Source: a virus
Lineage: Duplodnaviria; Heunggongvirae; Uroviricota; Caudoviricetes
DNA length: 64,000 bases
IMG/VR virus record: IMGVR_UViG_3300029615_000411
Span: 119,874-183,873 of that record
Direction: 5' to 3' (one strand)
Shown here: piece by piece, positions 1 to 64,000 of the stretch
Numbering within the stretch: position 1 is the stretch's first letter
How the letters are laid out: the number at the start of each line of letters is the position of its first letter
The notes under the pieces: model-generated
What the model saw: only the letters and a program-made list of their open reading frames with translations
What the model was told of the DNA's origin: nothing
Databases searched by the model: none
Program-made: the position numbers and the translations under genes

Positions 1-630
1 CCCCTCTCCATAGTGCCACAAAGCGGGATGATTTCCACCCCAATTCATAGAACCGTTATTGAACGCCAAACATTCGTGTAAAGGAAAATCACGCGTATTA
101 TGCACGATATTAAAGCAGCTTAAAAAACTGCCGCCATTGGAAAAACCGGTTGATTCACGCATCGTAAAAAGACCGTTTGCTGGCACATAACAATTAACTG
201 AGTTATAGCCTCGTTCTCCGTCTTGATTCCAAGTTTCGATGGTAATAAGTACGCCGGAATCCAGATTCGCCCATACATCAAAGATATTGTCTTTATCAAT
301 GTCTTCTTTGTATTCATGTGCAAAACCGAGCTCCTGTAAAATACGAGTCAGTTCCTCATACGGAACAGCCTCTACTTCACCAGTTTTTTCGTTGTATTCC
401 TCGTAGAAGTCATAAGGAACATTCTTCATCGTGGCGAGAATGCAGTTTTCTCTGTTTTCAAAGGAAACCACTTTGCCATATCCTACATGAAGGCTCTTCC
501 AATTTTTGATGATAATAACCTTCCCGTACTCGTTATAAGAAATGAGCTTACCATTCTTTTTGGACCTCCGGATACGGTAGACATTATCTGCGCTGATTCC
601 GCTCAGGTCAATAGTATCGTTCATATTCAT
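1..630 (-). CDS. hypothetical protein, C-terminal part runs off window start (ATG at 630; about 210 aa seen)
   Basis: Manual translation of reverse strand 630->1 gives an uninterrupted ORF (MNMNDTIDLSGISADNVYRIRRSKKNG...). It is absent from the ORF track, which appears to omit ORFs lacking an in-window stop. Confidence 0.5.
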   Translation of the reverse strand, partial: MNMNDTIDLSGISADNVYRIRRSKKNGKLISYNEYGKVIIIKNWKSLHVGYGKVVSFENRENCILATMKNVPYDFYEEYNEKTGEVEAVPYEELTRILQELGFAHEYKEDIDKDNIFDVWANLDSGVLITIETWNQDGERGYNSVNCYVPANGLFTMRESTGFSNGGSFLSCFNIVHNTRDFPLHECLAFNNGSMNWGGNHPALWHYGEG

Positions 631-655
631 AAATCTTACCTCATTTCACTTTTTG

Positions 656-964
656 TCAAGTTGTAGATACAACCGTTTGAATTTTCTCGGCAATCATAGT
701 CGCCATATGCTTTGCTTCTTTTTTCGCACATGCGTCCCAGACCTCAAAATACTGGTAACCATAATAGCGACCATGAATTTCGGAATCACTCCCGCTTTGG
801 TGGAACCAGATAGCTGAACCTTTTTTATCTTGCATTGCCTGCCGCACAGCGACCACAAAGTTCGTTGCATCAGCATCCCAGAAGGGCCGCTCATAATTGA
901 AGTCAATGCCCCAACCGTGGCAAGAATCTGGCTTGTGAATTCTAATAGGAGAAATAGCTGTCAT
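656..964 (-). CDS. hypothetical protein (start moved to ATG 964, MTAISPIRIH...)
   Basis: ORF 656..1000; upstream extension overlaps a terminator hairpin; AAAGGAA-type RBS before ATG 964. Confidence 0.5.
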   Translation of the reverse strand: MTAISPIRIHKPDSCHGWGIDFNYERPFWDADATNFVVAVRQAMQDKKGSAIWFHQSGSDSEIHGRYYGYQYFEVWDACAKKEAKHMATMIAEKIQTVVSTT

Positions 965-982
965 TTTCAATTCATTCCTTTC

Positions 983-1019
983 GCAAAAAATAGCGGCCAT
1001 CTCTGACGAGATGGTCGCA
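983..1019 (-). terminator. leader hairpin plus T-tract downstream of promoter A (GCGACCATCTC-gtca-GAGATGGCCGC TATTTTTT)
   Basis: 11-bp stem, 4-nt loop, U-run; shares CCATCTC/GAGATGG core with the 7386 hairpin. Confidence 0.5.
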
Positions 1020-1084
1020 ATGTAACTTGATTTTAAATTAAGATAATAGAAGCTAACAAATAGCGCTTTTTATTTATCTTAGTG

Positions 1085-1120
1085 CTTTTATTGTAGCTAC
1101 TTTGCAGCAGTTTGCAAGAA
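1085..1120 (-). promoter_or_regulatory. class I promoter A (TTGCAA-16-TACAAT, spacer ACTGCTGCAAAGTAGC)
   Basis: Reverse complement gttcTTGCAAactgctgcaaagtagcTACAATaaaag. Confidence 0.45.
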
Positions 1121-1133
1121 CGGTGTCGTCTTC

Positions 1134-2540
1134 TTAAGCATGTTCAGGCAACCACTGCTGCGGGTAGGCTCGAAGTTTGTTGCGTGGCACACAATCGTTC
1201 AGAGCGGAGTTTTCAGCGAGCGCCATATCGATGATGTAATAGTCATCACCATTACGCATCACATCAATACTCCACTGCCCTACCAGTTCGACAGCAGGAA
1301 GAATCTTCTTAATTTCCTCCAGAATCATCCGAGCACTGTCATCGTATCGAGATTGCAGGATATCCTCGTGCATCTGATAGATGACATAGTCGTGGCGTTC
1401 CTGCGGAGTGCTTGCGTTCTTGAACTTACCCTTCATTACATCGGCTCGCCAATAAGGGCTGATACCCAGCACCTCATCAGCGTCGAAATCGACGAATACG
1501 CGGTACTCAGTATGCAGCGGCAAACCGTTGTAGATGGTCGGGTTGTGTTCCTTGTCCTTGATATATTCCCTGAGCACCCACTCGTTTGTGGTATTCGCAC
1601 CATAGAAGCAGGTATTGTTCAAAGGCGAAGCCATAGAACAGGTCAGATGATTCAGGAACAGGAAATACTCGCCCATCTCATTGATTTCCTTCGGGTCATG
1701 GATATGAGCGTTGCGAAACTCATACTTGGAAGAATAAGTTCCGGTCTTGATGAAGTAATCCTCGTGCTCATCCAGCTTGAATATCCGCTTGCAATAACGG
1801 TTTACGATTTCCTTGGTTACGGGATTCAGGGTTTCAAAACCAAGGCGAGTGAGCTGCAGCATCGGCAGCGGAACACGCAAAATCTTGGTATCAGGAATCC
1901 TGAAGAATTTGTTCCCGCACAACGCTTTTGCCAGCGGCGGAAGCCAAAATCCCATCGTGTTGGGATTCATTTCGAGCATCTGGTAGGTGAAGTCGTCGAG
2001 GTCAAGAATATCAAGACCCTGACGGAACTGGTTGTAGTAGAACTTTTTCATGCGGTCATCGCGTACATCCTTGTACTCGGCGTAATTCTGAAGCAGAATC
2101 TTATACGACGGCTCCGAAATATCGACCTTCACGAGATTTCCTGTCAGCTGAGGTCTGAGCTCTTCCGGGTATTTTTTCAGGTCATTGTTCGTTACCGGCA
2201 CAGCGTATCGAGATGCTGCATAGTTTACATAATATCCGCCGCGTTTATCATTGTAGATGTACAGGCGAGTACCATCTGTTAACTCACCTACGATACGGTC
2301 AATGAGTGTTTCAAGGTCCCGCGTAAACGGCACCCTCTTGTCAAGCATAGCTTTGACAGTAGCGGTATCCCACTGTAAAAAGTTCTCGGATAATGCCCCG
2401 CTGTCCAGCACCTGTTTCTTGTAGGTGTCCTCGAATGTTTTGAGGGCATCAGGGCTGGTTTTCAGCATTGCGGCAAGTTCTTCGTAGGAAAACGATTTAT
2501 CTTCCCTTTTGGTCATCATTTTACCAATTTTGGCAATCAT
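1134..2540 (-). CDS. hypothetical protein (about 468 aa); possibly ATP-grasp-like, unconfirmed
   Basis: Track start 2597 is TTG; in-frame ATG at 2540 is preceded by AAGGAGG. Confidence 0.5.
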   Translation of the reverse strand: MIAKIGKMMTKREDKSFSYEELAAMLKTSPDALKTFEDTYKKQVLDSGALSENFLQWDTATVKAMLDKRVPFTRDLETLIDRIVGELTDGTRLYIYNDKRGGYYVNYAASRYAVPVTNNDLKKYPEELRPQLTGNLVKVDISEPSYKILLQNYAEYKDVRDDRMKKFYYNQFRQGLDILDLDDFTYQMLEMNPNTMGFWLPPLAKALCGNKFFRIPDTKILRVPLPMLQLTRLGFETLNPVTKEIVNRYCKRIFKLDEHEDYFIKTGTYSSKYEFRNAHIHDPKEINEMGEYFLFLNHLTCSMASPLNNTCFYGANTTNEWVLREYIKDKEHNPTIYNGLPLHTEYRVFVDFDADEVLGISPYWRADVMKGKFKNASTPQERHDYVIYQMHEDILQSRYDDSARMILEEIKKILPAVELVGQWSIDVMRNGDDYYIIDMALAENSALNDCVPRNKLRAYPQQWLPEHA

Positions 2541-2566
2541 ATTTTCGATTTCCTCCTTTTTGGGAA

Positions 2567-3598
2567 TCAGGTGTTTGCAAAATTCGGATTCTTCCAAATC
2601 AACTTATTCCCGTAATAGACTTCGGGAATGTACTTGATGGGAATTCTGCGATTGTCTTCGAGTTGCGAATCGTTGTTCGCGATAAACTCCTCGATGCGAT
2701 TTTCTTCACTGCGCGGGGTGATGTTGCAAGTCGAGAAACCTCCACCGTACAGGATATCACTGTTCATCATACCTTTGACCGGATACTTTACTTCGGTCGT
2801 TTTACCGTTGATGTTCAGGACAAGGCGAACGGTTTCGTATTGCTTATATTGCTTAGCAAGTTCCACAAGAAGCCTGAACATGATTTCCTGAGTGTTCGGA
2901 CTATTGTACTTTCTCATATACTCTTCCGTCAACTCTTCCACCACAGCCAATGTAATCCCGTATAGGCGTCCAGACCGCCCGGAATTTGCCTTTTTGATTT
3001 TCTCCATCGTCCGTTCAGCCCAGCCGGTGGGATTAGCAAGATAATCCACTACCAGTTCATCGGCATTTGTGGATGTCAGGCCAAAGCAAGACCCGTTTCC
3101 AATCTCATCGACAATGCTGTCAATAGGGCTGCGATAATTCTTATACCCCTTTATTATGCGACAGAAAGCGTTCTGCCGTGCTATCTTGTCGTAATGACTG
3201 CCCTTGAGAATTTTCTTGTCTTCTTCCGTCACATTCTCTCGGAACATATCGAACAGCTTCTGTGCCATTTCCTCTATGACAGAATCCGAGGTAAAAGAAG
3301 AACGGCAGAAAATCGTTTTGAAGTCCTGTGTTTCATTGACGGTTTTGGCATTGTCGACAACGAGGCAAAGGAAGCGTATCTCTTGGTTGAATGTTACGGG
3401 TTTCTTTTCCAAGATTCCATAAAACCGCTGCCCGTACAAGGCATCTACCTTGTGCTCGCCATTGGCGAGCGGCACACGAATGAAACGGTAGTAGCGCCCG
3501 GACGGTTTTCCGGTATCGGGAATTGTGTTGCCTTCGAACACGGATGCGCCGGATTTGATAGCCTGCTCAAAATCCTCACGAGTTAAATTGATAGTCAT
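2567..3598 (-). CDS. hypothetical protein (about 343 aa)
   Basis: ORF 2567..3649; ATG 3598 (MTINLTREDF) with GAAAGGAAG RBS. Confidence 0.5.
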   Translation of the reverse strand: MTINLTREDFEQAIKSGASVFEGNTIPDTGKPSGRYYRFIRVPLANGEHKVDALYGQRFYGILEKKPVTFNQEIRFLCLVVDNAKTVNETQDFKTIFCRSSFTSDSVIEEMAQKLFDMFRENVTEEDKKILKGSHYDKIARQNAFCRIIKGYKNYRSPIDSIVDEIGNGSCFGLTSTNADELVVDYLANPTGWAERTMEKIKKANSGRSGRLYGITLAVVEELTEEYMRKYNSPNTQEIMFRLLVELAKQYKQYETVRLVLNINGKTTEVKYPVKGMMNSDILYGGGFSTCNITPRSEENRIEEFIANNDSQLEDNRRIPIKYIPEVYYGNKLIWKNPNFANT

Positions 3599-3627
3599 AA
3601 TTTCTTCCTTTCTGTTTTTATTATTTT

Positions 3628-4392
3628 TTAGCTGTTTTCTTCGATGCACAATTTGCTGCTACGAATGTTTTCCAACCATTTTTCATCCATAACATTGCCA
3701 ATACGATACTTCCTCTGGGATTCATAGGACCAGTCACAACCGACGACAGCATCACCGATGGCATTCAGATACAGTTCTCCATCAGTGATATTGATTCCGG
3801 CTTCATTTCTCGGTTTACAATCTCTCTCATATTCAATCACAAGTTCCGAAACTATAGGTTCTCTCTTTAGAATCTGATTTGCGTTGATAGTTTTGGCACG
3901 ACCCTCGTTAATGAGATATTGCTTGCGAAAATCCGTTACTTTATCATTACGATTATATCTCAAACCGCTAAGAATACTCGCACTTTCGCGGGGAATTTCT
4001 TCATGAAAATCATCGCTGCTGATACAAAGACCACACGAATAGTCATCCTTGTCATCGCAATAATTCCACCATTCGAGGCTCGCCAAAGCGAGTTCTACCA
4101 TCTTATCGACGGCTTTCCCGTTGGTTACCATATAAAAACTCCCAACGGAAATGTTTCGCTCTCTTACGGCGTTCAAAGTATAGCGGATAGCAGGAATATT
4201 CAAAGAAATCTCTCCACCCGTGAAGGTCAAGGAACTGATGTATCCTGCATTAGCAAAACTGTCAAGAAACGCATCGATATACTTTTCCTGAATATCGACC
4301 GCCTCCGCATCACCGCGTAAACAATGCGCACAGCACATATTGCAGCGACGCGTAACCTCGATTACCACATTACAAGCGTTTGAAATATACAT
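3628..4392 (-). CDS. radical SAM enzyme (CX3CX2C plus GGE motif) with extra C-terminal cysteines, possible auxiliary Fe-S (twitch/SPASM-like)
   Basis: RRCNMCCAHC = CxxxCxxC; TFTGGEISL SAM-binding motif; 5 further Cys in C-terminal half; AAAGGAG RBS before ATG 4392. Confidence 0.65.
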   Translation of the reverse strand: MYISNACNVVIEVTRRCNMCCAHCLRGDAEAVDIQEKYIDAFLDSFANAGYISSLTFTGGEISLNIPAIRYTLNAVRERNISVGSFYMVTNGKAVDKMVELALASLEWWNYCDDKDDYSCGLCISSDDFHEEIPRESASILSGLRYNRNDKVTDFRKQYLINEGRAKTINANQILKREPIVSELVIEYERDCKPRNEAGINITDGELYLNAIGDAVVGCDWSYESQRKYRIGNVMDEKWLENIRSSKLCIEENS

Positions 4393-4406
4393 CCTATTTA
4401 CTCCTT

Positions 4407-4718
4407 TCACCAATTCTCGTCCGCAAAGCTCTCATTGCGGTCAACGATGATATCCACATCCAGTGGTGTAATTTTACCCAGACCGTAATTCAAGAAGAAC
4501 GAGCCGGGAATGTCATCGACATCGCCCCAGTTCCAGCAACCACAGTTAATTTCAAGCTGTCGTTTGCCTTCGTCCGTCTTGAGATAATCTTTGATTGCGC
4601 CGCGCAGGACGCTTTCCGGGTCATGGATTTGCTCCGGATTATAGCTAAACTGAATCAGTGTGCATTCCACTGCACGGTCAACAATCTCATTAGCAACAAT
4701 TGTAAAAACCTTTGTCAT
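4407..4718 (-). CDS. hypothetical protein (about 103 aa)
   Basis: GAGGAGG RBS before ATG 4718 (MTKVFTIV...). Confidence 0.45.
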   Translation of the reverse strand: MTKVFTIVANEIVDRAVECTLIQFSYNPEQIHDPESVLRGAIKDYLKTDEGKRQLEINCGCWNWGDVDDIPGSFFLNYGLGKITPLDVDIIVDRNESFADENW

Positions 4719-4740
4719 AGTAATCCTCCTCAATAAACAG

Positions 4741-5196
4741 TCAGGCACAACGAACGCGAATGACATTATCATCATTCGACAAGCAAACAATCACGTCCAC
4801 ATCCGGTCCCTCTTTCTCAAGAGCACCTTCAAGGATTGGCTTGATTTTGTGCCATTGATTTTCTGTGATTTTACAGCCGGGGCTCATAAGCAGAATATTT
4901 GCTTCGGCCAGCTTTGCTTTCATGACCACTTGTAGGAAACAACCGTATAAGTATCCGTAATTCACCTTGTTATTTTCAAGACAAATCATATCTGCTATTA
5001 CGGTCCTTTTATTACCATAGCAGTTCACAACATGTCCCAAGTGATGTTCAGATTTGTCATACCGTACCTTGGCATCCGGAAACATGCTTTCAATAGATTC
5101 GTTTTTGAAAACACCACTGCTATCACAAAAAACACAAACGATATTTTTGCCGGGAAACTCCTGACTTGATAAACAGCTTTTTGTCTTTTTTATCAA
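4741..5196 (-). CDS. hypothetical protein (151 aa); start uncertain (TTG at 5196)
   Basis: ORF track; sits downstream of class I promoter B and a leader hairpin. Confidence 0.4.
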   Translation of the reverse strand: MIKKTKSCLSSQEFPGKNIVCVFCDSSGVFKNESIESMFPDAKVRYDKSEHHLGHVVNCYGNKRTVIADMICLENNKVNYGYLYGCFLQVVMKAKLAEANILLMSPGCKITENQWHKIKPILEGALEKEGPDVDVIVCLSNDDNVIRVRCA

Positions 5197-5222
5197 TTTT
5201 TCTTCATCATCCTTTCGGCGAT

Positions 5223-5261
5223 AACAAAAAATACCGCCACCTCTTACGAGATAGCGGTATG
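5223..5261 (-). terminator. leader hairpin plus T-tract downstream of promoter B (ATACCGC...GCGGTAT TTTTTTG)
   Basis: 7-bp stem, 16-nt loop, T6. Confidence 0.4.
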
Positions 5262-5302
5262 TTGATTTTGAATTGTAATTGTATTTTATCTATCGAATAT
5301 AC

Positions 5303-5334
5303 TTAGTATATCGATTTTGCAGCAATTTGCAAGC
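5303..5334 (-). promoter_or_regulatory. class I promoter B (TTGCAA-ATTGCTGCAAAATCGA-TATACT)
   Basis: Conserved TTGCAAATTGCTGCAAA core. Confidence 0.45.
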
Positions 5335-5389
5335 GCAGCTATTTAGTGGCGCTTCAACTTTTTCCGGGGGTTTTATTTTTTCGCTTTAC

Positions 5390-6187
5390 TTACAGCAAAC
5401 TCATCTCTGCACGATACGCATTGGCGTCGTAGCCCCAGATATTACAAGCAAAATCGATTGCTGCGTTACCTTTGCTGGGATAACCGTCGTCAACAAAATC
5501 TCCTTTGCAAAGCGCATACCAGCCACAATTACTTCCGATATCCTCATCCGCGTATTTTACACGAATATTGGCGTGTGGAAATTTACGGCTCAGTTCGACA
5601 ATGGCGCATGCAGGTGTATTCCAAGGGGTTTTAAAATTGATGGCAATTTTCGTATCATTTATTCTACGGATATTCACATCAAAAACATCCCACTTTACGC
5701 CCCAGTTTGCGACACGCCAATAATACCATGAAGCATATCCATATTTTACGGCATTTTCCAAAGCACGCTCCGCTACAGTATCGAACTCTTCGACATTATA
5801 GGGGATACGTTTCAGGTTGATGAGTTTGCTATCTTTCACATGTTCCAGTTTGGAGCGAGCTTCCGCAGCTTCCTTGCAAACACCAACCATATCTGATGCA
5901 GTAAGTTTTTCCTTCCTGTGCAGGAGAAAAGTTTCTCTGCAAATAGCCTTTCTTACGTTTTCCGGATACTTCTCCGGGTCAATTCCATATTTATTTACGG
6001 CCGCCCATGCGAGCATCCTGTCACATGGCGATACGATTTGCAGTGATTCCGGCATAGGAACAACAGACTGAAGCGAAAAATCTTTTTCGCCATCATCGTC
6101 TTTTCCCTTGACACGATTCAGAAAATCCTCCAACTCTGACTGAGAATTGAAAGAAACAGACATGATATTCATGATATTGTTTGCCAT
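5390..6187 (-). CDS. hypothetical protein (265 aa)
   Basis: ATG 6187 with AAGGAG RBS at 7 nt spacing. Confidence 0.5.
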   Translation of the reverse strand: MANNIMNIMSVSFNSQSELEDFLNRVKGKDDDGEKDFSLQSVVPMPESLQIVSPCDRMLAWAAVNKYGIDPEKYPENVRKAICRETFLLHRKEKLTASDMVGVCKEAAEARSKLEHVKDSKLINLKRIPYNVEEFDTVAERALENAVKYGYASWYYWRVANWGVKWDVFDVNIRRINDTKIAINFKTPWNTPACAIVELSRKFPHANIRVKYADEDIGSNCGWYALCKGDFVDDGYPSKGNAAIDFACNIWGYDANAYRAEMSLL

Positions 6188-6204
6188 TTATTTTCTCCTT
6201 TGTC

Positions 6205-6393
6205 TTACGCGGGTACGCGTACGCAAGAATAGTGGCAAGCTCCACAATTCAGGAACTTTGCCCGCTTCATCGCCTCATCCAAGCTGAACCGCGTCGCTTC
6301 GTTAATGTTGGCAGTATCACTCTTACACTCTACGTAAAAACGCACATCTCCAAAAAACGGGTCTTTACGGCTTAGCGCATACATATTTTCCAA
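6205..6393 (-). CDS. small Cys-containing hypothetical protein (62 aa), TTG start
   Basis: GAGGAGG RBS 6 nt before TTG 6393. Confidence 0.4.
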   Translation of the reverse strand: MENMYALSRKDPFFGDVRFYVECKSDTANINEATRFSLDEAMKRAKFLNCGACHYSCVRVPA

Positions 6394-6405
6394 AATAAGT
6401 CCTCC

Positions 6406-7146
6406 TCAAATGTATCTCTCCCAGAACTTTTCGAATTCCTCGCTCGGCATCTGTGCTTCCGTTTCATCCAACAGTCTTTCGTAAGAATCACTGGAAACAT
6501 CGGTGCCAATAAAATCGGCAACGGCATCATGACCGCGCTGCATCAAGGCGTCTTTCAGAATCGCCCAACGACATTCGTGAATGGCATCATCCAGCGTTTT
6601 GTTGCCATCAGGCTGCCAATACTCGCCTGTCTGCTGAATTCTATAAAACTCATCCAGCGCATCATCAACATTGTTTTCGAGAAGAATATCGTCAATAAAA
6701 TTGACAGGATAATCCTTGCCGTTGATTTCCACTTCTGCATAACTGAAACAGTCGTCGTCACACGGCATTGCTGCACAGGTGACATCGAAAATTTCGTGCG
6801 TTTCCTTGTTTACCTTGCAAGGCAACTGGAATGTTGCTCCGGACTCGAAGTAAGAAAAGACAACCGCTTCCTCAACATCGTTGTCGGGGCATTTCGCAGA
6901 CTGGATGAATTCCGGCATAGACAGCACATCAATACTCTCTCTTCGGTCGCCCATGGCAGGATAAACCTTCATGATTGTATAACCATCATGCTGCAGCTTT
7001 CGGATAGCACGGCACAGGTCGAGATGCATTTCATGAAGACTGATGCCACTACCTCGTCCGTCTTTTTTGGTATAGATTTCGACAACTACATCTTCAGAGG
7101 TTGTCTGAACAACATAATAAGTCTTATCATTACAAATCTTAAACAT
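6406..7146 (-). CDS. hypothetical acidic protein (about 246 aa)
   Basis: ATG 7146 (MFKICNDK) with AGGGAG RBS. Confidence 0.5.
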   Translation of the reverse strand: MFKICNDKTYYVVQTTSEDVVVEIYTKKDGRGSGISLHEMHLDLCRAIRKLQHDGYTIMKVYPAMGDRRESIDVLSMPEFIQSAKCPDNDVEEAVVFSYFESGATFQLPCKVNKETHEIFDVTCAAMPCDDDCFSYAEVEINGKDYPVNFIDDILLENNVDDALDEFYRIQQTGEYWQPDGNKTLDDAIHECRWAILKDALMQRGHDAVADFIGTDVSSDSYERLLDETEAQMPSEEFEKFWERYI

Positions 7147-7167
7147 AGCACTTATCTCCCTTCTCAA

Positions 7168-7365
7168 TCAAACAAAAGCCAGAAAATCGTTGGCCGGAAT
7201 CTGTCGCTGGGCATCGTAAGCGGTGCCGTAGACATCATCACCCCAACTGATTTGCACATCCTTCGTCCACAGAGCAAGCTCAGACATTTTTGCTGCCACG
7301 GCTTTTGCGGAGCTGCAGATATACTTCTTGACGGCGTTGTTTTCTTTTACGTTAATTGTAAACAT
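7168..7365 (-). CDS. small hypothetical protein (about 65 aa)
   Basis: AAGGAGG 8 nt before ATG 7365; the longer track ORF overlaps a terminator hairpin. Confidence 0.45.
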   Translation of the reverse strand: MFTINVKENNAVKKYICSSAKAVAAKMSELALWTKDVQISWGDDVYGTAYDAQRQIPANDFLAFV

Positions 7366-7385
7366 TTCAATTTCCTCCTTAACAC

Positions 7386-7419
7386 AACAAAAAACAGCCA
7401 TCTCGATTGAGATGGCTGC
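7386..7419 (-). terminator. leader intrinsic terminator downstream of promoter C (CAGCCATCTC-aatc-GAGATGGCTG TTTTTTG)
   Basis: Perfect 10-bp stem, tetraloop, T6. Confidence 0.6.
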
Positions 7420-7479
7420 ACGAACAGATTTTGAACTAAAACAAGTCAAGGAATTGATACTTTGATTTATCTTAGTTCT

Positions 7480-7512
7480 TTAATTATATCTACTTTGCAG
7501 CAATTGACAAGA
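7480..7512 (-). promoter_or_regulatory. class I promoter C (TTGTCA-ATTGCTGCAAAGTAGAT-ATAATT)
   Basis: Conserved core, 17 nt spacer. Confidence 0.45.
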
Positions 7513-7538
7513 TAGCCACAACAGGTGCGACATCATAT

Positions 7539-7760
7539 TCATGGTACTTTTTCAACGATGTCTTCACCATAAACCACGAATAGACCAGAGCCGTTATCCC
7601 AGCGAACCATGATACTGCCGGTATCGTCTATACCTGAAACTGTGCCGAGTGTTCCAATAGGCGGAGCCTGAATATCATCCATCTTTAACAGTTTCACGCG
7701 TGTTCCGGCTGGATATTCGGCACGGAGCGCAGCAACGATTTCTCGATTTGGAAAAATCAT
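7539..7760 (-). CDS. DUF4314-like small protein
   Basis: RVKLLKMDDIQAPPIGTLGTVSGIDDTGSIMVRWDNGSGL matches the DUF4314 signature common on Firmicutes mobile elements. Confidence 0.55.
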   Translation of the reverse strand: MIFPNREIVAALRAEYPAGTRVKLLKMDDIQAPPIGTLGTVSGIDDTGSIMVRWDNGSGLFVVYGEDIVEKVP

Positions 7761-7776
7761 AAATACACCTCGCCTC

Positions 7777-8325
7777 TTAGTATGTCACGGTGTCAAAGAA
7801 CTCCTGACATTCCTCATCGTTCAACACAACGCCAAAGTACGCAACACGCTCGACGGTAGTTTCCCACACCTTAACGGTACGCGTCATAGGCTGAACGACC
7901 CACGAATGCTGTCGCCAAAGGCCATCTTCACTTAAAGCGTACCCGGTTGCAATCTGACATCTGCCACGATTTGCATCCCACAGATAAGCAGCGTTCTGAT
8001 GACAACGACAATCTTCGCCCTTCTTCATGTACTTGGAGCCATAGAAGAACTGTCCTCGTTCCAGCACTTTCTCCGCATCTTCGTCACGGGTATTGAGCAA
8101 AACCTCATCACCGCCGAAAGTTAAAATTCTATCACGCAGAGCACGCAAAGTCTTTTTCATTTCGTTTGTGAGCCAAGGCGCGGTGGCGTCCTCGTTGTAC
8201 AGCTGCATTGCCTCTACTCGTTTTTTCCATTCCTTATCCATTGGATTCCAGCGGACATGGTTCGCAACCATATCAGGAGAGGTCATGGGCGTTTTGGCAT
8301 TCCAACTAAATTTCTTATTTGCCAT
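7777..8325 (-). CDS. hypothetical protein (about 182 aa)
   Basis: AAAAGGAG RBS before ATG 8325 (MANKKFSW). Confidence 0.5.
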   Translation of the reverse strand: MANKKFSWNAKTPMTSPDMVANHVRWNPMDKEWKKRVEAMQLYNEDATAPWLTNEMKKTLRALRDRILTFGGDEVLLNTRDEDAEKVLERGQFFYGSKYMKKGEDCRCHQNAAYLWDANRGRCQIATGYALSEDGLWRQHSWVVQPMTRTVKVWETTVERVAYFGVVLNDEECQEFFDTVTY

Positions 8326-8339
8326 TATAATACTCCTTT

Positions 8340-8376
8340 TCAACAAAACCGCTTACCTTTTTCAGGTAAGCGGTTA
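8340..8376 (-). terminator. intergenic hairpin (AACCGCTTACC-tgaaaaa-GGTAAGCGGTT TTTGTTG) before gene 7777..8325
   Basis: 11-bp stem. Confidence 0.45.
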
Positions 8377-8384
8377 TATTTTGA

Positions 8385-9047
8385 TTATGCGAGCATGGGA
8401 TATATTTCTTTCTTTACCGCCCTCATAAGAGCGGCAGCATGTGCGGCGTTTTGTGCATTGCCAACACCTGCGCGAGATATTTTTGGATTCACACGCTCAA
8501 TGAAATTTTTCTTATACGGAGCAGAAATGCTCCTTGCAGCATCGATAATCTGTTTCATGTTTTCAGCGTCGATTTTTTGCTGAACGCATAATTTTTGTAA
8601 CCGTGTGCAAAAAGCGTCTTTGTTGTCCCGTACAGAAGTAGAATGATTTTTTGTTTCTTTATGTGGGATGACTGCCTCACAGGCTATCCGTTTAACGCTT
8701 AACCCTTTACTGCACATGGTCTGAATAAGCCCGTCATATCCCTTGTCTGCCGACACGATGATATAATTGCTTTTCTTTCCTGTTGTGCAAAGACTACCAA
8801 GTTTAGCAACAACGTGGAAATCCATGCTGTTTTTCCCTGCATTGGAGACGCAGAACTCTACTTGGTTGACTGGGTACTTTGCCAGAAAAACCTGCAATTC
8901 TTTAAGTGACATGTATGTGGCTTCCGGACCGATGAAGATAATCAGCTTGTCCTTTTTGGTTTTAAAATGCACTACATTTAGCCATTTTTTTTGGACATTC
9001 TCGGTATCTATCAGCCAAACGGTTCGAGTGCGGCTCACACATTTCAC
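8385..9047 (-). CDS. NYN-domain (LabA-like) putative RNase; GTG start overlapping upstream stop as GTGA
   Basis: WLIDTENV ... NAGKNSMDFHVVAKLG ... IIVSADKGYDGLIQ resembles NYN motifs; GTG at 9047 overlaps TGA of the 9044..9340 gene. Confidence 0.5.
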   Translation of the reverse strand: MKCVSRTRTVWLIDTENVQKKWLNVVHFKTKKDKLIIFIGPEATYMSLKELQVFLAKYPVNQVEFCVSNAGKNSMDFHVVAKLGSLCTTGKKSNYIIVSADKGYDGLIQTMCSKGLSVKRIACEAVIPHKETKNHSTSVRDNKDAFCTRLQKLCVQQKIDAENMKQIIDAARSISAPYKKNFIERVNPKISRAGVGNAQNAAHAAALMRAVKKEIYPMLA

Positions 9048-9340
9048 CCCCACACTTCGGTGACTTTTCTGGGGATTCCGTGCTTGTCGATACACTGCCG
9101 GTAAATTGTAAACTTACTGTTCGGGTGCGCCTTCATATAGTCAGCGCGTGCCGCGTCCGTGTTCGCAATCAGTAGATTTTTATCGGCAATAAGAACGCTT
9201 TCCCATCCGGAATCGAGAAGCGTACTGGCAACATCTTTGAAAGATACGTCTGCAGGCGTATCGCACTTACAAACACCTCGTGCGATAGGATGCGCAGTGG
9301 CAATGATTTTTGCTGCCGTCATCACAGTCTCGTAACTCAT
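9044..9340 (-). CDS. hypothetical protein (98 aa)
   Basis: AGGAGG RBS before ATG 9340. Confidence 0.5.
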   Translation of the reverse strand: MSYETVMTAAKIIATAHPIARGVCKCDTPADVSFKDVASTLLDSGWESVLIADKNLLIANTDAARADYMKAHPNSKFTIYRQCIDKHGIPRKVTEVWG

Positions 9341-9352
9341 AGTGTCCTCCTA

Positions 9353-9604
9353 TCACGCCACCTCGAAATACTTTTCGACATCGCTGTTGATAGAACGCGC
9401 AGGAACACCCTTGGTCTTCTCACTGTAGTAGCCACGCTTTTTCAGCGTGTTCTTAACAATAGAAATGCTCTTGTCGCTGCGCATGGTACGCTTTCTCTTT
9501 TCGATGCGTGCAGAACGAATGCGCTTTTCGTACTTCTGCATACGCACAACATCCATGATGATAGGAGCAGTAGTCTCCGCGATATACTCATTAAAAGTTT
9601 TCAT
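9353..9604 (-). CDS. small basic hypothetical protein (about 83 aa)
   Basis: GGAGG RBS; ATG 9604 (GTG alternative at 9610). Confidence 0.45.
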   Translation of the reverse strand: MKTFNEYIAETTAPIIMDVVRMQKYEKRIRSARIEKRKRTMRSDKSISIVKNTLKKRGYYSEKTKGVPARSINSDVEKYFEVA

Positions 9605-9639
9605 ATTCACATATCCTCCGTAATATATTATTTTTCTAA

Positions 9640-9675
9640 ATAAAAAAGGCAGCTATTTTTTCAAAAATAGCTACC
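9640..9675 (-). terminator. leader hairpin downstream of promoter D (GGTAGCTATTTTT-ga-AAAAATAGCTGCC TTTTTT)
   Basis: Near-palindromic 13-bp stem, U-run. Confidence 0.45.
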
Positions 9676-9761
9676 TTTAGTACATTGTGATTGGCGATAA
9701 TTCAATCATACACGCCCATAAAACTCTGGTGCGATGCATTGTGTGATTTTATTTATCGGAT

Positions 9762-9796
9762 AACTATATATTATTAACTTTGCAGCAATTTGCAAG
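9762..9796 (-). promoter_or_regulatory. class I promoter D (TTGCAA-ATTGCTGCAAAGTTAA-TAATAT)
   Basis: Conserved core; flanked by terminators on both sides. Confidence 0.45.
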
Positions 9797-9805
9797 CGCA
9801 GCATA

Positions 9806-9840
9806 CAATAAAAAGCGCCTCCCGTATTACGGGGAAGCGC
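9806..9840 (-). terminator. intrinsic terminator after membrane-protein gene 9852..10451 (GGCGCTTCCC-cgtaatac-GGGAGGCGC TTTTTATTG)
   Basis: GC-rich 9-bp stem plus U-run. Confidence 0.6.
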
Positions 9841-9851
9841 CTTAGTGTTAT

Positions 9852-10451
9852 TTATTCTTTGTTATCCGAAGGAATTTTCGGAGACTTCTTCTTCTCAACG
9901 AAAGCATCAATCGTTCGGCCGAAACGATTAAGAAGCATTGCGCCAAGATAAAGAATGATGCCGCTAATCATGATACCAACATCAAGCGTCTCAAATCCTG
10001 CGAAACTCTTGCAATAAATAGAACTGACTGCGAGAGCGCCAAGCGTTGGCAGCGAAGCAATCGTTACCGTAAGTGCCGCATACACAACACTATTCAGAAC
10101 AGTACCAATACTTGCAATGATGCCGCGCTTTTTAAAAGTGCGCTGCTTATCGTAGGACATCTGATAAGCCCCGATAAGACTTGGTTCACGAATAATGTCG
10201 CGCAGATGCAGCAGGCACCACGCCAAAACAGCACACCCGATGCCGCAGCCGACCTTATAGGCACTCATGCGAGAACCCCACAGGTCATTTGCGTTGGCGG
10301 GAACGACGAACGCCAGAATGTTGAACAGGACGGCAAACAAGACGAACATTGCCATGTGGGGATTCTTGGCAGTGTTGCGAGCCTCGTTCTTTGCCTTACT
10401 GGCGACTTCCTCGGTCTGATTGTGAATTTTTACATTGAGAATCTTTTCCAT
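9852..10451 (-). CDS. integral membrane protein (about 4 TM)
   Basis: Hydrophobic segments; ATG 10451; strong terminator follows. Confidence 0.5.
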   Translation of the reverse strand: MEKILNVKIHNQTEEVASKAKNEARNTAKNPHMAMFVLFAVLFNILAFVVPANANDLWGSRMSAYKVGCGIGCAVLAWCLLHLRDIIREPSLIGAYQMSYDKQRTFKKRGIIASIGTVLNSVVYAALTVTIASLPTLGALAVSSIYCKSFAGFETLDVGIMISGIILYLGAMLLNRFGRTIDAFVEKKKSPKIPSDNKE

Positions 10452-10496
10452 TTTTTTACCTTTCCTTTCGTGTGGACGATTTAGTTGTAAATCGTT

Positions 10497-10814
10497 TTAA
10501 TCTCTGTGATAGCGTTGCATCATACCGAACATAGCCGCAAGCGCCAATGCAAGGTAGATGTAAGTGTATCCCTTTTCAATCATGTTCAGAATCACGATGG
10601 TAAAGCTCGAAAAAGCACCACAATAAAAAGCGGCACCAAGTTTATCGACCAAAAACATCAACATCTGGGCAACGACTGCCGCAGGAACAAGAAGCTTGAG
10701 ACGCTTGGCCTCAATGATTCCGTCCCAGTCAAGAACAGCAATGAAGCTGGCTCCCATGCAGATGACCCAAACAAAAGCGAAAATAAGGGTTGCTGTGTCA
10801 AAAAAGTTACTCAT
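10497..10814 (-). CDS. small 3-TM membrane protein, paralog A; holin-like topology, function unproven
   Basis: GGAGG 8 nt before ATG 10814; about 50% identical to the next gene; ends KRYHR. Confidence 0.45.
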   Translation of the reverse strand: MSNFFDTATLIFAFVWVICMGASFIAVLDWDGIIEAKRLKLLVPAAVVAQMLMFLVDKLGAAFYCGAFSSFTIVILNMIEKGYTYIYLALALAAMFGMMQRYHRD

Positions 10815-10869
10815 ATCAGTTACCTCCAAAATTACTGATGGTTTACGGGTTTATGGACATCGAATCGCA

Positions 10870-11184
10870 TTATCTGTGATAGCGCTTTGTCATGCCAAAC
10901 ATAGCTGCAACCATAATCGCCAAATATGCGTACAAATACAAGTTCTCAATCATTCCAAGAACTGAAATTGTAAGGCTGGCGAACATACCGCAATACAGAA
11001 CAGCACCAATTTTTTTGATGATGAACAGCGTGGCTTGCGCAATGATGGCGACAACGAGAAAAACTTTGATGTATTTAGCCTCAAATAAACCATCCCAATC
11101 GATGGCAAGGAAGATACAAGCCCCCACAGCGAGAGCCCAAACCAAAGCAGCAACAGATGCAACAGCGTCAAAGAAGCTTAACAT
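10870..11184 (-). CDS. small 3-TM membrane protein, paralog B (tandem duplicate)
   Basis: GGAGG 8 nt before ATG 11184; DWDG, AKxxK and MFGMxxRYHR conserved with paralog A. Confidence 0.45.
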   Translation of the reverse strand: MLSFFDAVASVAALVWALAVGACIFLAIDWDGLFEAKYIKVFLVVAIIAQATLFIIKKIGAVLYCGMFASLTISVLGMIENLYLYAYLAIMVAAMFGMTKRYHR

Positions 11185-11237
11185 AGCGAATACCTCCATG
11201 TTTTAAATAGGTTAATGTTCGGACATCTATATAAACA

Positions 11238-11273
11238 GCAAAAAGCCGCCAATGGGACAATCCACTGGCGGCT
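11238..11273 (-). terminator. hairpin plus T-tract after sortase operon / promoter E (GCCGCCAGTGG...CCATTGGCGGC TTTTTG)
   Basis: GC-rich stem plus T5. Confidence 0.55.
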
Positions 11274-11324
11274 CAGTTGCCGATTGCAATAATACAGTTA
11301 AATCATTTGATTTATGTTATGTCT

Positions 11325-11356
11325 CAATTATATTAACTTCGCAGCATAATGCAAGA
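11325..11356 (-). promoter_or_regulatory. class I-like promoter E, divergent copy (TTGCAT-TATGCTGCGAAGTTAAT-ATAATT)
   Basis: Degenerate copy of the core downstream of the sortase gene. Confidence 0.35.
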
Positions 11357-11362
11357 GCTTTT

Positions 11363-12334
11363 TCAGAAGACTTCGTCAAGTTTTGCACATACAATAAAAC
11401 GAGTATCGTAATTATCACTGCCTGAACAGGTGGACAAAATCAAAACCTTATCATTCAATCCAACTTCTGTGGCATACTGATTGTAAGAGTAAGCTTTCAT
11501 ACTTGCAATCTCTGTCAGGAAATACGAATCATCCGGATTCGCAATGGTATAACTTGGGTCAATAGGATAATCGGCAACAGCAAAGATTTTCCATCGTGTC
11601 TGTTGTTCACCCAAAGTAAGATAAATATACCGATGTTCCTTTGCAAAGTTGACATCGCGGAAGTATTTCAAAACACTGAATTTCTTGTGCATACTGTTTC
11701 CGTTGCTATGTCCAAAAATAACAGTTACTCTGTACATGTCATCAACATTGCTGACATTCCATTCGGAGGGAACAAAATAAGCGCCCCAGATACTTTCCCT
11801 ATCGAACTCATTGTGAGTCAGGTAATAATCATCGTCTGTGGGATGCTGCAAAATGGGCTCATCTGTAACATCAACGCCGGGAACGGTTAAGTAACCAACG
11901 GTGTTTTTGGAATACGCTGGCTTTGGTGTCGGTTCCGGTTCTGAATCACTCTCACTTGAATTAGAAGACGGGATAAGAATCGAGGGAGTAGAAACGGGTT
12001 CTTCTACATCGTCGGAGATGTTTCCTGTCTCATATGCAGGGATATGATAGTAATCATACGTCTTCCATCCAATATAGCCAATCATGGCAATAAGAACGAT
12101 GCAGATTACGACCAACAAAACTGTCCAGATGGAAAATCGCCGTTTCTCTTTGTCCTCTGACGCGTCCATCGCATCCATCGATTCATTGTCATCCTCGTCA
12201 TGACTTGCCTTTTGATGAGGGAAGTTTTCACCAGTTCCATCATCCTCATCATTTGGAATGTAATTGTACGCACCAAGTTCCTGCTCGAAATGTTCTTCTT
12301 CAGGCAGTGGTGGAATAATAGGTGTTTTTGCCAT
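11363..12334 (-). CDS. sortase family transpeptidase, class-B-like, N-terminal TM anchor
   Basis: Catalytic LILSTC motif, His in TVIFGHS, conserved Arg in TRFIV; TM RRFSIWTVLLVVICIVLIAMIGYIGW; last gene of the secY operon. Confidence 0.75.
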   Translation of the reverse strand: MAKTPIIPPLPEEEHFEQELGAYNYIPNDEDDGTGENFPHQKASHDEDDNESMDAMDASEDKEKRRFSIWTVLLVVICIVLIAMIGYIGWKTYDYYHIPAYETGNISDDVEEPVSTPSILIPSSNSSESDSEPEPTPKPAYSKNTVGYLTVPGVDVTDEPILQHPTDDDYYLTHNEFDRESIWGAYFVPSEWNVSNVDDMYRVTVIFGHSNGNSMHKKFSVLKYFRDVNFAKEHRYIYLTLGEQQTRWKIFAVADYPIDPSYTIANPDDSYFLTEIASMKAYSYNQYATEVGLNDKVLILSTCSGSDNYDTRFIVCAKLDEVF

Positions 12335-12345
12335 AATACATCACC

Positions 12346-13509
12346 TTATTCAGCTGCGGCAGACCGCTCGTACACATCAATGCAGTAGTTGCCCATAATC
12401 TTGTTGTACATGCACTCCTGTGCCAAAGGACCTGCCCCATAGGTATCAACGGCGTTATCATAGTTACTGCCAATATAAGCTTTCACTTCATCGACAGACG
12501 GTTTATAGTCCTGTTCCTCTGCCAGATACTGCGCAACAAGGCTCAGTAAAACATTTTCTTCCGTCTGACTACGAAGACTTTCTGAATACTCCTCCGAGGT
12601 CTTATAATTGCTGTATGTCTGAACGAATGTCTCCAAGTCCATATTGTAGGCAGTTGCTTCGTTTTCGACATACTTCAAGTTGGTTTCAAGACTCAGGATG
12701 ACAAGGTCTGTCGTATCCTTTTTGAGTTTTACATTGTCAATGAAATACTGTTCAATCTCATTCTGAATCTTATTCATACGAAGATTCTCTTCAACATATT
12801 CACGAAGCAGGTCTACTGTAGTTACAGCAGTGCCGTCTTGCAGCTTGTAGCCACTCATGATACCGGCAACATCAGCATCTGTCATGCTATATTGAGAAAT
12901 TTTATTAAGCGTTACATGGAAAACAGCTTCCTTGTTGGCGAGTTCGATAGTCTGCTCGCCTGTAGTTCTATCTGTTGTACTGCTATATCCATCAGGGAAT
13001 GTTACCGTAACATCAAACGAATCCCCCGTGTTATGCCCGACGATTTGCTCTTCAAATCCGTCAATAAAGGTATTGGAACCGAGTTCCAAATCGTAGTCTT
13101 CTGTTGTTCCACCGGTAAAAGCAACACCATCAACCGTACCCTCATAGTCAATGTTCACAACATCGCCTTCCTGTGCGGCGCGGTCTGTTACCTCTGTCGT
13201 CAGCTTGTAATTGGACTGAAAATAATCCAACTCGCTTTGAATCTCCTCGTCTGTAACGGCGTATACATCTTTGCTGACCGTATACTTCTTATAATCCTTG
13301 GGCATCTTTATGTATTTGGACGCAGTCACATCACGAAAATACCCGTCATCATCAAGACCGAGGTCATACTCAACAGCGGAAGCTGTTTCGGAGGTGGCTG
13401 TTTCCGCAGTCTCAGATGCACTTGTATCGGCCGTATCTTTACTGCACGCGGTCAATGCAATACATGCAGCACTGATGACCGCCAGAATCATTTTTGCGTT
13501 TTTCTTCAT
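12346..13509 (-). CDS. lipoprotein with FKBP-type PPIase / trigger-factor-like domain; candidate extracytoplasmic foldase
   Basis: MKKNAKMILAVISAACIALTAC signal plus lipobox; GDVVNIDYEGTVDGVAFTGGT...LELGSNTFIDGFEEQIVGH is the trigger-factor/FKBP PPIase signature; AAAGGAG RBS. Confidence 0.65.
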   Translation of the reverse strand: MKKNAKMILAVISAACIALTACSKDTADTSASETAETATSETASAVEYDLGLDDDGYFRDVTASKYIKMPKDYKKYTVSKDVYAVTDEEIQSELDYFQSNYKLTTEVTDRAAQEGDVVNIDYEGTVDGVAFTGGTTEDYDLELGSNTFIDGFEEQIVGHNTGDSFDVTVTFPDGYSSTTDRTTGEQTIELANKEAVFHVTLNKISQYSMTDADVAGIMSGYKLQDGTAVTTVDLLREYVEENLRMNKIQNEIEQYFIDNVKLKKDTTDLVILSLETNLKYVENEATAYNMDLETFVQTYSNYKTSEEYSESLRSQTEENVLLSLVAQYLAEEQDYKPSVDEVKAYIGSNYDNAVDTYGAGPLAQECMYNKIMGNYCIDVYERSAAAE

Positions 13510-13565
13510 GAAAATCTCCTTTATAAAAAGACCCCGGCAGACAGGTTGCCTACCGGGGCAGTATT

Positions 13566-13817
13566 TTAAACGAACAGGAACGGAACGTGAAGCAACAGAG
13601 CGTATGCCGCATCCATAATGCCAATAATAACGGCGGATACAGCACTCACAACAAGAACTGCTCCAGTTCGATGGAGCGTGTTGTGCATACTCGGCCAAGT
13701 CACATTTTTGGGTGCAACCAAATTGTGAAGCTTCTTAGGCGTGCTCTTGACGAAAGAAGGAATTGCCTTCACGAAATTCGCAATAGCCGTTCCTACCTTT
13801 TTCAGTTTATCTTTCAT
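13566..13817 (-). CDS. secE: SecE-like preprotein translocase subunit (accessory copy)
   Basis: KNVTWPSMHNTLHRTGAVLVVSAVSAVIIGIMDAAYALL parallels SecE KKVxWPxxKE...T.VV..V....D; ATGA overlap with upstream secG-like gene. Confidence 0.55.
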   Translation of the reverse strand: MKDKLKKVGTAIANFVKAIPSFVKSTPKKLHNLVAPKNVTWPSMHNTLHRTGAVLVVSAVSAVIIGIMDAAYALLLHVPFLFV

Positions 13818-14068
13818 GCCGCACCTCCTACTCCGGTTACTACGAACATGATGATTGCGATAACAAGCAGAATAGCTGTACATACAGCAACCAGTTTATT
13901 TGCGGACGTTTTCGTGCTGTCTTTAGCATTCGAGCGCATTGTATCACTGATTCCGGTGATAACACTAAGACTGTTCTTGTCGGCCTTATCCATGGAAAGC
14001 GTAACCGCACAAACCAGAACAGAAACCAACAGAATCAAGATGCACAGAATGATTTCATAAATTGCCAT
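13814..14068 (-). CDS. secG: SecG-like translocase subunit (accessory copy)
   Basis: 84 aa, two TM with Gly/Ser-containing loop (LSVITGISDTMRSN...) as in SecG; immediately downstream of secY, translationally coupled to secE-like. Confidence 0.45.
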   Translation of the reverse strand: MAIYEIILCILILLVSVLVCAVTLSMDKADKNSLSVITGISDTMRSNAKDSTKTSANKLVAVCTAILLVIAIIMFVVTGVGGAA

Positions 14069-14083
14069 TGTGTTGCCCTCCCG

Positions 14084-15424
14084 TCAATTCAAGAAACCCT
14101 TGTGATGGCGAACCACCAAATGGCTGTTAAGAGAATCGATAACTTCAAGCGTAACACCTGTGACAATCAACAGACTGGTACCGCCAAAGTGCATGTTCAG
14201 ACCTGTAACCGCAGTTGCCAAGATAGGCACACATGCAATAACCGAAAGAACAAATGCTCCCGAACCGGCGAGAGAATGGCAAGCATTGCGCAAATAATCA
14301 CTGGTAGCTTTGCCTGCTCGAATACCGGGGATACTGCCGCCGTTCTTGCGCAGGTTGTTTGCCATTTCGATGGGGTCGAATGTGATGTCGATGTAGAATA
14401 AGTTGAATGCGAAAATCAGGGCTACATACGCAACATCATAAATCCAATTCCGCGAATTCCAAGATGCCAGCGCCATATACAGGCTGGGGTGCTTGTTGTA
14501 ATCGAGGAACATCGTCACGAGAGACGGCATACTGCAAATGGTGGACGAGAAAATAATAGGCATAACACCCGACATAATCAGTTTGATGGGGATATAACTG
14601 GACTGACCAGTGGATGCTTTGTTCCCCACATTTTTACCGGCATACTGAACAGGAACGCGGCGCTCTGCATCGCTTGCGAAAACGACATAGAAGGTGGCCG
14701 CCAAAACAAAGAGGATGACGCCGGGAATCATCAGATAATACCACCATCCATTTTCTTTGCCCATTGCAATAGAGTTCTGGAACAACGAGATGACAGCATC
14801 CCATCTGGAAATGATACCGATAAAGATGATAAGGGAAATACCGTTGCCAATACCTTTTTCGTCAATCAGCCATCCAAGCCAGATGACGATTTGAGAACCA
14901 GCAGTCAGAATGGCAATAACAGTAATGGCTTCCACGACCTGCGAAATGCCGGAAGTGTATTTCATCGCACCGTAGTTCTTCATAATAAAGAAGTACCCGA
15001 TAGCTGTTACGACCGCCAAACCACAACCAACATACTGCGTGATTTTATTGATTTGCTTCTGCCCGCCGATGTCCTTGCTGATTTCTTCCAGTTTCGGAAT
15101 CGCAACAGTCAAAAGCTGGATGATGATGCTTGCGTTGATGTATGCAGATACGCCAATCGCAAATACCGCACACTGAGAAAGTGCGCCACCGGAAACCAGA
15201 TTGTAATAATCCAGTACAGAGGTGCTTCCGAACATAGTCTGAAGCGCAGCGGTGTTTACGAACGGAATCGTAATACCGCAACCCAGACGATAAATCAGAA
15301 GACAAAGGATGGTGAAGAGAATCTTGTTGCGAACATCATCCACCATCAGCTTCTGGAAGATGGTGCTGTTCGAATAAGACTTTTTGAGTTTCGGCTTTTT
15401 CGCCGGATTTTTAATGTTGTCCAA
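14084..15424 (-). CDS. secY: SecY family protein-conducting channel, second non-ribosomal-context copy (SecY2-like)
   Basis: GITIPFV, SQIVIWLGWLIDEKGIGNGISLIIF, VPVQYAGK, YIPIKLIMSGVMPIIFSSTI, NLRKNGGSIPGIRAGKATSDYL, FGGTSLLIVTGVTLEV; TTG start with GGAAGGAG RBS; no rplO/adk/map neighbours. Confidence 0.85.
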   Translation of the reverse strand: MDNIKNPAKKPKLKKSYSNSTIFQKLMVDDVRNKILFTILCLLIYRLGCGITIPFVNTAALQTMFGSTSVLDYYNLVSGGALSQCAVFAIGVSAYINASIIIQLLTVAIPKLEEISKDIGGQKQINKITQYVGCGLAVVTAIGYFFIMKNYGAMKYTSGISQVVEAITVIAILTAGSQIVIWLGWLIDEKGIGNGISLIIFIGIISRWDAVISLFQNSIAMGKENGWWYYLMIPGVILFVLAATFYVVFASDAERRVPVQYAGKNVGNKASTGQSSYIPIKLIMSGVMPIIFSSTICSMPSLVTMFLDYNKHPSLYMALASWNSRNWIYDVAYVALIFAFNLFYIDITFDPIEMANNLRKNGGSIPGIRAGKATSDYLRNACHSLAGSGAFVLSVIACVPILATAVTGLNMHFGGTSLLIVTGVTLEVIDSLNSHLVVRHHKGFLN

Positions 15425-15448
15425 TGCTTACTCCTTCCGCGACTGAGA

Positions 15449-15724
15449 TTATCGAGCAAAGAAAGCAACGATGATTCGCATCAGAAAGGCTACAACGGCC
15501 AACTTCGTTGCAAGCCACATGAACCAATCGAGTTTGTCGATACCTTCGTCGAATACATTTGTTGCGGCAGCATCTTTTTTGTTACTGTCGCAATCCCCGT
15601 CAACATGGTTTTTCTTGATTTTGTTGCGATTAAGCACAAACAAAGTTCGAAACAAAGCCCATGTTGCAATACAGAATCCGTATACGATTAGAAGCTCGAT
15701 ACAGAAACTGTGCAAAGACGACAT
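15449..15724 (-). CDS. small 2-TM membrane protein; possible extra translocon subunit
   Basis: 91 aa, two hydrophobic helices; TAATG overlap with upstream gene; directly precedes secY. Confidence 0.4.
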   Translation of the reverse strand: MSSLHSFCIELLIVYGFCIATWALFRTLFVLNRNKIKKNHVDGDCDSNKKDAAATNVFDEGIDKLDWFMWLATKLAVVAFLMRIIVAFFAR

Positions 15725-16401
15725 TAAGCGGATGCGCCGTTGGCGTCAGGAGTCGTATTGGAGGCGGTCTCGGCAACGGCCTCTACCGGAGTTTCCGTGA
15801 CAGTCTCTGCAGGAGAAGTGATATCCCCGGTGATTGTGGGGACGTTGGCATCTTCTGCGACCGACTCATTGACGGGCGCTTCAATAACCGCATCCTTGAC
15901 TCCATCAGCAGTCACTTTCTTTGCTGCGATTTTTGCGAAGTGCTCATTGCGCTTTTCACGGCAAGCCTTGCAGCGGGTGGGGAACTTGTAGTCATGGACG
16001 ACATACCAGTACAGCTCGCGATTGGTAAACTGCAGCTTCTGACCGCAATCTGCGCAGGTGTCTTCCAGACCGATGTTATCCAGCCCGCGCTTCACGAAGT
16101 CGCGATGAATTTTGCGGCATTCCGGGCAGCGGTTCGGCAGAGAATAACCGTGACTCTCGAAGAAATCGCGGTCACGATTGGTGATGTCGAATTCATGACC
16201 GCAGTCAACGCACTTGCGGGTCTCAAACACCTCATTGCTCTTTGCATCAGCTTCCTTGCGAGCTTCATCCTCTGCGCGGCGTTTTGCGAAATCGTCACGC
16301 ATACGACACTCGCGGCACAGCACCTCGCTCTCATTGGCGGTGCTGAACGGCTTGTTGCACTTCTCACAGGTCTTGCGGAACTTCTTTGCTGCATCTTTCA
16401 T
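15724..16401 (-). CDS. zinc-ribbon protein with five CxxC...CxxC units and acidic tail
   Basis: CEKCNKPF..CREC, CVDCGHEF, CPECRK, CADCGQK, CKACREK. Confidence 0.5.
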   Translation of the reverse strand: MKDAAKKFRKTCEKCNKPFSTANESEVLCRECRMRDDFAKRRAEDEARKEADAKSNEVFETRKCVDCGHEFDITNRDRDFFESHGYSLPNRCPECRKIHRDFVKRGLDNIGLEDTCADCGQKLQFTNRELYWYVVHDYKFPTRCKACREKRNEHFAKIAAKKVTADGVKDAVIEAPVNESVAEDANVPTITGDITSPAETVTETPVEAVAETASNTTPDANGASA

Positions 16402-16444
16402 GGTTTAAGTCTCCTTTATGGTAAAAAATTAAAATAATGATTGA

Positions 16445-16960
16445 TTAGGCGTTGGGACCAGAAAAAGAATCGATAATTTCATCGATGTGGACGTTCAAGT
16501 CGGACTTGTCATCATCTTTCTTGGCGGGCTGTTTTACAGGAACAACGATATCAGGCTCATTCTTCTTTTCCTCCGCCGCCTTTTCTTCAACAGGCTTCTC
16601 TGCGGATTCATCCTTGGCCTCAGTGACCTCGGACGCGCTATCGGAATCCACCTTGCCGGATTCATCCTTATCGGCATCAGGATTCGCCTCGGTTGCCTTA
16701 TCAGTATCCTTTTTCGTCTCATCATGCTTGCGTTCTACGCGGATGACATGAACGGCAGCCACGGGCGCGTGATGAATATCATCGATGCGCTCATCACAAC
16801 CGCAGCACTCATCACAGTCATCACAATCGTCGTCATCATAAAGATAACCGTCATCCTCCAACTCTTTGATGACCTCGTTCTTCACATACTTGGTCGTGAG
16901 TTTCAGGGCAACGGCTGCAACAGTGGCGGCACCAATAACGGACAGAATGTTCTTCTTCAT
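16445..16960 (-). CDS. secreted or membrane-anchored acidic protein with poly-Asp/Cys cluster (DDDDCDDCDECCGCDE)
   Basis: N-terminal signal/TM MKKNILSVIGAATVAAVALKL; first gene after class II promoter P1. Confidence 0.5.
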   Translation of the reverse strand: MKKNILSVIGAATVAAVALKLTTKYVKNEVIKELEDDGYLYDDDDCDDCDECCGCDERIDDIHHAPVAAVHVIRVERKHDETKKDTDKATEANPDADKDESGKVDSDSASEVTEAKDESAEKPVEEKAAEEKKNEPDIVVPVKQPAKKDDDKSDLNVHIDEIIDSFSGPNA

Positions 16961-17004
16961 AAATTTCTCCTTTGACTAAAAAGCAATGTTTCGCTTGGAA
17001 TGTT

Positions 17005-17036
17005 TATATTATACCACATAAATATAATGTGGTCAA
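17005..17036 (-). promoter_or_regulatory. class II promoter P1 (TTGACC-17-TGgTATAATATA) for the secY-sortase operon
   Basis: Reverse complement TTGACCacattatatttatgtggTATAATata; spacer palindrome ACCACATaaatataaATGTGGT. Confidence 0.5.
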
Positions 17037-17048
17037 TACAAATTGCGA

Positions 17049-17080
17049 ATAAAAAAATGCCCCGCCGAAGCAGGGCATGT
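17049..17080 (-). terminator. intrinsic terminator after gene 17098..17751 (ATGCCC...GGGCAT TTTTTTT)
   Basis: aaaaaaatgccccgccgaagcagggcat read on minus strand. Confidence 0.55.
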
Positions 17081-17097
17081 GAAATATCAGAAGTGCC

Positions 17098-17751
17098 TTA
17101 TCGAATACCGTATCCCATATCTTGTCGCACGAGTTTTATTTCTGAAGTGTTTTTCAAACTATCGGGGAACATTTCTTTAGCGTAATCCTGATAGCGTTTC
17201 GTAACATACTTTACGCCGAGTTCTTCCGGTTTGATATCTGCTGCGGTTTTTCTGATACGTTGATTCGATGCGCGAGAAGAACATTTCTTGCATAAGCAAA
17301 GCGCGACATTAGAAATGCCTTCATTCCCGCAGACGGCGCATTTTGCATGCGTCTTATCTCTATCCCATTCCTTTATTTCTTTTCCGTTTTCCGGGTCTAT
17401 TACAAGGCGGTTGCGCTTACAGCGGCGCACATAGAACACGCTTTGGCAGCAGGCAACGCATAAGCCTAAATCTTTGCGGTAGTGAGAAGAGAGACCATCT
17501 GTGACTTCACCGCACAAAAGGCATTTATTTTGAGAAACAATATTCTTGTACTTATTAGCCTTGTTCTCTAATAGCTTTTTTATGATTTCACCGGTCTTAT
17601 CGGGTTCAGGAGGATACGCATCCCATCCGTTTACAGGAAAAAAGCTGGAAAAGTCGTTCCATTCATCATCAGAAAACGAACAGCCAACAGGTTTGAGTAT
17701 CTTAGGGAGTTTATTGGACCATACTTTTTCTGCATTAGACTTCTTCGGCAT
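17098..17751 (-). CDS. Cys-rich (multi CxxC) hypothetical protein
   Basis: AAGGAGGAG RBS before ATG 17751; CLLCGE, CVACC, CAVCGNEG, CLCKKC. Confidence 0.5.
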   Translation of the reverse strand: MPKKSNAEKVWSNKLPKILKPVGCSFSDDEWNDFSSFFPVNGWDAYPPEPDKTGEIIKKLLENKANKYKNIVSQNKCLLCGEVTDGLSSHYRKDLGLCVACCQSVFYVRRCKRNRLVIDPENGKEIKEWDRDKTHAKCAVCGNEGISNVALCLCKKCSSRASNQRIRKTAADIKPEELGVKYVTKRYQDYAKEMFPDSLKNTSEIKLVRQDMGYGIR

Positions 17752-17782
17752 ACAGGCTCCTCCTTTGGAAGGAGTGACAGAA

Positions 17783-19207
17783 TCAATATTCTGCCACGAT
17801 GTTATCATCGGGTTTCTTCTTTATCAAAGAGTCCCCAAATCGATTTACATGTTCTTTCGGCGGTTCAATGACCTCGATGTCGGTATCCTCCACTTTTTCG
17901 ATTTCGTCAGAGGAATCGTCGTCTTTTTCATTCTGAACCTTATCCGATGGATTGGTGATTTGTGCATCCTCTTTTGCAACATCTGAAAGCAAATCAAATG
18001 TCAACTGAGAATTTGAGGACGCTGGTTTCTTTTCTCTTTTCTTGGTTGTTTGGCGTTTTTTGGAAGTTCTTTTTGACTTTACAGGTTCATTGGAACCACC
18101 ATCGCTTGTTTTTGCACTTGCTGTGTTTGAATCAGCAACCGCATCCGCTGAAGCCTTATCCTTGTTTGTTTCTGTGACGGGTTCCTGAACCTTTTTGTTT
18201 TTTGATAAATCATCTTTGTCGGATTGTTTTGATTCCAAAGCAGAAGACTCTTGTGCGTTTGAACCTTGTTCTTCTTGCACAACAGATTCTTCCTTTACTG
18301 GAATCTTAGCAGTTCCCTTCTGCAAAAGACCGTCGATTGCTACAACGGCCTCAGACTTCTTTTCTTCGGACTCTGCCTTCTGTACTGCACGGCGAATCGC
18401 CTCGGTTTTTTCTTTCTTTTCTTTTTCTGCTGATGCGGTATTTTCGCTTTCCTTTATCTCAGCAGGCACATTCATGTCAGATTTCGAATTCCACCACTTC
18501 TCAATAGTAGTAATCGTTCTTTCTACTAATATTATACCACAAAATTTGTGGTTTGACAACTTACGGCTCGGCACAAAGCATACAATACCGCACAGAGAAA
18601 CAACCAGTAAAACAATAGCAAGTCCTGCATCAAAAATAAAACAGATAAACGACACCGGAATCAGCAGCTCGCAGATACCGCGCATGATAAATACTGTTTT
18701 ATCTCCTTGGTCTTTTCGGTTTTGCATAAAACTGTCTCTCCCCTTCTGCGGGTGATAAGACAAACCACTTGACAAGCCGTTTGTTGCCCAATCACAAGGT
18801 ATCTCGTAAGTCTTTTCTCCTAAGCTGTCTGTGTACTGAATTACAGCAATATCAAAATACTCACCATTCTTCTGTGATGCCAAGAATGCGCGTAAGAATT
18901 CATTTCCAACAGACCGCGCAGGAACAATAATCGTTTCGATGCCGTCAGAATCTTTTGCGGCAATATCTACTACATAGGTATCATCTTCACCGCGCCATAC
19001 GTTCTGCACAATACCGCGCACCAATATACCGCGCTTATGAACACGCCTTCCCATAAAAGTAAAGGAGTTTTCAGAATACCACGTGTTTACCATGCAATAC
19101 GCAGCAATAATAAGCAATGTAAGGTACTTAACATTTATGGAGATAATGCTTAAAGAAAAAATATACGGAACGAGCATCAGCAAGACGAATGATACAAAGC
19201 TATTCAC
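17783..19207 (-). CDS. membrane protein with long K/E/S-rich disordered C-terminal half; contains an internal consensus promoter
   Basis: GTG start overlapping upstream TGA; TM helices in N-terminal half; low-complexity acidic/lysine tail. Confidence 0.45.
18529..18560 (-). promoter_or_regulatory. class II promoter P2 inside the 474-aa ORF (TTGTCA-17-TATAAT, extended -10)
   Basis: Reverse complement TTGTCAaaccacaaattttgtggTATAATatt; perfect palindrome ACCACAAA/TTTGTGGT in spacer. Confidence 0.45.
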
Positions 19208-19878
19208 TTTGAATCACCGCCTTCGCCAAATCCGTCCAAAAAGACAAGATTTTCTTTTGTGTGTTTCTTTTTTTGTTCAATAACTTCTTTTTCAGCTTCT
19301 TGTTTGACTTTATCGTACGCTTCCAACGGGCTCATGGAAGGTACTGATTTCTGCGTATCAGCAGGGACAATAGTATCATCGTTTTTGACGGCTGTCGTTA
19401 CACGACTGCAGGTTACGAGATTTCTGTCATTAAACGCAGTTACGCCATCCTCATTTGATTTAAAAATAAAGTCATACATAGCACCAACGAAGAAAGAGTT
19501 TTTAACGTTTTTCTTTGATTCGTTGACGCTGAGGAAAAAATCGTATTTTCCGTTTTTGTCGATAAACTCTCCATCCTCATTGACAGGGATGATTCGATAG
19601 GTTGAAATCTGCTGGCGAATCATATTTTTGCTGGACTCATCGGATACAACAATTCCCTTAACAGTCTTATACCGTTCATTTTTTTCATCATTATGAATCT
19701 CATAAATTTGAAAAATAAAATAAGCGGCGCACATCAAGCCGATAAGAAGAATCTTCCACTCCTGCATTACAACAACACCGAAAATAGAAGCAATCAAGAA
19801 CAGAATAGCGATAAGCCCATTCTTCACATACATAGATGTGATAAGAGATTTGCAATCCGGATGATAAATCTTAGACAT
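19204..19878 (-). CDS. membrane protein (2 TM near N-terminus)
   Basis: ATG 19878 after AAGGCGGTG. Confidence 0.45.
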
Positions 19879-19879
19879 T

Positions 19880-20866
19880 TTATTCACCGCCTTCTACGTT
19901 AGAATCTTTATCTGCGCTGTTTGTCGTACTGGCAGACTGTAAAATGCTTGCACCCTGCTCATTCAGAACATCCTCGATTGTCTTGTCGCGTAGTTTAATG
20001 CTGGACAAGACGACATCGTAAGACTCCCCAGACGAAGTAGTTACCCGTGCGATATATTGAATGGTCGTATCCCCCGCAAGCAATGCGCCATCTATTGTTT
20101 GCTTCTGACGATTTCCGTCCTTATCTTCGGTCTCAACCACATACATATCCTGTGACGCTTTTTGTGCAGATACAGAAGACGTCATAACAATATCTCCGGC
20201 CTTCATATCAGAGGTCGCGAACTTGTTTACGATAGAACCTGTTCTATCCACAAAGAACACGGGAGTATCCTGCTGCATCTTCCCGTCGCCGTCTACGAAA
20301 TGCGAACCGCATAAGGATTCGTATTCGTTGACACTCAAAGTCTTATAGCTGAGTTCTGAATCCTCGATGGTATCCCCGGAAGGAATATCCACATTTACGA
20401 CAGCAACTTTATATTCTCCGGTAAGCTGTCCACTGATTTGGACCCAGTTTGTGTATACGAAGAAGCCAATAGCGATGGCGACAACGGCAACAATGAACAT
20501 TGCGATACCGATATTACGCTTGTTATTGTTTTTAATGATTTGTGCCTGTTCTAGGATTTCCTTACTGGCATGCTTAGTATCTTTAAGCGTCTGGTTTGCT
20601 TCATCCAGTGTATCGCTTGTCTTTGTAAGCACTTCGTAAGCTTTGGTCTCTCTATGGCCGACATTCACATTCAGCCCTTTTGCGCCATTGTTGTTGGCAG
20701 ACTTTGCGTTGTTGTATTCGGCGCGAAGCGTTTCCACAACGGAATCGTCAAGCGTCATCTGTTCCCCGTTAGGCAGAATTACCGTACCATCATCATAGAC
20801 ATCGAAAACACGTTCCTTGCCTTCATACATGGCGCGTACCTGACCGATAACATAATGTTCGTTCAT
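19880..20866 (-). CDS. bitopic membrane protein, possible SAF/CpaB-like extracytoplasmic domain
   Basis: AAGGGGTG RBS before ATG 20866; TM IGIAMFIVAVVAIAIGFFVY; VAVVNVDIPSGDTIEDSEL resembles SAF domain. Confidence 0.4.
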   Translation of the reverse strand: MNEHYVIGQVRAMYEGKERVFDVYDDGTVILPNGEQMTLDDSVVETLRAEYNNAKSANNNGAKGLNVNVGHRETKAYEVLTKTSDTLDEANQTLKDTKHASKEILEQAQIIKNNNKRNIGIAMFIVAVVAIAIGFFVYTNWVQISGQLTGEYKVAVVNVDIPSGDTIEDSELSYKTLSVNEYESLCGSHFVDGDGKMQQDTPVFFVDRTGSIVNKFATSDMKAGDIVMTSSVSAQKASQDMYVVETEDKDGNRQKQTIDGALLAGDTTIQYIARVTTSSGESYDVVLSSIKLRDKTIEDVLNEQGASILQSASTTNSADKDSNVEGGE

Positions 20867-20880
20867 GTTTATCACACCCC

Positions 20881-21375
20881 TTATCTCTTGTACTTTTCGA
20901 ACACCTTGCGCGAAGGAGCTCTCGGACCACACATTTTGCACTTTTTACTCTGCTCAACATAATCAATGAGCATCTGACGTTCCCATGCAAGGTATTCGTC
21001 CATATTTTTTTCTTTCCATGAATCGAATTTGCCGTATGAAACACCGAGATAACTGGCGAATATGCTGACAGCATTCAGCATATAATCATTCGGGATTACA
21101 ACCCTTTTCCCGTCCAGATTGTAAGCATGTCCCGTAGTGATTTTATTTCTTGTCTGTCCTATCTTCATTCGCCTCGTTTCTGTGTTCTTCTTTACCTGAG
21201 TTTCTCTTCTTAGGGTACTGCAGGACTTGCAATATTGAGTATTTTTGGCGGTAGAATAAAAAATCCTGCCGCATTCCTTGCATTTGCGTTCGTACGTTAT
21301 GGTTTTAGGAGTTGTACTTTGTTTTTGGGTTTCTGTATGGTTGCTGTTTTCAGAAGTACAATGATTCCGAGCCAT
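20881..21375 (-). CDS. zinc-finger (CxxC) hypothetical protein
   Basis: CKECGRIF...CKSC, CKMCGPR. Confidence 0.45.
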   Translation of the reverse strand: MARNHCTSENSNHTETQKQSTTPKTITYERKCKECGRIFYSTAKNTQYCKSCSTLRRETQVKKNTETRRMKIGQTRNKITTGHAYNLDGKRVVIPNDYMLNAVSIFASYLGVSYGKFDSWKEKNMDEYLAWERQMLIDYVEQSKKCKMCGPRAPSRKVFEKYKR

Positions 21376-21391
21376 AATCTGTACCTCTTAT

Positions 21392-22453
21392 TTAAACGCG
21401 AGCGTCAATCAGGCAATTCAGCAGCCCGTTCGCGTCACAGCCAAACAATAAGCATCCGAACACACCAATGGCATGTCCTTTTCTGGTAGAGAATGTTCCT
21501 GCCGTAACACCAAGATGCCCGGCAATCTGCTCATCTGTCCAGTTGTACTTTTTCCCCTCAATCATTGCAAGGATAACGTCATAATAACGTTGACCAAGCG
21601 GAAACTGTTTCATGATTTCGACAGCCCCTCGTATGAGTTTCACATACTCCACAATGAGATAGGCATCGCTTCTGTTTTTATCAGAAACTTTGATTTTACT
21701 CAAATCTTCGTACGAAGAAGACCCAAGCAGTTTCATGGCGGGGTCCTTTGACCGTGAGGCACGATACAGAATACGCGTGTATTCCGTAAGAAGCAGCGGA
21801 ACATTATGATAAAGGCTTGCTTCTTCTACCCCGTCCACATCACTGCTTGTCATCAGGATTTTATAATATTCCTTGATAACACTACCTGCTGTATTGTAAA
21901 CGGATTCAATGCACCGCTCGCAATACTTCATGATTTTGATGCGTCCATTCTTCGGAAGAACGGCGGGATTCAAAAAGCAATCAAACACCTCCCGCATGCT
22001 GGAACAATAATCGACTTCGTACAAGAGTTCTAACCGCGACTCCTCAATGGCGTCAAGAAGCATCTGACAACTTTCGAAGTATTCTTTGCGTTTCCTGAAA
22101 TGCAAAGACTCTTCCTCAATATTCGGAGCCAGCCAGCTCTGAATACGGCGCAGACGGGAAATGGCTTCGACATCGCACATCTCATCGTCGTGAACGTTTT
22201 CACAGTTCTGCATCATGACATCAAGGTCTTGTGCCTGCATCATCCATTTGAGTGCCGGATACAATATCATCAGAACAGCCGCTTCTTTCAGTTCCGGCCG
22301 CTCTTCCACAACACGGTTTACGCACTTTGTCAGCACATAAGAATTGGGGATGTCTCCGCCAAAACTTCTACGCAGAACAATGTTGTCCTGCATAATAGCA
22401 TCGAGCAATGCGTAAAGCTGCTGTTCTTGGGCTTTATTCAATGCTTCGGACAA
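21392..22453 (-). CDS. hypothetical regulator with sigma-70 region-4-like C-terminal HTH; TTG start
   Basis: WTDEQIAGHLGVTAGTFSTRKGHAI resembles sigma region 4.2; AAAGGAGGGAAGG RBS before TTG. Confidence 0.35.
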   Translation of the reverse strand: MSEALNKAQEQQLYALLDAIMQDNIVLRRSFGGDIPNSYVLTKCVNRVVEERPELKEAAVLMILYPALKWMMQAQDLDVMMQNCENVHDDEMCDVEAISRLRRIQSWLAPNIEEESLHFRKRKEYFESCQMLLDAIEESRLELLYEVDYCSSMREVFDCFLNPAVLPKNGRIKIMKYCERCIESVYNTAGSVIKEYYKILMTSSDVDGVEEASLYHNVPLLLTEYTRILYRASRSKDPAMKLLGSSSYEDLSKIKVSDKNRSDAYLIVEYVKLIRGAVEIMKQFPLGQRYYDVILAMIEGKKYNWTDEQIAGHLGVTAGTFSTRKGHAIGVFGCLLFGCDANGLLNCLIDARV

Positions 22454-22893
22454 TTTGCCTTCCCTCCTTTCGCAAGATTCGTTTCAATATGAATATGCGT
22501 GTTATCATGTACGGTTTCGGACAAAAGGCCACTATAATGGAACATGACCTTGTACTTCTTTGCGCTACAGGCATATTTGAGTCGCGCCCAAAGGTCTTTG
22601 TTATGACTGGGCTCAGTATCGCTGTCCTCTACGCCAAAAGAAGCACCAGTACGCGCAATCGCATTATCGCTGCTGAATACGACAATCTGAGACCCTGTTG
22701 GCAAACCGATGTTCTCGATAATGCGGCAGAGCTCTGCCAATTTCAGCCTTGTATAACCAATTGGAGTAGCCATAAAATAAGTATCCTTCTGTCTATCCGA
22801 CTTGGCGGAAGGATTTACGACAAAACTGTGAACGCACACCTCCCCATTCAGTTCCGGCGTTTTGACGATATCAAGATAAATAATAGCGGCCAT
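22438..22893 (-). CDS. hypothetical protein (151 aa)
   Basis: GGGGGAG RBS before ATG 22893. Confidence 0.45.
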   Translation of the reverse strand: MAAIIYLDIVKTPELNGEVCVHSFVVNPSAKSDRQKDTYFMATPIGYTRLKLAELCRIIENIGLPTGSQIVVFSSDNAIARTGASFGVEDSDTEPSHNKDLWARLKYACSAKKYKVMFHYSGLLSETVHDNTHIHIETNLAKGGKANCPKH

Positions 22894-22919
22894 AAATCGC
22901 TCCCCCTAATGTACAGTAA

Positions 22920-22950
22920 TTGACTTTTTCGCGTTTTTGTGGTATTATAT
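22920..22950 (+). promoter_or_regulatory. plus-strand class II-type promoter (TTGACT-17-TGgTATTATATA) for the 23048 regulator; divergent region with an 11-bp inverted repeat at about 22966-23012
   Basis: ttgactttttcgcgtttttgtggtattatata; TTATATTACCG...CGGTAATTATATA. Confidence 0.45.
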
Positions 22951-23047
22951 AAGTGCAGTAAAGGTATAATTTATATTACCGGTTACAAAAATTGTTGTTT
23001 TCGGTAATTATATAAACTTGTCTGTTAAACCAAGCAGGAGGGAAATT

Positions 23048-23710
23048 ATGAGTAACAATATCAACAACAACCACGAATCGGTAGAGAATATCTTCAATGC
23101 TTTCTTGATGGGAGGCAAAATGAACACTGCTTCCAAGCAAGAACGAGCAAAAATTGTAGATACCTTTATGGAACAGGCAAAATCTTGCTTTGTTGACACG
23201 GAGAATACCGTGAAATATCTAAATGTTCTGATGGAACGGACGAGACTCCGTTATGGGTTTACCGCTGATGAATTTGCAGCAATGTTGGGATACAGCAGCA
23301 CTGCCGCTTACAACAAGACATTCATGCAACCAAATGCAAATTTTGGAACTGTAGTATTTCCTTATGTGGTTCAGTTTTGCTATCTGTTTGGCTATAATTT
23401 GTCAATTCCTGATTCCGTGTCTGCTCCGCAAACAGTGGCAGACCTATACTCTTTGGAACTGGCTTCTTTTCTGATTTCTCTTGGCCCCGATGCAATGGAT
23501 GATATTTCAAGAACATTGGTCGGTGCCGAATACCTTGACCCGAATTTAAGAAAAACAAGTTCTCAAATACTTTCAAAGGCAAAGAAATACTTCTATGGTA
23601 ATGATGGTGAAGCGTTACCCAATGAAGTTCAGTACCGCAACAGATTAGATAACGCTGAGAATAAGATTAAGCGTCTCGATAAAATAGAGAAAGCCAATCA
23701 CGACAAATGA
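23048..23710 (+). CDS. HTH-containing putative transcriptional regulator (plus strand)
   Basis: AGGAGGG RBS 6 nt before ATG 23048; GFTADEFAAMLGYSSTAAYNKT helix-turn-helix-like; own TTGACT-17-TATTAT promoter. Confidence 0.55.
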   Translation: MSNNINNNHESVENIFNAFLMGGKMNTASKQERAKIVDTFMEQAKSCFVDTENTVKYLNVLMERTRLRYGFTADEFAAMLGYSSTAAYNKTFMQPNANFGTVVFPYVVQFCYLFGYNLSIPDSVSAPQTVADLYSLELASFLISLGPDAMDDISRTLVGAEYLDPNLRKTSSQILSKAKKYFYGNDGEALPNEVQYRNRLDNAENKIKRLDKIEKANHDK

Positions 23711-24175
23711 TTAGCCGCCAAACATATCGGCTAACTGTAATGCAAGCATCGCTTCTTCTGAAATAGGAGGCGGTGCTTCTTCTGTTTTTGGAGTTGTGTT
23801 GATGGTTTGTGTGTCTGTAATGTTTTGGGGGGAGTAATTTGAAGCTGGCGCAGCTACCGCAATCCCGTTTTTCTGAATGCTGCTTGTCACTGCATCTACA
23901 ATCTGAGGGATACAGCTTCTGATTTCTTCTGCTATTGTGTTTTGCAGTTCCTCTTTTAAGATGGACTGCGCTTCTTGCATCTCATGTTGTTTTGTAGCCT
24001 TGTCGATTATAGCATTTACAACCGCATCGGTTTTTCCGCCGCGTTGCAAACTGTTCAGATAATCATATACAAGTACATGATTGTCTTTGCTTAAATCAAA
24101 AACAAGTGTGGTTCGTACCGTCGTGCCAACGGTCTCTTTTTCTGTTTCATTCTTTTTGGGACGTCCACGCGGCAT
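23711..24175 (-). CDS. parR: ParR-like small DNA-binding partition adaptor (ribbon-helix-helix-like N-terminus)
   Basis: MPRGRPKK basic N-terminus then beta-alpha-alpha pattern; immediately downstream of the ParM-like gene. Confidence 0.4.
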   Translation of the reverse strand: MPRGRPKKNETEKETVGTTVRTTLVFDLSKDNHVLVYDYLNSLQRGGKTDAVVNAIIDKATKQHEMQEAQSILKEELQNTIAEEIRSCIPQIVDAVTSSIQKNGIAVAAPASNYSPQNITDTQTINTTPKTEEAPPPISEEAMLALQLADMFGG

Positions 24176-24208
24176 TCAGTGCTCACCACGCTTTCGAAAA
24201 CGGTGCTC

Positions 24209-25168
24209 TTAAATTTCACCGCTCATGGTCAGCTTTGCACGAGCCATGATTTCATATCCTTTTGCATTTGCGGTTACATCCGTCAAGAAGAAAAGGTTCT
24301 TGGTGTCAATGGCTCGCTCGATGCTTTCGCGCATCATAGCAGAACCACCGCCCATAAAGATGAAATAGGATGTTTTGAAATCGTCCTTGATTTTTTCGGA
24401 AATCGTACGAATCAATGCTGTTGCATAATTGTCTGCGGTTTCCTTGGCAATTTTCACGGCGTTTTCATCGACCAGCATGTTGTTGTTCCCTGCAAGGATT
24501 GCCTCAGCCATGTAGTCATCGACCGACAAGGAACAATGGACACGCAGCTCGCTCTCGACAGTGCTCAGGAGTTCAATGACTCCACGGTCATAGCTTTCGC
24601 AGAAAGAAAGGTCCGGAGCATAAGTGTTGCCACGACCAGAGAAACGAATCACATCCGTGGTATACCCGCCGATGTCTACGACATAAGAACGGGGATAGCG
24701 CTTGATTTCCTTCTGAATCTCGCTTGCTGCCGTAATAGAAAAGCCCTGAGGATAGACAAAGACATGCTTGACAGTAATCTCAAACGGGATATCTTTGTAC
24801 ATGAAATTGATGAGTTTCCCGCTTTTGCCGAAATACTCATCATACTTCGCTTTCAGGGACATATGCTGCGGGGGCAAGCCCATCGCGAGGCATACATCGT
24901 ATTTGTAGAATTTCTGATTGGGATACTTCTTTATAAGGTTCTTTGCTACGGCAATCAGCGTCAGCAAAAAGTAAGTGTCATCCTTCGTCTTATCCTGCTG
25001 ATAAGGCGTACGGCTGTCATTGAGGGAATAATACTTCCCCATGTAGCACATCGTCTCTCCCTTGATAGCCGGTTCAGTCGTACCATGACGAACAAGACCA
25101 GTGGGAAACGGCTCACAGCCAGGCGTCTTCATTGCCTTGTTTCCGGTATCTACTCCAATAATCTCCAT
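24209..25168 (-). CDS. parM: actin-like ATPase, ParM/StbA/Alp family plasmid segregation protein
   Basis: MEIIGVDTGNKAMK (phosphate-1), VVDIGGYTTDV (phosphate-2), IFMGGGSAMM (adenosine) motifs; GGAGGA RBS before ATG 25168. Confidence 0.65.
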   Translation of the reverse strand: MEIIGVDTGNKAMKTPGCEPFPTGLVRHGTTEPAIKGETMCYMGKYYSLNDSRTPYQQDKTKDDTYFLLTLIAVAKNLIKKYPNQKFYKYDVCLAMGLPPQHMSLKAKYDEYFGKSGKLINFMYKDIPFEITVKHVFVYPQGFSITAASEIQKEIKRYPRSYVVDIGGYTTDVIRFSGRGNTYAPDLSFCESYDRGVIELLSTVESELRVHCSLSVDDYMAEAILAGNNNMLVDENAVKIAKETADNYATALIRTISEKIKDDFKTSYFIFMGGGSAMMRESIERAIDTKNLFFLTDVTANAKGYEIMARAKLTMSGEI

Positions 25169-25264
25169 AAAAAATCCTCCGAACGAGTCGCAATATAGTT
25201 GAAAGTACGAATTTTGGGATACTCTGCGTGATAAAATATAAGTGTCTACCAGATAACAATGGGA

Positions 25265-25395
25265 CTCACTGACTGATGCATAGCAGTTGTTAAAACGGAA
25301 AGAACAACTAATATACAACTACCTGTTGTTATCATGATACCACACATGCAGTTGTCCAGCAACGAACTTTTGTTCGCATAGACAACAAAAAAGAA
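25265..25395. promoter_or_regulatory. iteron cluster (at least 7 copies of CAGTTGT/ACAACTG-like 7-8-mers, both orientations) between the ParM-like gene and the XRE gene; candidate parC centromere or operator
   Basis: agCAGTTGTt, gAACAACTa, tACAACTAc, cTGTTGTTa, gCAGTTGTc, tTGTTCGc, GACAACAa within about 120 bp. Confidence 0.4.
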
Positions 25396-25406
25396 AGGAG
25401 TTATTT

Positions 25407-25637
25407 ATGCCATCCACCTTTGATACCATGGTAGGAAAGCGAATCAAAAAGCAACGAATGGAAATCAATTACAGCCAAGAACAGTTGGCGGCAAGCACGA
25501 ATTGTTCCTATCGCTGCATCCAAAAATGGGAGTCAGGAAAGACGATGCCGCGAGCACAAATGCTATGCAATTTAGCAAAAGCCTTACATGTTTCGTCTGA
25601 CTGGCTGCTTGGTATTTCCAATGACAGGAACGGTTAA
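25407..25637 (+). CDS. XRE-family HTH transcriptional regulator (Cro/CI-like)
   Basis: GKRIKKQRMEINYSQEQLAASTNCSYRCIQKWESGKTMPRAQMLCNLAKALHVSSDWLLG; AAAGGAG RBS. Confidence 0.7.
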   Translation: MPSTFDTMVGKRIKKQRMEINYSQEQLAASTNCSYRCIQKWESGKTMPRAQMLCNLAKALHVSSDWLLGISNDRNG

Positions 25638-26983
25638 TTGTTTACCGGAAAAACCAGCGTCTTAGCGATTGTCTCAGCAAGGTCTTGAAACTCGCTCTCA
25701 ACGTGCTCCGGGATAAAACCGATAGCAGCTTCCCTCTTCAAAACGTCGATAGCCTTCGTAAACTGAGAACGGGTGTACGAATACCCCCAACGAAGACCAT
25801 CGGCGTTTTGCTGTAGAATTTCGCAAAGCGGGTCCAGTACAACAAACATGATTTCCTTCACGTTGTTTTCCGTGCAGATACGCATAGCCTCGATAGCTCC
25901 GGCAAAGCCGTACTCCCATTCATCGCTCGTGTGTCCACACATACCGTGGATGATTCGCTTGTCTCCCATATCTACCACGATACCGTAAGCGCCTTCACGC
26001 GTCTCGTCGTTGTAAACGCAAGTGAGGAATACATTCGTACGGAATGCATTCGAAGCCTTCATGGCGGAATCATATTTTGAACCACGGTCGCTCTTCATCG
26101 GAACAATGCCGGTAATAGAAAGCTTGTCTGTCTTAGGCTTCTCCATCTGCATACCGGACTGTCCACGAGCCATGATTGCACTATTCCCTTTCTGAGGAGA
26201 TTCTGTGCGCTGTGCAGGCTGTGAAACAGGCTTCTGAACGGGTTTCGCCTCTGACTTCATTTCCGGCGCAGAAACCGTCTTATCCGTCACGGGCTTTTTA
26301 TCCTTAACCGGAATGACAGGAGGCTTGGGCTGTTCCGAAATCTGTTCGGAAACAGAAGGCTTTGCAATCACTGGAGCAACCTTCTTCTGTTCCGGTTCGG
26401 CATCTTTCGGCCCTTGTTCGCTTTCTTCCGTTTTGTTCAGAACCGTTTCAAAAACATGGAGCGCTTCCTTCGTTTTAGACTCGGTAGCCTCATTCTTGGA
26501 TTCGTCCTTTACAGGAAGAGATTCTTCTTTTACGGGTTCATCCTTTGTTGCAGGCTTGACGACGGGATTTGATTGCGGTTTCGGCTCTTTCTTAGCGGTG
26601 ACACCGAAAAGATTTGCGAGACGTTCTTCCTCTTTCTTCTTCCTTTCAGCTTCCTGTTTCTTGCGTTCTTCCGCAAGCTTACGTTCCTGCTCTGCCTTTT
26701 CGGCTTCTTCCTTTTCAATTTGCTTGCGCATCTTTGCGCGGCGAGCCTCCTCAATGCGCTTTGCTTCTTCTTCTTCTTTCTTTTTCTTTTCGAGATACTC
26801 AGAGTGAATCGGACGAGATATCGTGGGAGCTGCCTGCAGAGGCTTCTTTGCTTCCACCTGTTCCCCCTTATTCTCCTCCTTCTTGAGTTTTTCCTTTTCT
26901 GCGGCATCAACTTTGCGCTGTGTCATATTGTTGAACAGCTTATTCAACGCCTCAGACTCGGCGATATAAGACTCCTTACTCAT
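25634..26983 (-). CDS. K/E-rich coiled-coil protein with C-terminal RNase-H-like domain
   Basis: C-terminal VFLTCVYNDETREGAYGIVVDMGDKRIIHGMCGHTSDEWEYGFAGAIEAMRIC...IMFVVLD resembles viral-type RNase H fold. Confidence 0.4.
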   Translation of the reverse strand: MSKESYIAESEALNKLFNNMTQRKVDAAEKEKLKKEENKGEQVEAKKPLQAAPTISRPIHSEYLEKKKKEEEEAKRIEEARRAKMRKQIEKEEAEKAEQERKLAEERKKQEAERKKKEEERLANLFGVTAKKEPKPQSNPVVKPATKDEPVKEESLPVKDESKNEATESKTKEALHVFETVLNKTEESEQGPKDAEPEQKKVAPVIAKPSVSEQISEQPKPPVIPVKDKKPVTDKTVSAPEMKSEAKPVQKPVSQPAQRTESPQKGNSAIMARGQSGMQMEKPKTDKLSITGIVPMKSDRGSKYDSAMKASNAFRTNVFLTCVYNDETREGAYGIVVDMGDKRIIHGMCGHTSDEWEYGFAGAIEAMRICTENNVKEIMFVVLDPLCEILQQNADGLRWGYSYTRSQFTKAIDVLKREAAIGFIPEHVESEFQDLAETIAKTLVFPVNN

Positions 26984-28646
26984 TACCGGTTGCCTCCTTT
27001 TTCGTGATGAGTGTATAGATTAACTCCTCTGTAAGAGGAATAGATGTAACATTGGGCAGATGCTCGAATCGAATACCACGAGCCTTACAAATCTGCTTCG
27101 CCTTTCCGTACAAAGAATGACTCATCTGTGTAACACGGAAAATAACAATGTCACTGTTTGCGATAAGCGCATCGCAGGTAGCCAGATTACACTGGTCAAC
27201 ATACGAGATGTCCGGCTGTGCATTACGAAGCATGTTGACAAAGTTCTGCTGTCCACCGCAGAAAACAATTTTCTTGTTCTTTGCCATCTGATTCAGCTCT
27301 TTATGATAGTCTATGACTTCTGTTTCCTGTTCACAGATACCTGCATCGGAATCATCAAAGTCATCAAACTCGGAAGTTTCTGGCCGAAGCTGAATGAGCT
27401 TTCGCTCTGCGTTCGCCAACAGCTTTTCCAGTTCATGGATTCTACTCTCGGCATCATCGTTCTTTTTGCGCAAAGCCGTTTCTCGTTTCATGGATGTGGC
27501 CTTGAAATCGTAAAGTTCTTTTTTGACCTTTTCCAGTTTGGCGTTTGTGCTTGCCTCAGCCACTTCCTTTTTGACTTCGGAAGCCTTTTGCTTTAGCTGC
27601 TCCTCGTATTTTTTGTTTTCGAGTTCGCGTTTTCTCAGCTTTCTCTGGTTATAGATTGTAGTGCTCTTTTCGAGAATTGCATTCTTTTGCTGCTTTTCTC
27701 CAAAAGAAGAAACAACATATTGCCAGACAAGAGCAATATAAGCATCACGAATTCCTCTGTCGATAGACGCTCTATGTACCATCTTTCTCGGGTCTACTGT
27801 GCAGCTCATTGCCATAATTGCGCAAATTCGCTCTTTCATTTTCTCCGTGATGGGGAACTTATAAAGCGAATGATGATTGACACCGATACTGGTGGAAATC
27901 CGGAAAGAACTCATACACATATCGATACGCGGACGACTGGACATATTTAACGGAGGCGCTGGAGCAACGCCATTCTTGACGGCTTGCGTAAAGAAATCCG
28001 CCATTTCCGGCATATCCCAGCTGTTACAGTCACTGTCGTATCGCAGCGCATAAATCATATCGCCGAGTGTGGCGACATCCCAGATATCGGACACTGCTTC
28101 TTTCACAAAGGCCATCATCGCTTCCGTGCCGCTGTCAGAGAAGGAGTTATCAAAATCTTTGACGATTTTCCTGATACTGTCTCCGTCCTTCACGGATGCT
28201 GCCTGAAAAATGTCCAATGCAGCCTTAAATCCACGCGTAATGGTTCTCTTACTCAAATCATTCTCGTGGAACATCTTTTCGAATAGCTTATCCGATTCGC
28301 CGTCGATTTTCTTTACAATCTGGTACAGCGTGGGATTCGTCTTATCGGCTTTGATGACCAGATACGAAAGGATGTCAAGTGCCGTATCTGTCAATCCATC
28401 ATTCCCTGCAAGAATGATGGTAAGGTCATTTTCGCCTTTAAGGATTTTCCTTTTCATCTTCTGGCAATCGTTGTCTGACTGAGCCAGTTCAATGATTTCC
28501 TTCCTCAAAGGGAAGCACTCGATTAGAAAAGCAATCCGCTGATACACAAAATCAACGGTGCTGATTTTAAATTCTCGCGGGAAATCCCTGATTTCAGCAA
28601 TATCATCAGGAATCACAAAGCCGTTAATCACATTCTGTGTAACCAA
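26976..28646 (-). CDS. hypothetical protein with central coiled coil (556 aa), TTG start
   Basis: AAGGAG RBS 8 nt before TTG 28646. Confidence 0.45.
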   Translation of the reverse strand: MVTQNVINGFVIPDDIAEIRDFPREFKISTVDFVYQRIAFLIECFPLRKEIIELAQSDNDCQKMKRKILKGENDLTIILAGNDGLTDTALDILSYLVIKADKTNPTLYQIVKKIDGESDKLFEKMFHENDLSKRTITRGFKAALDIFQAASVKDGDSIRKIVKDFDNSFSDSGTEAMMAFVKEAVSDIWDVATLGDMIYALRYDSDCNSWDMPEMADFFTQAVKNGVAPAPPLNMSSRPRIDMCMSSFRISTSIGVNHHSLYKFPITEKMKERICAIMAMSCTVDPRKMVHRASIDRGIRDAYIALVWQYVVSSFGEKQQKNAILEKSTTIYNQRKLRKRELENKKYEEQLKQKASEVKKEVAEASTNAKLEKVKKELYDFKATSMKRETALRKKNDDAESRIHELEKLLANAERKLIQLRPETSEFDDFDDSDAGICEQETEVIDYHKELNQMAKNKKIVFCGGQQNFVNMLRNAQPDISYVDQCNLATCDALIANSDIVIFRVTQMSHSLYGKAKQICKARGIRFEHLPNVTSIPLTEELIYTLITKKEATGNE

Positions 28647-28670
28647 GTTATCAACTCCTTCACCGGCAGT

Positions 28671-28952
28671 TTAAGTTCGATGAACTTTGTTTTTCATACA
28701 ACAAGGAAGGCAACAGACACCGTATGTGTTATTGCCCCACTCGCAATGCGCTCGACTACAAATAACACCGCGTTGGGCTTTGACGGTTTTCTTCTCTTCT
28801 TTCTTCTTTTCGATTTCGCCTTCCCGAAGAATGGTCTTTACTTCCTTTGTTGTGATACCATACTTTCTGGCAATCTGAACGACCGTTTTCCCTCCGTTGA
28901 ATTCCTCTACAGCCTGTTCATGTGTTACGCCACAGCCAAATTTTCCGTACAT
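28671..28952 (-). CDS. small HTH DNA-binding protein with C-terminal Cys cluster
   Basis: TVVQIARKYGITTKEVKTILR HTH; CSRAHCEW...CCLPCC. Confidence 0.45.
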   Translation of the reverse strand: MYGKFGCGVTHEQAVEEFNGGKTVVQIARKYGITTKEVKTILREGEIEKKKEEKKTVKAQRGVICSRAHCEWGNNTYGVCCLPCCMKNKVHRT

Positions 28953-28989
28953 GATTTAACCCTCACTCTAAATACGGCAAAAAGGCCAT

Positions 28990-29032
28990 GCGCTCTATTT
29001 CCTATAAGAAATGGCGGTATGGCCTGTTTGCC
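28990..29032 (-). terminator. terminator after Dam methyltransferase gene (GGCCAT...ATGGCC TTTTTG)
   Basis: 6-bp stem, long loop, T5. Confidence 0.4.
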
Positions 29033-29036
29033 TCGC

Positions 29037-29555
29037 TTAAATAATCGAGAACTTACGCTTTTTGTTTGTGAACTCAACAATCATAGAAGGACGACGACTG
29101 CCGATAGTCTCTTTCCGATTCTCAGAGTCAATGAACAGATAAGGGTTCGTCATCTTGATTCTGGCAGGCAGAAACTTTACCCTTACTCCCTGCTGTCCAT
29201 AAATGTATCTCTGGAACCAGTCAGAGTCCGTAGAAACGGGTAAAAGCATGACGACCGTGGTATTCTTTTTCCTTGACTCCTCGTACGCCTTGCGCACCCA
29301 CAACTTAAAGGACTTATGCCCTGTCGGGGGATTGCAAAATACTGTTTCACCTTTCCAGTCCTGCAAGAGACCATCGACACGCTCCGTGTAATATTTCTTG
29401 CATTTATGATTTTTGTCCGATGCAGCCGCATCCAGAGTGAAACCGTATTCCTTGTTCAGGTCATCGAAAAGCCCCTGAGGCGTCTCCCATTCCTGTTTGT
29501 GAGTATTCTTGACTGCATAAGTCTTATCCGTTGTTTTCGTTTCTACGCTGTTCAT
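29037..29555 (-). CDS. phage-type DNA N6-adenine methyltransferase (Dam family), orphan
   Basis: WETPQGLFDDLNKEYGFTLDAAAS...YYTERVDGLLQDWKGETVFCNPPTG matches phage Dam signature; motif IV is NPPT rather than NPPY/DPPY. Confidence 0.7.
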   Translation of the reverse strand: MNSVETKTTDKTYAVKNTHKQEWETPQGLFDDLNKEYGFTLDAAASDKNHKCKKYYTERVDGLLQDWKGETVFCNPPTGHKSFKLWVRKAYEESRKKNTTVVMLLPVSTDSDWFQRYIYGQQGVRVKFLPARIKMTNPYLFIDSENRKETIGSRRPSMIVEFTNKKRKFSII

Positions 29556-29584
29556 GGCAATCTTCCCCTTACGATTGATGATGT

Positions 29585-30223
29585 TTATTTCGTGGTTTTT
29601 GGGCCTTTTAAAAGCCCCTTGGTTCTGAGAATGTTCCGCACATATGCAAGGCGTCTTCTGCCAAAGCCATGTGCATTCTGCTTACTTTTGTTTTCGGCAT
29701 AAGCCATATCAGAATACTTGATGCCGTCTTTGTAATGCTTCAAGAGATAATCTGTAACAGTCGTATCTCTGATTGCAAGAATAGCATCGACAATTCTCGC
29801 TTCTTCTTTTTTCGAATAAGGATAATCGTCGATGTTATACCTGACCCCGTCCAGCCCGCAAATGATATTCACGGGCCAACCCTTGCGGAAGGCAATGTTT
29901 GCTTCGCGGATATTCCGTTCTGTCATGACATCACCGGTCTTATCTCTTCTGTGCCTGTACAATGTTCGCTGCGCACAGGCTTTGCATACACCCCGCGCAT
30001 ATATGATAGAAAGCCTATTACAAATAGGGCATTCTTCGATTCGGACATGTTTTCCGGACTTAACGGTTTGATAATCCAATCCGTTGATGTAAGTCTTGTT
30101 GTTAAAGGTGATTGTTTCTGCACCCTTATATTCAGGGAACTCATCTCCTGTATAAATTCCCTTCATCTCTGCGGGGAGAGTATCTGCGTCGCTTTGAAGT
30201 ACGTAGAATTTCTTTTTGCTCAT
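29585..30223 (-). CDS. hypothetical protein with CxxC zinc ribbon (212 aa)
   Basis: CPICNRL...CKAC. Confidence 0.45.
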   Translation of the reverse strand: MSKKKFYVLQSDADTLPAEMKGIYTGDEFPEYKGAETITFNNKTYINGLDYQTVKSGKHVRIEECPICNRLSIIYARGVCKACAQRTLYRHRRDKTGDVMTERNIREANIAFRKGWPVNIICGLDGVRYNIDDYPYSKKEEARIVDAILAIRDTTVTDYLLKHYKDGIKYSDMAYAENKSKQNAHGFGRRRLAYVRNILRTKGLLKGPKTTK

Positions 30224-30242
30224 GGTCTACCACCGTTTCTGT

Positions 30243-30962
30243 TTATCCTGCGATGCTGCTTTTAGCAACCTCGAATGGCTTTACATCAACAAGCCTTACA
30301 GAAACAATGGTAGCAAGCAGGTCTTTGGTGCTATTGAAGATGATGTTCTTCTTCTCGCCAAAGGTATCATAGAACTGAGCAGAGCAGCGATTCGGATTGT
30401 CATCGGTATCCAGCATTTTGAATCCGCTCTCTCCTCTGCACAGCATCGTGGTAATATAACTACCCATGTTGCAGAAGAAATCGGTTGTAGTGAACCGGAA
30501 TACCGGAGGCGTTTTCTTACGGATGGTGATGTACCGCTCGTAAAGCTCTCCGTTGATTTCCGTAACCATCAGAAGTTCAAAGGTACAGATGAACTGCCCT
30601 GCTGTCGGTGACGGAATTCCGTGCGTAGGAGTTCCCTTGTGCTGCGCCGCACTCTCCGCCTCGTACATGATTCCGTACTGTGTAACGTTGACGGTGCCGA
30701 GATTGTCAATCTTCTTGACAGTCTGATGTTTGACGAGATAGCCGTCGTACATAAGACGGTCAATAATTCTCTCGCCCTTGGCTTTCAGATTGTCGCCCTC
30801 AATCGTTGAAACGACTTCGTCAGAACCCTCGTACTGATAGCCAACGACACGACCAAAACATGCAGGCGCATCGTTTTCACTTTCTACTTTCAGGGACATA
30901 ACTGACCCGAAAGGGCAATACTCCGGAATTCTTTTCTTTGCTACATAACGTTTTTCTACCAT
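30243..30962 (-). CDS. hypothetical protein (239 aa)
   Basis: Class II promoter P3 upstream. Confidence 0.45.
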   Translation of the reverse strand: MVEKRYVAKKRIPEYCPFGSVMSLKVESENDAPACFGRVVGYQYEGSDEVVSTIEGDNLKAKGERIIDRLMYDGYLVKHQTVKKIDNLGTVNVTQYGIMYEAESAAQHKGTPTHGIPSPTAGQFICTFELLMVTEINGELYERYITIRKKTPPVFRFTTTDFFCNMGSYITTMLCRGESGFKMLDTDDNPNRCSAQFYDTFGEKKNIIFNSTKDLLATIVSVRLVDVKPFEVAKSSIAG

Positions 30963-31124
30963 TGAATCTGTCCCCCGTATTTGCTTGTTAATTCGTATGA
31001 TATTGCCTATTTATTCTAATATAGTCAACATCAAAAAACTGCGTAAAAAATCGCACAGATGTTCTTCTGCGCTGTTCCACCATAGAAATATCACCGATAT
31101 TCCCTGTTCATCTTGAACATATCT

Positions 31125-31158
31125 ATATTATACCACATTAAAACAAGGTAGTCAACGA
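31125..31158 (-). promoter_or_regulatory. class II promoter P3 (TTGACT-17-TGgTATAATATA)
   Basis: Reverse complement TTGACTaccttgttttaatgtggTATAATata. Confidence 0.5.
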
Positions 31159-31199
31159 CAAAAACCGTCGCAAATGTTAGTTTTCGCATTTACGACGGC
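31158..31199 (-). terminator. terminator after flotillin gene (CCGTCGtAAATG...CATTTgCGACGG TTTTTG)
   Basis: Extended interrupted stem plus T-run. Confidence 0.5.
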
Positions 31200-31223
31200 T
31201 GAAGTTATATTTTTTTGAGCAAA

Positions 31224-32759
31224 TTATTTTATATCGCTTGCGTTTTCGTCAGGTTCGATGTGCGCATTGTCATCAGCCTTCTCGATTGCAGGCAAACCGT
31301 GAATGTTGATATTGCGGTCGGTCTTAGCATTGATACTGTTCGCACGAACGATATCGGCCATATCAATACCGGTAGCTTCCTTGACGGTCTGCATGGTCTG
31401 TGCCATCAGCACGGGAACATTCCCAGACACGCCGGAAACGCCAGATGCATCGCCGCCGATAATAGATACCTTATCGATTGCGGACAAGGGCTGAGCCACA
31501 TTCTTAGCAATATCAGGCAGGACCTTGATAAGCATTTCAGCGACAGCGGCATCGTTGTACTGCTTGTAAGCCTCCGCTTTTTGCTTCATAGCTTCGGCTT
31601 CAGCAATACCCTTCTGACGGATAGCCTCAGCTTCTGCCTTACCTACAAGGGCAATACCTTCGGCTTCCTGTTGCTTTGCAAATTTCTGAGCCTCAGCAGC
31701 GCGTTCGGCTTCGTATTTTTTTGCTTCTGCTTCTTTTTGGCGTTTATACAATTCGGCATCCGCAGCTTTGCGAACCTCTGCATCCAGTTTTCTCTGCTGA
31801 ACCTCGGCTTCCTGTGCAGCAAGGTCGACCATCTTCTTCTGCTTTGCAATTTCCGCATCAGCTTCGGCTTCTTTGATTTCCTTGGCGCGAAGATTTGTCT
31901 GAATCTGTCCTGCAGCGTTGGCATCGGCAGCAGCCTTGTCAGCCTCGGCCTTCAATTTGGCCTTTGCCAGCTGCAATTCATTGTTGCGCTGTGCAATAGC
32001 AGTCTGGGCTTCAACTTCCTTTTCATTGGCTGCCATTTCAGCGTCAGCCTTTGCGCGAGCAATATCACGAGCGGCTTCGGCGCGAGCAATCTCTGCGCGT
32101 TTCTTGACGGCTTCTTCCTGCTCAATACCAATAGCCTCAATGACGCCGTGATTGTGACCCTGCGCATCGACGGCGTCTTTTACATCCTGCACATTGAAGG
32201 TCACAACTTCAAGACCCATTTTTGCAAGGTCAGGACGGGCATTTTCGATTACTGACAGCGCCATTTGTTTACGATTTGTGAGAATCTGGTCAACCGTCAT
32301 ATCCGAAACGATTTCGCGCAGGTTGCCTTGCAAGACATCATTTACTTTGTCATTGATGCCTTTTTCGTCCATGCCAAGGAAGTTCGAAATAGCCGACTGC
32401 TGACGACCCGTAATATATTCCTTGACATCCTTTGCACCAGATGCCTGAACCTCAGAGTCGAGAACAGTAGAATTATCGCTGTATACCTGAATCGTTACAA
32501 CAGAATCAATCCAGAGCGATACGCCTTCTTTTGTCTTGACACCTGTCTCAGGGGTTTTGACATCAATTTTCAGAAGACGCATATTCAGCTTATCTGCACG
32601 CTGCAGCACAGGGATGACGAATGTACCCTTTCCGCAAACGACTTTTGGCTTTTTCAAGCCAAATCCAGTCACAACGATGGCTGCTGTGGGAGGCGCTTTT
32701 TTGTAGCATGTGAATGCGAACAAAACAAACAATACGACAATGATGATTCCTAAAAACAT
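31224..32759 (-). CDS. flotillin-like SPFH/band-7 protein (FloT-like) with Ala/Glu-rich coiled-coil repeats
   Basis: N-terminal TM, SPFH domain, then long AEAxxKxxAEA flotillin-type repeats; terminator follows. Confidence 0.75.
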   Translation of the reverse strand: MFLGIIIVVLFVLFAFTCYKKAPPTAAIVVTGFGLKKPKVVCGKGTFVIPVLQRADKLNMRLLKIDVKTPETGVKTKEGVSLWIDSVVTIQVYSDNSTVLDSEVQASGAKDVKEYITGRQQSAISNFLGMDEKGINDKVNDVLQGNLREIVSDMTVDQILTNRKQMALSVIENARPDLAKMGLEVVTFNVQDVKDAVDAQGHNHGVIEAIGIEQEEAVKKRAEIARAEAARDIARAKADAEMAANEKEVEAQTAIAQRNNELQLAKAKLKAEADKAAADANAAGQIQTNLRAKEIKEAEADAEIAKQKKMVDLAAQEAEVQQRKLDAEVRKAADAELYKRQKEAEAKKYEAERAAEAQKFAKQQEAEGIALVGKAEAEAIRQKGIAEAEAMKQKAEAYKQYNDAAVAEMLIKVLPDIAKNVAQPLSAIDKVSIIGGDASGVSGVSGNVPVLMAQTMQTVKEATGIDMADIVRANSINAKTDRNINIHGLPAIEKADDNAHIEPDENASDIK

Positions 32760-32774
32760 GGTATACTCCTTTTC

Positions 32775-33005
32775 TTATCTGCAATGGGATTTGCAATACT
32801 TTGACACTTTGCTGGCGACCTCTTTCTTGAATGCATATTCATCACATTGTGCCAAACGCATTTTATATATCTCCTGTTGTTTGGCAACACGAGCCGAATA
32901 GCCTTCGCATACGGAATGACATCCAGCTTTGCGATGTGGGCATTGATAACAGGTTCTAAAAATGTCGTGTTCGCTCGCACTTCCAGTATTGCTGTTCGAT
33001 GTCAT
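32775..33005 (-). CDS. small Cys/His-rich protein (76 aa), co-transcribed upstream of flotillin
   Basis: CYQCPHRKAGCHSVC...CKSHC. Confidence 0.4.
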   Translation of the reverse strand: MTSNSNTGSASEHDIFRTCYQCPHRKAGCHSVCEGYSARVAKQQEIYKMRLAQCDEYAFKKEVASKVSKYCKSHCR

Positions 33006-33042
33006 AAATGGAATTCCCCCTGTCTTTCCAATTGATATATTA

Positions 33043-33076
33043 TATTATACCACAAATAAGCAAAAGAATCAATTAA
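33043..33076 (-). promoter_or_regulatory. class II promoter P4 (TTGATT-17-TGgTATAATATA) for the small Cys protein and flotillin
   Basis: Reverse complement TTGATTcttttgcttatttgtggTATAATata. Confidence 0.45.
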
Positions 33077-33105
33077 AAAGACGAGCAAGATACTTCTCGC
33101 TCGCC
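33075..33105 (-). terminator. terminator after secreted protein gene 33124..34212 (CGAGC...GCTCG TCTTTTT)
   Basis: Short stem plus T-run abutting P4 -35. Confidence 0.35.
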
Positions 33106-33123
33106 TTCTGCTTTTCTGTGTTG

Positions 33124-34212
33124 TTAGGTTTCTTCGCTGTCTTCGCTATCTTCTTCTTTGCGGCTATCCTTAGAGAACCCGACAAAACCGCATGCGCCTG
33201 CGGAAATTCCGAAGATTACTGCCATGATGGGCATGATGAGTCTGTTTCGATATACAGCGCCTACAATGAAATTGGCGTTAGCTACCTGCTCCAATACATA
33301 GTGCGCAATCGCGCAAATCGTAAGTTCAGAAGCGTTACCGAACGATTCATCAAGACCGATGCTGAGCAACGACATGGAATAGGTTGCGCTGGCTACATAC
33401 TTAATTTCGATAGGTGCAGCGGTTTCATATACAGCTACATAACTCTTGCCGGTATTCTTTTGACCGTAGATAGACAGTGTGCGGTAGAATCCGCCTTCTG
33501 CCCTTGCTACTGGGTCGCTTGTCCACTTACCGCCTGTGATTTTATAGGAATCACTGTTCAGACCGATGGCAGACATCAAATCGCTCTTATAACCATCCCA
33601 AAGCGGTGTGGCGGGATTGTATGTGTGGACTTTTCCGAGATAGACATATGCGGTGGCACCTTCCGGAATTACGACTTGTCCATCAATCGTGAAATCGACC
33701 CATGTATCGGTGTCCTCGACTTCATTGACCTCTTTCAGAACGCCTTCAACTTCCGTACCATCATCAAGAGTGAAGGTCTTGTTTTGCGGGGCGTTCGGTT
33801 TCTTGTCTTCGCCCTTGTACTCTACTGTCATTTCTGTGGGAATATCGGCTTGCTCTTCCGTGTACTGAACATCTTCGAGCGGCAATTCATACTGTTCTCC
33901 GCCCAGCGTTACAGTATAGGTCTGAGGAACTTCTTTTACAGTCAAATCCGTATATTCTACGGTTTCTTGATACTTGGTATTGAGTTCCCTTTGCTGATAA
34001 TCTACGCTGTCTTCGTCGAGGACATAGGTATTACCGTTCTCCTCAATTTCCTTCGGAAGAGGATTGGCATCGGCTTCTTCTTGGTCCTTGTAATTGAACT
34101 CACGAGTGATATCAATATCAATATCACCAAGAGAAGTCAACGCTTGTGTAGAAATACATCCTACACAAAGCAGCGCACTTACAAAAGCAAGCACTCTCAT
34201 TACATTTTTCAT
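33124..34212 (-). CDS. secreted acidic protein with C-terminal hydrophobic anchor and charged tail (no xKTG motif)
   Basis: MKNVMRVLAFVSALLCVGC signal peptide; C-terminus IMAVIFGISAGACGFVGFSKDSRKEED. Confidence 0.5.
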   Translation of the reverse strand: MKNVMRVLAFVSALLCVGCISTQALTSLGDIDIDITREFNYKDQEEADANPLPKEIEENGNTYVLDEDSVDYQQRELNTKYQETVEYTDLTVKEVPQTYTVTLGGEQYELPLEDVQYTEEQADIPTEMTVEYKGEDKKPNAPQNKTFTLDDGTEVEGVLKEVNEVEDTDTWVDFTIDGQVVIPEGATAYVYLGKVHTYNPATPLWDGYKSDLMSAIGLNSDSYKITGGKWTSDPVARAEGGFYRTLSIYGQKNTGKSYVAVYETAAPIEIKYVASATYSMSLLSIGLDESFGNASELTICAIAHYVLEQVANANFIVGAVYRNRLIMPIMAVIFGISAGACGFVGFSKDSRKEEDSEDSEET

Positions 34213-34274
34213 AGCTTTTTTGGGCGTCTTAGCAGCTTGTCTGCCTGTACGCCGCCTCCTTTCGAATTCTCCTT

Positions 34275-34307
34275 TTATTGTATCTACTTTGCAGCAAATA
34301 GCAAAGA
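34275..34307 (-). promoter_or_regulatory. class I promoter F (TTTGCT-ATTTGCTGCAAAGTAGA-TACAAT)
   Basis: Upstream of the 33124..34212 secreted protein gene. Confidence 0.4.
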
Positions 34308-34351
34308 AAAAAGCCGAGCGGCTTATCACCGCTCGGCATCCCCATCACATA

Positions 34352-34906
34352 TCAATCTTCATCGACGTCTTCGTTGACAGTCGTGTTTACTCGTTCCTCT
34401 TTCGGAATGTACTTAGGTGTGGGCTCACAACGACATTTGAGTACATATTCACTATCGCCAAACGCAAGTTCCTTTAATGCTAACGGATAGGCAAAAAACA
34501 GCTTCTTGGCAAATGCTTCATCCTTATCAAACGCTTTTGCCAGTTTCTTGTAGAAGAACCAGCAATAAGCAGACAATGCAAGAGTGTAAGCAATAGAATC
34601 AAACTGAAACATCGTGAATCCAGTTCCCAACTCAACATGGTTCATAAAATACCATACCCAAAGCCAAGACGGAACACACTGAATGATAGAGCCTACACCG
34701 TATACCAGTGGATACACGCCATAGGTACCATAGGCGAAAATGAGCGGAGAAGCTCCCTTCTTATATGCCTTATAGGACATTTTCATAACACAAACAAAAA
34801 TAAAAAGAAGTGTTACGGTAGTCAGCAGATTAGCAATGAAGTGTAAGAAGCCAAGCCCCTTCGTACAAAGATGTAAGGTCAATCCTAAATAAAGAATAAT
34901 CGGCAT
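34352..34906 (-). CDS. polytopic membrane protein (about 184 aa)
   Basis: GAGGAGG RBS; ATG 34906 gives 7 nt spacing. Confidence 0.45.
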   Translation of the reverse strand: MPIILYLGLTLHLCTKGLGFLHFIANLLTTVTLLFIFVCVMKMSYKAYKKGASPLIFAYGTYGVYPLVYGVGSIIQCVPSWLWVWYFMNHVELGTGFTMFQFDSIAYTLALSAYCWFFYKKLAKAFDKDEAFAKKLFFAYPLALKELAFGDSEYVLKCRCEPTPKYIPKEERVNTTVNEDVDED

Positions 34907-34926
34907 TTTCATTCCTCCTCTTTTCT

Positions 34927-34958
34927 ATATTATACCACATTTTGCCTTAATGGTCAAC
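34927..34958 (-). promoter_or_regulatory. class II promoter P5 (TTGACC-17-TGgTATAATATA)
   Basis: Reverse complement TTGACCattaaggcaaaatgtggTATAATata. Confidence 0.5.
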
Positions 34959-34967
34959 TTGTATAAT

Positions 34968-35009
34968 ACAAAAAAAGATAGCCACCCATTTCTGAGCGGC
35001 TATCTGAAG
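34968..35009 (-). terminator. terminator after lipoprotein gene (AGATAGCC...GGCTATCT TTTTTTTG)
   Basis: 8-bp stem plus T7. Confidence 0.55.
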
Positions 35010-35155
35010 ATTTGAGGTCCGCATTCAGTGCCTAAACACTGTTTTGCTTCCCTGATGACTGGTTTTATCGTTGCTCGCCAACCGCAGGTCTATACATCCT
35101 GCATCACACTTTGAGAAAATAATCGAGTTTATGTGCCAGCCTCACAAGGCGTCTT

Positions 35156-35815
35156 TTAGCCTACTGCGGTTTCGTCAGCAGGGGCCTCGGACTCAGCAGC
35201 AGAATCAGCCTCGGCAGTATCCTCAGAGGAAGCCTCCTCAGTGGATTCGGCGGCATCGCCATCAGTCTCGGTGCTTTCAGCCTCGCTGTCAGAAGCCTCA
35301 CTGTCAGCAGCTTCAGATTCAGCAGTGCTCTCAGCCTCGGATGCGGCCGCTTCCTCAGCAGGCACGGAGGTAGCCACCAGCAGATTGCCCTCGGCATCAG
35401 CCTGACCACAGTTGTACAGATATGCGAACGCGGCGCTCAGATTGTCGAACTTGGACAGGTCAGGAACCTCAACAGTAGAACCGTCATCAGCGGTCTTGGT
35501 ACCGTCGAAATGAACGCTGCCGTCCTCGTCATAGCGAACGGTGACGGTATAGCCATCGCTTGCCAGAGCCTCGGTCATATAAGCGGCATAAGCGTTCATG
35601 GTGGTCTTCATCTGGTCCTCACTCAGAGAAACACCATCGGGCATCTCAGTCAGCTTGCTGTTATCCAGAACCTCAACTGCGGACTCACTGGTCGCGCCGC
35701 TTGCACTGGCAGCATCATCCTTCTTGCCACAACCAACAAATGCAGTGCAGGCCATTGCCATAGCAAGACACAGCGCAGCACCCTTCTTTACAGAACTCTT
35801 GTTAACCTTCTGCAT
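35156..35815 (-). CDS. lipoprotein with highly acidic A/E/S-rich C-terminal tail
   Basis: AAGGAG RBS before ATG 35815; LAMAMACTAFVGC lipobox-like signal. Confidence 0.5.
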   Translation of the reverse strand: MQKVNKSSVKKGAALCLAMAMACTAFVGCGKKDDAASASGATSESAVEVLDNSKLTEMPDGVSLSEDQMKTTMNAYAAYMTEALASDGYTVTVRYDEDGSVHFDGTKTADDGSTVEVPDLSKFDNLSAAFAYLYNCGQADAEGNLLVATSVPAEEAAASEAESTAESEAADSEASDSEAESTETDGDAAESTEEASSEDTAEADSAAESEAPADETAVG

Positions 35816-35880
35816 GAGTAACTTCTCCTTTTTCATGTGTGTTTGTTTGATGTGCATAAACAAGCTTCATGCACTATGCT

Positions 35881-35913
35881 TATATTATACCACCAAAAAC
35901 ATAAATAGTCAAC
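35881..35913 (-). promoter_or_regulatory. class II promoter P6 (TTGACT-17-TGgTATAATATA) for the acidic lipoprotein
   Basis: Reverse complement TTGACTatttatgtttttggtggTATAATata. Confidence 0.5.
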
Positions 35914-35952
35914 AAAGAATAGCGCCCCACAGATTTACCTGCGGAGCGCTAT
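35912..35952 (-). terminator. terminator after giant adhesin 1 (TAGCGC...GGCGCTA TTCTTTG)
   Basis: 7-bp stem, weak U-tract. Confidence 0.4.
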
Positions 35953-35991
35953 ATGTTATCTCTTACGCGGAGTAGAGATTATTTCAGTTGG

Positions 35992-38900
35992 TTACTGCTT
36001 CTTTTCCTCGGTTTTATCCTCAGTCTTTTCAGCAGCTTTTTCTTCGCTATCGCCCTTCTTCTTCTTGACGATGACAAATGCGCCAACGCCAATCAGAGCA
36101 ACAACAACGATAACAGGAACGATGATGTCTGCGCCAAAACCAACGCCAGTCTTGTAGTTAACTACAACAGGTGCCGGAGTGGGAGCGGGTTCATTCTTAA
36201 CTACAGGAGTCGGAGTCGGTCTGCTTTCTTCCGGAGGATTCTCCAGCTTAACACTTGCTACCCGAACATCACCGTAGTTGCCTGCCTTATCGACTGTACG
36301 GGTCACAATGTAACCAGTCCAATCGGGACTCAGCTTGAAGGTAACGTAACCGTTGTCCTTATCAATGTTTGTGACATTGACAGTCTCGAACTTGGTTTCG
36401 TCGAAGGTGTAATCGCCCTTAGCACTCTTGGCAATAGCAGAACCATTGACCTTGTAATACTGAATCTTAGCGACACCGGAGTTGTACTCGCCATCCAGAG
36501 CGGAAATAGCAGGAACGGAATCCTTGACCTTTACAACAGGCACGAAGTCAGGGTCTTCGGTATCGTCCTTATCACCGTTTTCGTCGGGAGTAGCAACGCC
36601 ATCGTTACCGTTTTCATCACCGGTCTCGTCGCCGGTTGTGAAGAGAGCGGGCTTACCATGAGCAATACGAAGCGTAGTGGCTTCGGTCTTGTCATCGGTT
36701 GTTTCGGTCTTCTCGGACTCGCTGGGAACTTTCTCCTCGGTACCGGATTCGGTTTCATCCTTCTTGTCGGAATCTTCCTTCTTATCGGTATCGTCGGCAT
36801 CGTCCTTCTTGTCGTCTTCCTTCTCAGGTGCCTTGCCGGTCTCTTCACCAGTAATGAACACATTGATGGTGCTCTCGAACTTGACGAACTTCTCGTTCAG
36901 CAAATCTGTCTTATTGGTGGAATCAACCTTATCGGCAGCGAAAGCAGAAGCAACGACAGGAGCTTCGGTATCAACAGATGTGGTGATAGTTCCCATCTCG
37001 GTAATGGCACCGGTCTTCAGGTCAATCAAGTAATAGGTAGAAGTAACCTTCTCACTATTAGCGGAAATGACCATCTTCTCGGCCCACTCAGCATCGGTCA
37101 GGGAATCGCTGGTTCCGATTGCGTAACCCTTAGGAGCGATAACTTCAACCTCAGAGTTGAAGTACAGGTCACTCAGGTCATCAGTCGTCTTCTTGGTAAC
37201 CTCAACAGGCTTACCGGTCTTTTCGTCAGCCACAGTACCAACGATAGTTGCGGGTTCTACATCGGCAAGATGCAGACGCTGGACTTCGATGTCTCCGGTG
37301 GTAGGCAGGTAATTGTAGTTGTCGTAAGCGCCGCCAACATACTTGAAAGCGTCCTTCGTCAAGCCAACATTACCGAAGATACCATCGATGCTGGAAGCAA
37401 CAATGAGTTCGAAGGAAGGCAGCTTAACGGTTTCAGCAGTCTCGTCGAAAGCGTAACCACTGGTCTTGATTTCGGGAATCTCCGTCTTAGTGCCATACAG
37501 CTTGACGACGGGGTTCGGGTCGAGAGTAACCGTCAGGTCTTTACGAGCGATAACGAACTGACCATCGGCTTCGTTCTTATCGGCATCGACGACATTGATT
37601 GTTACTGCGTAATTCTGCTCAACAGCAGCATCGTAATCAGAGGTAACGGTGTAGGTGTAAGTACCAGCGTTCTTGACATTCTCAGTCTTGAACTGGCTGT
37701 CGCTCTCCACGCCGTCATCGCCGCTGGCGATGTCAGGAGTCAGAGTCGCCTTTGCATCAGCAGTCAAGGGAGCAGTCTGTGCATTGTCGGTGGTCTTATC
37801 GTTCTCGAAAGGAGTATAAACAAGTGCCATCTTCAGGCCCAGAGAATCAGGTTTGACAGCTGCACCGTGTGTACCGTCGCCATTGGTGGCAACAGCATTT
37901 ACGGTGAAGTCGGGGTTAGTGGTATCGCCATAGACGATATCCTTGGGCTCGGTGACAGTGACTTCGACCAGACGTTCGCCAATGGTATAAACGCCATTAA
38001 CAATCGTAATCAGGTAATCGTCATTGTCGTAAGAACCGACCATGTCGTATGCACCGTAATTCTTGACAGATTCGGGCACGCTCTCCGCAACCAGAGAAGC
38101 AGCACCGTCAGCAGACTTCATGGAAATCTCTTCGGCAACCGCATTCTCAACATCCTTCTGAGTGATGCTGATAATAGCTTTCAGGTCATCGCCATTTACG
38201 ATGGTCTTCTTATCGGCATCGCCAGTATAGGTAAGAGTATTGCTCAGTTCAGCCATTTCATTGCCGTAGACAGAACCAACAGTTCCGATGGTCCAAGTCA
38301 GAGGACGCTGAGTGACCGTGTAAGTGCCGTTCATAGCAGTTACTAGATAATCCTGATAAGAAGCCTGACCGACGCGGTGAGCCAGACCGGAGAAGGAAGG
38401 AACAATGTCATAGCCTCCGACATGGCTTGCAGAAGTGACGAGGCACAGGTTCGTGCCTTCCAGAATATCACCATTGACCAGAGCTGCCTTGGCAGTGTCA
38501 CCAGTGTATTCCAGAACGTTCACGGTACCGTAATCAGACCAATCTTCAACAGCAACATCGTCGCCATAGATAGAAGTCTGGGGTTTAGCGGTGACAGTGA
38601 TGGGACGCTTGTCGATAACAAAATCAACGGGAGCGTAAACAAAGGTGTAGTTGTTTGCTGCGGCATTCTCAACATTTGCAGGAACGACCTTGCCGGTACC
38701 AGCGTGAGAAGCTACCGTTGCGGGAGCTCCCTCAGCATCGGTAAAGTTGAAGGTCAGGTTTGCAATGCTCAGGACACCAGCATCATCGGGAGTGGTGTTG
38801 CCCTTGACGGGTTTCACAACGAATCCATCGAAAATCAGGTCATCGCCGGAGAGAACAGGGTTCTCATCGCCGTAAATCTTGCTCTGAGCTGCCAGAGTGA

Positions 38901-41900
38901 CATTCAGAGTAGCAGGAGTGATTTCGAAGGTGTTGTTTACGCGGGTGATGTTGAAGTTGACATCGTCGCCCTCGATAATCATCGGGTGCTTGCCGACATC
39001 TTCACCAGCATCGGTGCCAGCGTCAGGACGAACAACCTTCAGGTTTGCAAGGTCACCTGCATCTTCGCTTACATAGTAAGCGCCGTCGCCAGTTGCAGTC
39101 CAAGTCAGTTCGGGGTCAGCCTCGCCGTAGACCTTCTTCTGGCCTTCGTCAACAACCACGATTACATCGCGCTTATCGACATGCAGAGAACCATCAACAA
39201 AGACGATGGGGTCATAGTTCTTTGCGCCCTTGTTTTCCAGACCGCTCATGGTGATGACATAATCGCCAGCAGCAGGACGAGCAGGAATCTCGGACAGAGA
39301 ACCGTCAGCATTCTTGATGTTGTAGACAACCGAGCCAGTAAATGCGGAAGCAACGGTGTCATTGTTCTTCAAGCCAGTAACGGTGTAGCTGAACGTGGGA
39401 ACGGTGCCGCCATAAATCATGGAGTAACCGCCAGCCACGGTAAAGGTGACCTTAACGGGCTTGATGGTCAGAGTAGCAACTTCCAGAGCCTCGGGCTCAG
39501 TGGTGGAAGAACCAACGTCGACGGAAGTGCCGGAGCCAGTCACGATGGTGATGGCGTAGTTGCCGTACTTGTTGTACAGAGTAGAGCTGATGTGGTATTC
39601 ACCGACATCCTCACCGGCTTTGCGAGTAACAGAGCCGCTCAGAGCACCAGTAGTCAGTTCCAGCGTATTCTTCTTCAGACCATCGTTGGAAATGTTGCCG
39701 GAAATCTCGCTGTAAGAGAATGCGGGGTCTGCATCGCCGTAATCCTTCTCGTAGTTGGAGAAAGTCAGGGTGATGGGACGATGAGTGATGGTGATGGTAG
39801 AATCAATCACCGTCAGGTCGTAGTTGGCAGGCTGTGCGTAGATAGCTTTCAGAGCATAAGTGCCAACGCTTGCGGAAGCAGAAGTTGCACCGGAAGTCAG
39901 GGTAATGCCCTTAAGAATCTTTTCGGCTTCTGCTGCCTGAACATCAGTAGTAGTCAGCAGACCAGTGCCGCCCTTGATGTAATCCTTCACGTTCATAGAA
40001 GTGAGGGTCTCACCATAGGTCTTTTCGGTTTCAAGCAGGTTGATAACGGCAGTACGCTTATTGATGGTGAAGCGAACATCATTGGTGAAGCTGATACGAT
40101 AGTTCTTTGCCATCGTCTGCTCATAGATGTTACCGCTGTAAATCGGATAAGTGCCAGCGTTCTCGCCTGCTTCACGGCTCAGACGAGCCTGTGCGAAGTC
40201 GGCCTTGGGTTCTGCGAAGCTGGTGGTATTGTAGTCGAAGATGACATAGGTATCGTTGACTGCAAAGCTGGGGTCAGTCTCGCCGTAAGTCTTGGACAGG
40301 CCATAGCGAGGAGTGATGGTCAGGGGCATCTGATGAACAATCAGCATGTTCTTGCCATCGGGCTCAGACAGCTTAACGCTGTTTGCGGGCTGGTTATCCA
40401 GACGGAAGGTCAGGTTGTAAGAACCTGCATCGTACAGACCAGAAGCGTTCGCAGTAGCCTCAACGGCGATACGAACAACGCCCAGAGAAACATCCTTGCC
40501 GTCCATCTTGATGTTGACGGTTTCGCCATCGTGGTAAATCTGAGTGCCATCGGAGGTATTCACATTGACGGAAACTTCCTTGGCGATGGTATCGGGCTTC
40601 TTCTCACCGTAAGTAGTCTGCAGTGCGTTGAAGGTGACAGAGACATCAGCCTCGGTGACTTGGAACGTAGCCTGCGGGGCAATCGTTACGATGTAGTTGG
40701 GGTTCTCATCATAAGAGATGGTAGCCTCATAGTTGCCGACAACCGTAGTGGGGTCTTCCCACTTGGTCAGGTCGATGTGGATGTTCAGCGGGCTGCCCTG
40801 CGGGTCAACCACATTGATAGCCTGAGAACCGGTCTCGTCATACAGCGCATAGCTGGGGGTGTTCTTACCGGCAACGCCGTACTTACGGACGCTGTTGGTA
40901 GTACCCTTGATGGTGACAGGCAGTGCATTGATAGTCAGCGTACCGCTTGTACCATCGCTGTAAGTGCCGGTGTAAACGATGTTGTAGTTGGGGTTGGTGT
41001 AACCGGAAACAACAATAGGATAGGTACCAACACCAGTCAGCTTACCAACGGTATTGTCAACGCCATACTTGATGGTGACAGTGCCGCCCAGAGAAGCGAC
41101 GGTATCATGGATGCCAATTTCATCGTTGCTTGCGAAGTTCTTGTATTCCAGTGCGCCGGTAATATCGGCATCGCTGGGATTCTCTGCGCCATACAGACGC
41201 TCACGGTTCGGAACAGTGATGGTCAGAGTACGCTTGGTGATAGTGTACTTATCGGGAGCATTGAAGGTGATGTCGTAGTTCTTGGCGATTTCAGCAGTCT
41301 GGAACTGTGCATCGCTGTAAGCGTAAGAGCCAACAGTCTCGCCGACCTCACGAGTCACAACGCAGCCAGCAAAGTCGGAGCCAACACGGCCGCCCTTGCC
41401 ATTGACGGGGTCAAGAGTAAAGGCAACGCCGCCCTTGGCATCACTGTCGCCGTAAACCTTCGTCTGACCACCCATCACATTGATGGCGATAGGACGCTTG
41501 GTGACGGTCAGCTTGCTGTTGACAAAACGAACCAGATAGTTGTCGTAACGGTCGTAGTTCTTGCCATCGGCATTGGGGTCCCAGTCAGAAGACCAACGCT
41601 CCTGAGAAGCACCCTGCACAGATGCGCTGACGGTGTATTCGCCAACATTGGCAGTTGTAGGAGTGCCGCTGTTGCCAGCCGCATCTACCATAGTAAAGCC
41701 AAGCTTGTCCTCGGTCAAACCGATGCTTGCCTGTGTATCGTTCAGCTTGAAACCTTCGATGGATTTAATCTTGCCGGAACGAGCAGCGCCATACATTGCG
41801 GACAGGTCATCGAGAGTGACAGTCAGCATTGCAGGATGGATGATGTACTTGCTGTTGATGACCTTGACGTCATAGTAAGCAGTGCATGCAGGGGGAACTT

Positions 41901-43944
41901 CGACAGTCATCGGATATTCGCCAACATTCTTATTGTCGATATCCTGACGCTGTGTTGTCAGAACCATGCTGACCAGCTTGTTCACACCGTCATCAGCGGT
42001 GATGTCAGAACCGGCGACAATACGCTTGTCGGAGGCCACTGCCTGAGCAGCACCGTTATAAGCAACAGCGTCGAAGGTGATGGTGGAAGACTTGCCCTTT
42101 TCAGCCTCACCATAGATGGCATCAATCTGGTCATTGGTGATGGTTACGTTACGCTTGGTAATTTCAAACGTTGCGGTAGCAAGGTTGATGTTATAACCAT
42201 TGATAGGCGCATTCGTCTGGATATTGCCGATTGTAACAGTGTAGCCACCGGGAGCAGAGGTGATGCTGGGCAGAACAACGGTGGGTTCACCGCTCAGACC
42301 AAGCATCTCTTTCAGAGCAACTGTGTTGGACTTGTGCTCGTTGTTGGTCTTATACTCGAAATTCGTCTTATCGGTATCAGACCAGCCGGTAATCACGAAG
42401 TCAACCTGAGGATTCTGCTGACCATACTGACGAGTGGCTTTGCTGCCGGTCGTCTGTACGCCATCATTGCCCTTGAAGACAAATACAGGAGTCAGGGTCA
42501 GAGTCTTTTCAGAAACGACAACATACACATCGCCGGTATTGGGCTGAATGTCGATGTTGTAGTTTGTGTTGCTCTTCGCGGAGGAACCTAAGATGATTTT
42601 GTAAGAACCGGTAGTGTCCTTATCAAAGTTCTCTGTGGTCAGAACATCCGCAGGAAGCAGGTCGCCGTCAACCAGACCACCATTGGTGTCCATGACTGTG
42701 TAGTTAATCTGGCTGATGGTATTGCCCTTCGTAACATAAGTGGTATGAGGGACAATGTAAATCTGACGCTTGTTGATAGTCACGCCCGTGTCATTGCGGA
42801 TATCCTTAGAAGAATCCAAGTTGGAACCGTCAATGATGGTGTAATTCAGACCATTCACAGTAACGCTTATGGCACCTGTATCAACATAAGTCGGATAAGT
42901 ACCGGCATTGCAATGAATGTCTGTGGGATTCTGGCCGTCGCCGTCAGCCGGAGCGTACATAATGAAGCTCAGACCGTCGATAGCTGCCTGAATATCCTTT
43001 TCGACTTCCTGAGAAGTACGGGAATCAGCAGTGCTGTATTCGATGGTCAGACCCTTAGACTTGAAGGAGTCACCGTATGTGTAGGTAACAGTCTGAGGCA
43101 GAATGTGAATAACATTCTCCTGACCGCTAATCTTGGTATACTGAATACCAGTGCCTGCGGCAATCTGCTTACCAGTCTCAGCAGCGGTGATTGCCTGATA
43201 GTCCCCGATGACAGTCGTAGAACCGCCGCCATCAAACGCGCTGGCACCGCTGTTGTCTACGGGGTTTTCCTGACGGTCGCAAACCTGCAGATACAGGTCA
43301 GACATATCAAGGTATGCACTCATGACGGGCTCGGCGACCTGCTCATCCTCGCTCAGAGAATAATACATGTCCTCAATGGGTTCCCAGTCATAAACTGCAT
43401 CCAATTCCTCAGTGCGACGCGTGACCATCGCATCAAGAACCGCATTTTCCTTGTCAGCCTGCCATGCCTTGCTTGCAAGACCGAAGTTGTTTGCAGCAGT
43501 CAGAATTTCATCTTTACGGCTTACAAGGGCGTTAGCCGCATCGATAAATGCCTGTGCTGCTTCACTGATGCTGCCAGTGGTAGAAGCTTCGCTGGAAGTG
43601 CTGGTGCTTGCACCAGTATCAGAGGCAGCACTGTTTGCGTAGGCAGTGGTCGTTTCAGACCCCGCCTGACTTGTAGCCTCAGAAGAAACATCGCTCGTCA
43701 CAGAAGTGTCGCTGGACGCGGAACTTGCTGTGTCGGTAACATCGCTTTTCGGCGCGGGAGTAGTAGCGGAAGAGTCGGAGTTTGTTGTCGTAGTGCTGAG
43801 TGCATCAGTTTCCTTCGGAGCTTCTTCACTCTGCGTGATTCCACTCGCGCTCTCCACTGCATAAGCAGTGACAGGAGCAAACTGAGACAGGCACATTGCT
43901 ACGGCGACAATCGCACTCAAAAACCGCTTACGAGGTTTCTGCAT
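35992..43944 (-). CDS. giant secreted cell-wall adhesin (2650 aa): signal peptide, S/T-rich N-terminal region, many MBG-like repeat modules, C-terminal NYKTG sorting signal
   Basis: AGGAGGG RBS before ATG 43944; signal peptide MQKPRKRFLSAIVAVAMCLSQFAPVTAYA; recurring YG...KVYGD.DP...NY.IT repeats; ends NYKTG + TM + KKKKGD. Confidence 0.8.
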   Translation of the reverse strand: MQKPRKRFLSAIVAVAMCLSQFAPVTAYAVESASGITQSEEAPKETDALSTTTTNSDSSATTPAPKSDVTDTASSASSDTSVTSDVSSEATSQAGSETTTAYANSAASDTGASTSTSSEASTTGSISEAAQAFIDAANALVSRKDEILTAANNFGLASKAWQADKENAVLDAMVTRRTEELDAVYDWEPIEDMYYSLSEDEQVAEPVMSAYLDMSDLYLQVCDRQENPVDNSGASAFDGGGSTTVIGDYQAITAAETGKQIAAGTGIQYTKISGQENVIHILPQTVTYTYGDSFKSKGLTIEYSTADSRTSQEVEKDIQAAIDGLSFIMYAPADGDGQNPTDIHCNAGTYPTYVDTGAISVTVNGLNYTIIDGSNLDSSKDIRNDTGVTINKRQIYIVPHTTYVTKGNTISQINYTVMDTNGGLVDGDLLPADVLTTENFDKDTTGSYKIILGSSAKSNTNYNIDIQPNTGDVYVVVSEKTLTLTPVFVFKGNDGVQTTGSKATRQYGQQNPQVDFVITGWSDTDKTNFEYKTNNEHKSNTVALKEMLGLSGEPTVVLPSITSAPGGYTVTIGNIQTNAPINGYNINLATATFEITKRNVTITNDQIDAIYGEAEKGKSSTITFDAVAYNGAAQAVASDKRIVAGSDITADDGVNKLVSMVLTTQRQDIDNKNVGEYPMTVEVPPACTAYYDVKVINSKYIIHPAMLTVTLDDLSAMYGAARSGKIKSIEGFKLNDTQASIGLTEDKLGFTMVDAAGNSGTPTTANVGEYTVSASVQGASQERWSSDWDPNADGKNYDRYDNYLVRFVNSKLTVTKRPIAINVMGGQTKVYGDSDAKGGVAFTLDPVNGKGGRVGSDFAGCVVTREVGETVGSYAYSDAQFQTAEIAKNYDITFNAPDKYTITKRTLTITVPNRERLYGAENPSDADITGALEYKNFASNDEIGIHDTVASLGGTVTIKYGVDNTVGKLTGVGTYPIVVSGYTNPNYNIVYTGTYSDGTSGTLTINALPVTIKGTTNSVRKYGVAGKNTPSYALYDETGSQAINVVDPQGSPLNIHIDLTKWEDPTTVVGNYEATISYDENPNYIVTIAPQATFQVTEADVSVTFNALQTTYGEKKPDTIAKEVSVNVNTSDGTQIYHDGETVNIKMDGKDVSLGVVRIAVEATANASGLYDAGSYNLTFRLDNQPANSVKLSEPDGKNMLIVHQMPLTITPRYGLSKTYGETDPSFAVNDTYVIFDYNTTSFAEPKADFAQARLSREAGENAGTYPIYSGNIYEQTMAKNYRISFTNDVRFTINKRTAVINLLETEKTYGETLTSMNVKDYIKGGTGLLTTTDVQAAEAEKILKGITLTSGATSASASVGTYALKAIYAQPANYDLTVIDSTITITHRPITLTFSNYEKDYGDADPAFSYSEISGNISNDGLKKNTLELTTGALSGSVTRKAGEDVGEYHISSTLYNKYGNYAITIVTGSGTSVDVGSSTTEPEALEVATLTIKPVKVTFTVAGGYSMIYGGTVPTFSYTVTGLKNNDTVASAFTGSVVYNIKNADGSLSEIPARPAAGDYVITMSGLENKGAKNYDPIVFVDGSLHVDKRDVIVVVDEGQKKVYGEADPELTWTATGDGAYYVSEDAGDLANLKVVRPDAGTDAGEDVGKHPMIIEGDDVNFNITRVNNTFEITPATLNVTLAAQSKIYGDENPVLSGDDLIFDGFVVKPVKGNTTPDDAGVLSIANLTFNFTDAEGAPATVASHAGTGKVVPANVENAAANNYTFVYAPVDFVIDKRPITVTAKPQTSIYGDDVAVEDWSDYGTVNVLEYTGDTAKAALVNGDILEGTNLCLVTSASHVGGYDIVPSFSGLAHRVGQASYQDYLVTAMNGTYTVTQRPLTWTIGTVGSVYGNEMAELSNTLTYTGDADKKTIVNGDDLKAIISITQKDVENAVAEEISMKSADGAASLVAESVPESVKNYGAYDMVGSYDNDDYLITIVNGVYTIGERLVEVTVTEPKDIVYGDTTNPDFTVNAVATNGDGTHGAAVKPDSLGLKMALVYTPFENDKTTDNAQTAPLTADAKATLTPDIASGDDGVESDSQFKTENVKNAGTYTYTVTSDYDAAVEQNYAVTINVVDADKNEADGQFVIARKDLTVTLDPNPVVKLYGTKTEIPEIKTSGYAFDETAETVKLPSFELIVASSIDGIFGNVGLTKDAFKYVGGAYDNYNYLPTTGDIEVQRLHLADVEPATIVGTVADEKTGKPVEVTKKTTDDLSDLYFNSEVEVIAPKGYAIGTSDSLTDAEWAEKMVISANSEKVTSTYYLIDLKTGAITEMGTITTSVDTEAPVVASAFAADKVDSTNKTDLLNEKFVKFESTINVFITGEETGKAPEKEDDKKDDADDTDKKEDSDKKDETESGTEEKVPSESEKTETTDDKTEATTLRIAHGKPALFTTGDETGDENGNDGVATPDENGDKDDTEDPDFVPVVKVKDSVPAISALDGEYNSGVAKIQYYKVNGSAIAKSAKGDYTFDETKFETVNVTNIDKDNGYVTFKLSPDWTGYIVTRTVDKAGNYGDVRVASVKLENPPEESRPTPTPVVKNEPAPTPAPVVVNYKTGVGFGADIIVPVIVVVALIGVGAFVIVKKKKGDSEEKAAEKTEDKTEEKKQ

Positions 43945-44259
43945 GTTAGTTGCCCTCCTAATAATGTGAGTGTTCTGTGGTTTTACCACAGCCGGATTTA
44001 TATACACCCTTACCTACTCCCTAGTGTGCAGCCTCGATTGTAGATAAGAAAGTATATCAAAACACAAGCAATCAAATCGCATATTTACAATATGCCACAA
44101 AAAAGACAGAAAAGTCAATCAAAAATTTTGACACAAAAATGCCACCCATGAACGCATTCTCATATTTCATATGGACATGGATGGTTGAAACATTAACGCA
44201 AAACCTGCTTGACTATAGCTATTATTTGTTCTGAGAAATTTGATGCTGTATTTATATCT

Positions 44260-44292
44260 ATTATATTACTTACTTTGCAGCAACGGTCAATA
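44260..44292 (-). promoter_or_regulatory. class I-like promoter G for giant adhesin 1 (TTGACC-GTTGCTGCAAAGTAAG-TAATAT)
   Basis: Shares GCTGCAAAGTA spacer motif; followed by about 300 nt leader. Confidence 0.4.
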
Positions 44293-44320
44293 ATTATTCT
44301 GAAAATTAGAAGTTTTTTAC

Positions 44321-44359
44321 GCAAAAAAAGAGCGGCAGCTCTTTCGAACCACCGCTCTA
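44321..44359 (-). terminator. terminator after giant adhesin 2 (AGAGCGG...CCGCTCT TTTTTTG)
   Basis: 7-bp stem plus T7. Confidence 0.55.
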
Positions 44360-44371
44360 TTGTTTTACCGC

Positions 44372-47300
44372 TTATTCAGCGGAATCATCCTTATGGTTAT
44401 CTTTGTTGTCGTTTTCGTCCTTCTTGCGCTTGTGGTTTACTACCACCAGAGCAGCGACGCCAATGCCAACCATTGCTACCAGACCAACAATGCTCTGTGC
44501 AAATCCGATACCCGTCTTCTTGTTGCTCGTGAAGATAGAGAAGAGGGAGAAGGGTTTGCCGTCTACCTTGAAGATATCGAGCCATCCAATCGGCGGGGTC
44601 GGAGTAGGCTTCGGGTTGTCAGGAGTCGGAGTAGGCTTCGGGTTGTCAGGAGTCGGAGTCGGCTTAGGCTCGTCAGGCGTTGTGGGAGTAGAGGGCTTCA
44701 CAACAGGGACTTTCACCTCGTTGGAAGGTTTCTCTACATCTTCATCAATCGGCTTGGACGGGTCCTTACCATGACCCGGATTCTCGGGGTCTTCGGGATT
44801 CTGACCCGGAGCCTTAGCGACAGCCACGTTAATGACATCGTGTCCGGCATCCGCGTCAACGGCAACATAAGAATAGGTCAGAGTGAAGGATTCGCCAACA
44901 GGGATACGAACAATAGTGAACGTTGTCGTTGCGCTATTGTAAGTATATTCATCACCGTTCTGGGCTTCAATATGGCTTGCGCCGTCATTGTTGTCCTTTA
45001 CGGTTACATTGACAAGGTCTACTTCACCGGTATTGGTTACTACCACACGATAATTGATGGTTTCACCGACATTGACTTTCGTCTTGTCAGCACTCTTCAC
45101 AATCGTGAGGCTCTTTTCGAGCGGAACATCCGTTTCCGTACCGGAACCCGGAACTTCCACATCGACCTTGTTGGACGGAATATCCGTATCAGGGTCAATC
45201 GGTTTCGTCGGGTCTTTACCCTGTCCGGGATTCTCCGGGTCTTCGGGGTTCGTACCGGGAACATGAATCGTCGCTACGTTTTCAAGAATGTGCGTAGTCA
45301 CATCGGCGATACCGACAGTATAAGCGTAGTGGACAACCACATCGCCGCCAGCAGGAATCGTGTCGATGGTGAATACACCATTCTCATAGTGATAACCAGC
45401 GCCATCCACTGCGAAAATGCTTCCGGAGAAGTTATTCTCATCAGTCAGAGCAGCATTCTGAATATCGTGGTCTTTGCCATTGTGTACCGTTACGGTATAG
45501 GTGACAGTCTCACCCGGCTTTGCGACAGTCTTGTTTGCAGACTTCCAGATGGTGACAACGCCATCATCAGGCTTCTTCACATCGACTGTATTGGACGGGA
45601 TATTATACTGCTCGCCATCGTGCGTGTACTTAATGGTTGCGGTATTTTCCATAACGCTCTCATCGGTCGTCTCTACCGTATAGGTATAAACGATATCAAG
45701 AGCCTCACCGGCATCCAGATAACCGATAGTCCAAGTGCCGTCTCCGTTATAGGTATAGCGGTTAGAACTCTCAGCCGTAACATCACCCGCAAAGTTGTTA
45801 TGGTCTGCGACAGTGATATCGTTTACGGTTTCATCTGTCGTGTTCTTCACCGTAATGGTGTAGGTCACAACATCCGTTACCTTAGCAATATACTTATCGG
45901 CATCCTTTTCAACATCGATAGGCGGTGTCGGGTCTTTCACAACAGCAGCGTTCAGAACCTTAGGAGCATCAGCGGTAACTACCACATAGGTGAAGTTAAG
46001 CGTTACGCTCTCGCCAGCCTTTACAGTGCTGATGGTATAGGAGTTGTCGCCGTTATCCGCAACGCCATCCATGGGCACAAAGTTGAGCGTTCCGTTGCCA
46101 TCGAAGAAGTCTTCGACCACAACATTTTCCGCATCAGCCTTGCCTTTATTGGCGACAGTAACCGTATAGTTGAGCGTATCGCCAACCTTGGCCTCTGCCT
46201 TATCAACGGACTTGGTGATTTCGATTACAGGAATCTCTGTTTCGGTTTCAGAGCCGGGAACTTCCACATCAACCTTGTTGGACGGAATCTCCGTATCGGG
46301 GTCAATGGGTTTCTCGGGGTCTTTGCCGTGACCCGGATTATTCGGGTCTTCGGGATTCGTGCCGGGAACATGGATTGTTGCAATGTTTTCGAGAATCTGC
46401 GTGGGCACATCAGCAATTTCAACCGTATAGGTGTAGTGGATAACCACATCACCGCCTGCGGGAATCTTATTGATTGTGAATTCGCCGTTCTCGAAGGTGT
46501 AATCTGCACCTTCAACGCTTACGATTTCGCCAGCAAAGTTGTTGGTGTCTGTCAGACGAGCGTTTTCGATGTCGTGATTCTTTCCGTTATGAACCGTGAC
46601 GGTATAGGTTACAACCTCACCCGGCTCAGCCTTTGTCTTATCTGCAGCCTTGCGGATGGTGACAACACCATCATCGGGCTTCTCGACATCGACGGGGTTG
46701 GACGGGATATTGTAATCTGTGCCATCCTTGCTGTAAGTCACATTTGCAATGTTTTCGATGACGGTGGCATCCTCAGCCTGCATCGTATAGGTGTAGGTGA
46801 TATAGATGGTCTCGCCAGCGGCAATAGTCGGGATAGTCCACGTCTTATTGCCATTGTAAGTGTACTTGTCAGCGTTTTCGGCCTTGATTTCGCCCTTGAA
46901 GTTGTTAGTATCGGTGACAGTTACATTGTCAACAGACTCAGAAGTGGTGTTCTTCACGGAAATCGTGTAGGTTACAACCTCATCAACCTTTGCAATGTGC
47001 TTGTCGGCTTCCTTCTCGACGTCAACAGGCGGTGTCGGGTCTTTGATTACTGCGGCGTTCAGTACGAGAGGTTCGTCTCCTTCAACTACAACATAGCTGA
47101 AACGAAGCTTTACGCTCTCCCCTGCCTTGACCGTAGAAATAGTGTAGGTGTTGTCTCCGTTATCTGTCACACCATCCATGGCCTTGAAGTTCAGCGTTCC
47201 GTTTCCGTCAAAGAAGTCCTTAATCAGGATATTCTCAGCATCCGCGTTACCGCCGTTCTTGACAGTGACGGTGTAGTTTAGCGTATCACCAATCTTGGCA

Positions 47301-50300
47301 GTAGGCTTATCTACAGACTTGGTAATAGAGATTTCCGGAATCTCGGTCTCAACTTCGGAACCGGGGACTTTCACTTCGACCTTATTGGACGGAATGTCCG
47401 TATCGGGGTCAATAGGTTTATCCGGGTCCTTGCCGTGTCCGGGATTCTCAGGGTCTTCCGGATTCGTGCCGGGCACATGTGCCGTGGCAACATTTTCCAG
47501 AATGTGAGTGGGTACATCTGCAATCTGCACCGTGTAGGTGTAGGTCAGAACAGCGTCTGCACCAGCAGCAATCTTATCGATTACAAAGTGTCCGTCAACG
47601 AACTTGTAGCCGACACCATTCGTGCCGGTAATCGTTCCAGCAAAGTTGTTGGAATCGCTTACGACCACATTGGTGATGTCATGCGCCTTGCCGTTGTGAA
47701 TCGTAACCGTGTAGGTCACGACCTCACCGGGTTCTGCAATCTTCTTGTCACCGCTCTTGACAATCGTAACTTCGCCATCCTTCGGGACAACGACTTCAAC
47801 GGGGTCTGCCTTGATGACATACTCGCCGTCATCGGTCGTGTAGCGAACATCAGCTTCGTTGACCAGCGTAGAGGGGTCGGTAGTCTTCACCGTATAGGTG
47901 TAGAGAATATCGATGCTCTCACCAGCCTTGATGCTGGGGATAGTCCAAGTATGGTTGCCATTGTAGGTGTACTTGGCGTTGTCTTTAGAAGTGATTGCAC
48001 CTGTAAAGTTGTTGGTGTCGCTGACCAGCAGGTCGGTAACGGTCTTATCAGTCGTGTTCTTCACCGTGATGGTGTAGTTGACGACTTCATCGACCATCGC
48101 TACATGCTTGTCTGCGGTCTTCTCGATGTCAACGGGAGGCGTCGGGTCTTTCACAACAGCAGCGTTCAGGACCATCGGCGCATCTCCGGCAACGACCGTG
48201 TAAGTGAAGCGGAGCGTAATGCTCTGACCCTTCTCCACATTCGCAACCGTGTAGGTGTAATCACCGTTATCCGTCACACCGTCCATCGGAACGAAGTTCA
48301 GGACACCGTTACCGTCAAAGAAATCCTTAACGACAGCGTTCTTGACTGCCTGTCCGCCAACATTCGTCAGCGTAATCGTGTAGTTCAGCGTATCCCCAAC
48401 CTTGGCTTCTGCCTTATCTACACTCTTAACGATTTCGAGCTTGCCTTCCGGCACATCAACATGCGTGCCGTCACCGGGAACCTCAACATCGACCTTGTTG
48501 GAAGGAATCTCCTCGTCAGGGTCGCCGGGGTTCTTGCCGGGAACGTGAGCCGTTGCAATGTTTTCAAGAATCTTGGTCGGAACATCGGCAATCTGGACTG
48601 TGTAGGCGTAACGGACCACTGCGTCACCGCCAGCAGGAATCTTGTCAATGACAAATTCGCCGTTGGTGAACTTGTAGCCAGCGCCATCTACGCCTTCAAT
48701 CTTGCCCGCGAAGTTGTTCGCGTCAGTCAGACGGACATTCTTGATGTCGTAATCCTTACCGTTGTGAATCGTAACCGTATAGGTAACGACCTCGTTCGGC
48801 TCAGCCTTGGTCTTGTCGGCAGTCTTAAAGATGGTAACGACACCATCGTTAGGCTTTTCGACTTCGACGGGGTTGGACGGAATATCGTAGTCAGTACCGT
48901 TGTAGCTATAACGCACATCGGCAGTGTTTTCAATGACAGTTTCATCGTTTGCCTGCATCGTATAGGTGTAGGTAATGTCGATGGACTTGCCGGATTCGAG
49001 CGTTGCGATGGTCCAAGTCTTATCACCGTTGTAGGTGTAGCCCTTGCCATCTTTGCCTTCGATTTCGCCCTTGAAGTTGTTCGTATCGCTTACCAGCAGA
49101 TTCGTCAAGGTGTCCTTGGAATTGTTCTTCACCGTAATGGTGTAGGTAACAATCTCATTAACCTTAGCGATATGCTTGTCTGCGCTCTTCACAATATCCG
49201 TGGACGGTTTGGGAGTTGTGATGACTGCCGCGTTCAAAACCTCAGGCGCGTCTCCGTCAACTACCACATAGGTGAAGTTGAGCGTTACGCTTTCGCCAGC
49301 CTTGACGCTTGCAATCGTGTAAGTGTCATCACCGTTATCGGTGACGCCATCCATAGCCACGAAGTTCAGTGTGCCCTTGCCGTCGAAGAAGTCCTTGACT
49401 GTGACATTCTCAGCATCGCCCTTGCCGTTGTTCTTGACAGTAATCGTGTAGTTCAGAGTATCACCGACAGCGGCTTCACTCTTGTCTACACTCTTCGTCA
49501 GAACAAGGTCAGGAATCTTGGTTTCAGTTTCGGAACCCGGAACCTCAACATCGACAGGATTCGAAGGAATCTTCTCATCGTTATCGATAGGCTTATTCGG
49601 GTCTTTACCGTGACCGGGGTTGTTCGGGTCTTCGGGATTCGTTCCGGGAACATCAGCCGTAGCGATGTTTTCCAGAATCTGAGTAGGCACATCACCAATT
49701 TCAACCGTGTAGGTGTAGGTCAGAGTGACCGAAGCGCCTGCGGCAATCTCAGCGATATGGAACTCGCCGTTCTCGAAGGTGTAATCTGCGCCGTCAACGC
49801 CAGTGATTTCACCAGCGAAGTTATTAGCATCGGTTACTACAACATCGTGAACATCGAAGCCCTTGTTGTTAGTAACGGTGACATTGTAGGTGACGACCTC
49901 ACCCGGCTTAGCCATCTTCTTGTCCGCTTCCTTGTGGATGGAGACAGTGCCCTTATCGGGTACGACCACATCGACAGTCGGCGTATCAAGCTTAACGGTA
50001 TTACCGTTCTCGGAATACGTCACATCAGCCTTGTTCTCGAGGAGCTTCTCATCATTGCTCTGTACCGTGTAGGTATAGGTAATGTCGATGGTCTCCCCTG
50101 CTCCGATTTCCGGAATCGTCCAAGTATTATCGCCGTTATAGGTGTACTTGTCTGTATTGGCGGCATTGATGCTGCCAACAAAGTTATTGGTATCCTTGAC
50201 AGTGACATTCGTCTTTGCCTTGGTATCGGGGTTATACACGCTGATGGTGTAGGTCACGATTTCATCGACAAATGCGAACTTCTTGTCAGCCGTCTTGGTG

Positions 50301-53300
50301 GGTTCGAGCGGCGGGTCAACGGGCGGCGTCGTGACGACAGCGGCGTTCAGGACCTCAGGCTCATCGCCTTCCACGATAACATAGGTGAAGCGGAGCTCCA
50401 TGAATGTACCGGCAGGCAGTTTGTTGATAGTGTAGGTGCCATCACCGTTTACTACAACACCGACAGTCGGGATGTAGTTGAGCTTGCCGTGTCCATCGAA
50501 GAAGTCTTCGACCAGAATATTTTTCAGTTCGCCATCGCCAACATTAGACACCTTAACGGTGTAATGCAGCATATCGCCAACAGAAGCACTCTTCTTGTCT
50601 ACGAATTTCTCGACTTTCAACTTGCCCTCGGGCGGGTTGACAGGAACAGGTACATCACTGCCGGGAACCTTGATGGTGACCTCGTTAGAAGGCTTCGTCT
50701 TTTCATTCTCAGGAGTCTGGTCTTCGTCAGCGAACCAGTAATGCAGCGTAGCCACATTCTTCAGCTCGTTGTAAGTATCCTGACCCTTACCGGCATCGGT
50801 GTTCAGCACAATGTAATCATACTCTACCGTGACAGTCTTGCCAGCCGGAATAGTGCCGACCTTGATGACTGCGGAACCGGCAGATGCAGATTCCAGAGTA
50901 CCGTTCTTGACATTCGTGATAACGCCGTTGAAGTTGTTCTTGTCGTGCAGCGCTGCATTCACATAGTCAACAGTGTCATTGTTGTGCATGACGACGGTGT
51001 AATGCACCGTATCGCCGATGTTTGCAATGGCCTTGTCTGCCTGTTTTACAACGGTGGGTCCGACATGTTCCGGCGTGGGAGTATCGGGGATGACAGGGAT
51101 ATCAACCTCATTGGAAGGAATCTTTACCTTGCCGGAATCCGTCACATATGTCATTTCGGCGTTATTGACAAGCATGGTATTGGGAGCATCTTCATTCATT
51201 ACCGTGTAGGTGTAGACAATGTCTACGCTCTCACCAGCGCCGATAGAAGAAATATTCCAGACCTTGTCGCCAATATAGCTTACAACATCAGTGTTTTCGG
51301 CAGGTGTGATAACGCCCGTGAAGTTGTTCGTATCCTTGACCTCAACATTCGTCTTGGTCTCGTTAGTCGTATTGGTAACGGTAATGGTGTAAGTCACCAC
51401 CTCGCCAACCACTACGGTCTGTTTATCTGCCTTTTTCTCGATTTCGGGAATTTCCGGAATCTCGACAGCAGCATTGTTTACGGTGCCCTTGTCGCCTTCT
51501 TGTACGGTATAGGTGACAGGAATCTCAACGACCTCACCAGCCGCAATCTCTGCGATGGTGAAGGAATGAGTCGCTGCGTCATAGGTGTACTTGTCGGAAC
51601 TTGCAGCATTGATTTCACCAATGCCGTCATTGAAGTCGCGTACAACTACATTCTGAGCAGTCATTGTACCGTTGTTGGTAACGGTAATGGTGTAGTGAAT
51701 GGTATCGCCAATCATCACGCTGGATTCAAGAGAAGTCTTCACAACGCGAATATCGCGGTCAGGCACTTCGCCTACATGGACAGTCTCAGTATCGGGGTCG
51801 CTCGTAACAGTCTTGTTGTCGGGGTTCTTGCCCTCAGCAACAGCCGTATTCACGATGTTACCGTTATCGAGGTTCATGTCCTCTGCCACAGCAGTATAGA
51901 CATAAGTGATTTCAACGGAATCGCCTGCGTTCAGCTCAGGAATCATCCACTTGCCGTTTCCGTCATACATCAAATCGCCAGTGTACTCGACAGTGCCGTT
52001 GCCGTTGGATGTATCGGTAACGATAACATTCGTCAGCTTGGTATTGCCGCTGTTCTTGACGGTCAGAGTATAGGTTACGGTCGTGTCATTGCCGTTCATA
52101 TCAACGAAGCTCTTGTCAGCGTTCTTTACGATGGTCAGTTCATCACGGAGCACATCAACCTCAACAGGCTTAGAAGGCTCTTCGATGTCCTTGTCACCCG
52201 GAATCTCAGTATCGGGATTCTTGGGAGCGTGAGCAGTAGCTACGTTGATAATCGTTTCGGGGTCACCGTTCTGCACAATATACAGGTAATTCAGAGTAAC
52301 GGAATCACCGACATTCAGAGCAGGAATGGTGAACAATCTGGTTTCGGGGTTATAGGTATATCCGTCGCCGGTAGAGACGATAAACATACCCAGAGCATTG
52401 GTGTCATCGGAGACGGTAACATTCGTCATATCGACAGTGCCGTCGTTCGTGACAGTGACCTGATACTTGACGACTTCGCCGGGATAAGCGTGGTCGCGGT
52501 CAGCAGACTTGACAATCGTCAGGTGCTTGTAGTACAGCGGCACGATTACTTCGTTGGAATCGACAGGTTTTTCAGGAATAGTCGGGTCTTCGCGAGCAGG
52601 AATCGTTGCGGTAGCAATGTTATCCAGCTTGCCGTTTGCGAGGTCATCTGCGACAACCGTGTACTTATAGGTAATGGTTACGGACTTTCCAACGCCAAGG
52701 CTGGTGATTGTCCATGTTCCATCATCGTTGACACGATAGCCGAAGTGGAGCTTCGTGTTCTCGACAGGCTCGCCCATGAAGTTGCTCGTATCCTTTACGA
52801 CAACATTTTCAAGCTTCGTGTTGCCCGTATTGGTGACTTTCAGCGTGTAAGTGACGACATCACCTACGCCAGCCTCAGTCTTATCAGCACTCTTTTCGAT
52901 GGTCAGATTCTGACGGATGATTTCCACATCAACATCAGGAGTCTCGACCAACCAATCCTTGTTAGGCTCGGTATAGTTCGGAGTCGTGCTGCCATCAGGG
53001 TTTTCAGTATAACTCTCGACTACCTTCATATCGGTAATCTTGGCGTTGTTTTCGAGGATGTCGTTGTTGTTGGTGCCGTGGTCGGTCGGGTCTACCGTGT
53101 AGGTATAGGTGAACGTTACAGCATTGGTATGGGTTTCATCGCGCAGATGGGAAATCTCTGCGATAACGAACTCGCCCTTCTCTGCATCATAGGTCACACC
53201 GTTTGCCTGAGACAGGGCAGGAACACCAACGAAGTTGTTGGTATCTTTAACGATGACGTTGTGCAGGTCATGACTGGTCGCGTTCGTAACGGTAATCGTG

Positions 53301-56300
53301 TAGCGAATCACATCGTAATCCGTAGCGCGTTCACGGTCAGCAGATTTCTCGATAGAGACAATTTCCTTATCGCGAACGGTCAGAGTACCATCCACATACT
53401 TGATGATGTAGTTGGCATTGCTGCCGCTGCCATCTTCTGTGTTGATGATAACTGCATCGCTGGGAACGTTCTTGCTGGAACCCACTTCGGTCTGAGAACC
53501 GGTTACGGTCACAGAATCCATCTTATCGTGAATGCCAAGCAGGTCGTTATCTACGAGTTCCGGAGCGTAGGTATAACCGGGTTCCGTCAACGGAGTGCCG
53601 TCATATACCTTTTCTGCGGAGTTTGCAGTAATGGTTACCTCACGCGGGTCAATGAAGAAATGTCCGGGAGTTACTGTGCCAATCTCAATATTATCTACCT
53701 CTGTATAGGTAGGAACAATGGAATAGCCGGGGTTCTCGGTACGAACATTCTCACCCGGAACACGAGCTGCATCCAGATTCAGGGCACGGTCGATATAATC
53801 GCGCAGGTCCTTATCCGGAGTGTAAGGCTCATCTTTCTCGTTCGTGAGCGTATAGGAAACATTGAACTTATCGGGGTCGTTATCACCGTAGGTCTTGCGG
53901 TCGTCTTCTGCCTTGATGTTAATAATCAAGGGTTTGACGGTCAACTTACCATCGATGTAAACGAAATCGTAGTTCGGGTTATGGAAAGTAGAATCCTTGG
54001 CAGATACAGGATATTCACCAACAGGGCTCCACTTCTCCGCATCAGTCTTGGTCTTGAGCGCATCTTTACCACCGATATCATCGATGGTGTCGCCGCGCTT
54101 ATAGCCGGTAATGGTTACGTTGGGTGTCGGGTTATCTTCGCCGAAATACTTTTCGTCGTCAATAACTGTAACAACGATGGTTGCAGGAACAATGGTCAGA
54201 GTTCCGGGAGTGGTAATGATTTCGTAGTTGCCGGACGGGTCAGTGCCATCAATGGTGATGGGATACTTGCCTACCTGCTCACCGTCATCAGTATCAGCGC
54301 CGGGACGCTTTGTGGTGATATCGAAGAAGTCTTCGTCACCGGGATTGACCAGTTCTTCGGGGTCAGTAATCGTCCAAGTCAGCGGGTCGGGGTCTTTCTC
54401 TCCGTAAACCTTCTGCTGGTCATCTGCCTTCACATGGATAGGTTTCTTACCAATCGTCAGGTCACCGCCAACATAGATAAACTTGTAATTGCCGTTGTCA
54501 GCAACCAACTGCTGTCTATCGTAGTTGATGGGATAATTACCAACTTTCGTCTTATTCGTTACGGGATTGCCAGCGTTATCGTTGCAGTACATTGTAGCAG
54601 TGCCGGAAACCTTGGATTCATCGTCCTTGATACCGGTACCTGTCTCGTCCTTAACATCACGACCGACAAAACCTGTGATGGAATAAGTGAATTCGGGAAT
54701 CTCATCGCCGTAGGTGGTCTTGTATCCGCCATCGACCGTAACAGTGAGCGTTGCGGGGATGATTTTCAGAGAACCATCGTATACGGTAACGGCATAGTTC
54801 TTGTTGTTTGTATCGTACTTTGCGGAAATGAGGTAATCACCATCATAGAGGGTAGTTCCCCACTTATTGAGAGAATCTGCTGCAGTGACATCGCCGCGCA
54901 CAACATTCTCACCCTTGGTGCGGTACAACTCAACATTCAGCGGGCTGTTTTCGGGGTCAATCAGGCCAATCACATTGCCAGCATTGTCTTCGTAATGGAA
55001 GGTAAATGCCGGGTCAGCAGTGCCGTAGGTCTTGACCTTATGGTCAATACGAACAATCAGTTCCTTCGGGTTGACAGTGATATCGCCATTGACATAGCGG
55101 ATAACATAGTTCTTCTCGAAGTTTGTGTTGCTCTTGACTTCGAAAGTGGAGCCGATATGCTCTTCACCGTCTTCCAGAACAACGCAATCCGGGTTCACCG
55201 CATCCTCATTGTTGTTGCCAGCAGTTACGATGTACTTGCCAGCGTCAGACAGGTCGAAGCACAGAGTAGCGAAGCCAAGTTCACCGTTCAGAACGGTTTC
55301 CTTCGTGTCATCACGCTTGAAGCCGGTAATATCGGCATCAAATGCGGGATTCTCTTCGCCATAGGTCTTGGAATAGCCACCCTTTACGGTAACAACCAGC
55401 TCAGCCGGAGTAATCGTAAAGTTGCCGTTCTCCATGGTAATAACGTAGTTGGTGATACCATCCTTGCTGACAGGGCTGATATCGTTGGCGTTGATGGCGT
55501 AAGCCTTGCCAAACGAATGCTCGCCAGTCCAGACATCCTCACCGGGTTCACGAGTCACGCCAGTACCTTCGAGGTCGCCGGGCTGGACAGGCACATCCGC
55601 GCCTTCCTTCTCGGTGAGAACGGGACCGTTTGCGTACTCAATGTAGTAGTTGCCATCTTCGCCACGGACACCGTCATGGAGCGTGTACTTCAATTCGGGG
55701 TCAGCGTCGCCGTAAACCTTGGTGTTATCCTCAGCAATAACGGAAACGGGGCGAGGAATGATAGTCAGGTTGCCAGCGGTAATCGTGATGTCATCATCAT
55801 CATAGATGGTGCTGTGGACACCGGACAGGCTGATGCAATCCTTGTAAGTGCCGCTGGAGCTGGTCTGTGTATCCAGATGGGTAAAGGTAAAGGAATTGGT
55901 GTTGATACCGGCTTCCTCTGCCGTGATTTCAACAGCCTCGCCGTTTTCTACCTTAAACACATGATAGGTGTAATCGGTAGAACCATCGTAGAAGCGGTTG
56001 ACACGGTCGCCGTAATAGCGAACCTTATCATCCACGGTAATCATCAGACCCTGACGCTTGACAATGAGGTCGTTTGCGTAACGGTACTCAAAGTCGTAGT
56101 TCGGGTTATCCAGCTCAAGCTGTTTCTGGTCGTTTGCTGCGAGGTTTCCAATCTGACGGTCCTGCGGCGTGGAGTAGACGGGATAAGAACCGACTTCTTC
56201 ACCCTCTGCACGAACCAGATTGAAGACGATGGGAACCTTATCGGGGTTCACAACAACGCTTGCATCCGTGATACGGCTGCCTGCGCCGAGCTTCTGCTGA

Positions 56301-59300
56301 CCATTTACGGAATTATGGGTAATCATATCGGTCAGGGTGAAATCCTGAACCTTATCAGCATCGCCCAGTTCCTTCTGCCAGCCAGTGACTTCCAGCAGCA
56401 TCGGACGAGGTTTGATAGTCAGAACACCGGGTGTGTAGTTCGCAATCGTATAGTTATAACCGCCATCTGCGTTTTCACGAGGTACGAGAATCGTATGCTC
56501 TTCGCAGTAACTCTTATCGCCATACAGGTAATTGGAACCAACATCGGTGTACTTATTGTAGGTCAGGTTGATGTAATCGCTCAGAGTATTCTTTGCGGTT
56601 TCAAGAACCTTTGCGGTTGCGCCATCGTTATTCTTCAAAGCAACATCAGCAGTATCGCCGTGCTTCAAGCCAACAACGGTCAGCGTGTAGTCATTTTTGT
56701 TATCTTCGCCGTAGTAACGCTCCTGATTACCGAATACGATTGTCAGCGGGACAGGCGTAATGGTCATCTTAGCGTCGTTCGTTTCGACGATATAGTTGCT
56801 TGCTGTGCTCTTTTCGTAAGAGATACGGATGGTATAGCCTTCGTCACGGACATTCTCACCGCTGTCACGAACTGCCTTGATGCCGAGCATTTCGCTGGTA
56901 GGCTTAATGATTTCGCCATCGACAGTCCACTTCAATGCGGGTTCCGTGCCGCCGTATGCCTTCATTGCATCCAGAGCCGCAATGCGAATCAGACGAGGAT
57001 GTACTTTCAGAACATTGGACTCGTAAACGAGTTCGTAGTTGGAAACTACTTGTCCTTCACTGTTCGTGACGGTCTTGATGCCAAGAGTGTTGCCGTAACC
57101 GGTGTTTTCGTTCACGGATACAGGATATCCGTTTACGGGAACATGGGTATGCGGATGGTCATCGTCATGATAATGCTCATGACCCTTGTGCATTTCGTTG
57201 TATTTCTCCAAGCAGTAAGCGCATTCTTCTTCGGGAACATCCGTCTGATAGATTACATCACTGCTCTGTGTGGCAGTTGTCAGATAAGGCAGATTAGAAG
57301 TGCCGTTCTTGAATGCCAGAGCGGTGCGGGAAGCGCCGTTTACGACTTCAACCACATTACCGATGGTATCATTACCAATCAGATGCATGTTGTTGTAATC
57401 AACGGTAGCGTCATCGCCCAGAACGGTCCAGTTGTTCTCGTCCGAAACATCCAGTTCATTGCCTTGGTCATCTGTGCCAAGAACCTTGAAGGTGGAGTTG
57501 AAGAACGGGTTCGTTGTACCGTAAATCTTCTGGCTTTCGTCAACGGAAATCATAATCTTGCGGGGTTTGACCTCGATAGAACCGGGGTCTTCCGTGACAA
57601 CATAGTTCTTCAATACATCATAGTTGAACTCGTTCAGACCAATGTAAGATACAGGGTAAGAACCAGCATCCGTCGTCTCACTCGGTACTACATTGTATAC
57701 GAATTTACTCTGATAATTGTTTGTCTTTTTCGCTTTCAGGTCGAGTTTTTCATCGTCCTGTGCAGCAGTCTTATGGTCTTCGACCAGACCTTCCATGGTC
57801 AGCCAGCTATCAGAACCCTTATTCCAGTAGTAGACATCGTCTGCATACGGAAGCTTGATGTTCTTGAAACCGTGTCCATAAGTGGTGCTTACGCTCTTGA
57901 CCTGCGCACGCAGCGTCGTACGGTAAATACCACCGCTGAAAGTCTTGTCTGCGATATAGTAGTCGTTGTAGTTGTTGTTCACAAGGTACATTTCGTTGTT
58001 CTGCTCAATGTCACGTACCAGTGCGTTCGTATCATCGATATCCTGTACAGTGTACTCAAATTCGATGTTTACGGTACCGCCGACCGGAATCGTGTCAATG
58101 TAGAACTCTGTGCCCTGCTGGTTCATACGAATGCCATTGGTGGATTTCAGAGTGATGGGGCCATTGCCTGCAAATCTGCTCTTCAGACGCAGATTCTGGA
58201 TAGCAACAGGAGCAACATAATTGTTCTGCGCTGCCAGACCATATCCGGTATCCTTATTCGTTACTGCAATCGTAACAGTCATCTTCTGACCAACCTGCGG
58301 GGTGGTCGTGCTGTAGCTGTACTTTACAGAATACGGCAGATGGCGAATCGTATTCGTCGAAAGACCATTGTAACGGTCTTCCTTGATGACACCATTGTCG
58401 CCGTTTGCATCATACCCGGTCAGCTGTTCGCCAGCATTGCTGTCAGCATAAGAACCAACATAGGTCTGAGCATTCAGTTCAACGGAATCGTAGTTGGTGA
58501 TATTATCAATATAGATATTTCCCTGTCCTTCTTCACCGATATTGGCGTTGTAGTAGGAATCATATACCTTGATGTTGTTCGGATTCACTACCGTGTTCTG
58601 GTAGTTATCCTGTTCGGTCTTGGTATAGCGGGTAATATCGATGTTTTCCTGTTTACCAGCAAGAATCATTTCATATGCCTGCTCGATAGTCACATTCTGA
58701 TTATCGTAGACAGTCGTGTCGGTCAAATACTTGCCGTTTCCGATATCATTGGAGTTGCCATCGTAGTTCCATTTGTATTTATTCGTGTCATGGTACTGAC
58801 TGTGAATATACAGAGGACGAGGATTGATGGTACCAGTGAAATCTTCACTTGCAATATAATAGTTGTCAAACGGGTTGTTAATCAGTTCAAGAATCGTAAC
58901 GGTCTTGATACTGTGCAGACCCGTATGGATGGACTCTCTGAAACTCGTTTTTGCGAAGTCCTCAGGAGCATAGTTTTCGCAATAATAGCCGTAAGCCAGT
59001 GTGCTGTTCAGCGCGACAGTATCGCCGTGAACAATACCGGAATCAGCAGTTGCTGCTTTGATTTTAATATCAGATACCTTTGTGGTGCTGATATTGTCGT
59101 AAATCTTATTGTTGTCATAGCTGTAAAGATGCAGCGGGCGCGGATAAATATCGAAGTATACGACATTACCGTTGCCGGATACATATTCATCAGGTGTAGT
59201 GCTTTCTCCACGGACTACATAAGTCTTGCCGGGTTTCGTGTTTTCCCAGCAGAAAGTAACTTCGTACTTGCCCGTGTAGGTTGCCGTAGCAGTGTAGGAG

Positions 59301-62300
59301 CCGGTACGAACGAGAGGCTTCTTCTTGCTATCGGTAGTAGCGTTGGTAGGATATGTGATGTTGGGAGATTCGTTATTTGAATAGGTGATGTTTACACCGC
59401 GCAGGACTTCCTGTTCGTTGATGCCTGCATCGGTATCGCCGTCCCATACAACATGTGCGGTAACAGTCAACTGGTTGCCGTCGTACATCTTGTTAGCAAC
59501 AGTCAGCATGACCTTGGCACGAGTAGGAGTGCATTCATTTGCATCCTCGAAGCCAATATCCATTGCGTTCTTGCCAACGCGACGATACAGACGCTTATTC
59601 AGGTCAACGACCTTGATTTTTGCACGACCAGCCTGACCAACACCGGAACCGGCACCGTCATTCAGCTGGTTTGCACCAGTGACGTTTGCTTTAATGATGA
59701 TGTTGCCGTTGTCAAGGTTTGCACCAACAGAAGCGGCATAAGAAGAACCACGCAATGCACCATCGGTAGAAGCAGACTGCCAACCAGAACCGCCGCCGTT
59801 TTCGTGCAGTGTGTTGTTGTAGTCTTCCTCGTCTTCTCGCTGCATGCCGATATCATGACTGCCGCTGTAACCCCAGCCGCAGATATCGCCATGATGGTAT
59901 TCGAAGCCGTCGGCGAAGACCTTGTCTTCTTTTAAAGCACAGTGATAACGTTGACCACTGTTGTTTGAACCAGAACCGCCGACACCACGCTCGGTGTATC
60001 CATTGCCAGAGATAAGTGCAGCACCGGAACCACCGCCAGCAACGCCGAACATCGACGAGCCGTCACCGTAATTCTTCAGCTGTCCATCACCGATAAGGCC
60101 AAAAGCAACCGTGGTAGCGCCACCGCCGCCGCCAAAGCCTATGGGAGAATTGCTGTGGTAGCTGCTGTCAGGGCCGTTTCCGCCGTCATAGCAGTCATAG
60201 AATACTGCGCCGACGCCACCGGAACCACCACCGTTATAGCCACCGGAGCCACCGGAACCACTGCCGGTAGAACCGCCACCGGAACCACCACCGGAACCGC
60301 CACCGCCTGCACCACCAGCGACAAAGTAGAGGGTCGTGCCTTCCTTGATGTCTGCCGTGATAATGGTGTGGCTACCGGAGTTACCGCTGATACCATCTGT
60401 CATACTTGCATTGCCGCCGCCAGCACCCCACAGGTCAATCTGATAGGTTGCATCAAACGGAGCAGTCCAAGAAGAAGTGGGATGGTTTCCGTCATTGGCA
60501 TTGAACGACTGGTCAGCTGCACGAACATTCTTTTCATCAATATAGAAGAAAACCTGCTCGTTGGTGCCGTCAAACTCTTCCATGTCGTAGCAGTGATACT
60601 GGATAGCATTGCGCCAGAACCACTGCCAGATTTCTTTCGGGTAAGAGTAGGCGGACCATAATGCGTAGCCATGGTCCAGATAAGGCGCATAGTCCTCATT
60701 GTTCTTATCCAGATATCCGCGTTCATCGAGAGAAATGCCAAGTTCAGCCAACGTCTTGCCCTGAACATCAATCTGGGAAGGATTGCCGTTCATGTCATAA
60801 CGGGTAGCCGTTGTCATTTTTCCCTGATACCGGGTACTGAGATTAACACTCAGGTAATCGCTCTGACTGAACACGGTACGAGAAGTATCTCTGTGTTTTC
60901 CGTACGGGAACTCATTGACAATCTGATAACGGGACATAATGTACCGAAGTCCATTAGGTGCCTCAATTGTCAAATCCGGATACATGAAGACAGAGTGTCT
61001 ATCAACACCGCAACTAACAAGATTGCGCTCGTTTGCATGGATGCTGATATTGTAATCCAGCCACAACTCTGCACCTGTGTCGGTGTTATTTTTATCAATA
61101 CCGCCGTTCACATAGTCAAAGTTATGAGCAAGAGTATTTGTGATGGTCTGGCTCTTCAGGTTCGTGCTGTTGTAGCCGCGAATGTATTCCAGATACGGTT
61201 TGCACTGGAAATAGAAGTGCTCAGTACCGAAGTCCATCGGGTTCGTTGCGGATTCAATGTGCAGGCTCGTGGTAATGCTCCACTTAGCATATGCACTGTT
61301 GATGTCAAACGGCTGGCCATTCAACATCGTATCCTCAACAGGTTTGATATCATCAATGGTGATGTAGGCAGTGAACTTGCCGAACGGAGAACCGGAGTGC
61401 TCAGTTTCGATTGCGTCCACGACCTGCTTCATCACAGAACTGTCATCTGTATTGATGTCGTATCTGGTTTTGACGATATTTGCCCAGTCTTTGTAGTTTT
61501 CGGTAGTCAAACCGTTACCGTTGTTAGCGTACCCGTTGATATTGATGGGGTTGATGACGGGTTTGTACTCTGTGGATGCAGAATTCAAGTCGTCTTGGAA
61601 ACCCCACTGCAATACAGGGATAAGGATACGGTTTCCGGATTCTGTCAATTTGCTGGGAGAGAATGTGATAGTCGTTGTATAAACGGCCACGTTCTTATCA
61701 GAAATCAACGGGTTATTGGAATCGCCTCTGCTGGCATTCCAGTTATCTACTTGGTCCTGCGTTGTCTCAACAGACCAGTAATTCTGACCAAAATTGCCAG
61801 TCGCATCGCCCTCGCTGTTATGCTCCTGCATCATCAATGCACGGGCTTCCAGCATAGTTGCGGAAACGAAAGGTGCATCGACCTGCAACAGGCCATAACG
61901 GGAAGTATCGAATCCTGCGTTGTCAGCATCGCCGATTGCGCTGTAGGAGTTCTCGACCTTGGTTCTTTTTTCGTTAAAGCGATAGCTTGCAACGATACGG
62001 AAATAATATCCGGACCAGTTGTAATCTGCCGCGTGCAGGGTAAGAGTGATAGTAGTGTGTTTCTGAGCACACTGCTGGTCAGTGAAACCATCAGGACGCC
62101 AGAAATCAGCAGGCAACCATTTGTTGTCATGAATCATACTTGCGGTCTCTTTCCCCTTTGCGAGGGTATCGACCGTATGTGCTTCAATGTCAACCTTGTT
62201 TACCTGACTATTATCTACGGTATTCAGTGTATAAGTACCACCGAATGTGACGGATGTGGCAAGGGTCTGCCAATCGTCATCATAGGGGTCTTTGTATTGA

Positions 62301-64000
62301 ACATCGTAGCTGTAGCCCTTATCATCAAGGCCCTTCCAGTAATCTGTTTCAAACACGAAGGTGGCTTCGTCCTGAGTCATAACACGCTGATTCGGTGCCT
62401 GCGTCATGGACATAGGGCGTTCTTCGATTTGAATGATACCGGAGGCTTCCGGAGTAATTACGCCGGGGTCGATGGTGGAATAAGTCTTACCCTCAACCTC
62501 GTAGTCTGTACGAAGCTGAATAGCGTTTCCTGTATATGCCAGCATTTGCAGCTGTACATCCACGGAACTGTGCGGGTAATTGTATACACCATCATTGCCG
62601 TCGTGGAATACCGGCGTTTTGATGATACCTGTTACGGCACCGTCTTCGGTAGTGAACTGACCGTAATGGCCAATCTTGACCCAGTCGCTCAAAGCATTAT
62701 TGGTATCGCGCAGGTCAACCACGCGGTAATACCATGTTACGGATTCATTGCTGATGGGCTGATTGTAGATGATACCGGAACCTTCGAGAACCTTGGTGGT
62801 CTCGCCTTCCCAGTAACGGTAGTTCTCAATAGGTGTTGCTTCGATTGTCAGCAGTTCCAGAGGAACCGTTTCGCAGTCGTTCCAGAAATGAGGAGGAACC
62901 TTTGCAACGATAGGACCGTATTTGGTGACCTCATTGCCAGCCTTGTCATATACGCGGGCACGAAGAATCGTTTTACCGCCTACATAGATACAGGGCAGGT
63001 TAGAAATACAATACTGGTCTACGTTGTTGACTACACAGCTAAAATCGTCGCCCGGCTGTAATAGTGCCGTGTTATCCTCGTACCGGATATGAACGGTATA
63101 TCCCTCGTGAACCTGACCATCGTTGAACAACTTTGCGTCGCTCAGCTTGCCGTAGATACGAGCGATACCGGTGGTACGAACGGACGGAGAGCTGTTACCG
63201 CTGTCTTTAAAGACAGTGTCCCAACCTTTCAGTCTGTCAGTACCAAGGTTCCAATCGTTGCCGTCTCCGGTACGGTATGCACCCAAATCACCGGTGGTGT
63301 TATCGAACAGAGCACCGTCTTTGGGGACTTTTACATCGAAGTATTTGCTGTTCCAGTGACCTGTGAAGTTCTTGATGGGCTTCCAAGTCGTGGAATCAAA
63401 GCCCAGCTTCGTCAGGTCGAGGTCTTCCATCAGTTCGTAGCAATCGCTCAGAGGATACCAGTAGCTGCCGCCGTTGGCGAGAGCTGTCAGAATCTTCTTG
63501 GCGTTTGCTGCATTGACACGATGGACGAAGTGCGTCATTTGCTGGTCGGCTTGGTCAGCGGCACAGACTTCACACTGCTTGCGCTGAGAAATCCACATCA
63601 GGGTGTTGACGCAAAGCTGCATTTCCTCAGTAGATGCGTTATTCCAACCACCATTTCCATTATCAATGGGAAGGTGACCAATCTGGTTCATAACAAAGTT
63701 GCCGGAACCAGCAAGATAGAAGTTGTTGGTGCCACTGCGCCCATCAACGGTGGGCTCGTACAGTTTGCCGAGTCCTGCATCTGTGAAATCAGATGCGCAA
63801 CCGTCATACTGAACCCAAATATCGTCGAATGCAACCTGACCATTGCTGTGAGTCAGAGCAGCAGGAACTGTCTGACCAACACTAAACTTATAAGGCCAGT
63901 TGGTCGGTGTACGATGCTTGATATCGGGGTTAACCATAGCCTCTTCATAGGTGTATCCGCCGTTTGCACGGATACGAAGACTACGGCTACCGTAGATTGT
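44372..64000 (-). CDS. giant surface protein (more than 6540 aa; N-terminus beyond window) of DUF11/CARDB-like and MBG-like repeats with C-terminal NKKTG sorting signal
   Basis: Open frame continues past 63937 to window end with no stop; about 30 DUF11-like repeats (LNYTITVKNNGKGDAENVTVKDFFDG... / VTYTITVKNT...VSDTNNF); ends SNKKTG + TM + HKRKKD. Confidence 0.8.
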   Translation of the reverse strand, partial: TIYGSRSLRIRANGGYTYEEAMVNPDIKHRTPTNWPYKFSVGQTVPAALTHSNGQVAFDDIWVQYDGCASDFTDAGLGKLYEPTVDGRSGTNNFYLAGSGNFVMNQIGHLPIDNGNGGWNNASTEEMQLCVNTLMWISQRKQCEVCAADQADQQMTHFVHRVNAANAKKILTALANGGSYWYPLSDCYELMEDLDLTKLGFDSTTWKPIKNFTGHWNSKYFDVKVPKDGALFDNTTGDLGAYRTGDGNDWNLGTDRLKGWDTVFKDSGNSSPSVRTTGIARIYGKLSDAKLFNDGQVHEGYTVHIRYEDNTALLQPGDDFSCVVNNVDQYCISNLPCIYVGGKTILRARVYDKAGNEVTKYGPIVAKVPPHFWNDCETVPLELLTIEATPIENYRYWEGETTKVLEGSGIIYNQPISNESVTWYYRVVDLRDTNNALSDWVKIGHYGQFTTEDGAVTGIIKTPVFHDGNDGVYNYPHSSVDVQLQMLAYTGNAIQLRTDYEVEGKTYSTIDPGVITPEASGIIQIEERPMSMTQAPNQRVMTQDEATFVFETDYWKGLDDKGYSYDVQYKDPYDDDWQTLATSVTFGGTYTLNTVDNSQVNKVDIEAHTVDTLAKGKETASMIHDNKWLPADFWRPDGFTDQQCAQKHTTITLTLHAADYNWSGYYFRIVASYRFNEKRTKVENSYSAIGDADNAGFDTSRYGLLQVDAPFVSATMLEARALMMQEHNSEGDATGNFGQNYWSVETTQDQVDNWNASRGDSNNPLISDKNVAVYTTTITFSPSKLTESGNRILIPVLQWGFQDDLNSASTEYKPVINPININGYANNGNGLTTENYKDWANIVKTRYDINTDDSSVMKQVVDAIETEHSGSPFGKFTAYITIDDIKPVEDTMLNGQPFDINSAYAKWSITTSLHIESATNPMDFGTEHFYFQCKPYLEYIRGYNSTNLKSQTITNTLAHNFDYVNGGIDKNNTDTGAELWLDYNISIHANERNLVSCGVDRHSVFMYPDLTIEAPNGLRYIMSRYQIVNEFPYGKHRDTSRTVFSQSDYLSVNLSTRYQGKMTTATRYDMNGNPSQIDVQGKTLAELGISLDERGYLDKNNEDYAPYLDHGYALWSAYSYPKEIWQWFWRNAIQYHCYDMEEFDGTNEQVFFYIDEKNVRAADQSFNANDGNHPTSSWTAPFDATYQIDLWGAGGGNASMTDGISGNSGSHTIITADIKEGTTLYFVAGGAGGGGSGGGSGGGSTGSGSGGSGGYNGGGSGGVGAVFYDCYDGGNGPDSSYHSNSPIGFGGGGGATTVAFGLIGDGQLKNYGDGSSMFGVAGGGSGAALISGNGYTERGVGGSGSNNSGQRYHCALKEDKVFADGFEYHHGDICGWGYSGSHDIGMQREDEEDYNNTLHENGGGSGWQSASTDGALRGSSYAASVGANLDNGNIIIKANVTGANQLNDGAGSGVGQAGRAKIKVVDLNKRLYRRVGKNAMDIGFEDANECTPTRAKVMLTVANKMYDGNQLTVTAHVVWDGDTDAGINEQEVLRGVNITYSNNESPNITYPTNATTDSKKKPLVRTGSYTATATYTGKYEVTFCWENTKPGKTYVVRGESTTPDEYVSGNGNVVYFDIYPRPLHLYSYDNNKIYDNISTTKVSDIKIKAATADSGIVHGDTVALNSTLAYGYYCENYAPEDFAKTSFRESIHTGLHSIKTVTILELINNPFDNYYIASEDFTGTINPRPLYIHSQYHDTNKYKWNYDGNSNDIGNGKYLTDTTVYDNQNVTIEQAYEMILAGKQENIDITRYTKTEQDNYQNTVVNPNNIKVYDSYYNANIGEEGQGNIYIDNITNYDSVELNAQTYVGSYADSNAGEQLTGYDANGDNGVIKEDRYNGLSTNTIRHLPYSVKYSYSTTTPQVGQKMTVTIAVTNKDTGYGLAAQNNYVAPVAIQNLRLKSRFAGNGPITLKSTNGIRMNQQGTEFYIDTIPVGGTVNIEFEYTVQDIDDTNALVRDIEQNNEMYLVNNNYNDYYIADKTFSGGIYRTTLRAQVKSVSTTYGHGFKNIKLPYADDVYYWNKGSDSWLTMEGLVEDHKTAAQDDEKLDLKAKKTNNYQSKFVYNVVPSETTDAGSYPVSYIGLNEFNYDVLKNYVVTEDPGSIEVKPRKIMISVDESQKIYGTTNPFFNSTFKVLGTDDQGNELDVSDENNWTVLGDDATVDYNNMHLIGNDTIGNVVEVVNGASRTALAFKNGTSNLPYLTTATQSSDVIYQTDVPEEECAYCLEKYNEMHKGHEHYHDDDHPHTHVPVNGYPVSVNENTGYGNTLGIKTVTNSEGQVVSNYELVYESNVLKVHPRLIRIAALDAMKAYGGTEPALKWTVDGEIIKPTSEMLGIKAVRDSGENVRDEGYTIRISYEKSTASNYIVETNDAKMTITPVPLTIVFGNQERYYGEDNKNDYTLTVVGLKHGDTADVALKNNDGATAKVLETAKNTLSDYINLTYNKYTDVGSNYLYGDKSYCEEHTILVPRENADGGYNYTIANYTPGVLTIKPRPMLLEVTGWQKELGDADKVQDFTLTDMITHNSVNGQQKLGAGSRITDASVVVNPDKVPIVFNLVRAEGEEVGSYPVYSTPQDRQIGNLAANDQKQLELDNPNYDFEYRYANDLIVKRQGLMITVDDKVRYYGDRVNRFYDGSTDYTYHVFKVENGEAVEITAEEAGINTNSFTFTHLDTQTSSSGTYKDCISLSGVHSTIYDDDDITITAGNLTIIPRPVSVIAEDNTKVYGDADPELKYTLHDGVRGEDGNYYIEYANGPVLTEKEGADVPVQPGDLEGTGVTREPGEDVWTGEHSFGKAYAINANDISPVSKDGITNYVITMENGNFTITPAELVVTVKGGYSKTYGEENPAFDADITGFKRDDTKETVLNGELGFATLCFDLSDAGKYIVTAGNNNEDAVNPDCVVLEDGEEHIGSTFEVKSNTNFEKNYVIRYVNGDITVNPKELIVRIDHKVKTYGTADPAFTFHYEDNAGNVIGLIDPENSPLNVELYRTKGENVVRGDVTAADSLNKWGTTLYDGDYLISAKYDTNNKNYAVTVYDGSLKIIPATLTVTVDGGYKTTYGDEIPEFTYSITGFVGRDVKDETGTGIKDDESKVSGTATMYCNDNAGNPVTNKTKVGNYPINYDRQQLVADNGNYKFIYVGGDLTIGKKPIHVKADDQQKVYGEKDPDPLTWTITDPEELVNPGDEDFFDITTKRPGADTDDGEQVGKYPITIDGTDPSGNYEIITTPGTLTIVPATIVVTVIDDEKYFGEDNPTPNVTITGYKRGDTIDDIGGKDALKTKTDAEKWSPVGEYPVSAKDSTFHNPNYDFVYIDGKLTVKPLIINIKAEDDRKTYGDNDPDKFNVSYTLTNEKDEPYTPDKDLRDYIDRALNLDAARVPGENVRTENPGYSIVPTYTEVDNIEIGTVTPGHFFIDPREVTITANSAEKVYDGTPLTEPGYTYAPELVDNDLLGIHDKMDSVTVTGSQTEVGSSKNVPSDAVIINTEDGSGSNANYIIKYVDGTLTVRDKEIVSIEKSADRERATDYDVIRYTITVTNATSHDLHNVIVKDTNNFVGVPALSQANGVTYDAEKGEFVIAEISHLRDETHTNAVTFTYTYTVDPTDHGTNNNDILENNAKITDMKVVESYTENPDGSTTPNYTEPNKDWLVETPDVDVEIIRQNLTIEKSADKTEAGVGDVVTYTLKVTNTGNTKLENVVVKDTSNFMGEPVENTKLHFGYRVNDDGTWTITSLGVGKSVTITYKYTVVADDLANGKLDNIATATIPAREDPTIPEKPVDSNEVIVPLYYKHLTIVKSADRDHAYPGEVVKYQVTVTNDGTVDMTNVTVSDDTNALGMFIVSTGDGYTYNPETRLFTIPALNVGDSVTLNYLYIVQNGDPETIINVATAHAPKNPDTEIPGDKDIEEPSKPVEVDVLRDELTIVKNADKSFVDMNGNDTTVTYTLTVKNSGNTKLTNVIVTDTSNGNGTVEYTGDLMYDGNGKWMIPELNAGDSVEITYVYTAVAEDMNLDNGNIVNTAVAEGKNPDNKTVTSDPDTETVHVGEVPDRDIRVVKTSLESSVMIGDTIHYTITVTNNGTMTAQNVVVRDFNDGIGEINAASSDKYTYDAATHSFTIAEIAAGEVVEIPVTYTVQEGDKGTVNNAAVEIPEIPEIEKKADKQTVVVGEVVTYTITVTNTTNETKTNVEVKDTNNFTGVITPAENTDVVSYIGDKVWNISSIGAGESVDIVYTYTVMNEDAPNTMLVNNAEMTYVTDSGKVKIPSNEVDIPVIPDTPTPEHVGPTVVKQADKAIANIGDTVHYTVVMHNNDTVDYVNAALHDKNNFNGVITNVKNGTLESASAGSAVIKVGTIPAGKTVTVEYDYIVLNTDAGKGQDTYNELKNVATLHYWFADEDQTPENEKTKPSNEVTIKVPGSDVPVPVNPPEGKLKVEKFVDKKSASVGDMLHYTVKVSNVGDGELKNILVEDFFDGHGKLNYIPTVGVVVNGDGTYTINKLPAGTFMELRFTYVIVEGDEPEVLNAAVVTTPPVDPPLEPTKTADKKFAFVDEIVTYTISVYNPDTKAKTNVTVKDTNNFVGSINAANTDKYTYNGDNTWTIPEIGAGETIDITYTYTVQSNDEKLLENKADVTYSENGNTVKLDTPTVDVVVPDKGTVSIHKEADKKMAKPGEVVTYNVTVTNNKGFDVHDVVVTDANNFAGEITGVDGADYTFENGEFHIAEIAAGASVTLTYTYTVEIGDVPTQILENIATADVPGTNPEDPNNPGHGKDPNKPIDNDEKIPSNPVDVEVPGSETETKIPDLVLTKSVDKSEAAVGDTLNYTITVKNNGKGDAENVTVKDFFDGKGTLNFVAMDGVTDNGDDTYTIASVKAGESVTLNFTYVVVDGDAPEVLNAAVITTPKPSTDIVKSADKHIAKVNEIVTYTITVKNNSKDTLTNLLVSDTNNFKGEIEGKDGKGYTYNGDKTWTIATLESGKSIDITYTYTMQANDETVIENTADVRYSYNGTDYDIPSNPVEVEKPNDGVVTIFKTADKTKAEPNEVVTYTVTIHNGKDYDIKNVRLTDANNFAGKIEGVDGAGYKFTNGEFVIDKIPAGGDAVVRYAYTVQIADVPTKILENIATAHVPGKNPGDPDEEIPSNKVDVEVPGDGTHVDVPEGKLEIVKSVDKAEAKVGDTLNYTITLTNVGGQAVKNAVVKDFFDGNGVLNFVPMDGVTDNGDYTYTVANVEKGQSITLRFTYTVVAGDAPMVLNAAVVKDPTPPVDIEKTADKHVAMVDEVVNYTITVKNTTDKTVTDLLVSDTNNFTGAITSKDNAKYTYNGNHTWTIPSIKAGESIDILYTYTVKTTDPSTLVNEADVRYTTDDGEYVIKADPVEVVVPKDGEVTIVKSGDKKIAEPGEVVTYTVTIHNGKAHDITNVVVSDSNNFAGTITGTNGVGYKFVDGHFVIDKIAAGADAVLTYTYTVQIADVPTHILENVATAHVPGTNPEDPENPGHGKDPDKPIDPDTDIPSNKVEVKVPGSEVETEIPEISITKSVDKPTAKIGDTLNYTVTVKNGGNADAENILIKDFFDGNGTLNFKAMDGVTDNGDNTYTISTVKAGESVKLRFSYVVVEGDEPLVLNAAVIKDPTPPVDVEKEADKHIAKVDEVVTYTISVKNTTSESVDNVTVTDTNNFKGEIKAENADKYTYNGNKTWTIPTIAAGETIYITYTYTMQAEDATVIENIANVTYSKDGTDYNIPSNPVDVEKPDDGVVTIRKAADKTKAEPGEVVTYTVTVHNGKNHDIENARLTDTNNFAGEIVSVEGADYTFENGEFTINKIPAGGDVVIHYTYTVEIADVPTQILENIATIHVPGTNPEDPNNPGHGKDPEKPIDPDTEIPSNKVDVEVPGSETETEIPVIEITKSVDKAEAKVGDTLNYTVTVANKGKADAENVVVEDFFDGNGTLNFVPMDGVADNGDNSYTISTVKAGESVTLNFTYVVVTADAPKVLNAAVVKDPTPPIDVEKDADKYIAKVTDVVTYTITVKNTTDETVNDITVADHNNFAGDVTAESSNRYTYNGDGTWTIGYLDAGEALDIVYTYTVETTDESVMENTATIKYTHDGEQYNIPSNTVDVKKPDDGVVTIWKSANKTVAKPGETVTYTVTVHNGKDHDIQNAALTDENNFSGSIFAVDGAGYHYENGVFTIDTIPAGGDVVVHYAYTVGIADVTTHILENVATIHVPGTNPEDPENPGQGKDPTKPIDPDTDIPSNKVDVEVPGSGTETDVPLEKSLTIVKSADKTKVNVGETINYRVVVTNTGEVDLVNVTVKDNNDGASHIEAQNGDEYTYNSATTTFTIVRIPVGESFTLTYSYVAVDADAGHDVINVAVAKAPGQNPEDPENPGHGKDPSKPIDEDVEKPSNEVKVPVVKPSTPTTPDEPKPTPTPDNPKPTPTPDNPKPTPTPPIGWLDIFKVDGKPFSLFSIFTSNKKTGIGFAQSIVGLVAMVGIGVAALVVVNHKRKKDENDNKDNHKDDSAE
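44601..44681 (-). repeat. 3 x 27-bp tandem repeat encoding a Pro/Thr-rich stalk (PTPDNPKPT x3) just before the sorting signal of adhesin 2
   Basis: ggagtaggcttcgggttgtcaggagtc repeated, third copy degenerate. Confidence 0.6.
44900..51500 (-). repeat. about 1.1-kb super-repeats (about 5-6 copies) encoding DUF11-like domain triplets plus HVPGTNPEDPENPGHGKDP linker in adhesin 2
   Basis: Near-identical stretches recur near 45190, 46290, 47395, 48470 and 49560. Confidence 0.55.

Follow-up and report, generated by a model that had tools for sequence, protein, structure and literature searches.

Two adjacent giant repeat proteins, probably secreted fibrillar adhesins, on a gut megaplasmid that also encodes SecYEG and a class B sortase

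The window, a stretch of 64,000 nucleotides listed in IMG/VR as viral, encodes two giant repeat proteins side by side and, on the same strand, genes for a protein-export channel. This locus raises the question of what the two proteins are and whether the channel is theirs. The original prediction had described them as repeat adhesins and probable cargo of an accessory translocon. We consider it likely that they are giant secreted fibrillar adhesins that are exported, folded outside the cell and anchored by a sortase. Their predicted layout (signal peptide, head, a stalk of MBG and DUF11 domains, C-terminal anchor) supports a fibrillar adhesin.

Its gene content identifies the window as part of a "Hodor" element, a conjugative megaplasmid found in Bacillota of the human gut (PMC12934698). 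According to the main text of the preprint on these elements (Yuan et al., bioRxiv Feb 2026, PMC12934698), they are human-gut plasmids of 211-389 kb misfiled in viral databases, with a backbone that includes Rep_3, ParA/ParB/ParM and type IV secretion. Their two giant products, one of 7,309-7,704 aa and next to it one of ~2,642 aa, have signal peptides, MBG (YGX) domains and a tail resembling a sorting signal; genes for SecY/SecG/SecE, trigger factor and a class B sortase lie near those of the giants, ParM is encoded on the element, and Hodor-related reads occur in 9,349 human-gut or wastewater metagenomes (PMC12934698, main text). The window matches this description in protein sizes (7,321/7,324 and 2,650 aa), MBG_2 domains, gene set and gut origin, and we found no difference in kind; contigs carrying the module are 232, 346 and 389 kb long. 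The window also contains a ParM/Alp7A-like gene. The element probably belongs to Hodor group G2 because its backbone GC content is 44.4%. The host is most likely a human-gut Bacillota bacterium of the Oscillospiraceae, to which the homologues of the adhesin 2 head and the nearest named chromosomal SecY (Gemmiger) point. A phage origin, as the IMG/VR listing implies, was rejected: the window has no phage hallmark gene, and the preprint's main text shows these elements to be plasmids (PMC12934698). PHROG matches in the window are to families of unknown function only. A 25-kb part of the window was compared by megablast with plasmid and phage collections, and nothing matched.

Both the adhesin pair and its proposed export by the channel have thus been reported before, in the main text of that preprint (PMC12934698). 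A keyword search of this main text (supplement excluded) found no mention of lipoprotein, SecA, DUF11 or glycine. Relative to the main text, our analysis adds the DUF11 stalk array, the recognition of the trigger-factor homologue as a predicted lipoprotein without a ribosome-binding domain, the canonical type of the SecY, the lack of SecA in the window, the chromosomal head family in Oscillospiraceae and the nearest named chromosomal SecY, which is from Gemmiger sp. (49% identity).

Both adhesin genes are real, intact, conserved and under purifying selection. Four independent IMG/VR assemblies each contain an uninterrupted full-length adhesin 2 ORF (7,324, 7,699, 7,693 and 7,694 aa), and the exact adhesin 1 protein was found on three contigs from three assemblies. 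The three large regions of adhesin 2 (head, MBG and DUF11) have dN/dS ratios of 0.075-0.10; the overall value is 0.125, and the two short segments at the ends reach 0.18-0.21. With intact ORFs, homologues and low dN/dS, the predicted pair of adjacent giant repeat proteins (2,650 and >6,540 aa) stands, and the case named against it beforehand (assembly artefact, frameshift or pseudogene) was examined and not borne out. There is next to no chance that the arrays were produced by misassembly or that the genes are pseudogenes: the database protein P0001 is frameshifted within its GGN-rich glycine region, but adhesin 1 is identical in three assemblies and adhesin 2 is full-length in four, dN/dS is about 0.1, the preprint's main text reports 38 curated genomes, long-read ones included (PMC12934698), and collapse of the array is unlikely because its super-repeat copies are only 60-80% identical at the DNA level. 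Plus-strand ORFs of 3,981 and 1,404 aa were rejected as genes, since they lie in the exact antisense frame of the adhesins; they are long because TTA, CTA and TCA codons are nearly absent. An Rfam scan of the window gave no match.

Adhesin 1 is complete in the window, with 2,650 aa counted from an ATG that has an AGGAGG ribosome-binding site just 5' of it. Both adhesins have signal peptides of 29-31 aa of the ordinary Sec type; that of adhesin 1, read from the sequence by eye, is MQKPRKRFLSAIVAVAMCLSQFAPVTAYA, ending before VE. A linker of ~100 aa follows (residues ~30-128), in which serine and threonine make up a fraction of 0.45-0.55 in 20-aa windows. The claimed signal peptide and Ser/Thr-rich segment can both be read directly, the latter being slightly shorter than the claimed length of about 110 residues. 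Pfam MBG_2 matches adhesin 1 in seven stretches (E = 1e-48), and a self-built, iterated HMM recognized 15 MBG modules at aa 495-1980; together with about 12 modules in adhesin 2, this bears out the MBG-like modules predicted for both proteins. Downstream of adhesin 1 lies a block of three genes, the first of which, encoding a 219-aa product, follows adhesin 1 in both clades of the module that we compared. Homologues of the 401-aa protein of this block also sit downstream of chromosomal head-family genes.

Each adhesin gene had been predicted to have its own promoter and terminator. Terminator-like hairpins do follow both stop codons (14 nt past the stop for adhesin 2), and two promoter-like sites lie 5' of adhesin 1 (TTGACC-16-TAATAT and TTGACT-18-CATATT, each with 9/12 consensus matches); hairpins and sites alike are consensus matches only. 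A promoter for each gene is less well borne out: that of adhesin 2 would lie outside the window, and metatranscriptomics in the preprint's main text suggests co-transcription of the adhesin genes (PMC12934698).

As predicted, adhesin 2 continues past the window. The last 63 nt of the window contain no stop in its reading frame, the full length is 7,321-7,324 aa (7,321 being the gene call on a source-type contig), and the window lacks the first ~779 aa and with them the signal peptide, which we read by eye from a 98%-identical protein (P0001) and contig L051. A Pfam domain scan, the check proposed with the original prediction, matched MBG_2, DUF11, CARDB and DUF7507 on the minus strand. In adhesin 2, DUF11 matched 23 stretches (E = 8e-240) and MBG_2 had E = 5.7e-46. 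With a self-built HMM we counted 24 DUF11 domains rather than the ~30 repeats first claimed: 23 form one array and one stands apart from it, upstream of the modelled MBG modules. Beyond round 2 the iterated MBG HMM also began to pick up DUF11 repeats, and MBG counts refer to matches outside the DUF11 array. The 1.1-kb super-repeats were confirmed as five three-domain copies with a period of 1,107 nt at about 45122-50146; Tandem Repeats Finder missed them because its period limit is 500 nt, and they were detected by a direct-repeat search instead. Adhesin 2 of the second clade has 27 DUF11 domains, or one extra super-repeat, the arrays of the two clades thus differing by whole three-domain units. 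Most of each protein is thus a long stalk of Ig-like or beta-sandwich modules, MBG in adhesin 1 and MBG followed by DUF11 in adhesin 2.

The head of adhesin 2 (~2,300 aa) belongs to an unannotated family. Comparisons with Pfam, NCBIfam and PDB sequences gave nothing above noise; the best hint is an MSP1 jelly-roll match of 18 bits, below the model cutoff, and the fold was predicted with low confidence (pLDDT 58). The AlphaFold model of the glycine-rich region has a pLDDT of 32 and a PDB search with this region returned Gly/Ser-linker noise only; it may resemble ALK-type glycine-rich domains. Homologues of the head occur in Allofournierella, Gemmiger, Faecalibacterium and Pygmaiobacter. The family is chromosomal in Oscillospiraceae, where its proteins reach about 2,650 aa. 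Sortase B adjoins some of these chromosomal genes, and no SecY was found near them.

Table 1. Features of the window, in order of position, with the basis of each assignment.
Feature	Position	Strand	Basis
Class B sortase, N-terminal TM helix	11363..12334	-	PDB SrtB matches
Trigger-factor-like FKBP lipoprotein (predicted)	12346..13509	-	FKBP_C, Trigger_C
Translocon cluster: zf_Tbcl protein, 91-aa membrane protein, SecY, SecG-like, SecE	13566..16401	-	Pfam, NCBIfam
SecE	13566..13817	-	33.4 bits vs 22.7 cutoff
SecG-like	13814..14068	-	Below cutoff, 18.8-20.4 bits
SecY	14084..15424	-	Pfam SecY E = 1e-86; NCBIfam
zf_Tbcl zinc-ribbon protein	15724-16401	-	zf_Tbcl match
Three-gene block downstream of adhesin 1 (219-, 184-, 401-aa products)	33124..35815	-	Gene calls, translations
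401-aa protein, signal peptide and C-terminal TM helix	33124-34329	-	Gene call, translation
184-aa multipass membrane protein	34352-34906	-	Gene call, translation
219-aa lipoprotein gene	35156-35815	-	Gene call, translation
Terminator-like hairpin (15 bp) 3' of adhesin 1 stop	35919..35952	-	Consensus scan
Adhesin 1, complete gene	35992..43944	-	ORF and translation; MBG_2 match
C-terminal anchor of adhesin 1: Pro-rich linker, VNYKTG-VGF, hydrophobic helix, KKKK tail	35995..36177	-	Translation, hydrophobicity
MBG module array of adhesin 1, 15 modules	38005..42462	-	HMM iteration and Pfam MBG_2
Signal peptide (aa 1-29) and Ser/Thr-rich linker (aa 30-128) of adhesin 1	43561..43944	-	Direct reading
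Two promoter-like sites 5' of adhesin 1	44089..44290	-	Consensus scan, weak
Terminator-like hairpin (13 bp, then T7) 3' of adhesin 2 stop	44329..44358	-	Consensus scan and direct reading
Adhesin 2, C-terminal 6,542 codons and stop	44372..64000	-	ORF open to window edge
C-terminal anchor of adhesin 2	44375..44803	-	Translation, TRF, hydrophobic window
Array of 23 DUF11 Ig-like domains (window aa 3549-6399)	44804..53356	-	Pfam DUF11, HMM
MBG (YGX-type) array of adhesin 2, ~12 modules (window aa 2146-3440)	53681..57565	-	Pfam MBG_2, HMM iteration
Isolated DUF11 domain (window aa 1903-2004)	57989..58294	-	Self-built DUF11 HMM, E = 2.7e-19
In-window head module (window aa 1-1560), incl. Gly-rich stretch at about 59500-60330	59321..64000	-	No Pfam family

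The SecY of the plasmid scores as canonical. It passes the canonical SecY model TIGR00967 with 330 bits (cutoff 253.6) and fails both SecY2 models, with 146 bits against a cutoff of 249.6 for TIGR02920 and 145.7 against 353 for NF009082. Its cluster at 99% identity contains 1,455 sequences. The trigger-factor homologue encoded beside it is a predicted lipoprotein without the ribosome-binding N-domain. Its lipobox (MKKNAKMILAVISAACIALTAC, ending before SKD) is conserved in three lineages, the tig model is matched over positions 108-371 only (169 bits vs 180 cutoff), and PDB trigger factors align from residue 77-125 on. No scan of the window matched SecA, and the flanks that we read contain none. 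Further secreted proteins encoded on the plasmid include lipoproteins and a Big_2 protein.

We compared the linkage of the Sec and adhesin genes among lineages. In this window they lie 20 kb and about 20 genes apart. In the second clade the two blocks are co-directional in nearly all their genes and 5.5 kb apart, in the order adhesin 1, 227-aa gene, four ORFs, zf_Tbcl, SecY, SecG, SecE, trigger-factor homologue, SrtB. A lineage with a 59%-identical SecY keeps the order zf_Tbcl, SecY, SecG, SecE, trigger-factor homologue and a gene for 331 aa. Another, with a 70%-identical SecY, has SecY, SecG and SecE with no trigger-factor homologue or adhesin within 10 kb, and in a third element lineage the gene for the trigger-factor lipoprotein has neither SecY nor SrtB within 10 kb. 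From this synteny it is plausible that the adhesins are cargo of the plasmid Sec channel, and export of the giants through the plasmid SecYEG has been proposed independently (PMC12934698, main text). The predicted link to an accessory translocon therefore stands in part: the replicon has an extra SecYEG, which is close to the adhesins in the second clade, but it is not a SecA2/SecY2 system. Both proteins have ordinary signal peptides and lack serine-rich repeats. The supporting argument, that size marks accessory-Sec clients, fails: the clients known to us are glycoproteins with serine-rich repeats, and we know of no case in which size alone defines such a client.

We give a sizeable chance, short of even, to export of the adhesins by the host SecA/SecYEG, the plasmid SecYEG being a general capacity or host-range module or having another role. 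The plasmid channel need not be dedicated to the giants because other secreted proteins are encoded on the plasmid, some of them nearby; it could serve a general secretome of lipoproteins, sortase substrates and conjugation proteins. The ordinary signal peptides, the canonical SecY score and the lack of a SecA paralogue in the window all fit this reading, as do the chromosomal head-family proteins, which are accompanied by sortase B without an extra SecY, the lineage in which the Sec genes occur apart from adhesins and trigger-factor homologue, and the distance between the blocks in the window. The adjacency of the blocks in the second clade argues against it, however, and the giant pair and the Sec, trigger-factor and SrtB genes are among the few genes common to both deeply diverged Hodor groups (PMC12934698, main text).

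Anchoring by a sortase was assessed from the ends of the proteins. Both adhesins end in a Pro-rich spacer, the pattern x-x-[K/P]-T-G-[V/I]-G-[F/L], one hydrophobic helix and a Lys/Arg-rich tail. In adhesin 2 the linker contains PKPTPTPDN three times (a 27-nt tandem repeat at 44598-44677) and precedes SNKKTG-IGF, a 24-residue helix and an NHKRKK tail. The C-terminal helices have Kyte-Doolittle means of 3.14 and 2.70 over 19 residues and are followed by KKKK and HKRKK; NKKTG lies 45 residues and NYKTG 50 residues from the C-terminus. The sortase gene is kept in the module in other clades. Its product has no match to the Pfam Sortase model, and its class B identity comes from PDB matches to SrtB of C. 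perfringens, Listeria, C. difficile and S. aureus (E = 5e-12 to 5e-7), in which its catalytic His, Cys and Arg line up with those of the solved structures.

Alternatively, the adhesins could be tail-anchored in the membrane by the C-terminal helix, with sortase B serving other substrates, which we regard as rather unlikely. S. aureus Ebh is thought to be held in this way by a single C-terminal helix. We found no LPXTG, NPXTN or (S/P)PXTG in the adhesin C-termini, where the proline of those motifs is missing, and the acidic tails beyond the basic residues are unusually long. Although NKKTG of adhesin 2 is the same in both clades, adhesin 1 has NYKTG here and QAPTG (QAPTG-VGL) at the same place in the second clade, with TG the only part of the motif in common. 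C. difficile SrtB cuts between T and G in xPKTG motifs but left NVQTG uncut in vitro (PMC4155245); anchoring by sortase is therefore uncertain, and the helix may simply hold the proteins in the membrane. Against tail-anchoring, TG plus the downstream [VI]G[FL] before the helix is invariant across both proteins and both clades, and sortase B is conserved in the module and adjoins some chromosomal head-family genes too. Sortase anchoring is our preferred reading.

The classical accessory Sec system comprises SecA2/SecY2, Asp1-3 and glycosyltransferases, and its known clients are glycosylated serine-rich repeat adhesins such as GspB, Fap1 and SraP. The locus resembles it in having a second SecY-family channel on the same replicon as very large surface adhesins, and adhesin 1 has its Ser/Thr-rich segment. 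It is nonetheless very improbable that the adhesins are clients of such a system, a reading that four of the system's defining features, as examined in the window, refute. The SecY fails the SecY2 models and is accompanied by its own SecE and SecG. No ORF is of SecA2 size, the largest outside the adhesin genes on both strands being <=556 aa, and Asp1-3 and GtfA/GtfB had no Pfam or NCBIfam match among the ~45 window ORFs scanned. The N-terminus of adhesin 1 did not match the KxYKxGKxW signal peptide family. The serine-rich repeat model scored 12 bits against a cutoff of 650, and the adhesins appear to have a folded Ig-like stalk where those clients have glycosylated serine-rich repeats.

For the favoured explanation, secreted and sortase-anchored fibrillar adhesins, we propose the following route. 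The adhesins would be threaded N-terminus first through a SecYEG channel, with host SecA as the presumed motor because the window and the flanks read encode none. The FKBP/trigger-factor lipoprotein may aid folding on the outer face of the membrane rather than at the ribosome. The C-terminal helix would keep the adhesins membrane-bound up to the point at which sortase B of the plasmid cuts between T and G and attaches them to peptidoglycan; the stalk might then carry the head some 100-150 nm away from the wall. More speculatively, the plasmid SecYEG could be a private or extra channel that spares the housekeeping translocon of the host from blockage by a 7,300-residue substrate, and the fibres could bind other cells or glycans and so promote spread by conjugation, by analogy with enterococcal aggregation substance. 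The full form of this proposal, a self-contained export-fold-anchor pathway in which a canonical-type SecYEG paralogue works with host SecA, an outer-face trigger-factor/FKBP lipoprotein and a sortase B acting on a proline-less x-x-K-T-G, is in our judgement less likely than not. Its SecYEG and sortase parts are proposed in the main text of the preprint, where a keyword search found no sign of the outer-face chaperone or the absent motor protein (PMC12934698). If true, accessory Sec systems would come in a third kind, independent of SecA2/SecY2 and mobile between Bacillota hosts. Few plasmid-encoded proteins are as large as the adhesins, and Hodor elements are widespread. If the plasmid brings its own channel, foldase and sortase for fibres of 7,300 residues, it could install a new surface on different hosts, and its channel would offer a natural system for studying how very long substrates cross SecYEG.

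We compared the remaining parts of the module with known systems. The plasmid sortase is homologous to the class B sortases of C. difficile and C. perfringens, and the adhesin motifs share K-T-G with the (S/P)PXTG substrates of C. difficile SrtB (PMC4155245), so that a cut would be expected between T and G. They differ from those substrates in that the position-2 proline is absent (NKKTG, NYKTG) or shifted (QAPTG).

PrsA-type foldases of Bacillota are extracytoplasmic lipoproteins with a parvulin catalytic domain. The plasmid trigger-factor homologue would resemble them in being a peptidyl-prolyl isomerase and lipoprotein that also has a chaperone domain and sits on the outer face of the membrane, next to a translocon. 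It differs in its catalytic domain, which is FKBP, combined with a trigger-factor C-domain. The aggregation substance PrgB/Asc10 of pCF10 is a plasmid-encoded, sortase-anchored fibrillar adhesin. Like this and other Gram-positive sortase-anchored adhesins, the Hodor giants have a signal peptide, head, repeat stalk and sorting signal, and their carriage on a conjugative plasmid, as for PrgB, points to mating-pair or niche adhesion as a possible function. Unlike PrgB/Asc10-type adhesins, they are three to six times longer, their motif is class B-like and not LPXTG, and a translocon, a foldase homologue and a sortase are encoded with them on the plasmid.

A megablast search with 25 kb of the window returned no match in plasmid and phage collections. 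Proteins of the window are found again, at 89-99% identity, on IMG/VR contigs listed as 'viral' that reach 346 and 389 kb. Passages of a recent preprint (Yuan et al., bioRxiv February 2026; PMC12934698) describe Hodor, a kind of conjugative megaplasmid (211-389 kb) that comes from the human gut and had been filed wrongly among viruses. For two diverged Hodor groups they report in common a giant protein (7,309-7,704 aa) and, downstream of it, one of ~2,642 aa, along with SecY-SecG-SecE, trigger-factor and sortase B genes. According to the same passages, this pair carries signal peptides and MBG domains and has a C-terminus resembling a sorting signal; the authors propose that the giants leave through the plasmid's Sec channel, with trigger factor as chaperone and sortases to position them. 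As all the shared Hodor features were found in the window, it is a Hodor fragment. It probably belongs to group G2, because its backbone GC content is 44.4%, compared with 44.6% in the preprint passages. The giant pair has already been published as the Hodor surface module, and its novelty is low. The coordinates of these and other genes are listed in the table.

Features of the window and of one neighbouring IMG/VR locus (L051)
Feature	Coordinates	Strand	Remarks
Adhesin 1	43944 (ATG) to 35992 (stop)	-	2,650 aa exactly; AGGAGG site 5' of ATG
Hairpin and T-run after adhesin 1 stop	35952-35919	-	strong; consensus match
Antisense ORF, 1,404 aa	38377-42591	+	exact complementary frame of adhesin 1
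Adhesin 2	44372..64000	-	N-terminus beyond window
Hairpin and T-run after adhesin 2 stop	44358-44329	-	strong; consensus match
Antisense ORF, 3,981 aa	47435..59380	+	exact complementary frame of adhesin 2
Adhesin 2 head, part within window	59321-64000
Adhesin 2 DUF11 stalk	44804-53356
Adhesin 2 glycine stretch	59500-60330	-	GGN-rich
zf_Tbcl zinc-ribbon protein	15724..16401	-	Pfam zf_Tbcl
SecY	14084..15424	-	Pfam E = 1e-86
SecG-like protein	13814..14068	-	84 aa; sub-threshold, 18.8-20.4 bits
SecE	13566..13817	-	33.4 bits vs 22.7 cutoff
Trigger-factor homologue	12346..13509	-	FKBP_C and Trigger_C
Class B sortase	11363..12334	-	matches SrtB structures in the PDB at E = 5e-12 to 5e-7; His, Cys and Arg of the active site aligned
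401-aa protein	33124-34329	-	signal peptide and C-terminal TM helix
Flotillin/SPFH protein	31224-32759	-	511 aa; between adhesin and Sec blocks
Dam methyltransferase	29037-29555	-
ParM/Alp7A-type actin-like segregation protein	24209-25318	-	fits plasmid backbone
PIN7-domain protein	8385-9095	-
Short radical SAM protein	3628-4413	-	261 aa; far under every family cutoff
487-aa protein	1134-2597	-	matches phrog_12834 (unknown function); on 38 IMG/VR contigs
Big_2 protein	L051 8345-9724		outside window; 459 aa, three Big_2 domains; directly upstream of adhesin 2
DnaE-type DNA polymerase III alpha subunit	L051 820-4959		outside window; 1,379 aa; on plasmid

Two giant ORFs are neighbours on the minus strand. 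Adhesin 1 starts with a classical signal peptide (MQKPRKRFLSAIVAVAMCLSQFAPVTAYA/VE) and continues with a ~100-residue linker (45-55% Ser+Thr), a short helical region, 15 MBG modules at aa 495-1980 (YGX-type, Pfam MBG_2 E = 1e-48; counted with an HMM built from its own sequence) and an acidic low-complexity stretch. Its C-terminal end comprises a Pro-rich spacer, VNYKTG-VGF, one strongly hydrophobic helix and a KKKK tail. The size, signal peptide, Ser/Thr-rich segment and MBG-like modules of the original prediction are all borne out. The adhesin 2 ORF runs open to the window end, its final 63 nt being free of stop codons, and gives 6,542 residues within the window, in line with the predicted >6,540 aa running past it. 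Its middle part matches MBG_2 (E = 5.7e-46), so the predicted MBG-like modules are present here too, and its C-terminal half matches DUF11 (Pfam E = 8e-240, 23 stretches) with overlapping DUF7507 and CARDB. The predicted DUF11/CARDB array thus stands, but its ~30 repeats become 24 DUF11 domains by our own HMM, 23 in an array at aa 3549-6399 and one isolated at aa 1903-2004. The proposed 1.1-kb super-repeat corresponds to direct repeats spaced 1,107 nt apart, equal to three DUF11 domains, in five copies with 60-80% DNA identity.

We assessed the integrity of these genes. The exact adhesin 1 protein is found on three contigs from separate assemblies, where the adjoining gene is called at 7,321 aa. 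The full adhesin 2 ORF was rebuilt in four further assemblies by joining overlapping IMG/VR loci and was intact in all four, at 7,324 aa on the 346-kb contig and, for a second clade, at 7,699, 7,693 and 7,694 aa. A single additional super-repeat of three domains accounts exactly for the greater length in the second clade (27 DUF11 domains vs 24). Between clades, dN/dS is 0.09 in the head (the N-terminal ~2,300 aa), 0.075 in the MBG region and 0.10 in the DUF11 array, with higher values (0.18 and 0.21) in two short terminal segments. The intact ORFs in independent assemblies and the low dN/dS rule out a repeat-array artefact or a frameshifted pseudogene, both of which the original prediction had raised. 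At least one public gene call, a 98%-identical database protein (P0001), is frameshifted in the glycine stretch and its C-terminus reads VVPVV…; the GGN-repeat region is therefore a weak point of assembly or sequencing and prone to error in some assemblies. The very long ORFs on the plus strand arise because adhesin 2 has only 7 TTA, CTA or TCA codons among 6,542 (about 1 per 1,000; 2-11 per 1,000 in the other window genes checked).

Pfam and PDB sequence searches with the first ~2,300 residues of adhesin 2 gave no match. The head family comprises 54 database proteins, many of them truncated at contig ends and some with YDG, C-type lectin or NlpC/P60 domains. Among its chromosomal members are proteins of Allofournierella massiliensis, Gemmiger, Owariibacterium, Faecalibacterium, Pygmaiobacter and other Oscillospiraceae. 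Together with the relationship of the plasmid SecY, whose nearest named chromosomal counterpart is from a Gemmiger MAG (49% identity), these homologues make a host among the Oscillospiraceae likely. In four Oscillospiraceae genomes, a homologue of the 401-aa protein is encoded right after the chromosomal head-family gene; the 401-aa protein is a possible conserved partner of the one that bears the head. Between clades the head is 76% identical (dS ~2.0) whereas the DUF11 stalk is 94% identical (dS ~0.3), a contrast that suggests either that the head evolves faster or that Hodor groups have exchanged the stalk by recombination.

The six genes of the Sec block, from zf_Tbcl to sortase B, are encoded on the minus strand, as are the adhesins. 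With the SecY equivalog model the plasmid SecY reaches 330 bits (cutoff 253.6), with the SecY2 model 146 (cutoff 249.6); by these profile scores it is of the canonical type. Relatives at 53-82% identity form a graded series between the Gemmiger and Hodor sequences; the two that were looked up lie on large contigs (121 and 296 kb). The zf_Tbcl protein, a cytoplasmic treble-clef zinc-ribbon protein of ~220-245 aa, is encoded directly upstream of SecY in three lineages (the window; loci L005, 9176-9916, and L098/L099, 9277-9933) with SecY identity down to 59%. The trigger-factor homologue begins with a lipoprotein signal (…IALTAC/SKD, lipobox LTAC), and the lipobox is conserved across the second clade and, as LAGC, a distant third lineage. 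As the protein aligns with trigger factors only from about residue 77-125 on, it has no ribosome-binding N-domain. Given both features, it should act outside the membrane and not as a cytoplasmic chaperone. A keyword search of the main text of PMC12934698 found no mention of 'lipoprotein'.

Each adhesin gene had been proposed to have its own promoter and terminator. Consensus matches agree for the hairpins after both stops and for two promoter-like sites upstream of adhesin 1 (9/12 matches each), but the adhesin 2 promoter position lies outside the window. The same consensus scan placed near-consensus promoters before the next two genes. Passages of the preprint state that RNA coverage suggests co-transcription of the giant gene and three downstream neighbours (PMC12934698); terminator read-through would reconcile the hairpins with this.

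Several observations count for the adhesins being cargo of the plasmid Sec channel. The second clade has the order adhesin 1, a 227-aa lipoprotein, four further ORFs, zf_Tbcl, SecY, SecG, SecE, trigger-factor homologue and SrtB, nearly all co-directional and within 5.5 kb. The zf_Tbcl-SecY-SecG-SecE-TF-(331 aa) order is kept where SecY is 59% identical, and preprint passages place the adhesin and Sec blocks among the few genes common to both Hodor groups (PMC12934698). Against the link, the two blocks are 20 kb apart in the window, separated by flotillin, Dam, ParM and about 20 other genes, and other secreted proteins are also encoded on the plasmid. Beside chromosomal head homologues, sortase B and a 401-aa-protein homologue are sometimes encoded, but SecY or the trigger-factor homologue never. 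A third element lineage (IMG/VR contigs of 40-189 kb; loci L052-L061 and L096-L097), which may comprise distant Hodor relatives, encodes a 2,975-aa head-family protein (35% identity) with no C-terminal membrane helix, ParM (44%) and a trigger-factor lipoprotein (33%), but neither SecY nor SrtB within 10 kb; and a lineage with a 70%-identical SecY has SecY-SecG-SecE alone. By synteny, the adhesins are plausible but unproven cargo. The flotillin might be linked to membrane microdomains that serve secretion or sorting; none was seen in the corresponding interval of the second clade.

Directly before the hydrophobic helix, both adhesins in both clades share an invariant core, T-G-[V/I]-G-[F/L], within [S/G]NKKTG-IGF in adhesin 2 of both clades and within VNYKTG-VGF (window) or AQAPTG-VGL (second clade) in adhesin 1. 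The plasmid sortase is a homologue of C. difficile SrtB, which cuts SPKTG and PPKTG between T and G but leaves NVQTG uncleaved in vitro (PMC4155245). Processing by sortase B is thus plausible from the motif and the homology but unproven, and a simple membrane tail-anchor is a live alternative.

The observation behind the original prediction is confirmed with minor corrections, and its interpretation is partly supported: giant surface adhesins do sit on a replicon with its own Sec channel, but this is not an accessory Sec system in the literature sense: the window has no SecA2, SecY2, Asp or Gtf genes. The argument that giant size marks a classic accessory-Sec client fails, because the known clients are, to our knowledge, serine-rich repeat glycoproteins; unlike them, the adhesins have no special signal peptide and no serine-rich repeats. 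Three points stand out: the absence of a SecA motor protein from the window and the flanks read, the proline-less sorting motif and the lipoprotein trigger-factor homologue, which is predicted to work as a PrsA-like foldase at the membrane's outer face.

Follow-up and report, generated by a model that had tools for sequence, protein, structure and literature searches.

Predicted proline-less, class B-type sorting signals on two giant secreted proteins of a gut mobile element encoding a divergent sortase homologue

Two giant secreted proteins, A1 and A2, are encoded in the window analyzed here (64,000 nucleotides of IMG/VR virus record IMGVR_UViG_3300029615_000411), and their C-termini raise the question of whether they are cell-wall sorting signals and, if so, which enzyme would process them. 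We propose that both tails are probably class B-type signals that lack the usual proline and are processed by the element's own sortase. The features on which this reading rests are collected in Table 1. Translation of positions 44372-45271 (minus strand) shows that A2 ends in PTPDNPKPTPTPDNPKPTPTPPIGWLDIFKVDGKPFSLFSIFTSNKKTGIGFAQSIVGLVAMVGIGVAALVVVNHKRKKDENDNKDNHKDDSAE followed by the stop codon; motif, transmembrane segment and basic cluster all lie in its final 52 residues, with NKKTG at exactly the coordinates given in the preliminary description. The membrane segment reaches a hydropathy of 2.7 over 19 residues, and 25 residues separate the glycine of the motif from the basic cluster. In staphylococcal protein A, the distance from T-G to the basic cluster is also 25 residues. 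The preliminary description had further likened this signal to that of A1, and the resemblance is real, since A1 ends in PTPAPVVVNYKTGVGFGADIIVPVIVVVALIGVGAFVIVKKKKGDSEEKAAEKTEDKTEEKKQ and a stop, that is, in NYKTGVGF, a transmembrane segment and KKKK; compared directly, NKKTGIGF (A2) and NYKTGVGF (A1) are alike. Its account of a stalk of PTPDNPKPT repeats immediately upstream stood only in part: the 27-bp repeats coding for these units are real, but a 22-residue spacer lies between them and the motif, leaving them outside the span described for the signal.

Table 1. Coordinates of the features discussed, numbered along the window.
Feature	Position	Strand	Basis or remark
Giant secreted protein A2, reading frame open at window edge	44372..64000	-	Full length about 7,323 aa
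A2 Pro/Thr-rich linker (KPSTPTTPDEPKPTPTPDNPKPTPTPDNPKPTPTPP)	44591..44698	-	Translation, TRF
27-bp tandem repeat in A2 linker	44598..44677	-	TRF; 3.0 copies, 92% matches
A2 spacer IGWLDIFKVDGKPFSLFSIFTS between linker and motif, aromatic/hydrophobic, variable	44525..44590	-	Alignment; 22 residues
A2 C-terminal sorting signal (predicted): TSNKKTGIGF, hydrophobic segment, HKRKK, acidic tail	44375..44530	-	Translation, motif search, homologue conservation
NKKTG pentapeptide	44510..44524	-	Motif search
Predicted sortase cleavage in NKKTG, between T and G	T 44513..44515; G 44510..44512	-	From established sortase chemistry
A2 membrane segment IGFAQSIVGLVAMVGIGVAALVVVN	44435..44509	-	Hydropathy; 25 hydrophobic residues
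A2 basic cluster HKRKK (cytoplasmic stop-transfer/retention signal)	44420..44434	-	Translation
A2 extra acidic/Lys-rich cytoplasmic tail DENDNKDNHKDDSAE	44375..44419	-	Translation
A2 stop codon	44372..44374	-	
Intrinsic-terminator-like hairpin	44329..44358	-	13 nt past A2 stop
Giant secreted protein A1, about 2,650 aa, MBG_2 repeats	35992..43944	-	Signal peptide MQKPRKRFLSAIVAVAMCLSQFAPVTAYA, then VES
A1 sorting signal (predicted), whole	35995..36171	-	
A1 NYKTG pentapeptide	36145..36159	-	Motif search
A1 hydrophobic segment	36067..36144	-	
A1 KKKK, then charged tail	35995..36066	-	
FloT-like flotillin	31224..32759		
SecY, 446 aa	14084..15424	-	PF00344, E 1e-86
SecG-like two-TM protein, 84 aa	13814..14068	-	Weak assignment
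SecE homologue, 83 aa	13566..13817	-	
Exported lipoprotein foldase, 387 aa	12346..13509	-	Lipobox signal MKKNAKMILAVISAACIALTAC, then S
Divergent class B sortase homologue, 323 aa	11363..12334	-	phmmer vs PDB, TIGR03064
Terminator-like hairpin closing foldase-sortase unit	11243..11274	-	

Both proteins bear classic Sec signal peptides ending in AYA. For A2, of which the window holds 6,542 residues, related contigs place the true start about 800 codons farther upstream; its signal peptide (MQKGKTWQRVASAVLAVMMTMSTFSSTIAYA, then AEP) was seen in the L017/L013 N-termini, and one is also present in the homologue P0025 (7,323 aa). The N-terminal half of A2 consists of MBG_2 repeats and the C-terminal half of about 22 DUF11/CLIPPER repeats. 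The database protein P0001 carries a stretch identical to the last 74 aa of A2; a short-query protein search gave no match, a false negative of its word index.

Chance is excluded as the source of the shared motif: in the six-frame translation (128,000 residues) N.KTG[IV]GF would be expected 1.3e-4 times, yet it was observed twice, at the A1 and A2 C-termini only; KTG occurs once in the in-window residues of A2. The preliminary description had named non-conservation in homologues as grounds for rejecting its reading of the motif, and the similarity does extend to relatives: [K/Q/P]-T-G-[I/V] was kept in all ten distinct homologue C-termini (45-97% identity), with T-G invariant, and in every one of these variants a basic cluster, [KRH][KR]2-4, begins 23-26 mostly hydrophobic residues after the G. 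What differs among the variants is the flanking sequence, the tail and the length of the protein (1,683-7,323 aa), adjacent sequence being replaced or deleted; none of the deletion variants across this range has lost the signal peptide or the C-terminal signal. The A2 spacer is swapped or missing in relatives, and the repeat content of the A2 linker varies even among 97%-identical contigs. Neither K-T-G nor the second G varies in the A1 and A2 alignments, and in A2 homologues at 45-47% identity K-T-G-x-G is invariant, the 22-residue spacer deleted and the tail replaced.

Signals of the A2 type read NKKTGIGF, NKQTGIGF or PSKTGVG[VL] and those of the A1 type NYKTGVGF, QAPTGVGL or QSKTGVDL, giving the class consensus x-x-[K/Q/P]-T-G-[I/V]-[G/D]-[F/L/V]. 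Positions 1-2 are not fixed (N-K, N-Y, P-S, Q-A, Q-S), and the main variants have no proline at position 2. Peptides representing the signals are FTSNKKTGIGFA, VVNYKTGVGFGA, AAQAPTGVGLSA and RDPSKTGVGL. In two of three lineages the signals of A1 and A2 resemble each other (N-x-K-T-G-[IV]-G-F in the window, [PQ]-S-K-T-G-V in L030), as expected if one enzyme were common to both. In the L003-L006 lineage the first three motif positions differ, with NKK on A2 versus QAP on A1, and within-element similarity is therefore not universal.

Measured against the tripartite definition of a cell-wall sorting signal, the proteins combine a T-G motif, a hydrophobic segment with basic cluster and a Sec signal peptide, with a sortase in the same element. 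Canonical residues at positions 1-2 (L-P, N-P, L-A, S/P-P) appear in neither signal nor in their variants, and to our knowledge every characterized sortase signal is more constrained there. The LPXTG_anchor model TIGR01167 (cut-off 15.9 bits) gave 13.7 bits on A2, with T-G aligned, and 15.5 bits on A1; Rumino_NPXTG (NF033846) gave 8.5-11.7 bits on the two signals against a cut-off of 23.5. Neither the srtB-signal models nor TIGR03065, which we take to be the NCBIfam model for the QVPTGV pilin-type class B signal, matched A1 or A2. A TM-plus-basic C-terminal signal was found on no other secreted protein among the window ORFs and six related-locus sequences.

A candidate enzyme for both signals lies 24-33 kb from them on the same strand. 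This gene, which had gone unnoticed in the preliminary description, was spotted in the ORF translations and then confirmed against PDB and NCBIfam; judged by its sequence, the product is a divergent class B sortase. Its N-terminal tail is acidic, and a single TM (residues 67-90) leads into the catalytic domain, in which His209 (IFGHS), Cys303 (LSTCS) and Arg312 (TRFIV) align with the GH, (S/I)TC and R of 5b23 and 5jcv. All eight phmmer matches in PDB were SrtB enzymes (E 5e-12 to 5e-7), the best being C. perfringens SrtB 5b23 (E 5e-12), with Listeria 5jcv, S. aureus 1ng5 and C. difficile 5gyj/4ux7 (E 2e-9 to 5e-8) among the others. TIGR03064 matched over model positions 9-235 of 235 (E 5.7e-22), at 78.2 bits against an equivalog cut-off of 153.75, and the class E model gave 14 bits. 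Pfam Sortase matched neither this ORF, even at E<=10, nor any of about 35 ORFs, and a TLxTC active-site expression missed the gene, whose actual site is ILSTC. Its tblastn matches carry class B sortase annotation, and it is 25-34% identical to its nearest relatives. An AlphaFold2 model of the sortase domain, built from the single sequence without an alignment, had a pLDDT of 33.5, too low for the fold to be judged.

The genetic setting of the signal is unusual and self-contained. The sortase gene is the last of a one-strand cluster in the order SecY, SecG-like, SecE, lipoprotein foldase, sortase, an arrangement shared by all six of the related contigs in IMG/VR and by 21 public contigs. SecY is of the canonical bacterial type (TIGR00967, 330 bits, above cut-off; SecY2 model, 146 bits), while the SecG-like protein stays below cut-off with PF03840 (E 0.0018) and TIGR00810 (E 3.9e-4). 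The SecE homologue has SecE chains as its top PDB matches (E 0.007-0.03) and a K-V-x-W-P signature, and the identical gene in public contigs carries a precomputed PF00584 SecE assignment. The foldase, called at the same 387 aa in public contigs, joins an FKBP PPIase domain to a trigger-factor-like body without the ribosome-binding N-domain. Taken together, the conserved motif, the Sec signal peptides and the class B sortase homologue support the shared anchoring pathway that the preliminary description had suggested for the two proteins.

The element matches IMG/VR contigs of 346-389 kb, including IMGVR_UViG_3300023499_000220 (346 kb) and 3300045988_181067 (389 kb), and recurs in human-gut metagenomes such as PRJEB7774 and PRJEB9576. 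It is listed as viral in IMG/VR; on the window, which has a GC content of 46.7%, PHROGs recognized only a family of unknown function and a ParM-like partition protein. Scans with the A2 C-terminal alignment found no relatives in GTDB genomes and only the same six contigs in IMG/VR, and the exact protein of ORF 1134..2597 is not on record. Jug gut phages were considered and rejected as an identity: they are similar in size, but have a GC content of 27-30% and Bacteroides hosts.

Both C-termini might instead be plain, uncleaved single-pass anchors of type I membrane proteins, with KTG[IV]G playing a structural or packing role next to the membrane, the charged tail forming a functional cytoplasmic domain that contacts, for example, the FloT-like flotillin encoded nearby or other partners, and the sortase acting on other substrates. 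The window proteins have unusually long charged tails, 20-24 residues past the basic cluster, with an acidic extension of 15-20 residues; an acidic tail of the A2 type is unusual among sortase substrates, and charged tails of 20-31 residues are partly conserved between lineages, a hint that they may still act in the cytoplasm, in which case the anchor would stay uncleaved. The variable positions 1-2 and the failure of every curated sorting-signal HMM to reach its cut-off point the same way. However, more distant homologues lack the acidic tail and end 5-9 residues past the helix (in RRKKK, RKKKDE or KRGKGGKK before the stop), so the long tail is dispensable; moreover, the invariant residues are the T-G scissile pair, at a sortase-typical distance from the basic cluster, and a class B sortase without other visible substrate lies in the same conserved neighborhood. 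We consider a plain anchor rather unlikely. A non-sortase C-terminal system (PGF-CTERM, PEP-CTERM or Loki-CTERM, served by an archaeosortase, exosortase or rhombosortase), with G-[IV]-G-F in the place of PGF, can hardly be right: GVGFG and GIGF, followed by a TM and basic cluster, look superficially PGF-like and Loki-CTERM scored 12-18.4 bits against a cut-off of 19.9, but the top score, on A1, covers the hydrophobic helix only (model positions 5-25), no exosortase- or archaeosortase-like polytopic protein was found in about 35 ORFs scanned, and G-F is not conserved (VGV, VGL and VDL in relatives) whereas T-G is. We dropped the idea on these grounds; SecY, the trigger-factor-like protein and FloT are, besides, of bacterial/Firmicutes type.

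A genuine sortase signal could also be processed by a host-encoded sortase, either housekeeping or class B, leaving the element's enzyme another role such as pilus-like polymerization or cargo elsewhere on the 346-kb element. Positions 1-3 are very different (NKK, NYK, QAP, PSK), and one specific enzyme might not accept them all. In Streptococcus pyogenes, the class B pilus sortase Spy0129/SrtC2 has the signal QVPTGV, which the QAPTGV of the L003-lineage A1 homologue resembles. Furthermore, our inspection covered about 20% of the element, so other substrates or sortases may exist on the rest. Against this, a 40-residue profile of the signal, short and family-biased as it is, matched A1/A2 homologues only among 1.84e9 proteins, and no host or ordinary bacterial protein, which argues for a private signal-enzyme pair. 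The sortase gene, in addition, keeps its place beside the export genes in all relatives (six of six related IMG/VR contigs), and the sortase diverges faster than SecY (74% versus 90% between lineages), a difference that goes along with a switch from NYKTG to QAPTG in the A1 signal. Processing by a host enzyme thus seems quite improbable, and the element's own sortase remains our preferred candidate.

Among characterized systems, class B sortases recognize motifs such as NPQTN and NPKTG, and C. difficile SrtB recognizes PPKTG/SPKTG and, less efficiently, the proline-less NVQTG (PMC5118464), the only such precedent for the A1/A2 signals. The C. difficile enzyme is, like that of the window, of class B, and in its substrates x-x-K/Q-T-G precedes a TM and basic residues. 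In contrast, the window signals have no proline in their main variants, leave positions 1-2 free and conserve [IV]-G-[FLV] after the glycine; the window enzyme is about 30% identical and has a long acidic N-terminal cytoplasmic extension, and its genes reside on a ~350-kb mobile element rather than a chromosome. The iron-regulated SrtB systems of S. aureus, B. anthracis and Listeria (NPQTN, NPKTG, NAKTN) share the class, N at position 1, K/Q at position 3 and a dedicated sortase near its few substrates. Their substrates, however, are small NEAT-domain haem receptors rather than giant adhesin-like repeat proteins, the proline at position 2 is missing from the window signals, and no isd genes occur in the window. 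The QAPTGV-G end of the L003-lineage A1 homologue is one conservative change away from the S. pyogenes pilus signal, but the window proteins are thousands of residues long, and nothing points to pilin-type polymerization. The accessory Sec system (SecA2/SecY2) for serine-rich-repeat adhesins shares the concept of a second SecY beside very large wall-anchored adhesins; in the window, SecY is canonical rather than SecY2 and is accompanied by SecE and a SecG-like gene, and genes for SecA2, Asp or glycosyltransferases did not turn up. Inocles, giant extrachromosomal elements of oral Streptococcus, resemble the window element in size (~350 kb) and in encoding a sortase, LPXTG-like surface proteins with signal peptides and enzymes related to secretion; their host is Gram-positive, as is presumed for the window element (PMC12340149). 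Their genes include those for sortase A and a signal peptidase rather than SrtB, SecYEG-like genes and a foldase, their signals are LPXTG-like, and their GC content is 24-32% (PMC12340149) versus 46.7% here; there is no sequence relationship, and the window element is therefore not an Inocle.

Under the preferred reading, the A1 and A2 pre-proteins would be exported via Sec, possibly through the element-encoded SecY/SecE/SecG-like translocon, and would fold outside the membrane with the help of the lipoprotein FKBP/trigger-factor-like foldase. The hydrophobic segment and basic cluster would retain them in the membrane until the membrane-anchored class B sortase cuts NKKTG and NYKTG between Thr and Gly and links the Thr thus exposed at the C-terminus to the cross-bridge of the peptidoglycan in a presumably monoderm (Firmicutes-type) host. 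The Pro/Thr linker may then span the wall as a stalk, displaying the MBG and DUF11/CLIPPER repeats, about 7,300 and 2,650 residues in the two proteins, as adhesin-like fibers. We also advance, more tentatively, a wider proposal: that this ~350-kb gut element carries a self-contained orthogonal surface-display system. Its parts would be a SecY/SecE/SecG-like translocon, an exported lipoprotein foldase derived from trigger factor, the highly divergent class B sortase and two giant adhesins with a private proline-less x-x-K-T-G-[IV]-G signal, which the search of 1.84 billion representatives turned up in no other family of proteins.

If the signal is cleaved, the sequence space of sortase substrates would widen to include motifs with no proline, free positions 1-2 and [IV]-G after the scissile glycine. 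Screens built on motifs or HMMs, such as LPxTG/NPxTG regular expressions, TIGR01167 and Pfam Sortase, overlook both substrates and enzyme, so gut Firmicutes and their mobile elements probably have more surface proteins than the annotations show. As an orthogonal ligation tool, a sortase that recognizes a private sequence could also be of use. The context, however, outweighs the motif in importance: if the display system is indeed self-contained, the element could re-coat the wall of its Gram-positive host independently of host secretion and sorting, and an element equipped with translocon, foldase, sortase and multi-thousand-residue adhesins would be an example of how, in the human gut, a mobile element can reprogram the adhesion and surface identity of its host cell.

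The last 52 codons of A2, one of two neighbouring giant secreted proteins (A1 and A2) of the window, lie at 44375..44530; in translation the A2 C-terminus reads ...PTPDNPKPTPTPDNPKPTPTPPIGWLDIFKVDGKPFSLFSIFTSNKKTGIGFAQSIVGLVAMVGIGVAALVVVNHKRKKDENDNKDNHKDDSAE and that of A1 ...PTPAPVVVNYKTGVGFGADIIVPVIVVVALIGVGAFVIVKKKKGDSEEKAAEKTEDKTEEKKQ. A motif search placed NKKTG at exactly 44510..44524, as in the preliminary description, and Tandem Repeats Finder recovered the 27-bp repeats it had reported (27-bp unit x3.0, 44598..44677, 92% matches). These had been placed immediately upstream of the motif, but a 22-residue aromatic/hydrophobic spacer intervenes. The PT-repeat region is polymorphic among 97%-identical contigs, with PTPDNPKPT x3 in the window and ...PTPDNPKPTPTPVPTEKPK[TP]PP in IMG/VR contigs (related loci L001/L002, about 11000..11100) and in homologue P0001. 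Alignment of the A1 and A2 C-termini bore out their proposed likeness: N.KTG[IV]GF is found in both, and BLASTP of the 150-residue tails gave 28% identity with 27% gaps, the alignable part being limited to the PT linker, motif, helix and basic cluster. In a six-frame translation of the window, this pattern was expected 1.3e-4 times and seen twice, at the two C-termini and nowhere else, while KTG is present once among the 6,542 A2 residues inside the window. The tail motif is real, and chance is ruled out.

The motif similarity, which the preliminary description had made depend on homologues, extends to them, with T-G and spacing kept in ten variants. A2-type signals read NKKTGIGF (window, P0001-5, L003-6), NKQTGIGF (P0029) or DPSKTGVG[VL] (P0006, P0007, P0010, P0026 and the 6,526-aa P0028), and A1-type signals NYKTGVGF (window), AQAPTGVGL (L003 lineage, P0022) or RQSKTGVDL (L030). 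An alignment of A2-type tails (45-90% identity) showed no change in K, T or either G, while the 22-residue spacer was deleted and the tail replaced. In 10/10 variants, 23-26 residues separate the Gly from the basic cluster, a spacing shared with known sortase signals. The long acidic tail of A1 and A2 is optional, since more divergent homologues end 5-9 residues past the helix. A 40-residue signal profile searched against 1.84e9 representative proteins returned eight matches at E<=1e-3, all of them A1/A2 homologues.

Both proteins have Sec-type entry signals. A1, built of MBG_2 repeats, begins with a classic signal peptide, MQKPRKRFLSAIVAVAMCLSQFAPVTAYA|VES. In nearly identical contigs A2 starts about 800 codons upstream of the window edge with MQKGKTWQRVASAVLAVMMTMSTFSSTIAYA|AEP, preceded by an AAAGGAG ribosome-binding site, and its full-length representative has 7,323 aa, with MBG_2 (YGX-type) repeats in the N-half and about 22 DUF11/CLIPPER-DUF7507 repeats in the C-half. 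Length variants from 1,683 aa (P0027, an in-frame deletion form) to 7,323 aa retain the signal peptide as well as the C-terminal signal. Recombination of the repeat arrays appears to be frequent and to spare the two ends. In one assembly (L020, 9960..10030), an internal deletion with a frameshift breaks an A2 homologue into pieces of 2,926 and 414 aa. Plus-strand shadow ORFs of up to 3,981 aa within the giant genes were rejected as genes, since only 7 of 6,542 A2 codons are TTA, CTA or TCA and the codon-aligned antisense frame is nearly stop-free. A conserved acidic lipoprotein (lipobox FVGC / LTAC) directly follows A1 in the window and in the divergent relative L030 (37613..38260).

Pfam scans of neighbouring ORFs reported no sortase, and public annotation records no Pfam family for the exact protein, which is found on 21 contigs; nevertheless, a divergent class B sortase homologue was spotted in the ORF translations. 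It has an acidic N-terminal tail, a single transmembrane segment (residues 67-90) and a catalytic-type domain including ...NTVGYLTVPG..., ...VIFGHS... and ...LILSTCSGSDNYDTRFIVCAKL. Class B sortases were its sole PDB matches by phmmer: 5b23 from C. perfringens (E 5e-12), 5jcv (Lmo2181) from Listeria (7e-10), 5gyj and 4ux7 from C. difficile (2e-9 to 5e-8) and 1ng5 from S. aureus (5e-7), whose His, Cys and Arg align with the putative catalytic His209, Cys303 and Arg312. NCBIfam TIGR03064 (class B sortase) matched over its full length (E 5.7e-22) at 78 bits, under the 153.75-bit equivalog cut-off, and a class E model scored 14 bits. The closest plasmid and phage homologues (25-34% identity) are all from Firmicutes, those annotated being labelled class B sortase. 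AlphaFold2 without an alignment gave a pLDDT of 33.5, too low for a usable model.

The sortase is the final gene of a same-strand cluster (11363..15424) that is kept in 6/6 IMG/VR relatives. The listed 450-aa "trigger factor" ORF was mis-started: its true start is 13509, with the lipoprotein signal MKKNAKMILAVISAACIALTAC|S. Because this signal is present and the ribosome-binding N-domain absent, the product is predicted to be an exported foldase rather than a cytosolic trigger factor. Between lineages, the sortase is less conserved (74% identity) than SecY (90%), a divergence that parallels the change of the A1 signal from NYKTG to QAPTG. On either side of the cluster are several small proteins of unknown family, either multi-TM or TM-plus-acidic; their order is the same on public contigs, and they may be additional export or anchoring components. 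Downstream of A1, at a distance of about 3 kb, lies a FloT-like flotillin/SPFH protein, which could set up membrane microdomains that serve secretion and sorting machinery.

Features of the window
Feature	Position	Strand	Remark
Radical-SAM protein	3628..4413	minus	weakly similar to peptide-maturase and viperin-type families
DUF1281_C/Api92-like protein	5390..6187	minus
Small TM proteins	9852..10451, 10870..11199, 16445..16960, 17783..19207, 19204..19887	minus
Terminator-like hairpin	11243..11274		past sortase
Class B sortase homologue, 323 aa	11363..12334	minus
Lipoprotein foldase, 387 aa	12346..13509	minus	lipobox signal, FKBP and C-terminal trigger-factor domains
Terminator-like hairpin	13531..13559		between SecE and foldase
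SecE, 83 aa	13566..13817	minus	top PDB matches SecE; K-V-x-W-P signature; PF00584 on record
SecG-like, 84 aa	13814..14068	minus	weak assignment
SecY	14084..15424	minus	TIGR00967, 330 bits, above cut-off; canonical, not SecY2
ParM/Alp7A-like actin partition protein	24209..25318	minus	phrog_691; Pfam MreB-like_C/ALP_N
FloT-like flotillin	31224..32759	minus	NF058507, 261 bits, below cut-off
Acidic lipoprotein	35156..35863	minus
A1	35992..44007	minus	ORF listing
Strong terminator-like hairpin	44329..44358		after A2 stop
A2	44372..63937	minus	ORF listing; frame still open at base 64000
Shadow ORFs	35953..38346, 38377..42591, 47435..59380, 60671..63061	plus

The window covers about 20% of a ~350-kb gut element, has a GC content of 46.7%, and yielded no tRNA genes or Rfam families when searched. 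The majority of its ORFs are without a Pfam or PHROG family, exceptions including the partition ATPase, the flotillin, a PIN7 protein and the radical-SAM protein; the latter and the DUF1281_C/Api92-like protein are unrelated to the signal. IMG/VR lists the element as viral; its ParM/Alp7A-like protein is a hint that it is maintained like a plasmid or phage-plasmid. The closest IMG/VR contigs (97-99% protein identity) are UViG_3300023499_000220 (346 kb) and 3300045988_179664; identity falls to 80-90% for four more, the largest of 389 kb. Many human-gut assemblies carry identical or similar genes (e.g., PRJEB7774, PRJEB9576), and chicken gut is the source of more distant A2 homologues. Jug phage (GC 27-30%) and Inocle (24-32%) were both rejected as identities of the element. 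Inocle, an element of oral streptococci with sortase A and LPXTG-like proteins (PMC12340149), is the closest published analogue; the combination on a ~350-kb gut element of SecY/E/G-like proteins, an exported foldase of trigger-factor origin, a divergent SrtB and a pair of giant substrates did not turn up in the literature searched.

The main rival to sortase processing is that the A1 and A2 C-termini are plain, uncleaved membrane anchors. Against a sorting signal, the motifs are without Pro and free at positions 1-2, curated signal HMMs do not accept them, the charged tails are long and partly conserved, and the sortase score is sub-threshold. On the other side stand the architecture, the conserved motif and spacing, the signal peptides, a sortase homologue with its triad, and its conserved linkage to the Sec and foldase genes. 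The A1/A2 signal is in keeping with the known substrates of class B sortases, among them NPQTN and NPKTG. Those of C. difficile SrtB are PPKTG, SPKTG and, with lower efficiency, NVQTG, which has no Pro (PMC5118464). Alternatively, a host sortase might process the signal. In two of three lineages both proteins of one element are alike in motif (window, N-x-K-T-G-[IV]-G-F; L030, [PQ]-S-K-T-G-V), as expected if one enzyme processes both; in the L003 lineage the motifs are unlike (A2 NKKTG, A1 QAPTG). An exosortase-type system is unlikely.

The best-supported reading is that both tails carry a cell-wall sorting signal of the sortase type, in a new sequence class (x-x-[K/Q/P]-T-G-[I/V]-[G/D]-[F/L/V]), and that the class B sortase encoded by the element itself processes it. 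Each component taken alone belongs to a known class, with the signal as a new variant. The host would be a monoderm Firmicute, given the Firmicutes relatives of the sortase, the FloT-type flotillin, the lipoprotein signals and a strong Shine-Dalgarno sequence. In such a cell, A1 and A2 would be exported through the element-encoded translocon and paired as substrates with its class B sortase, which would cut at T|G, the PT linker would span the cell wall, and the giant proteins may act in adhesion.
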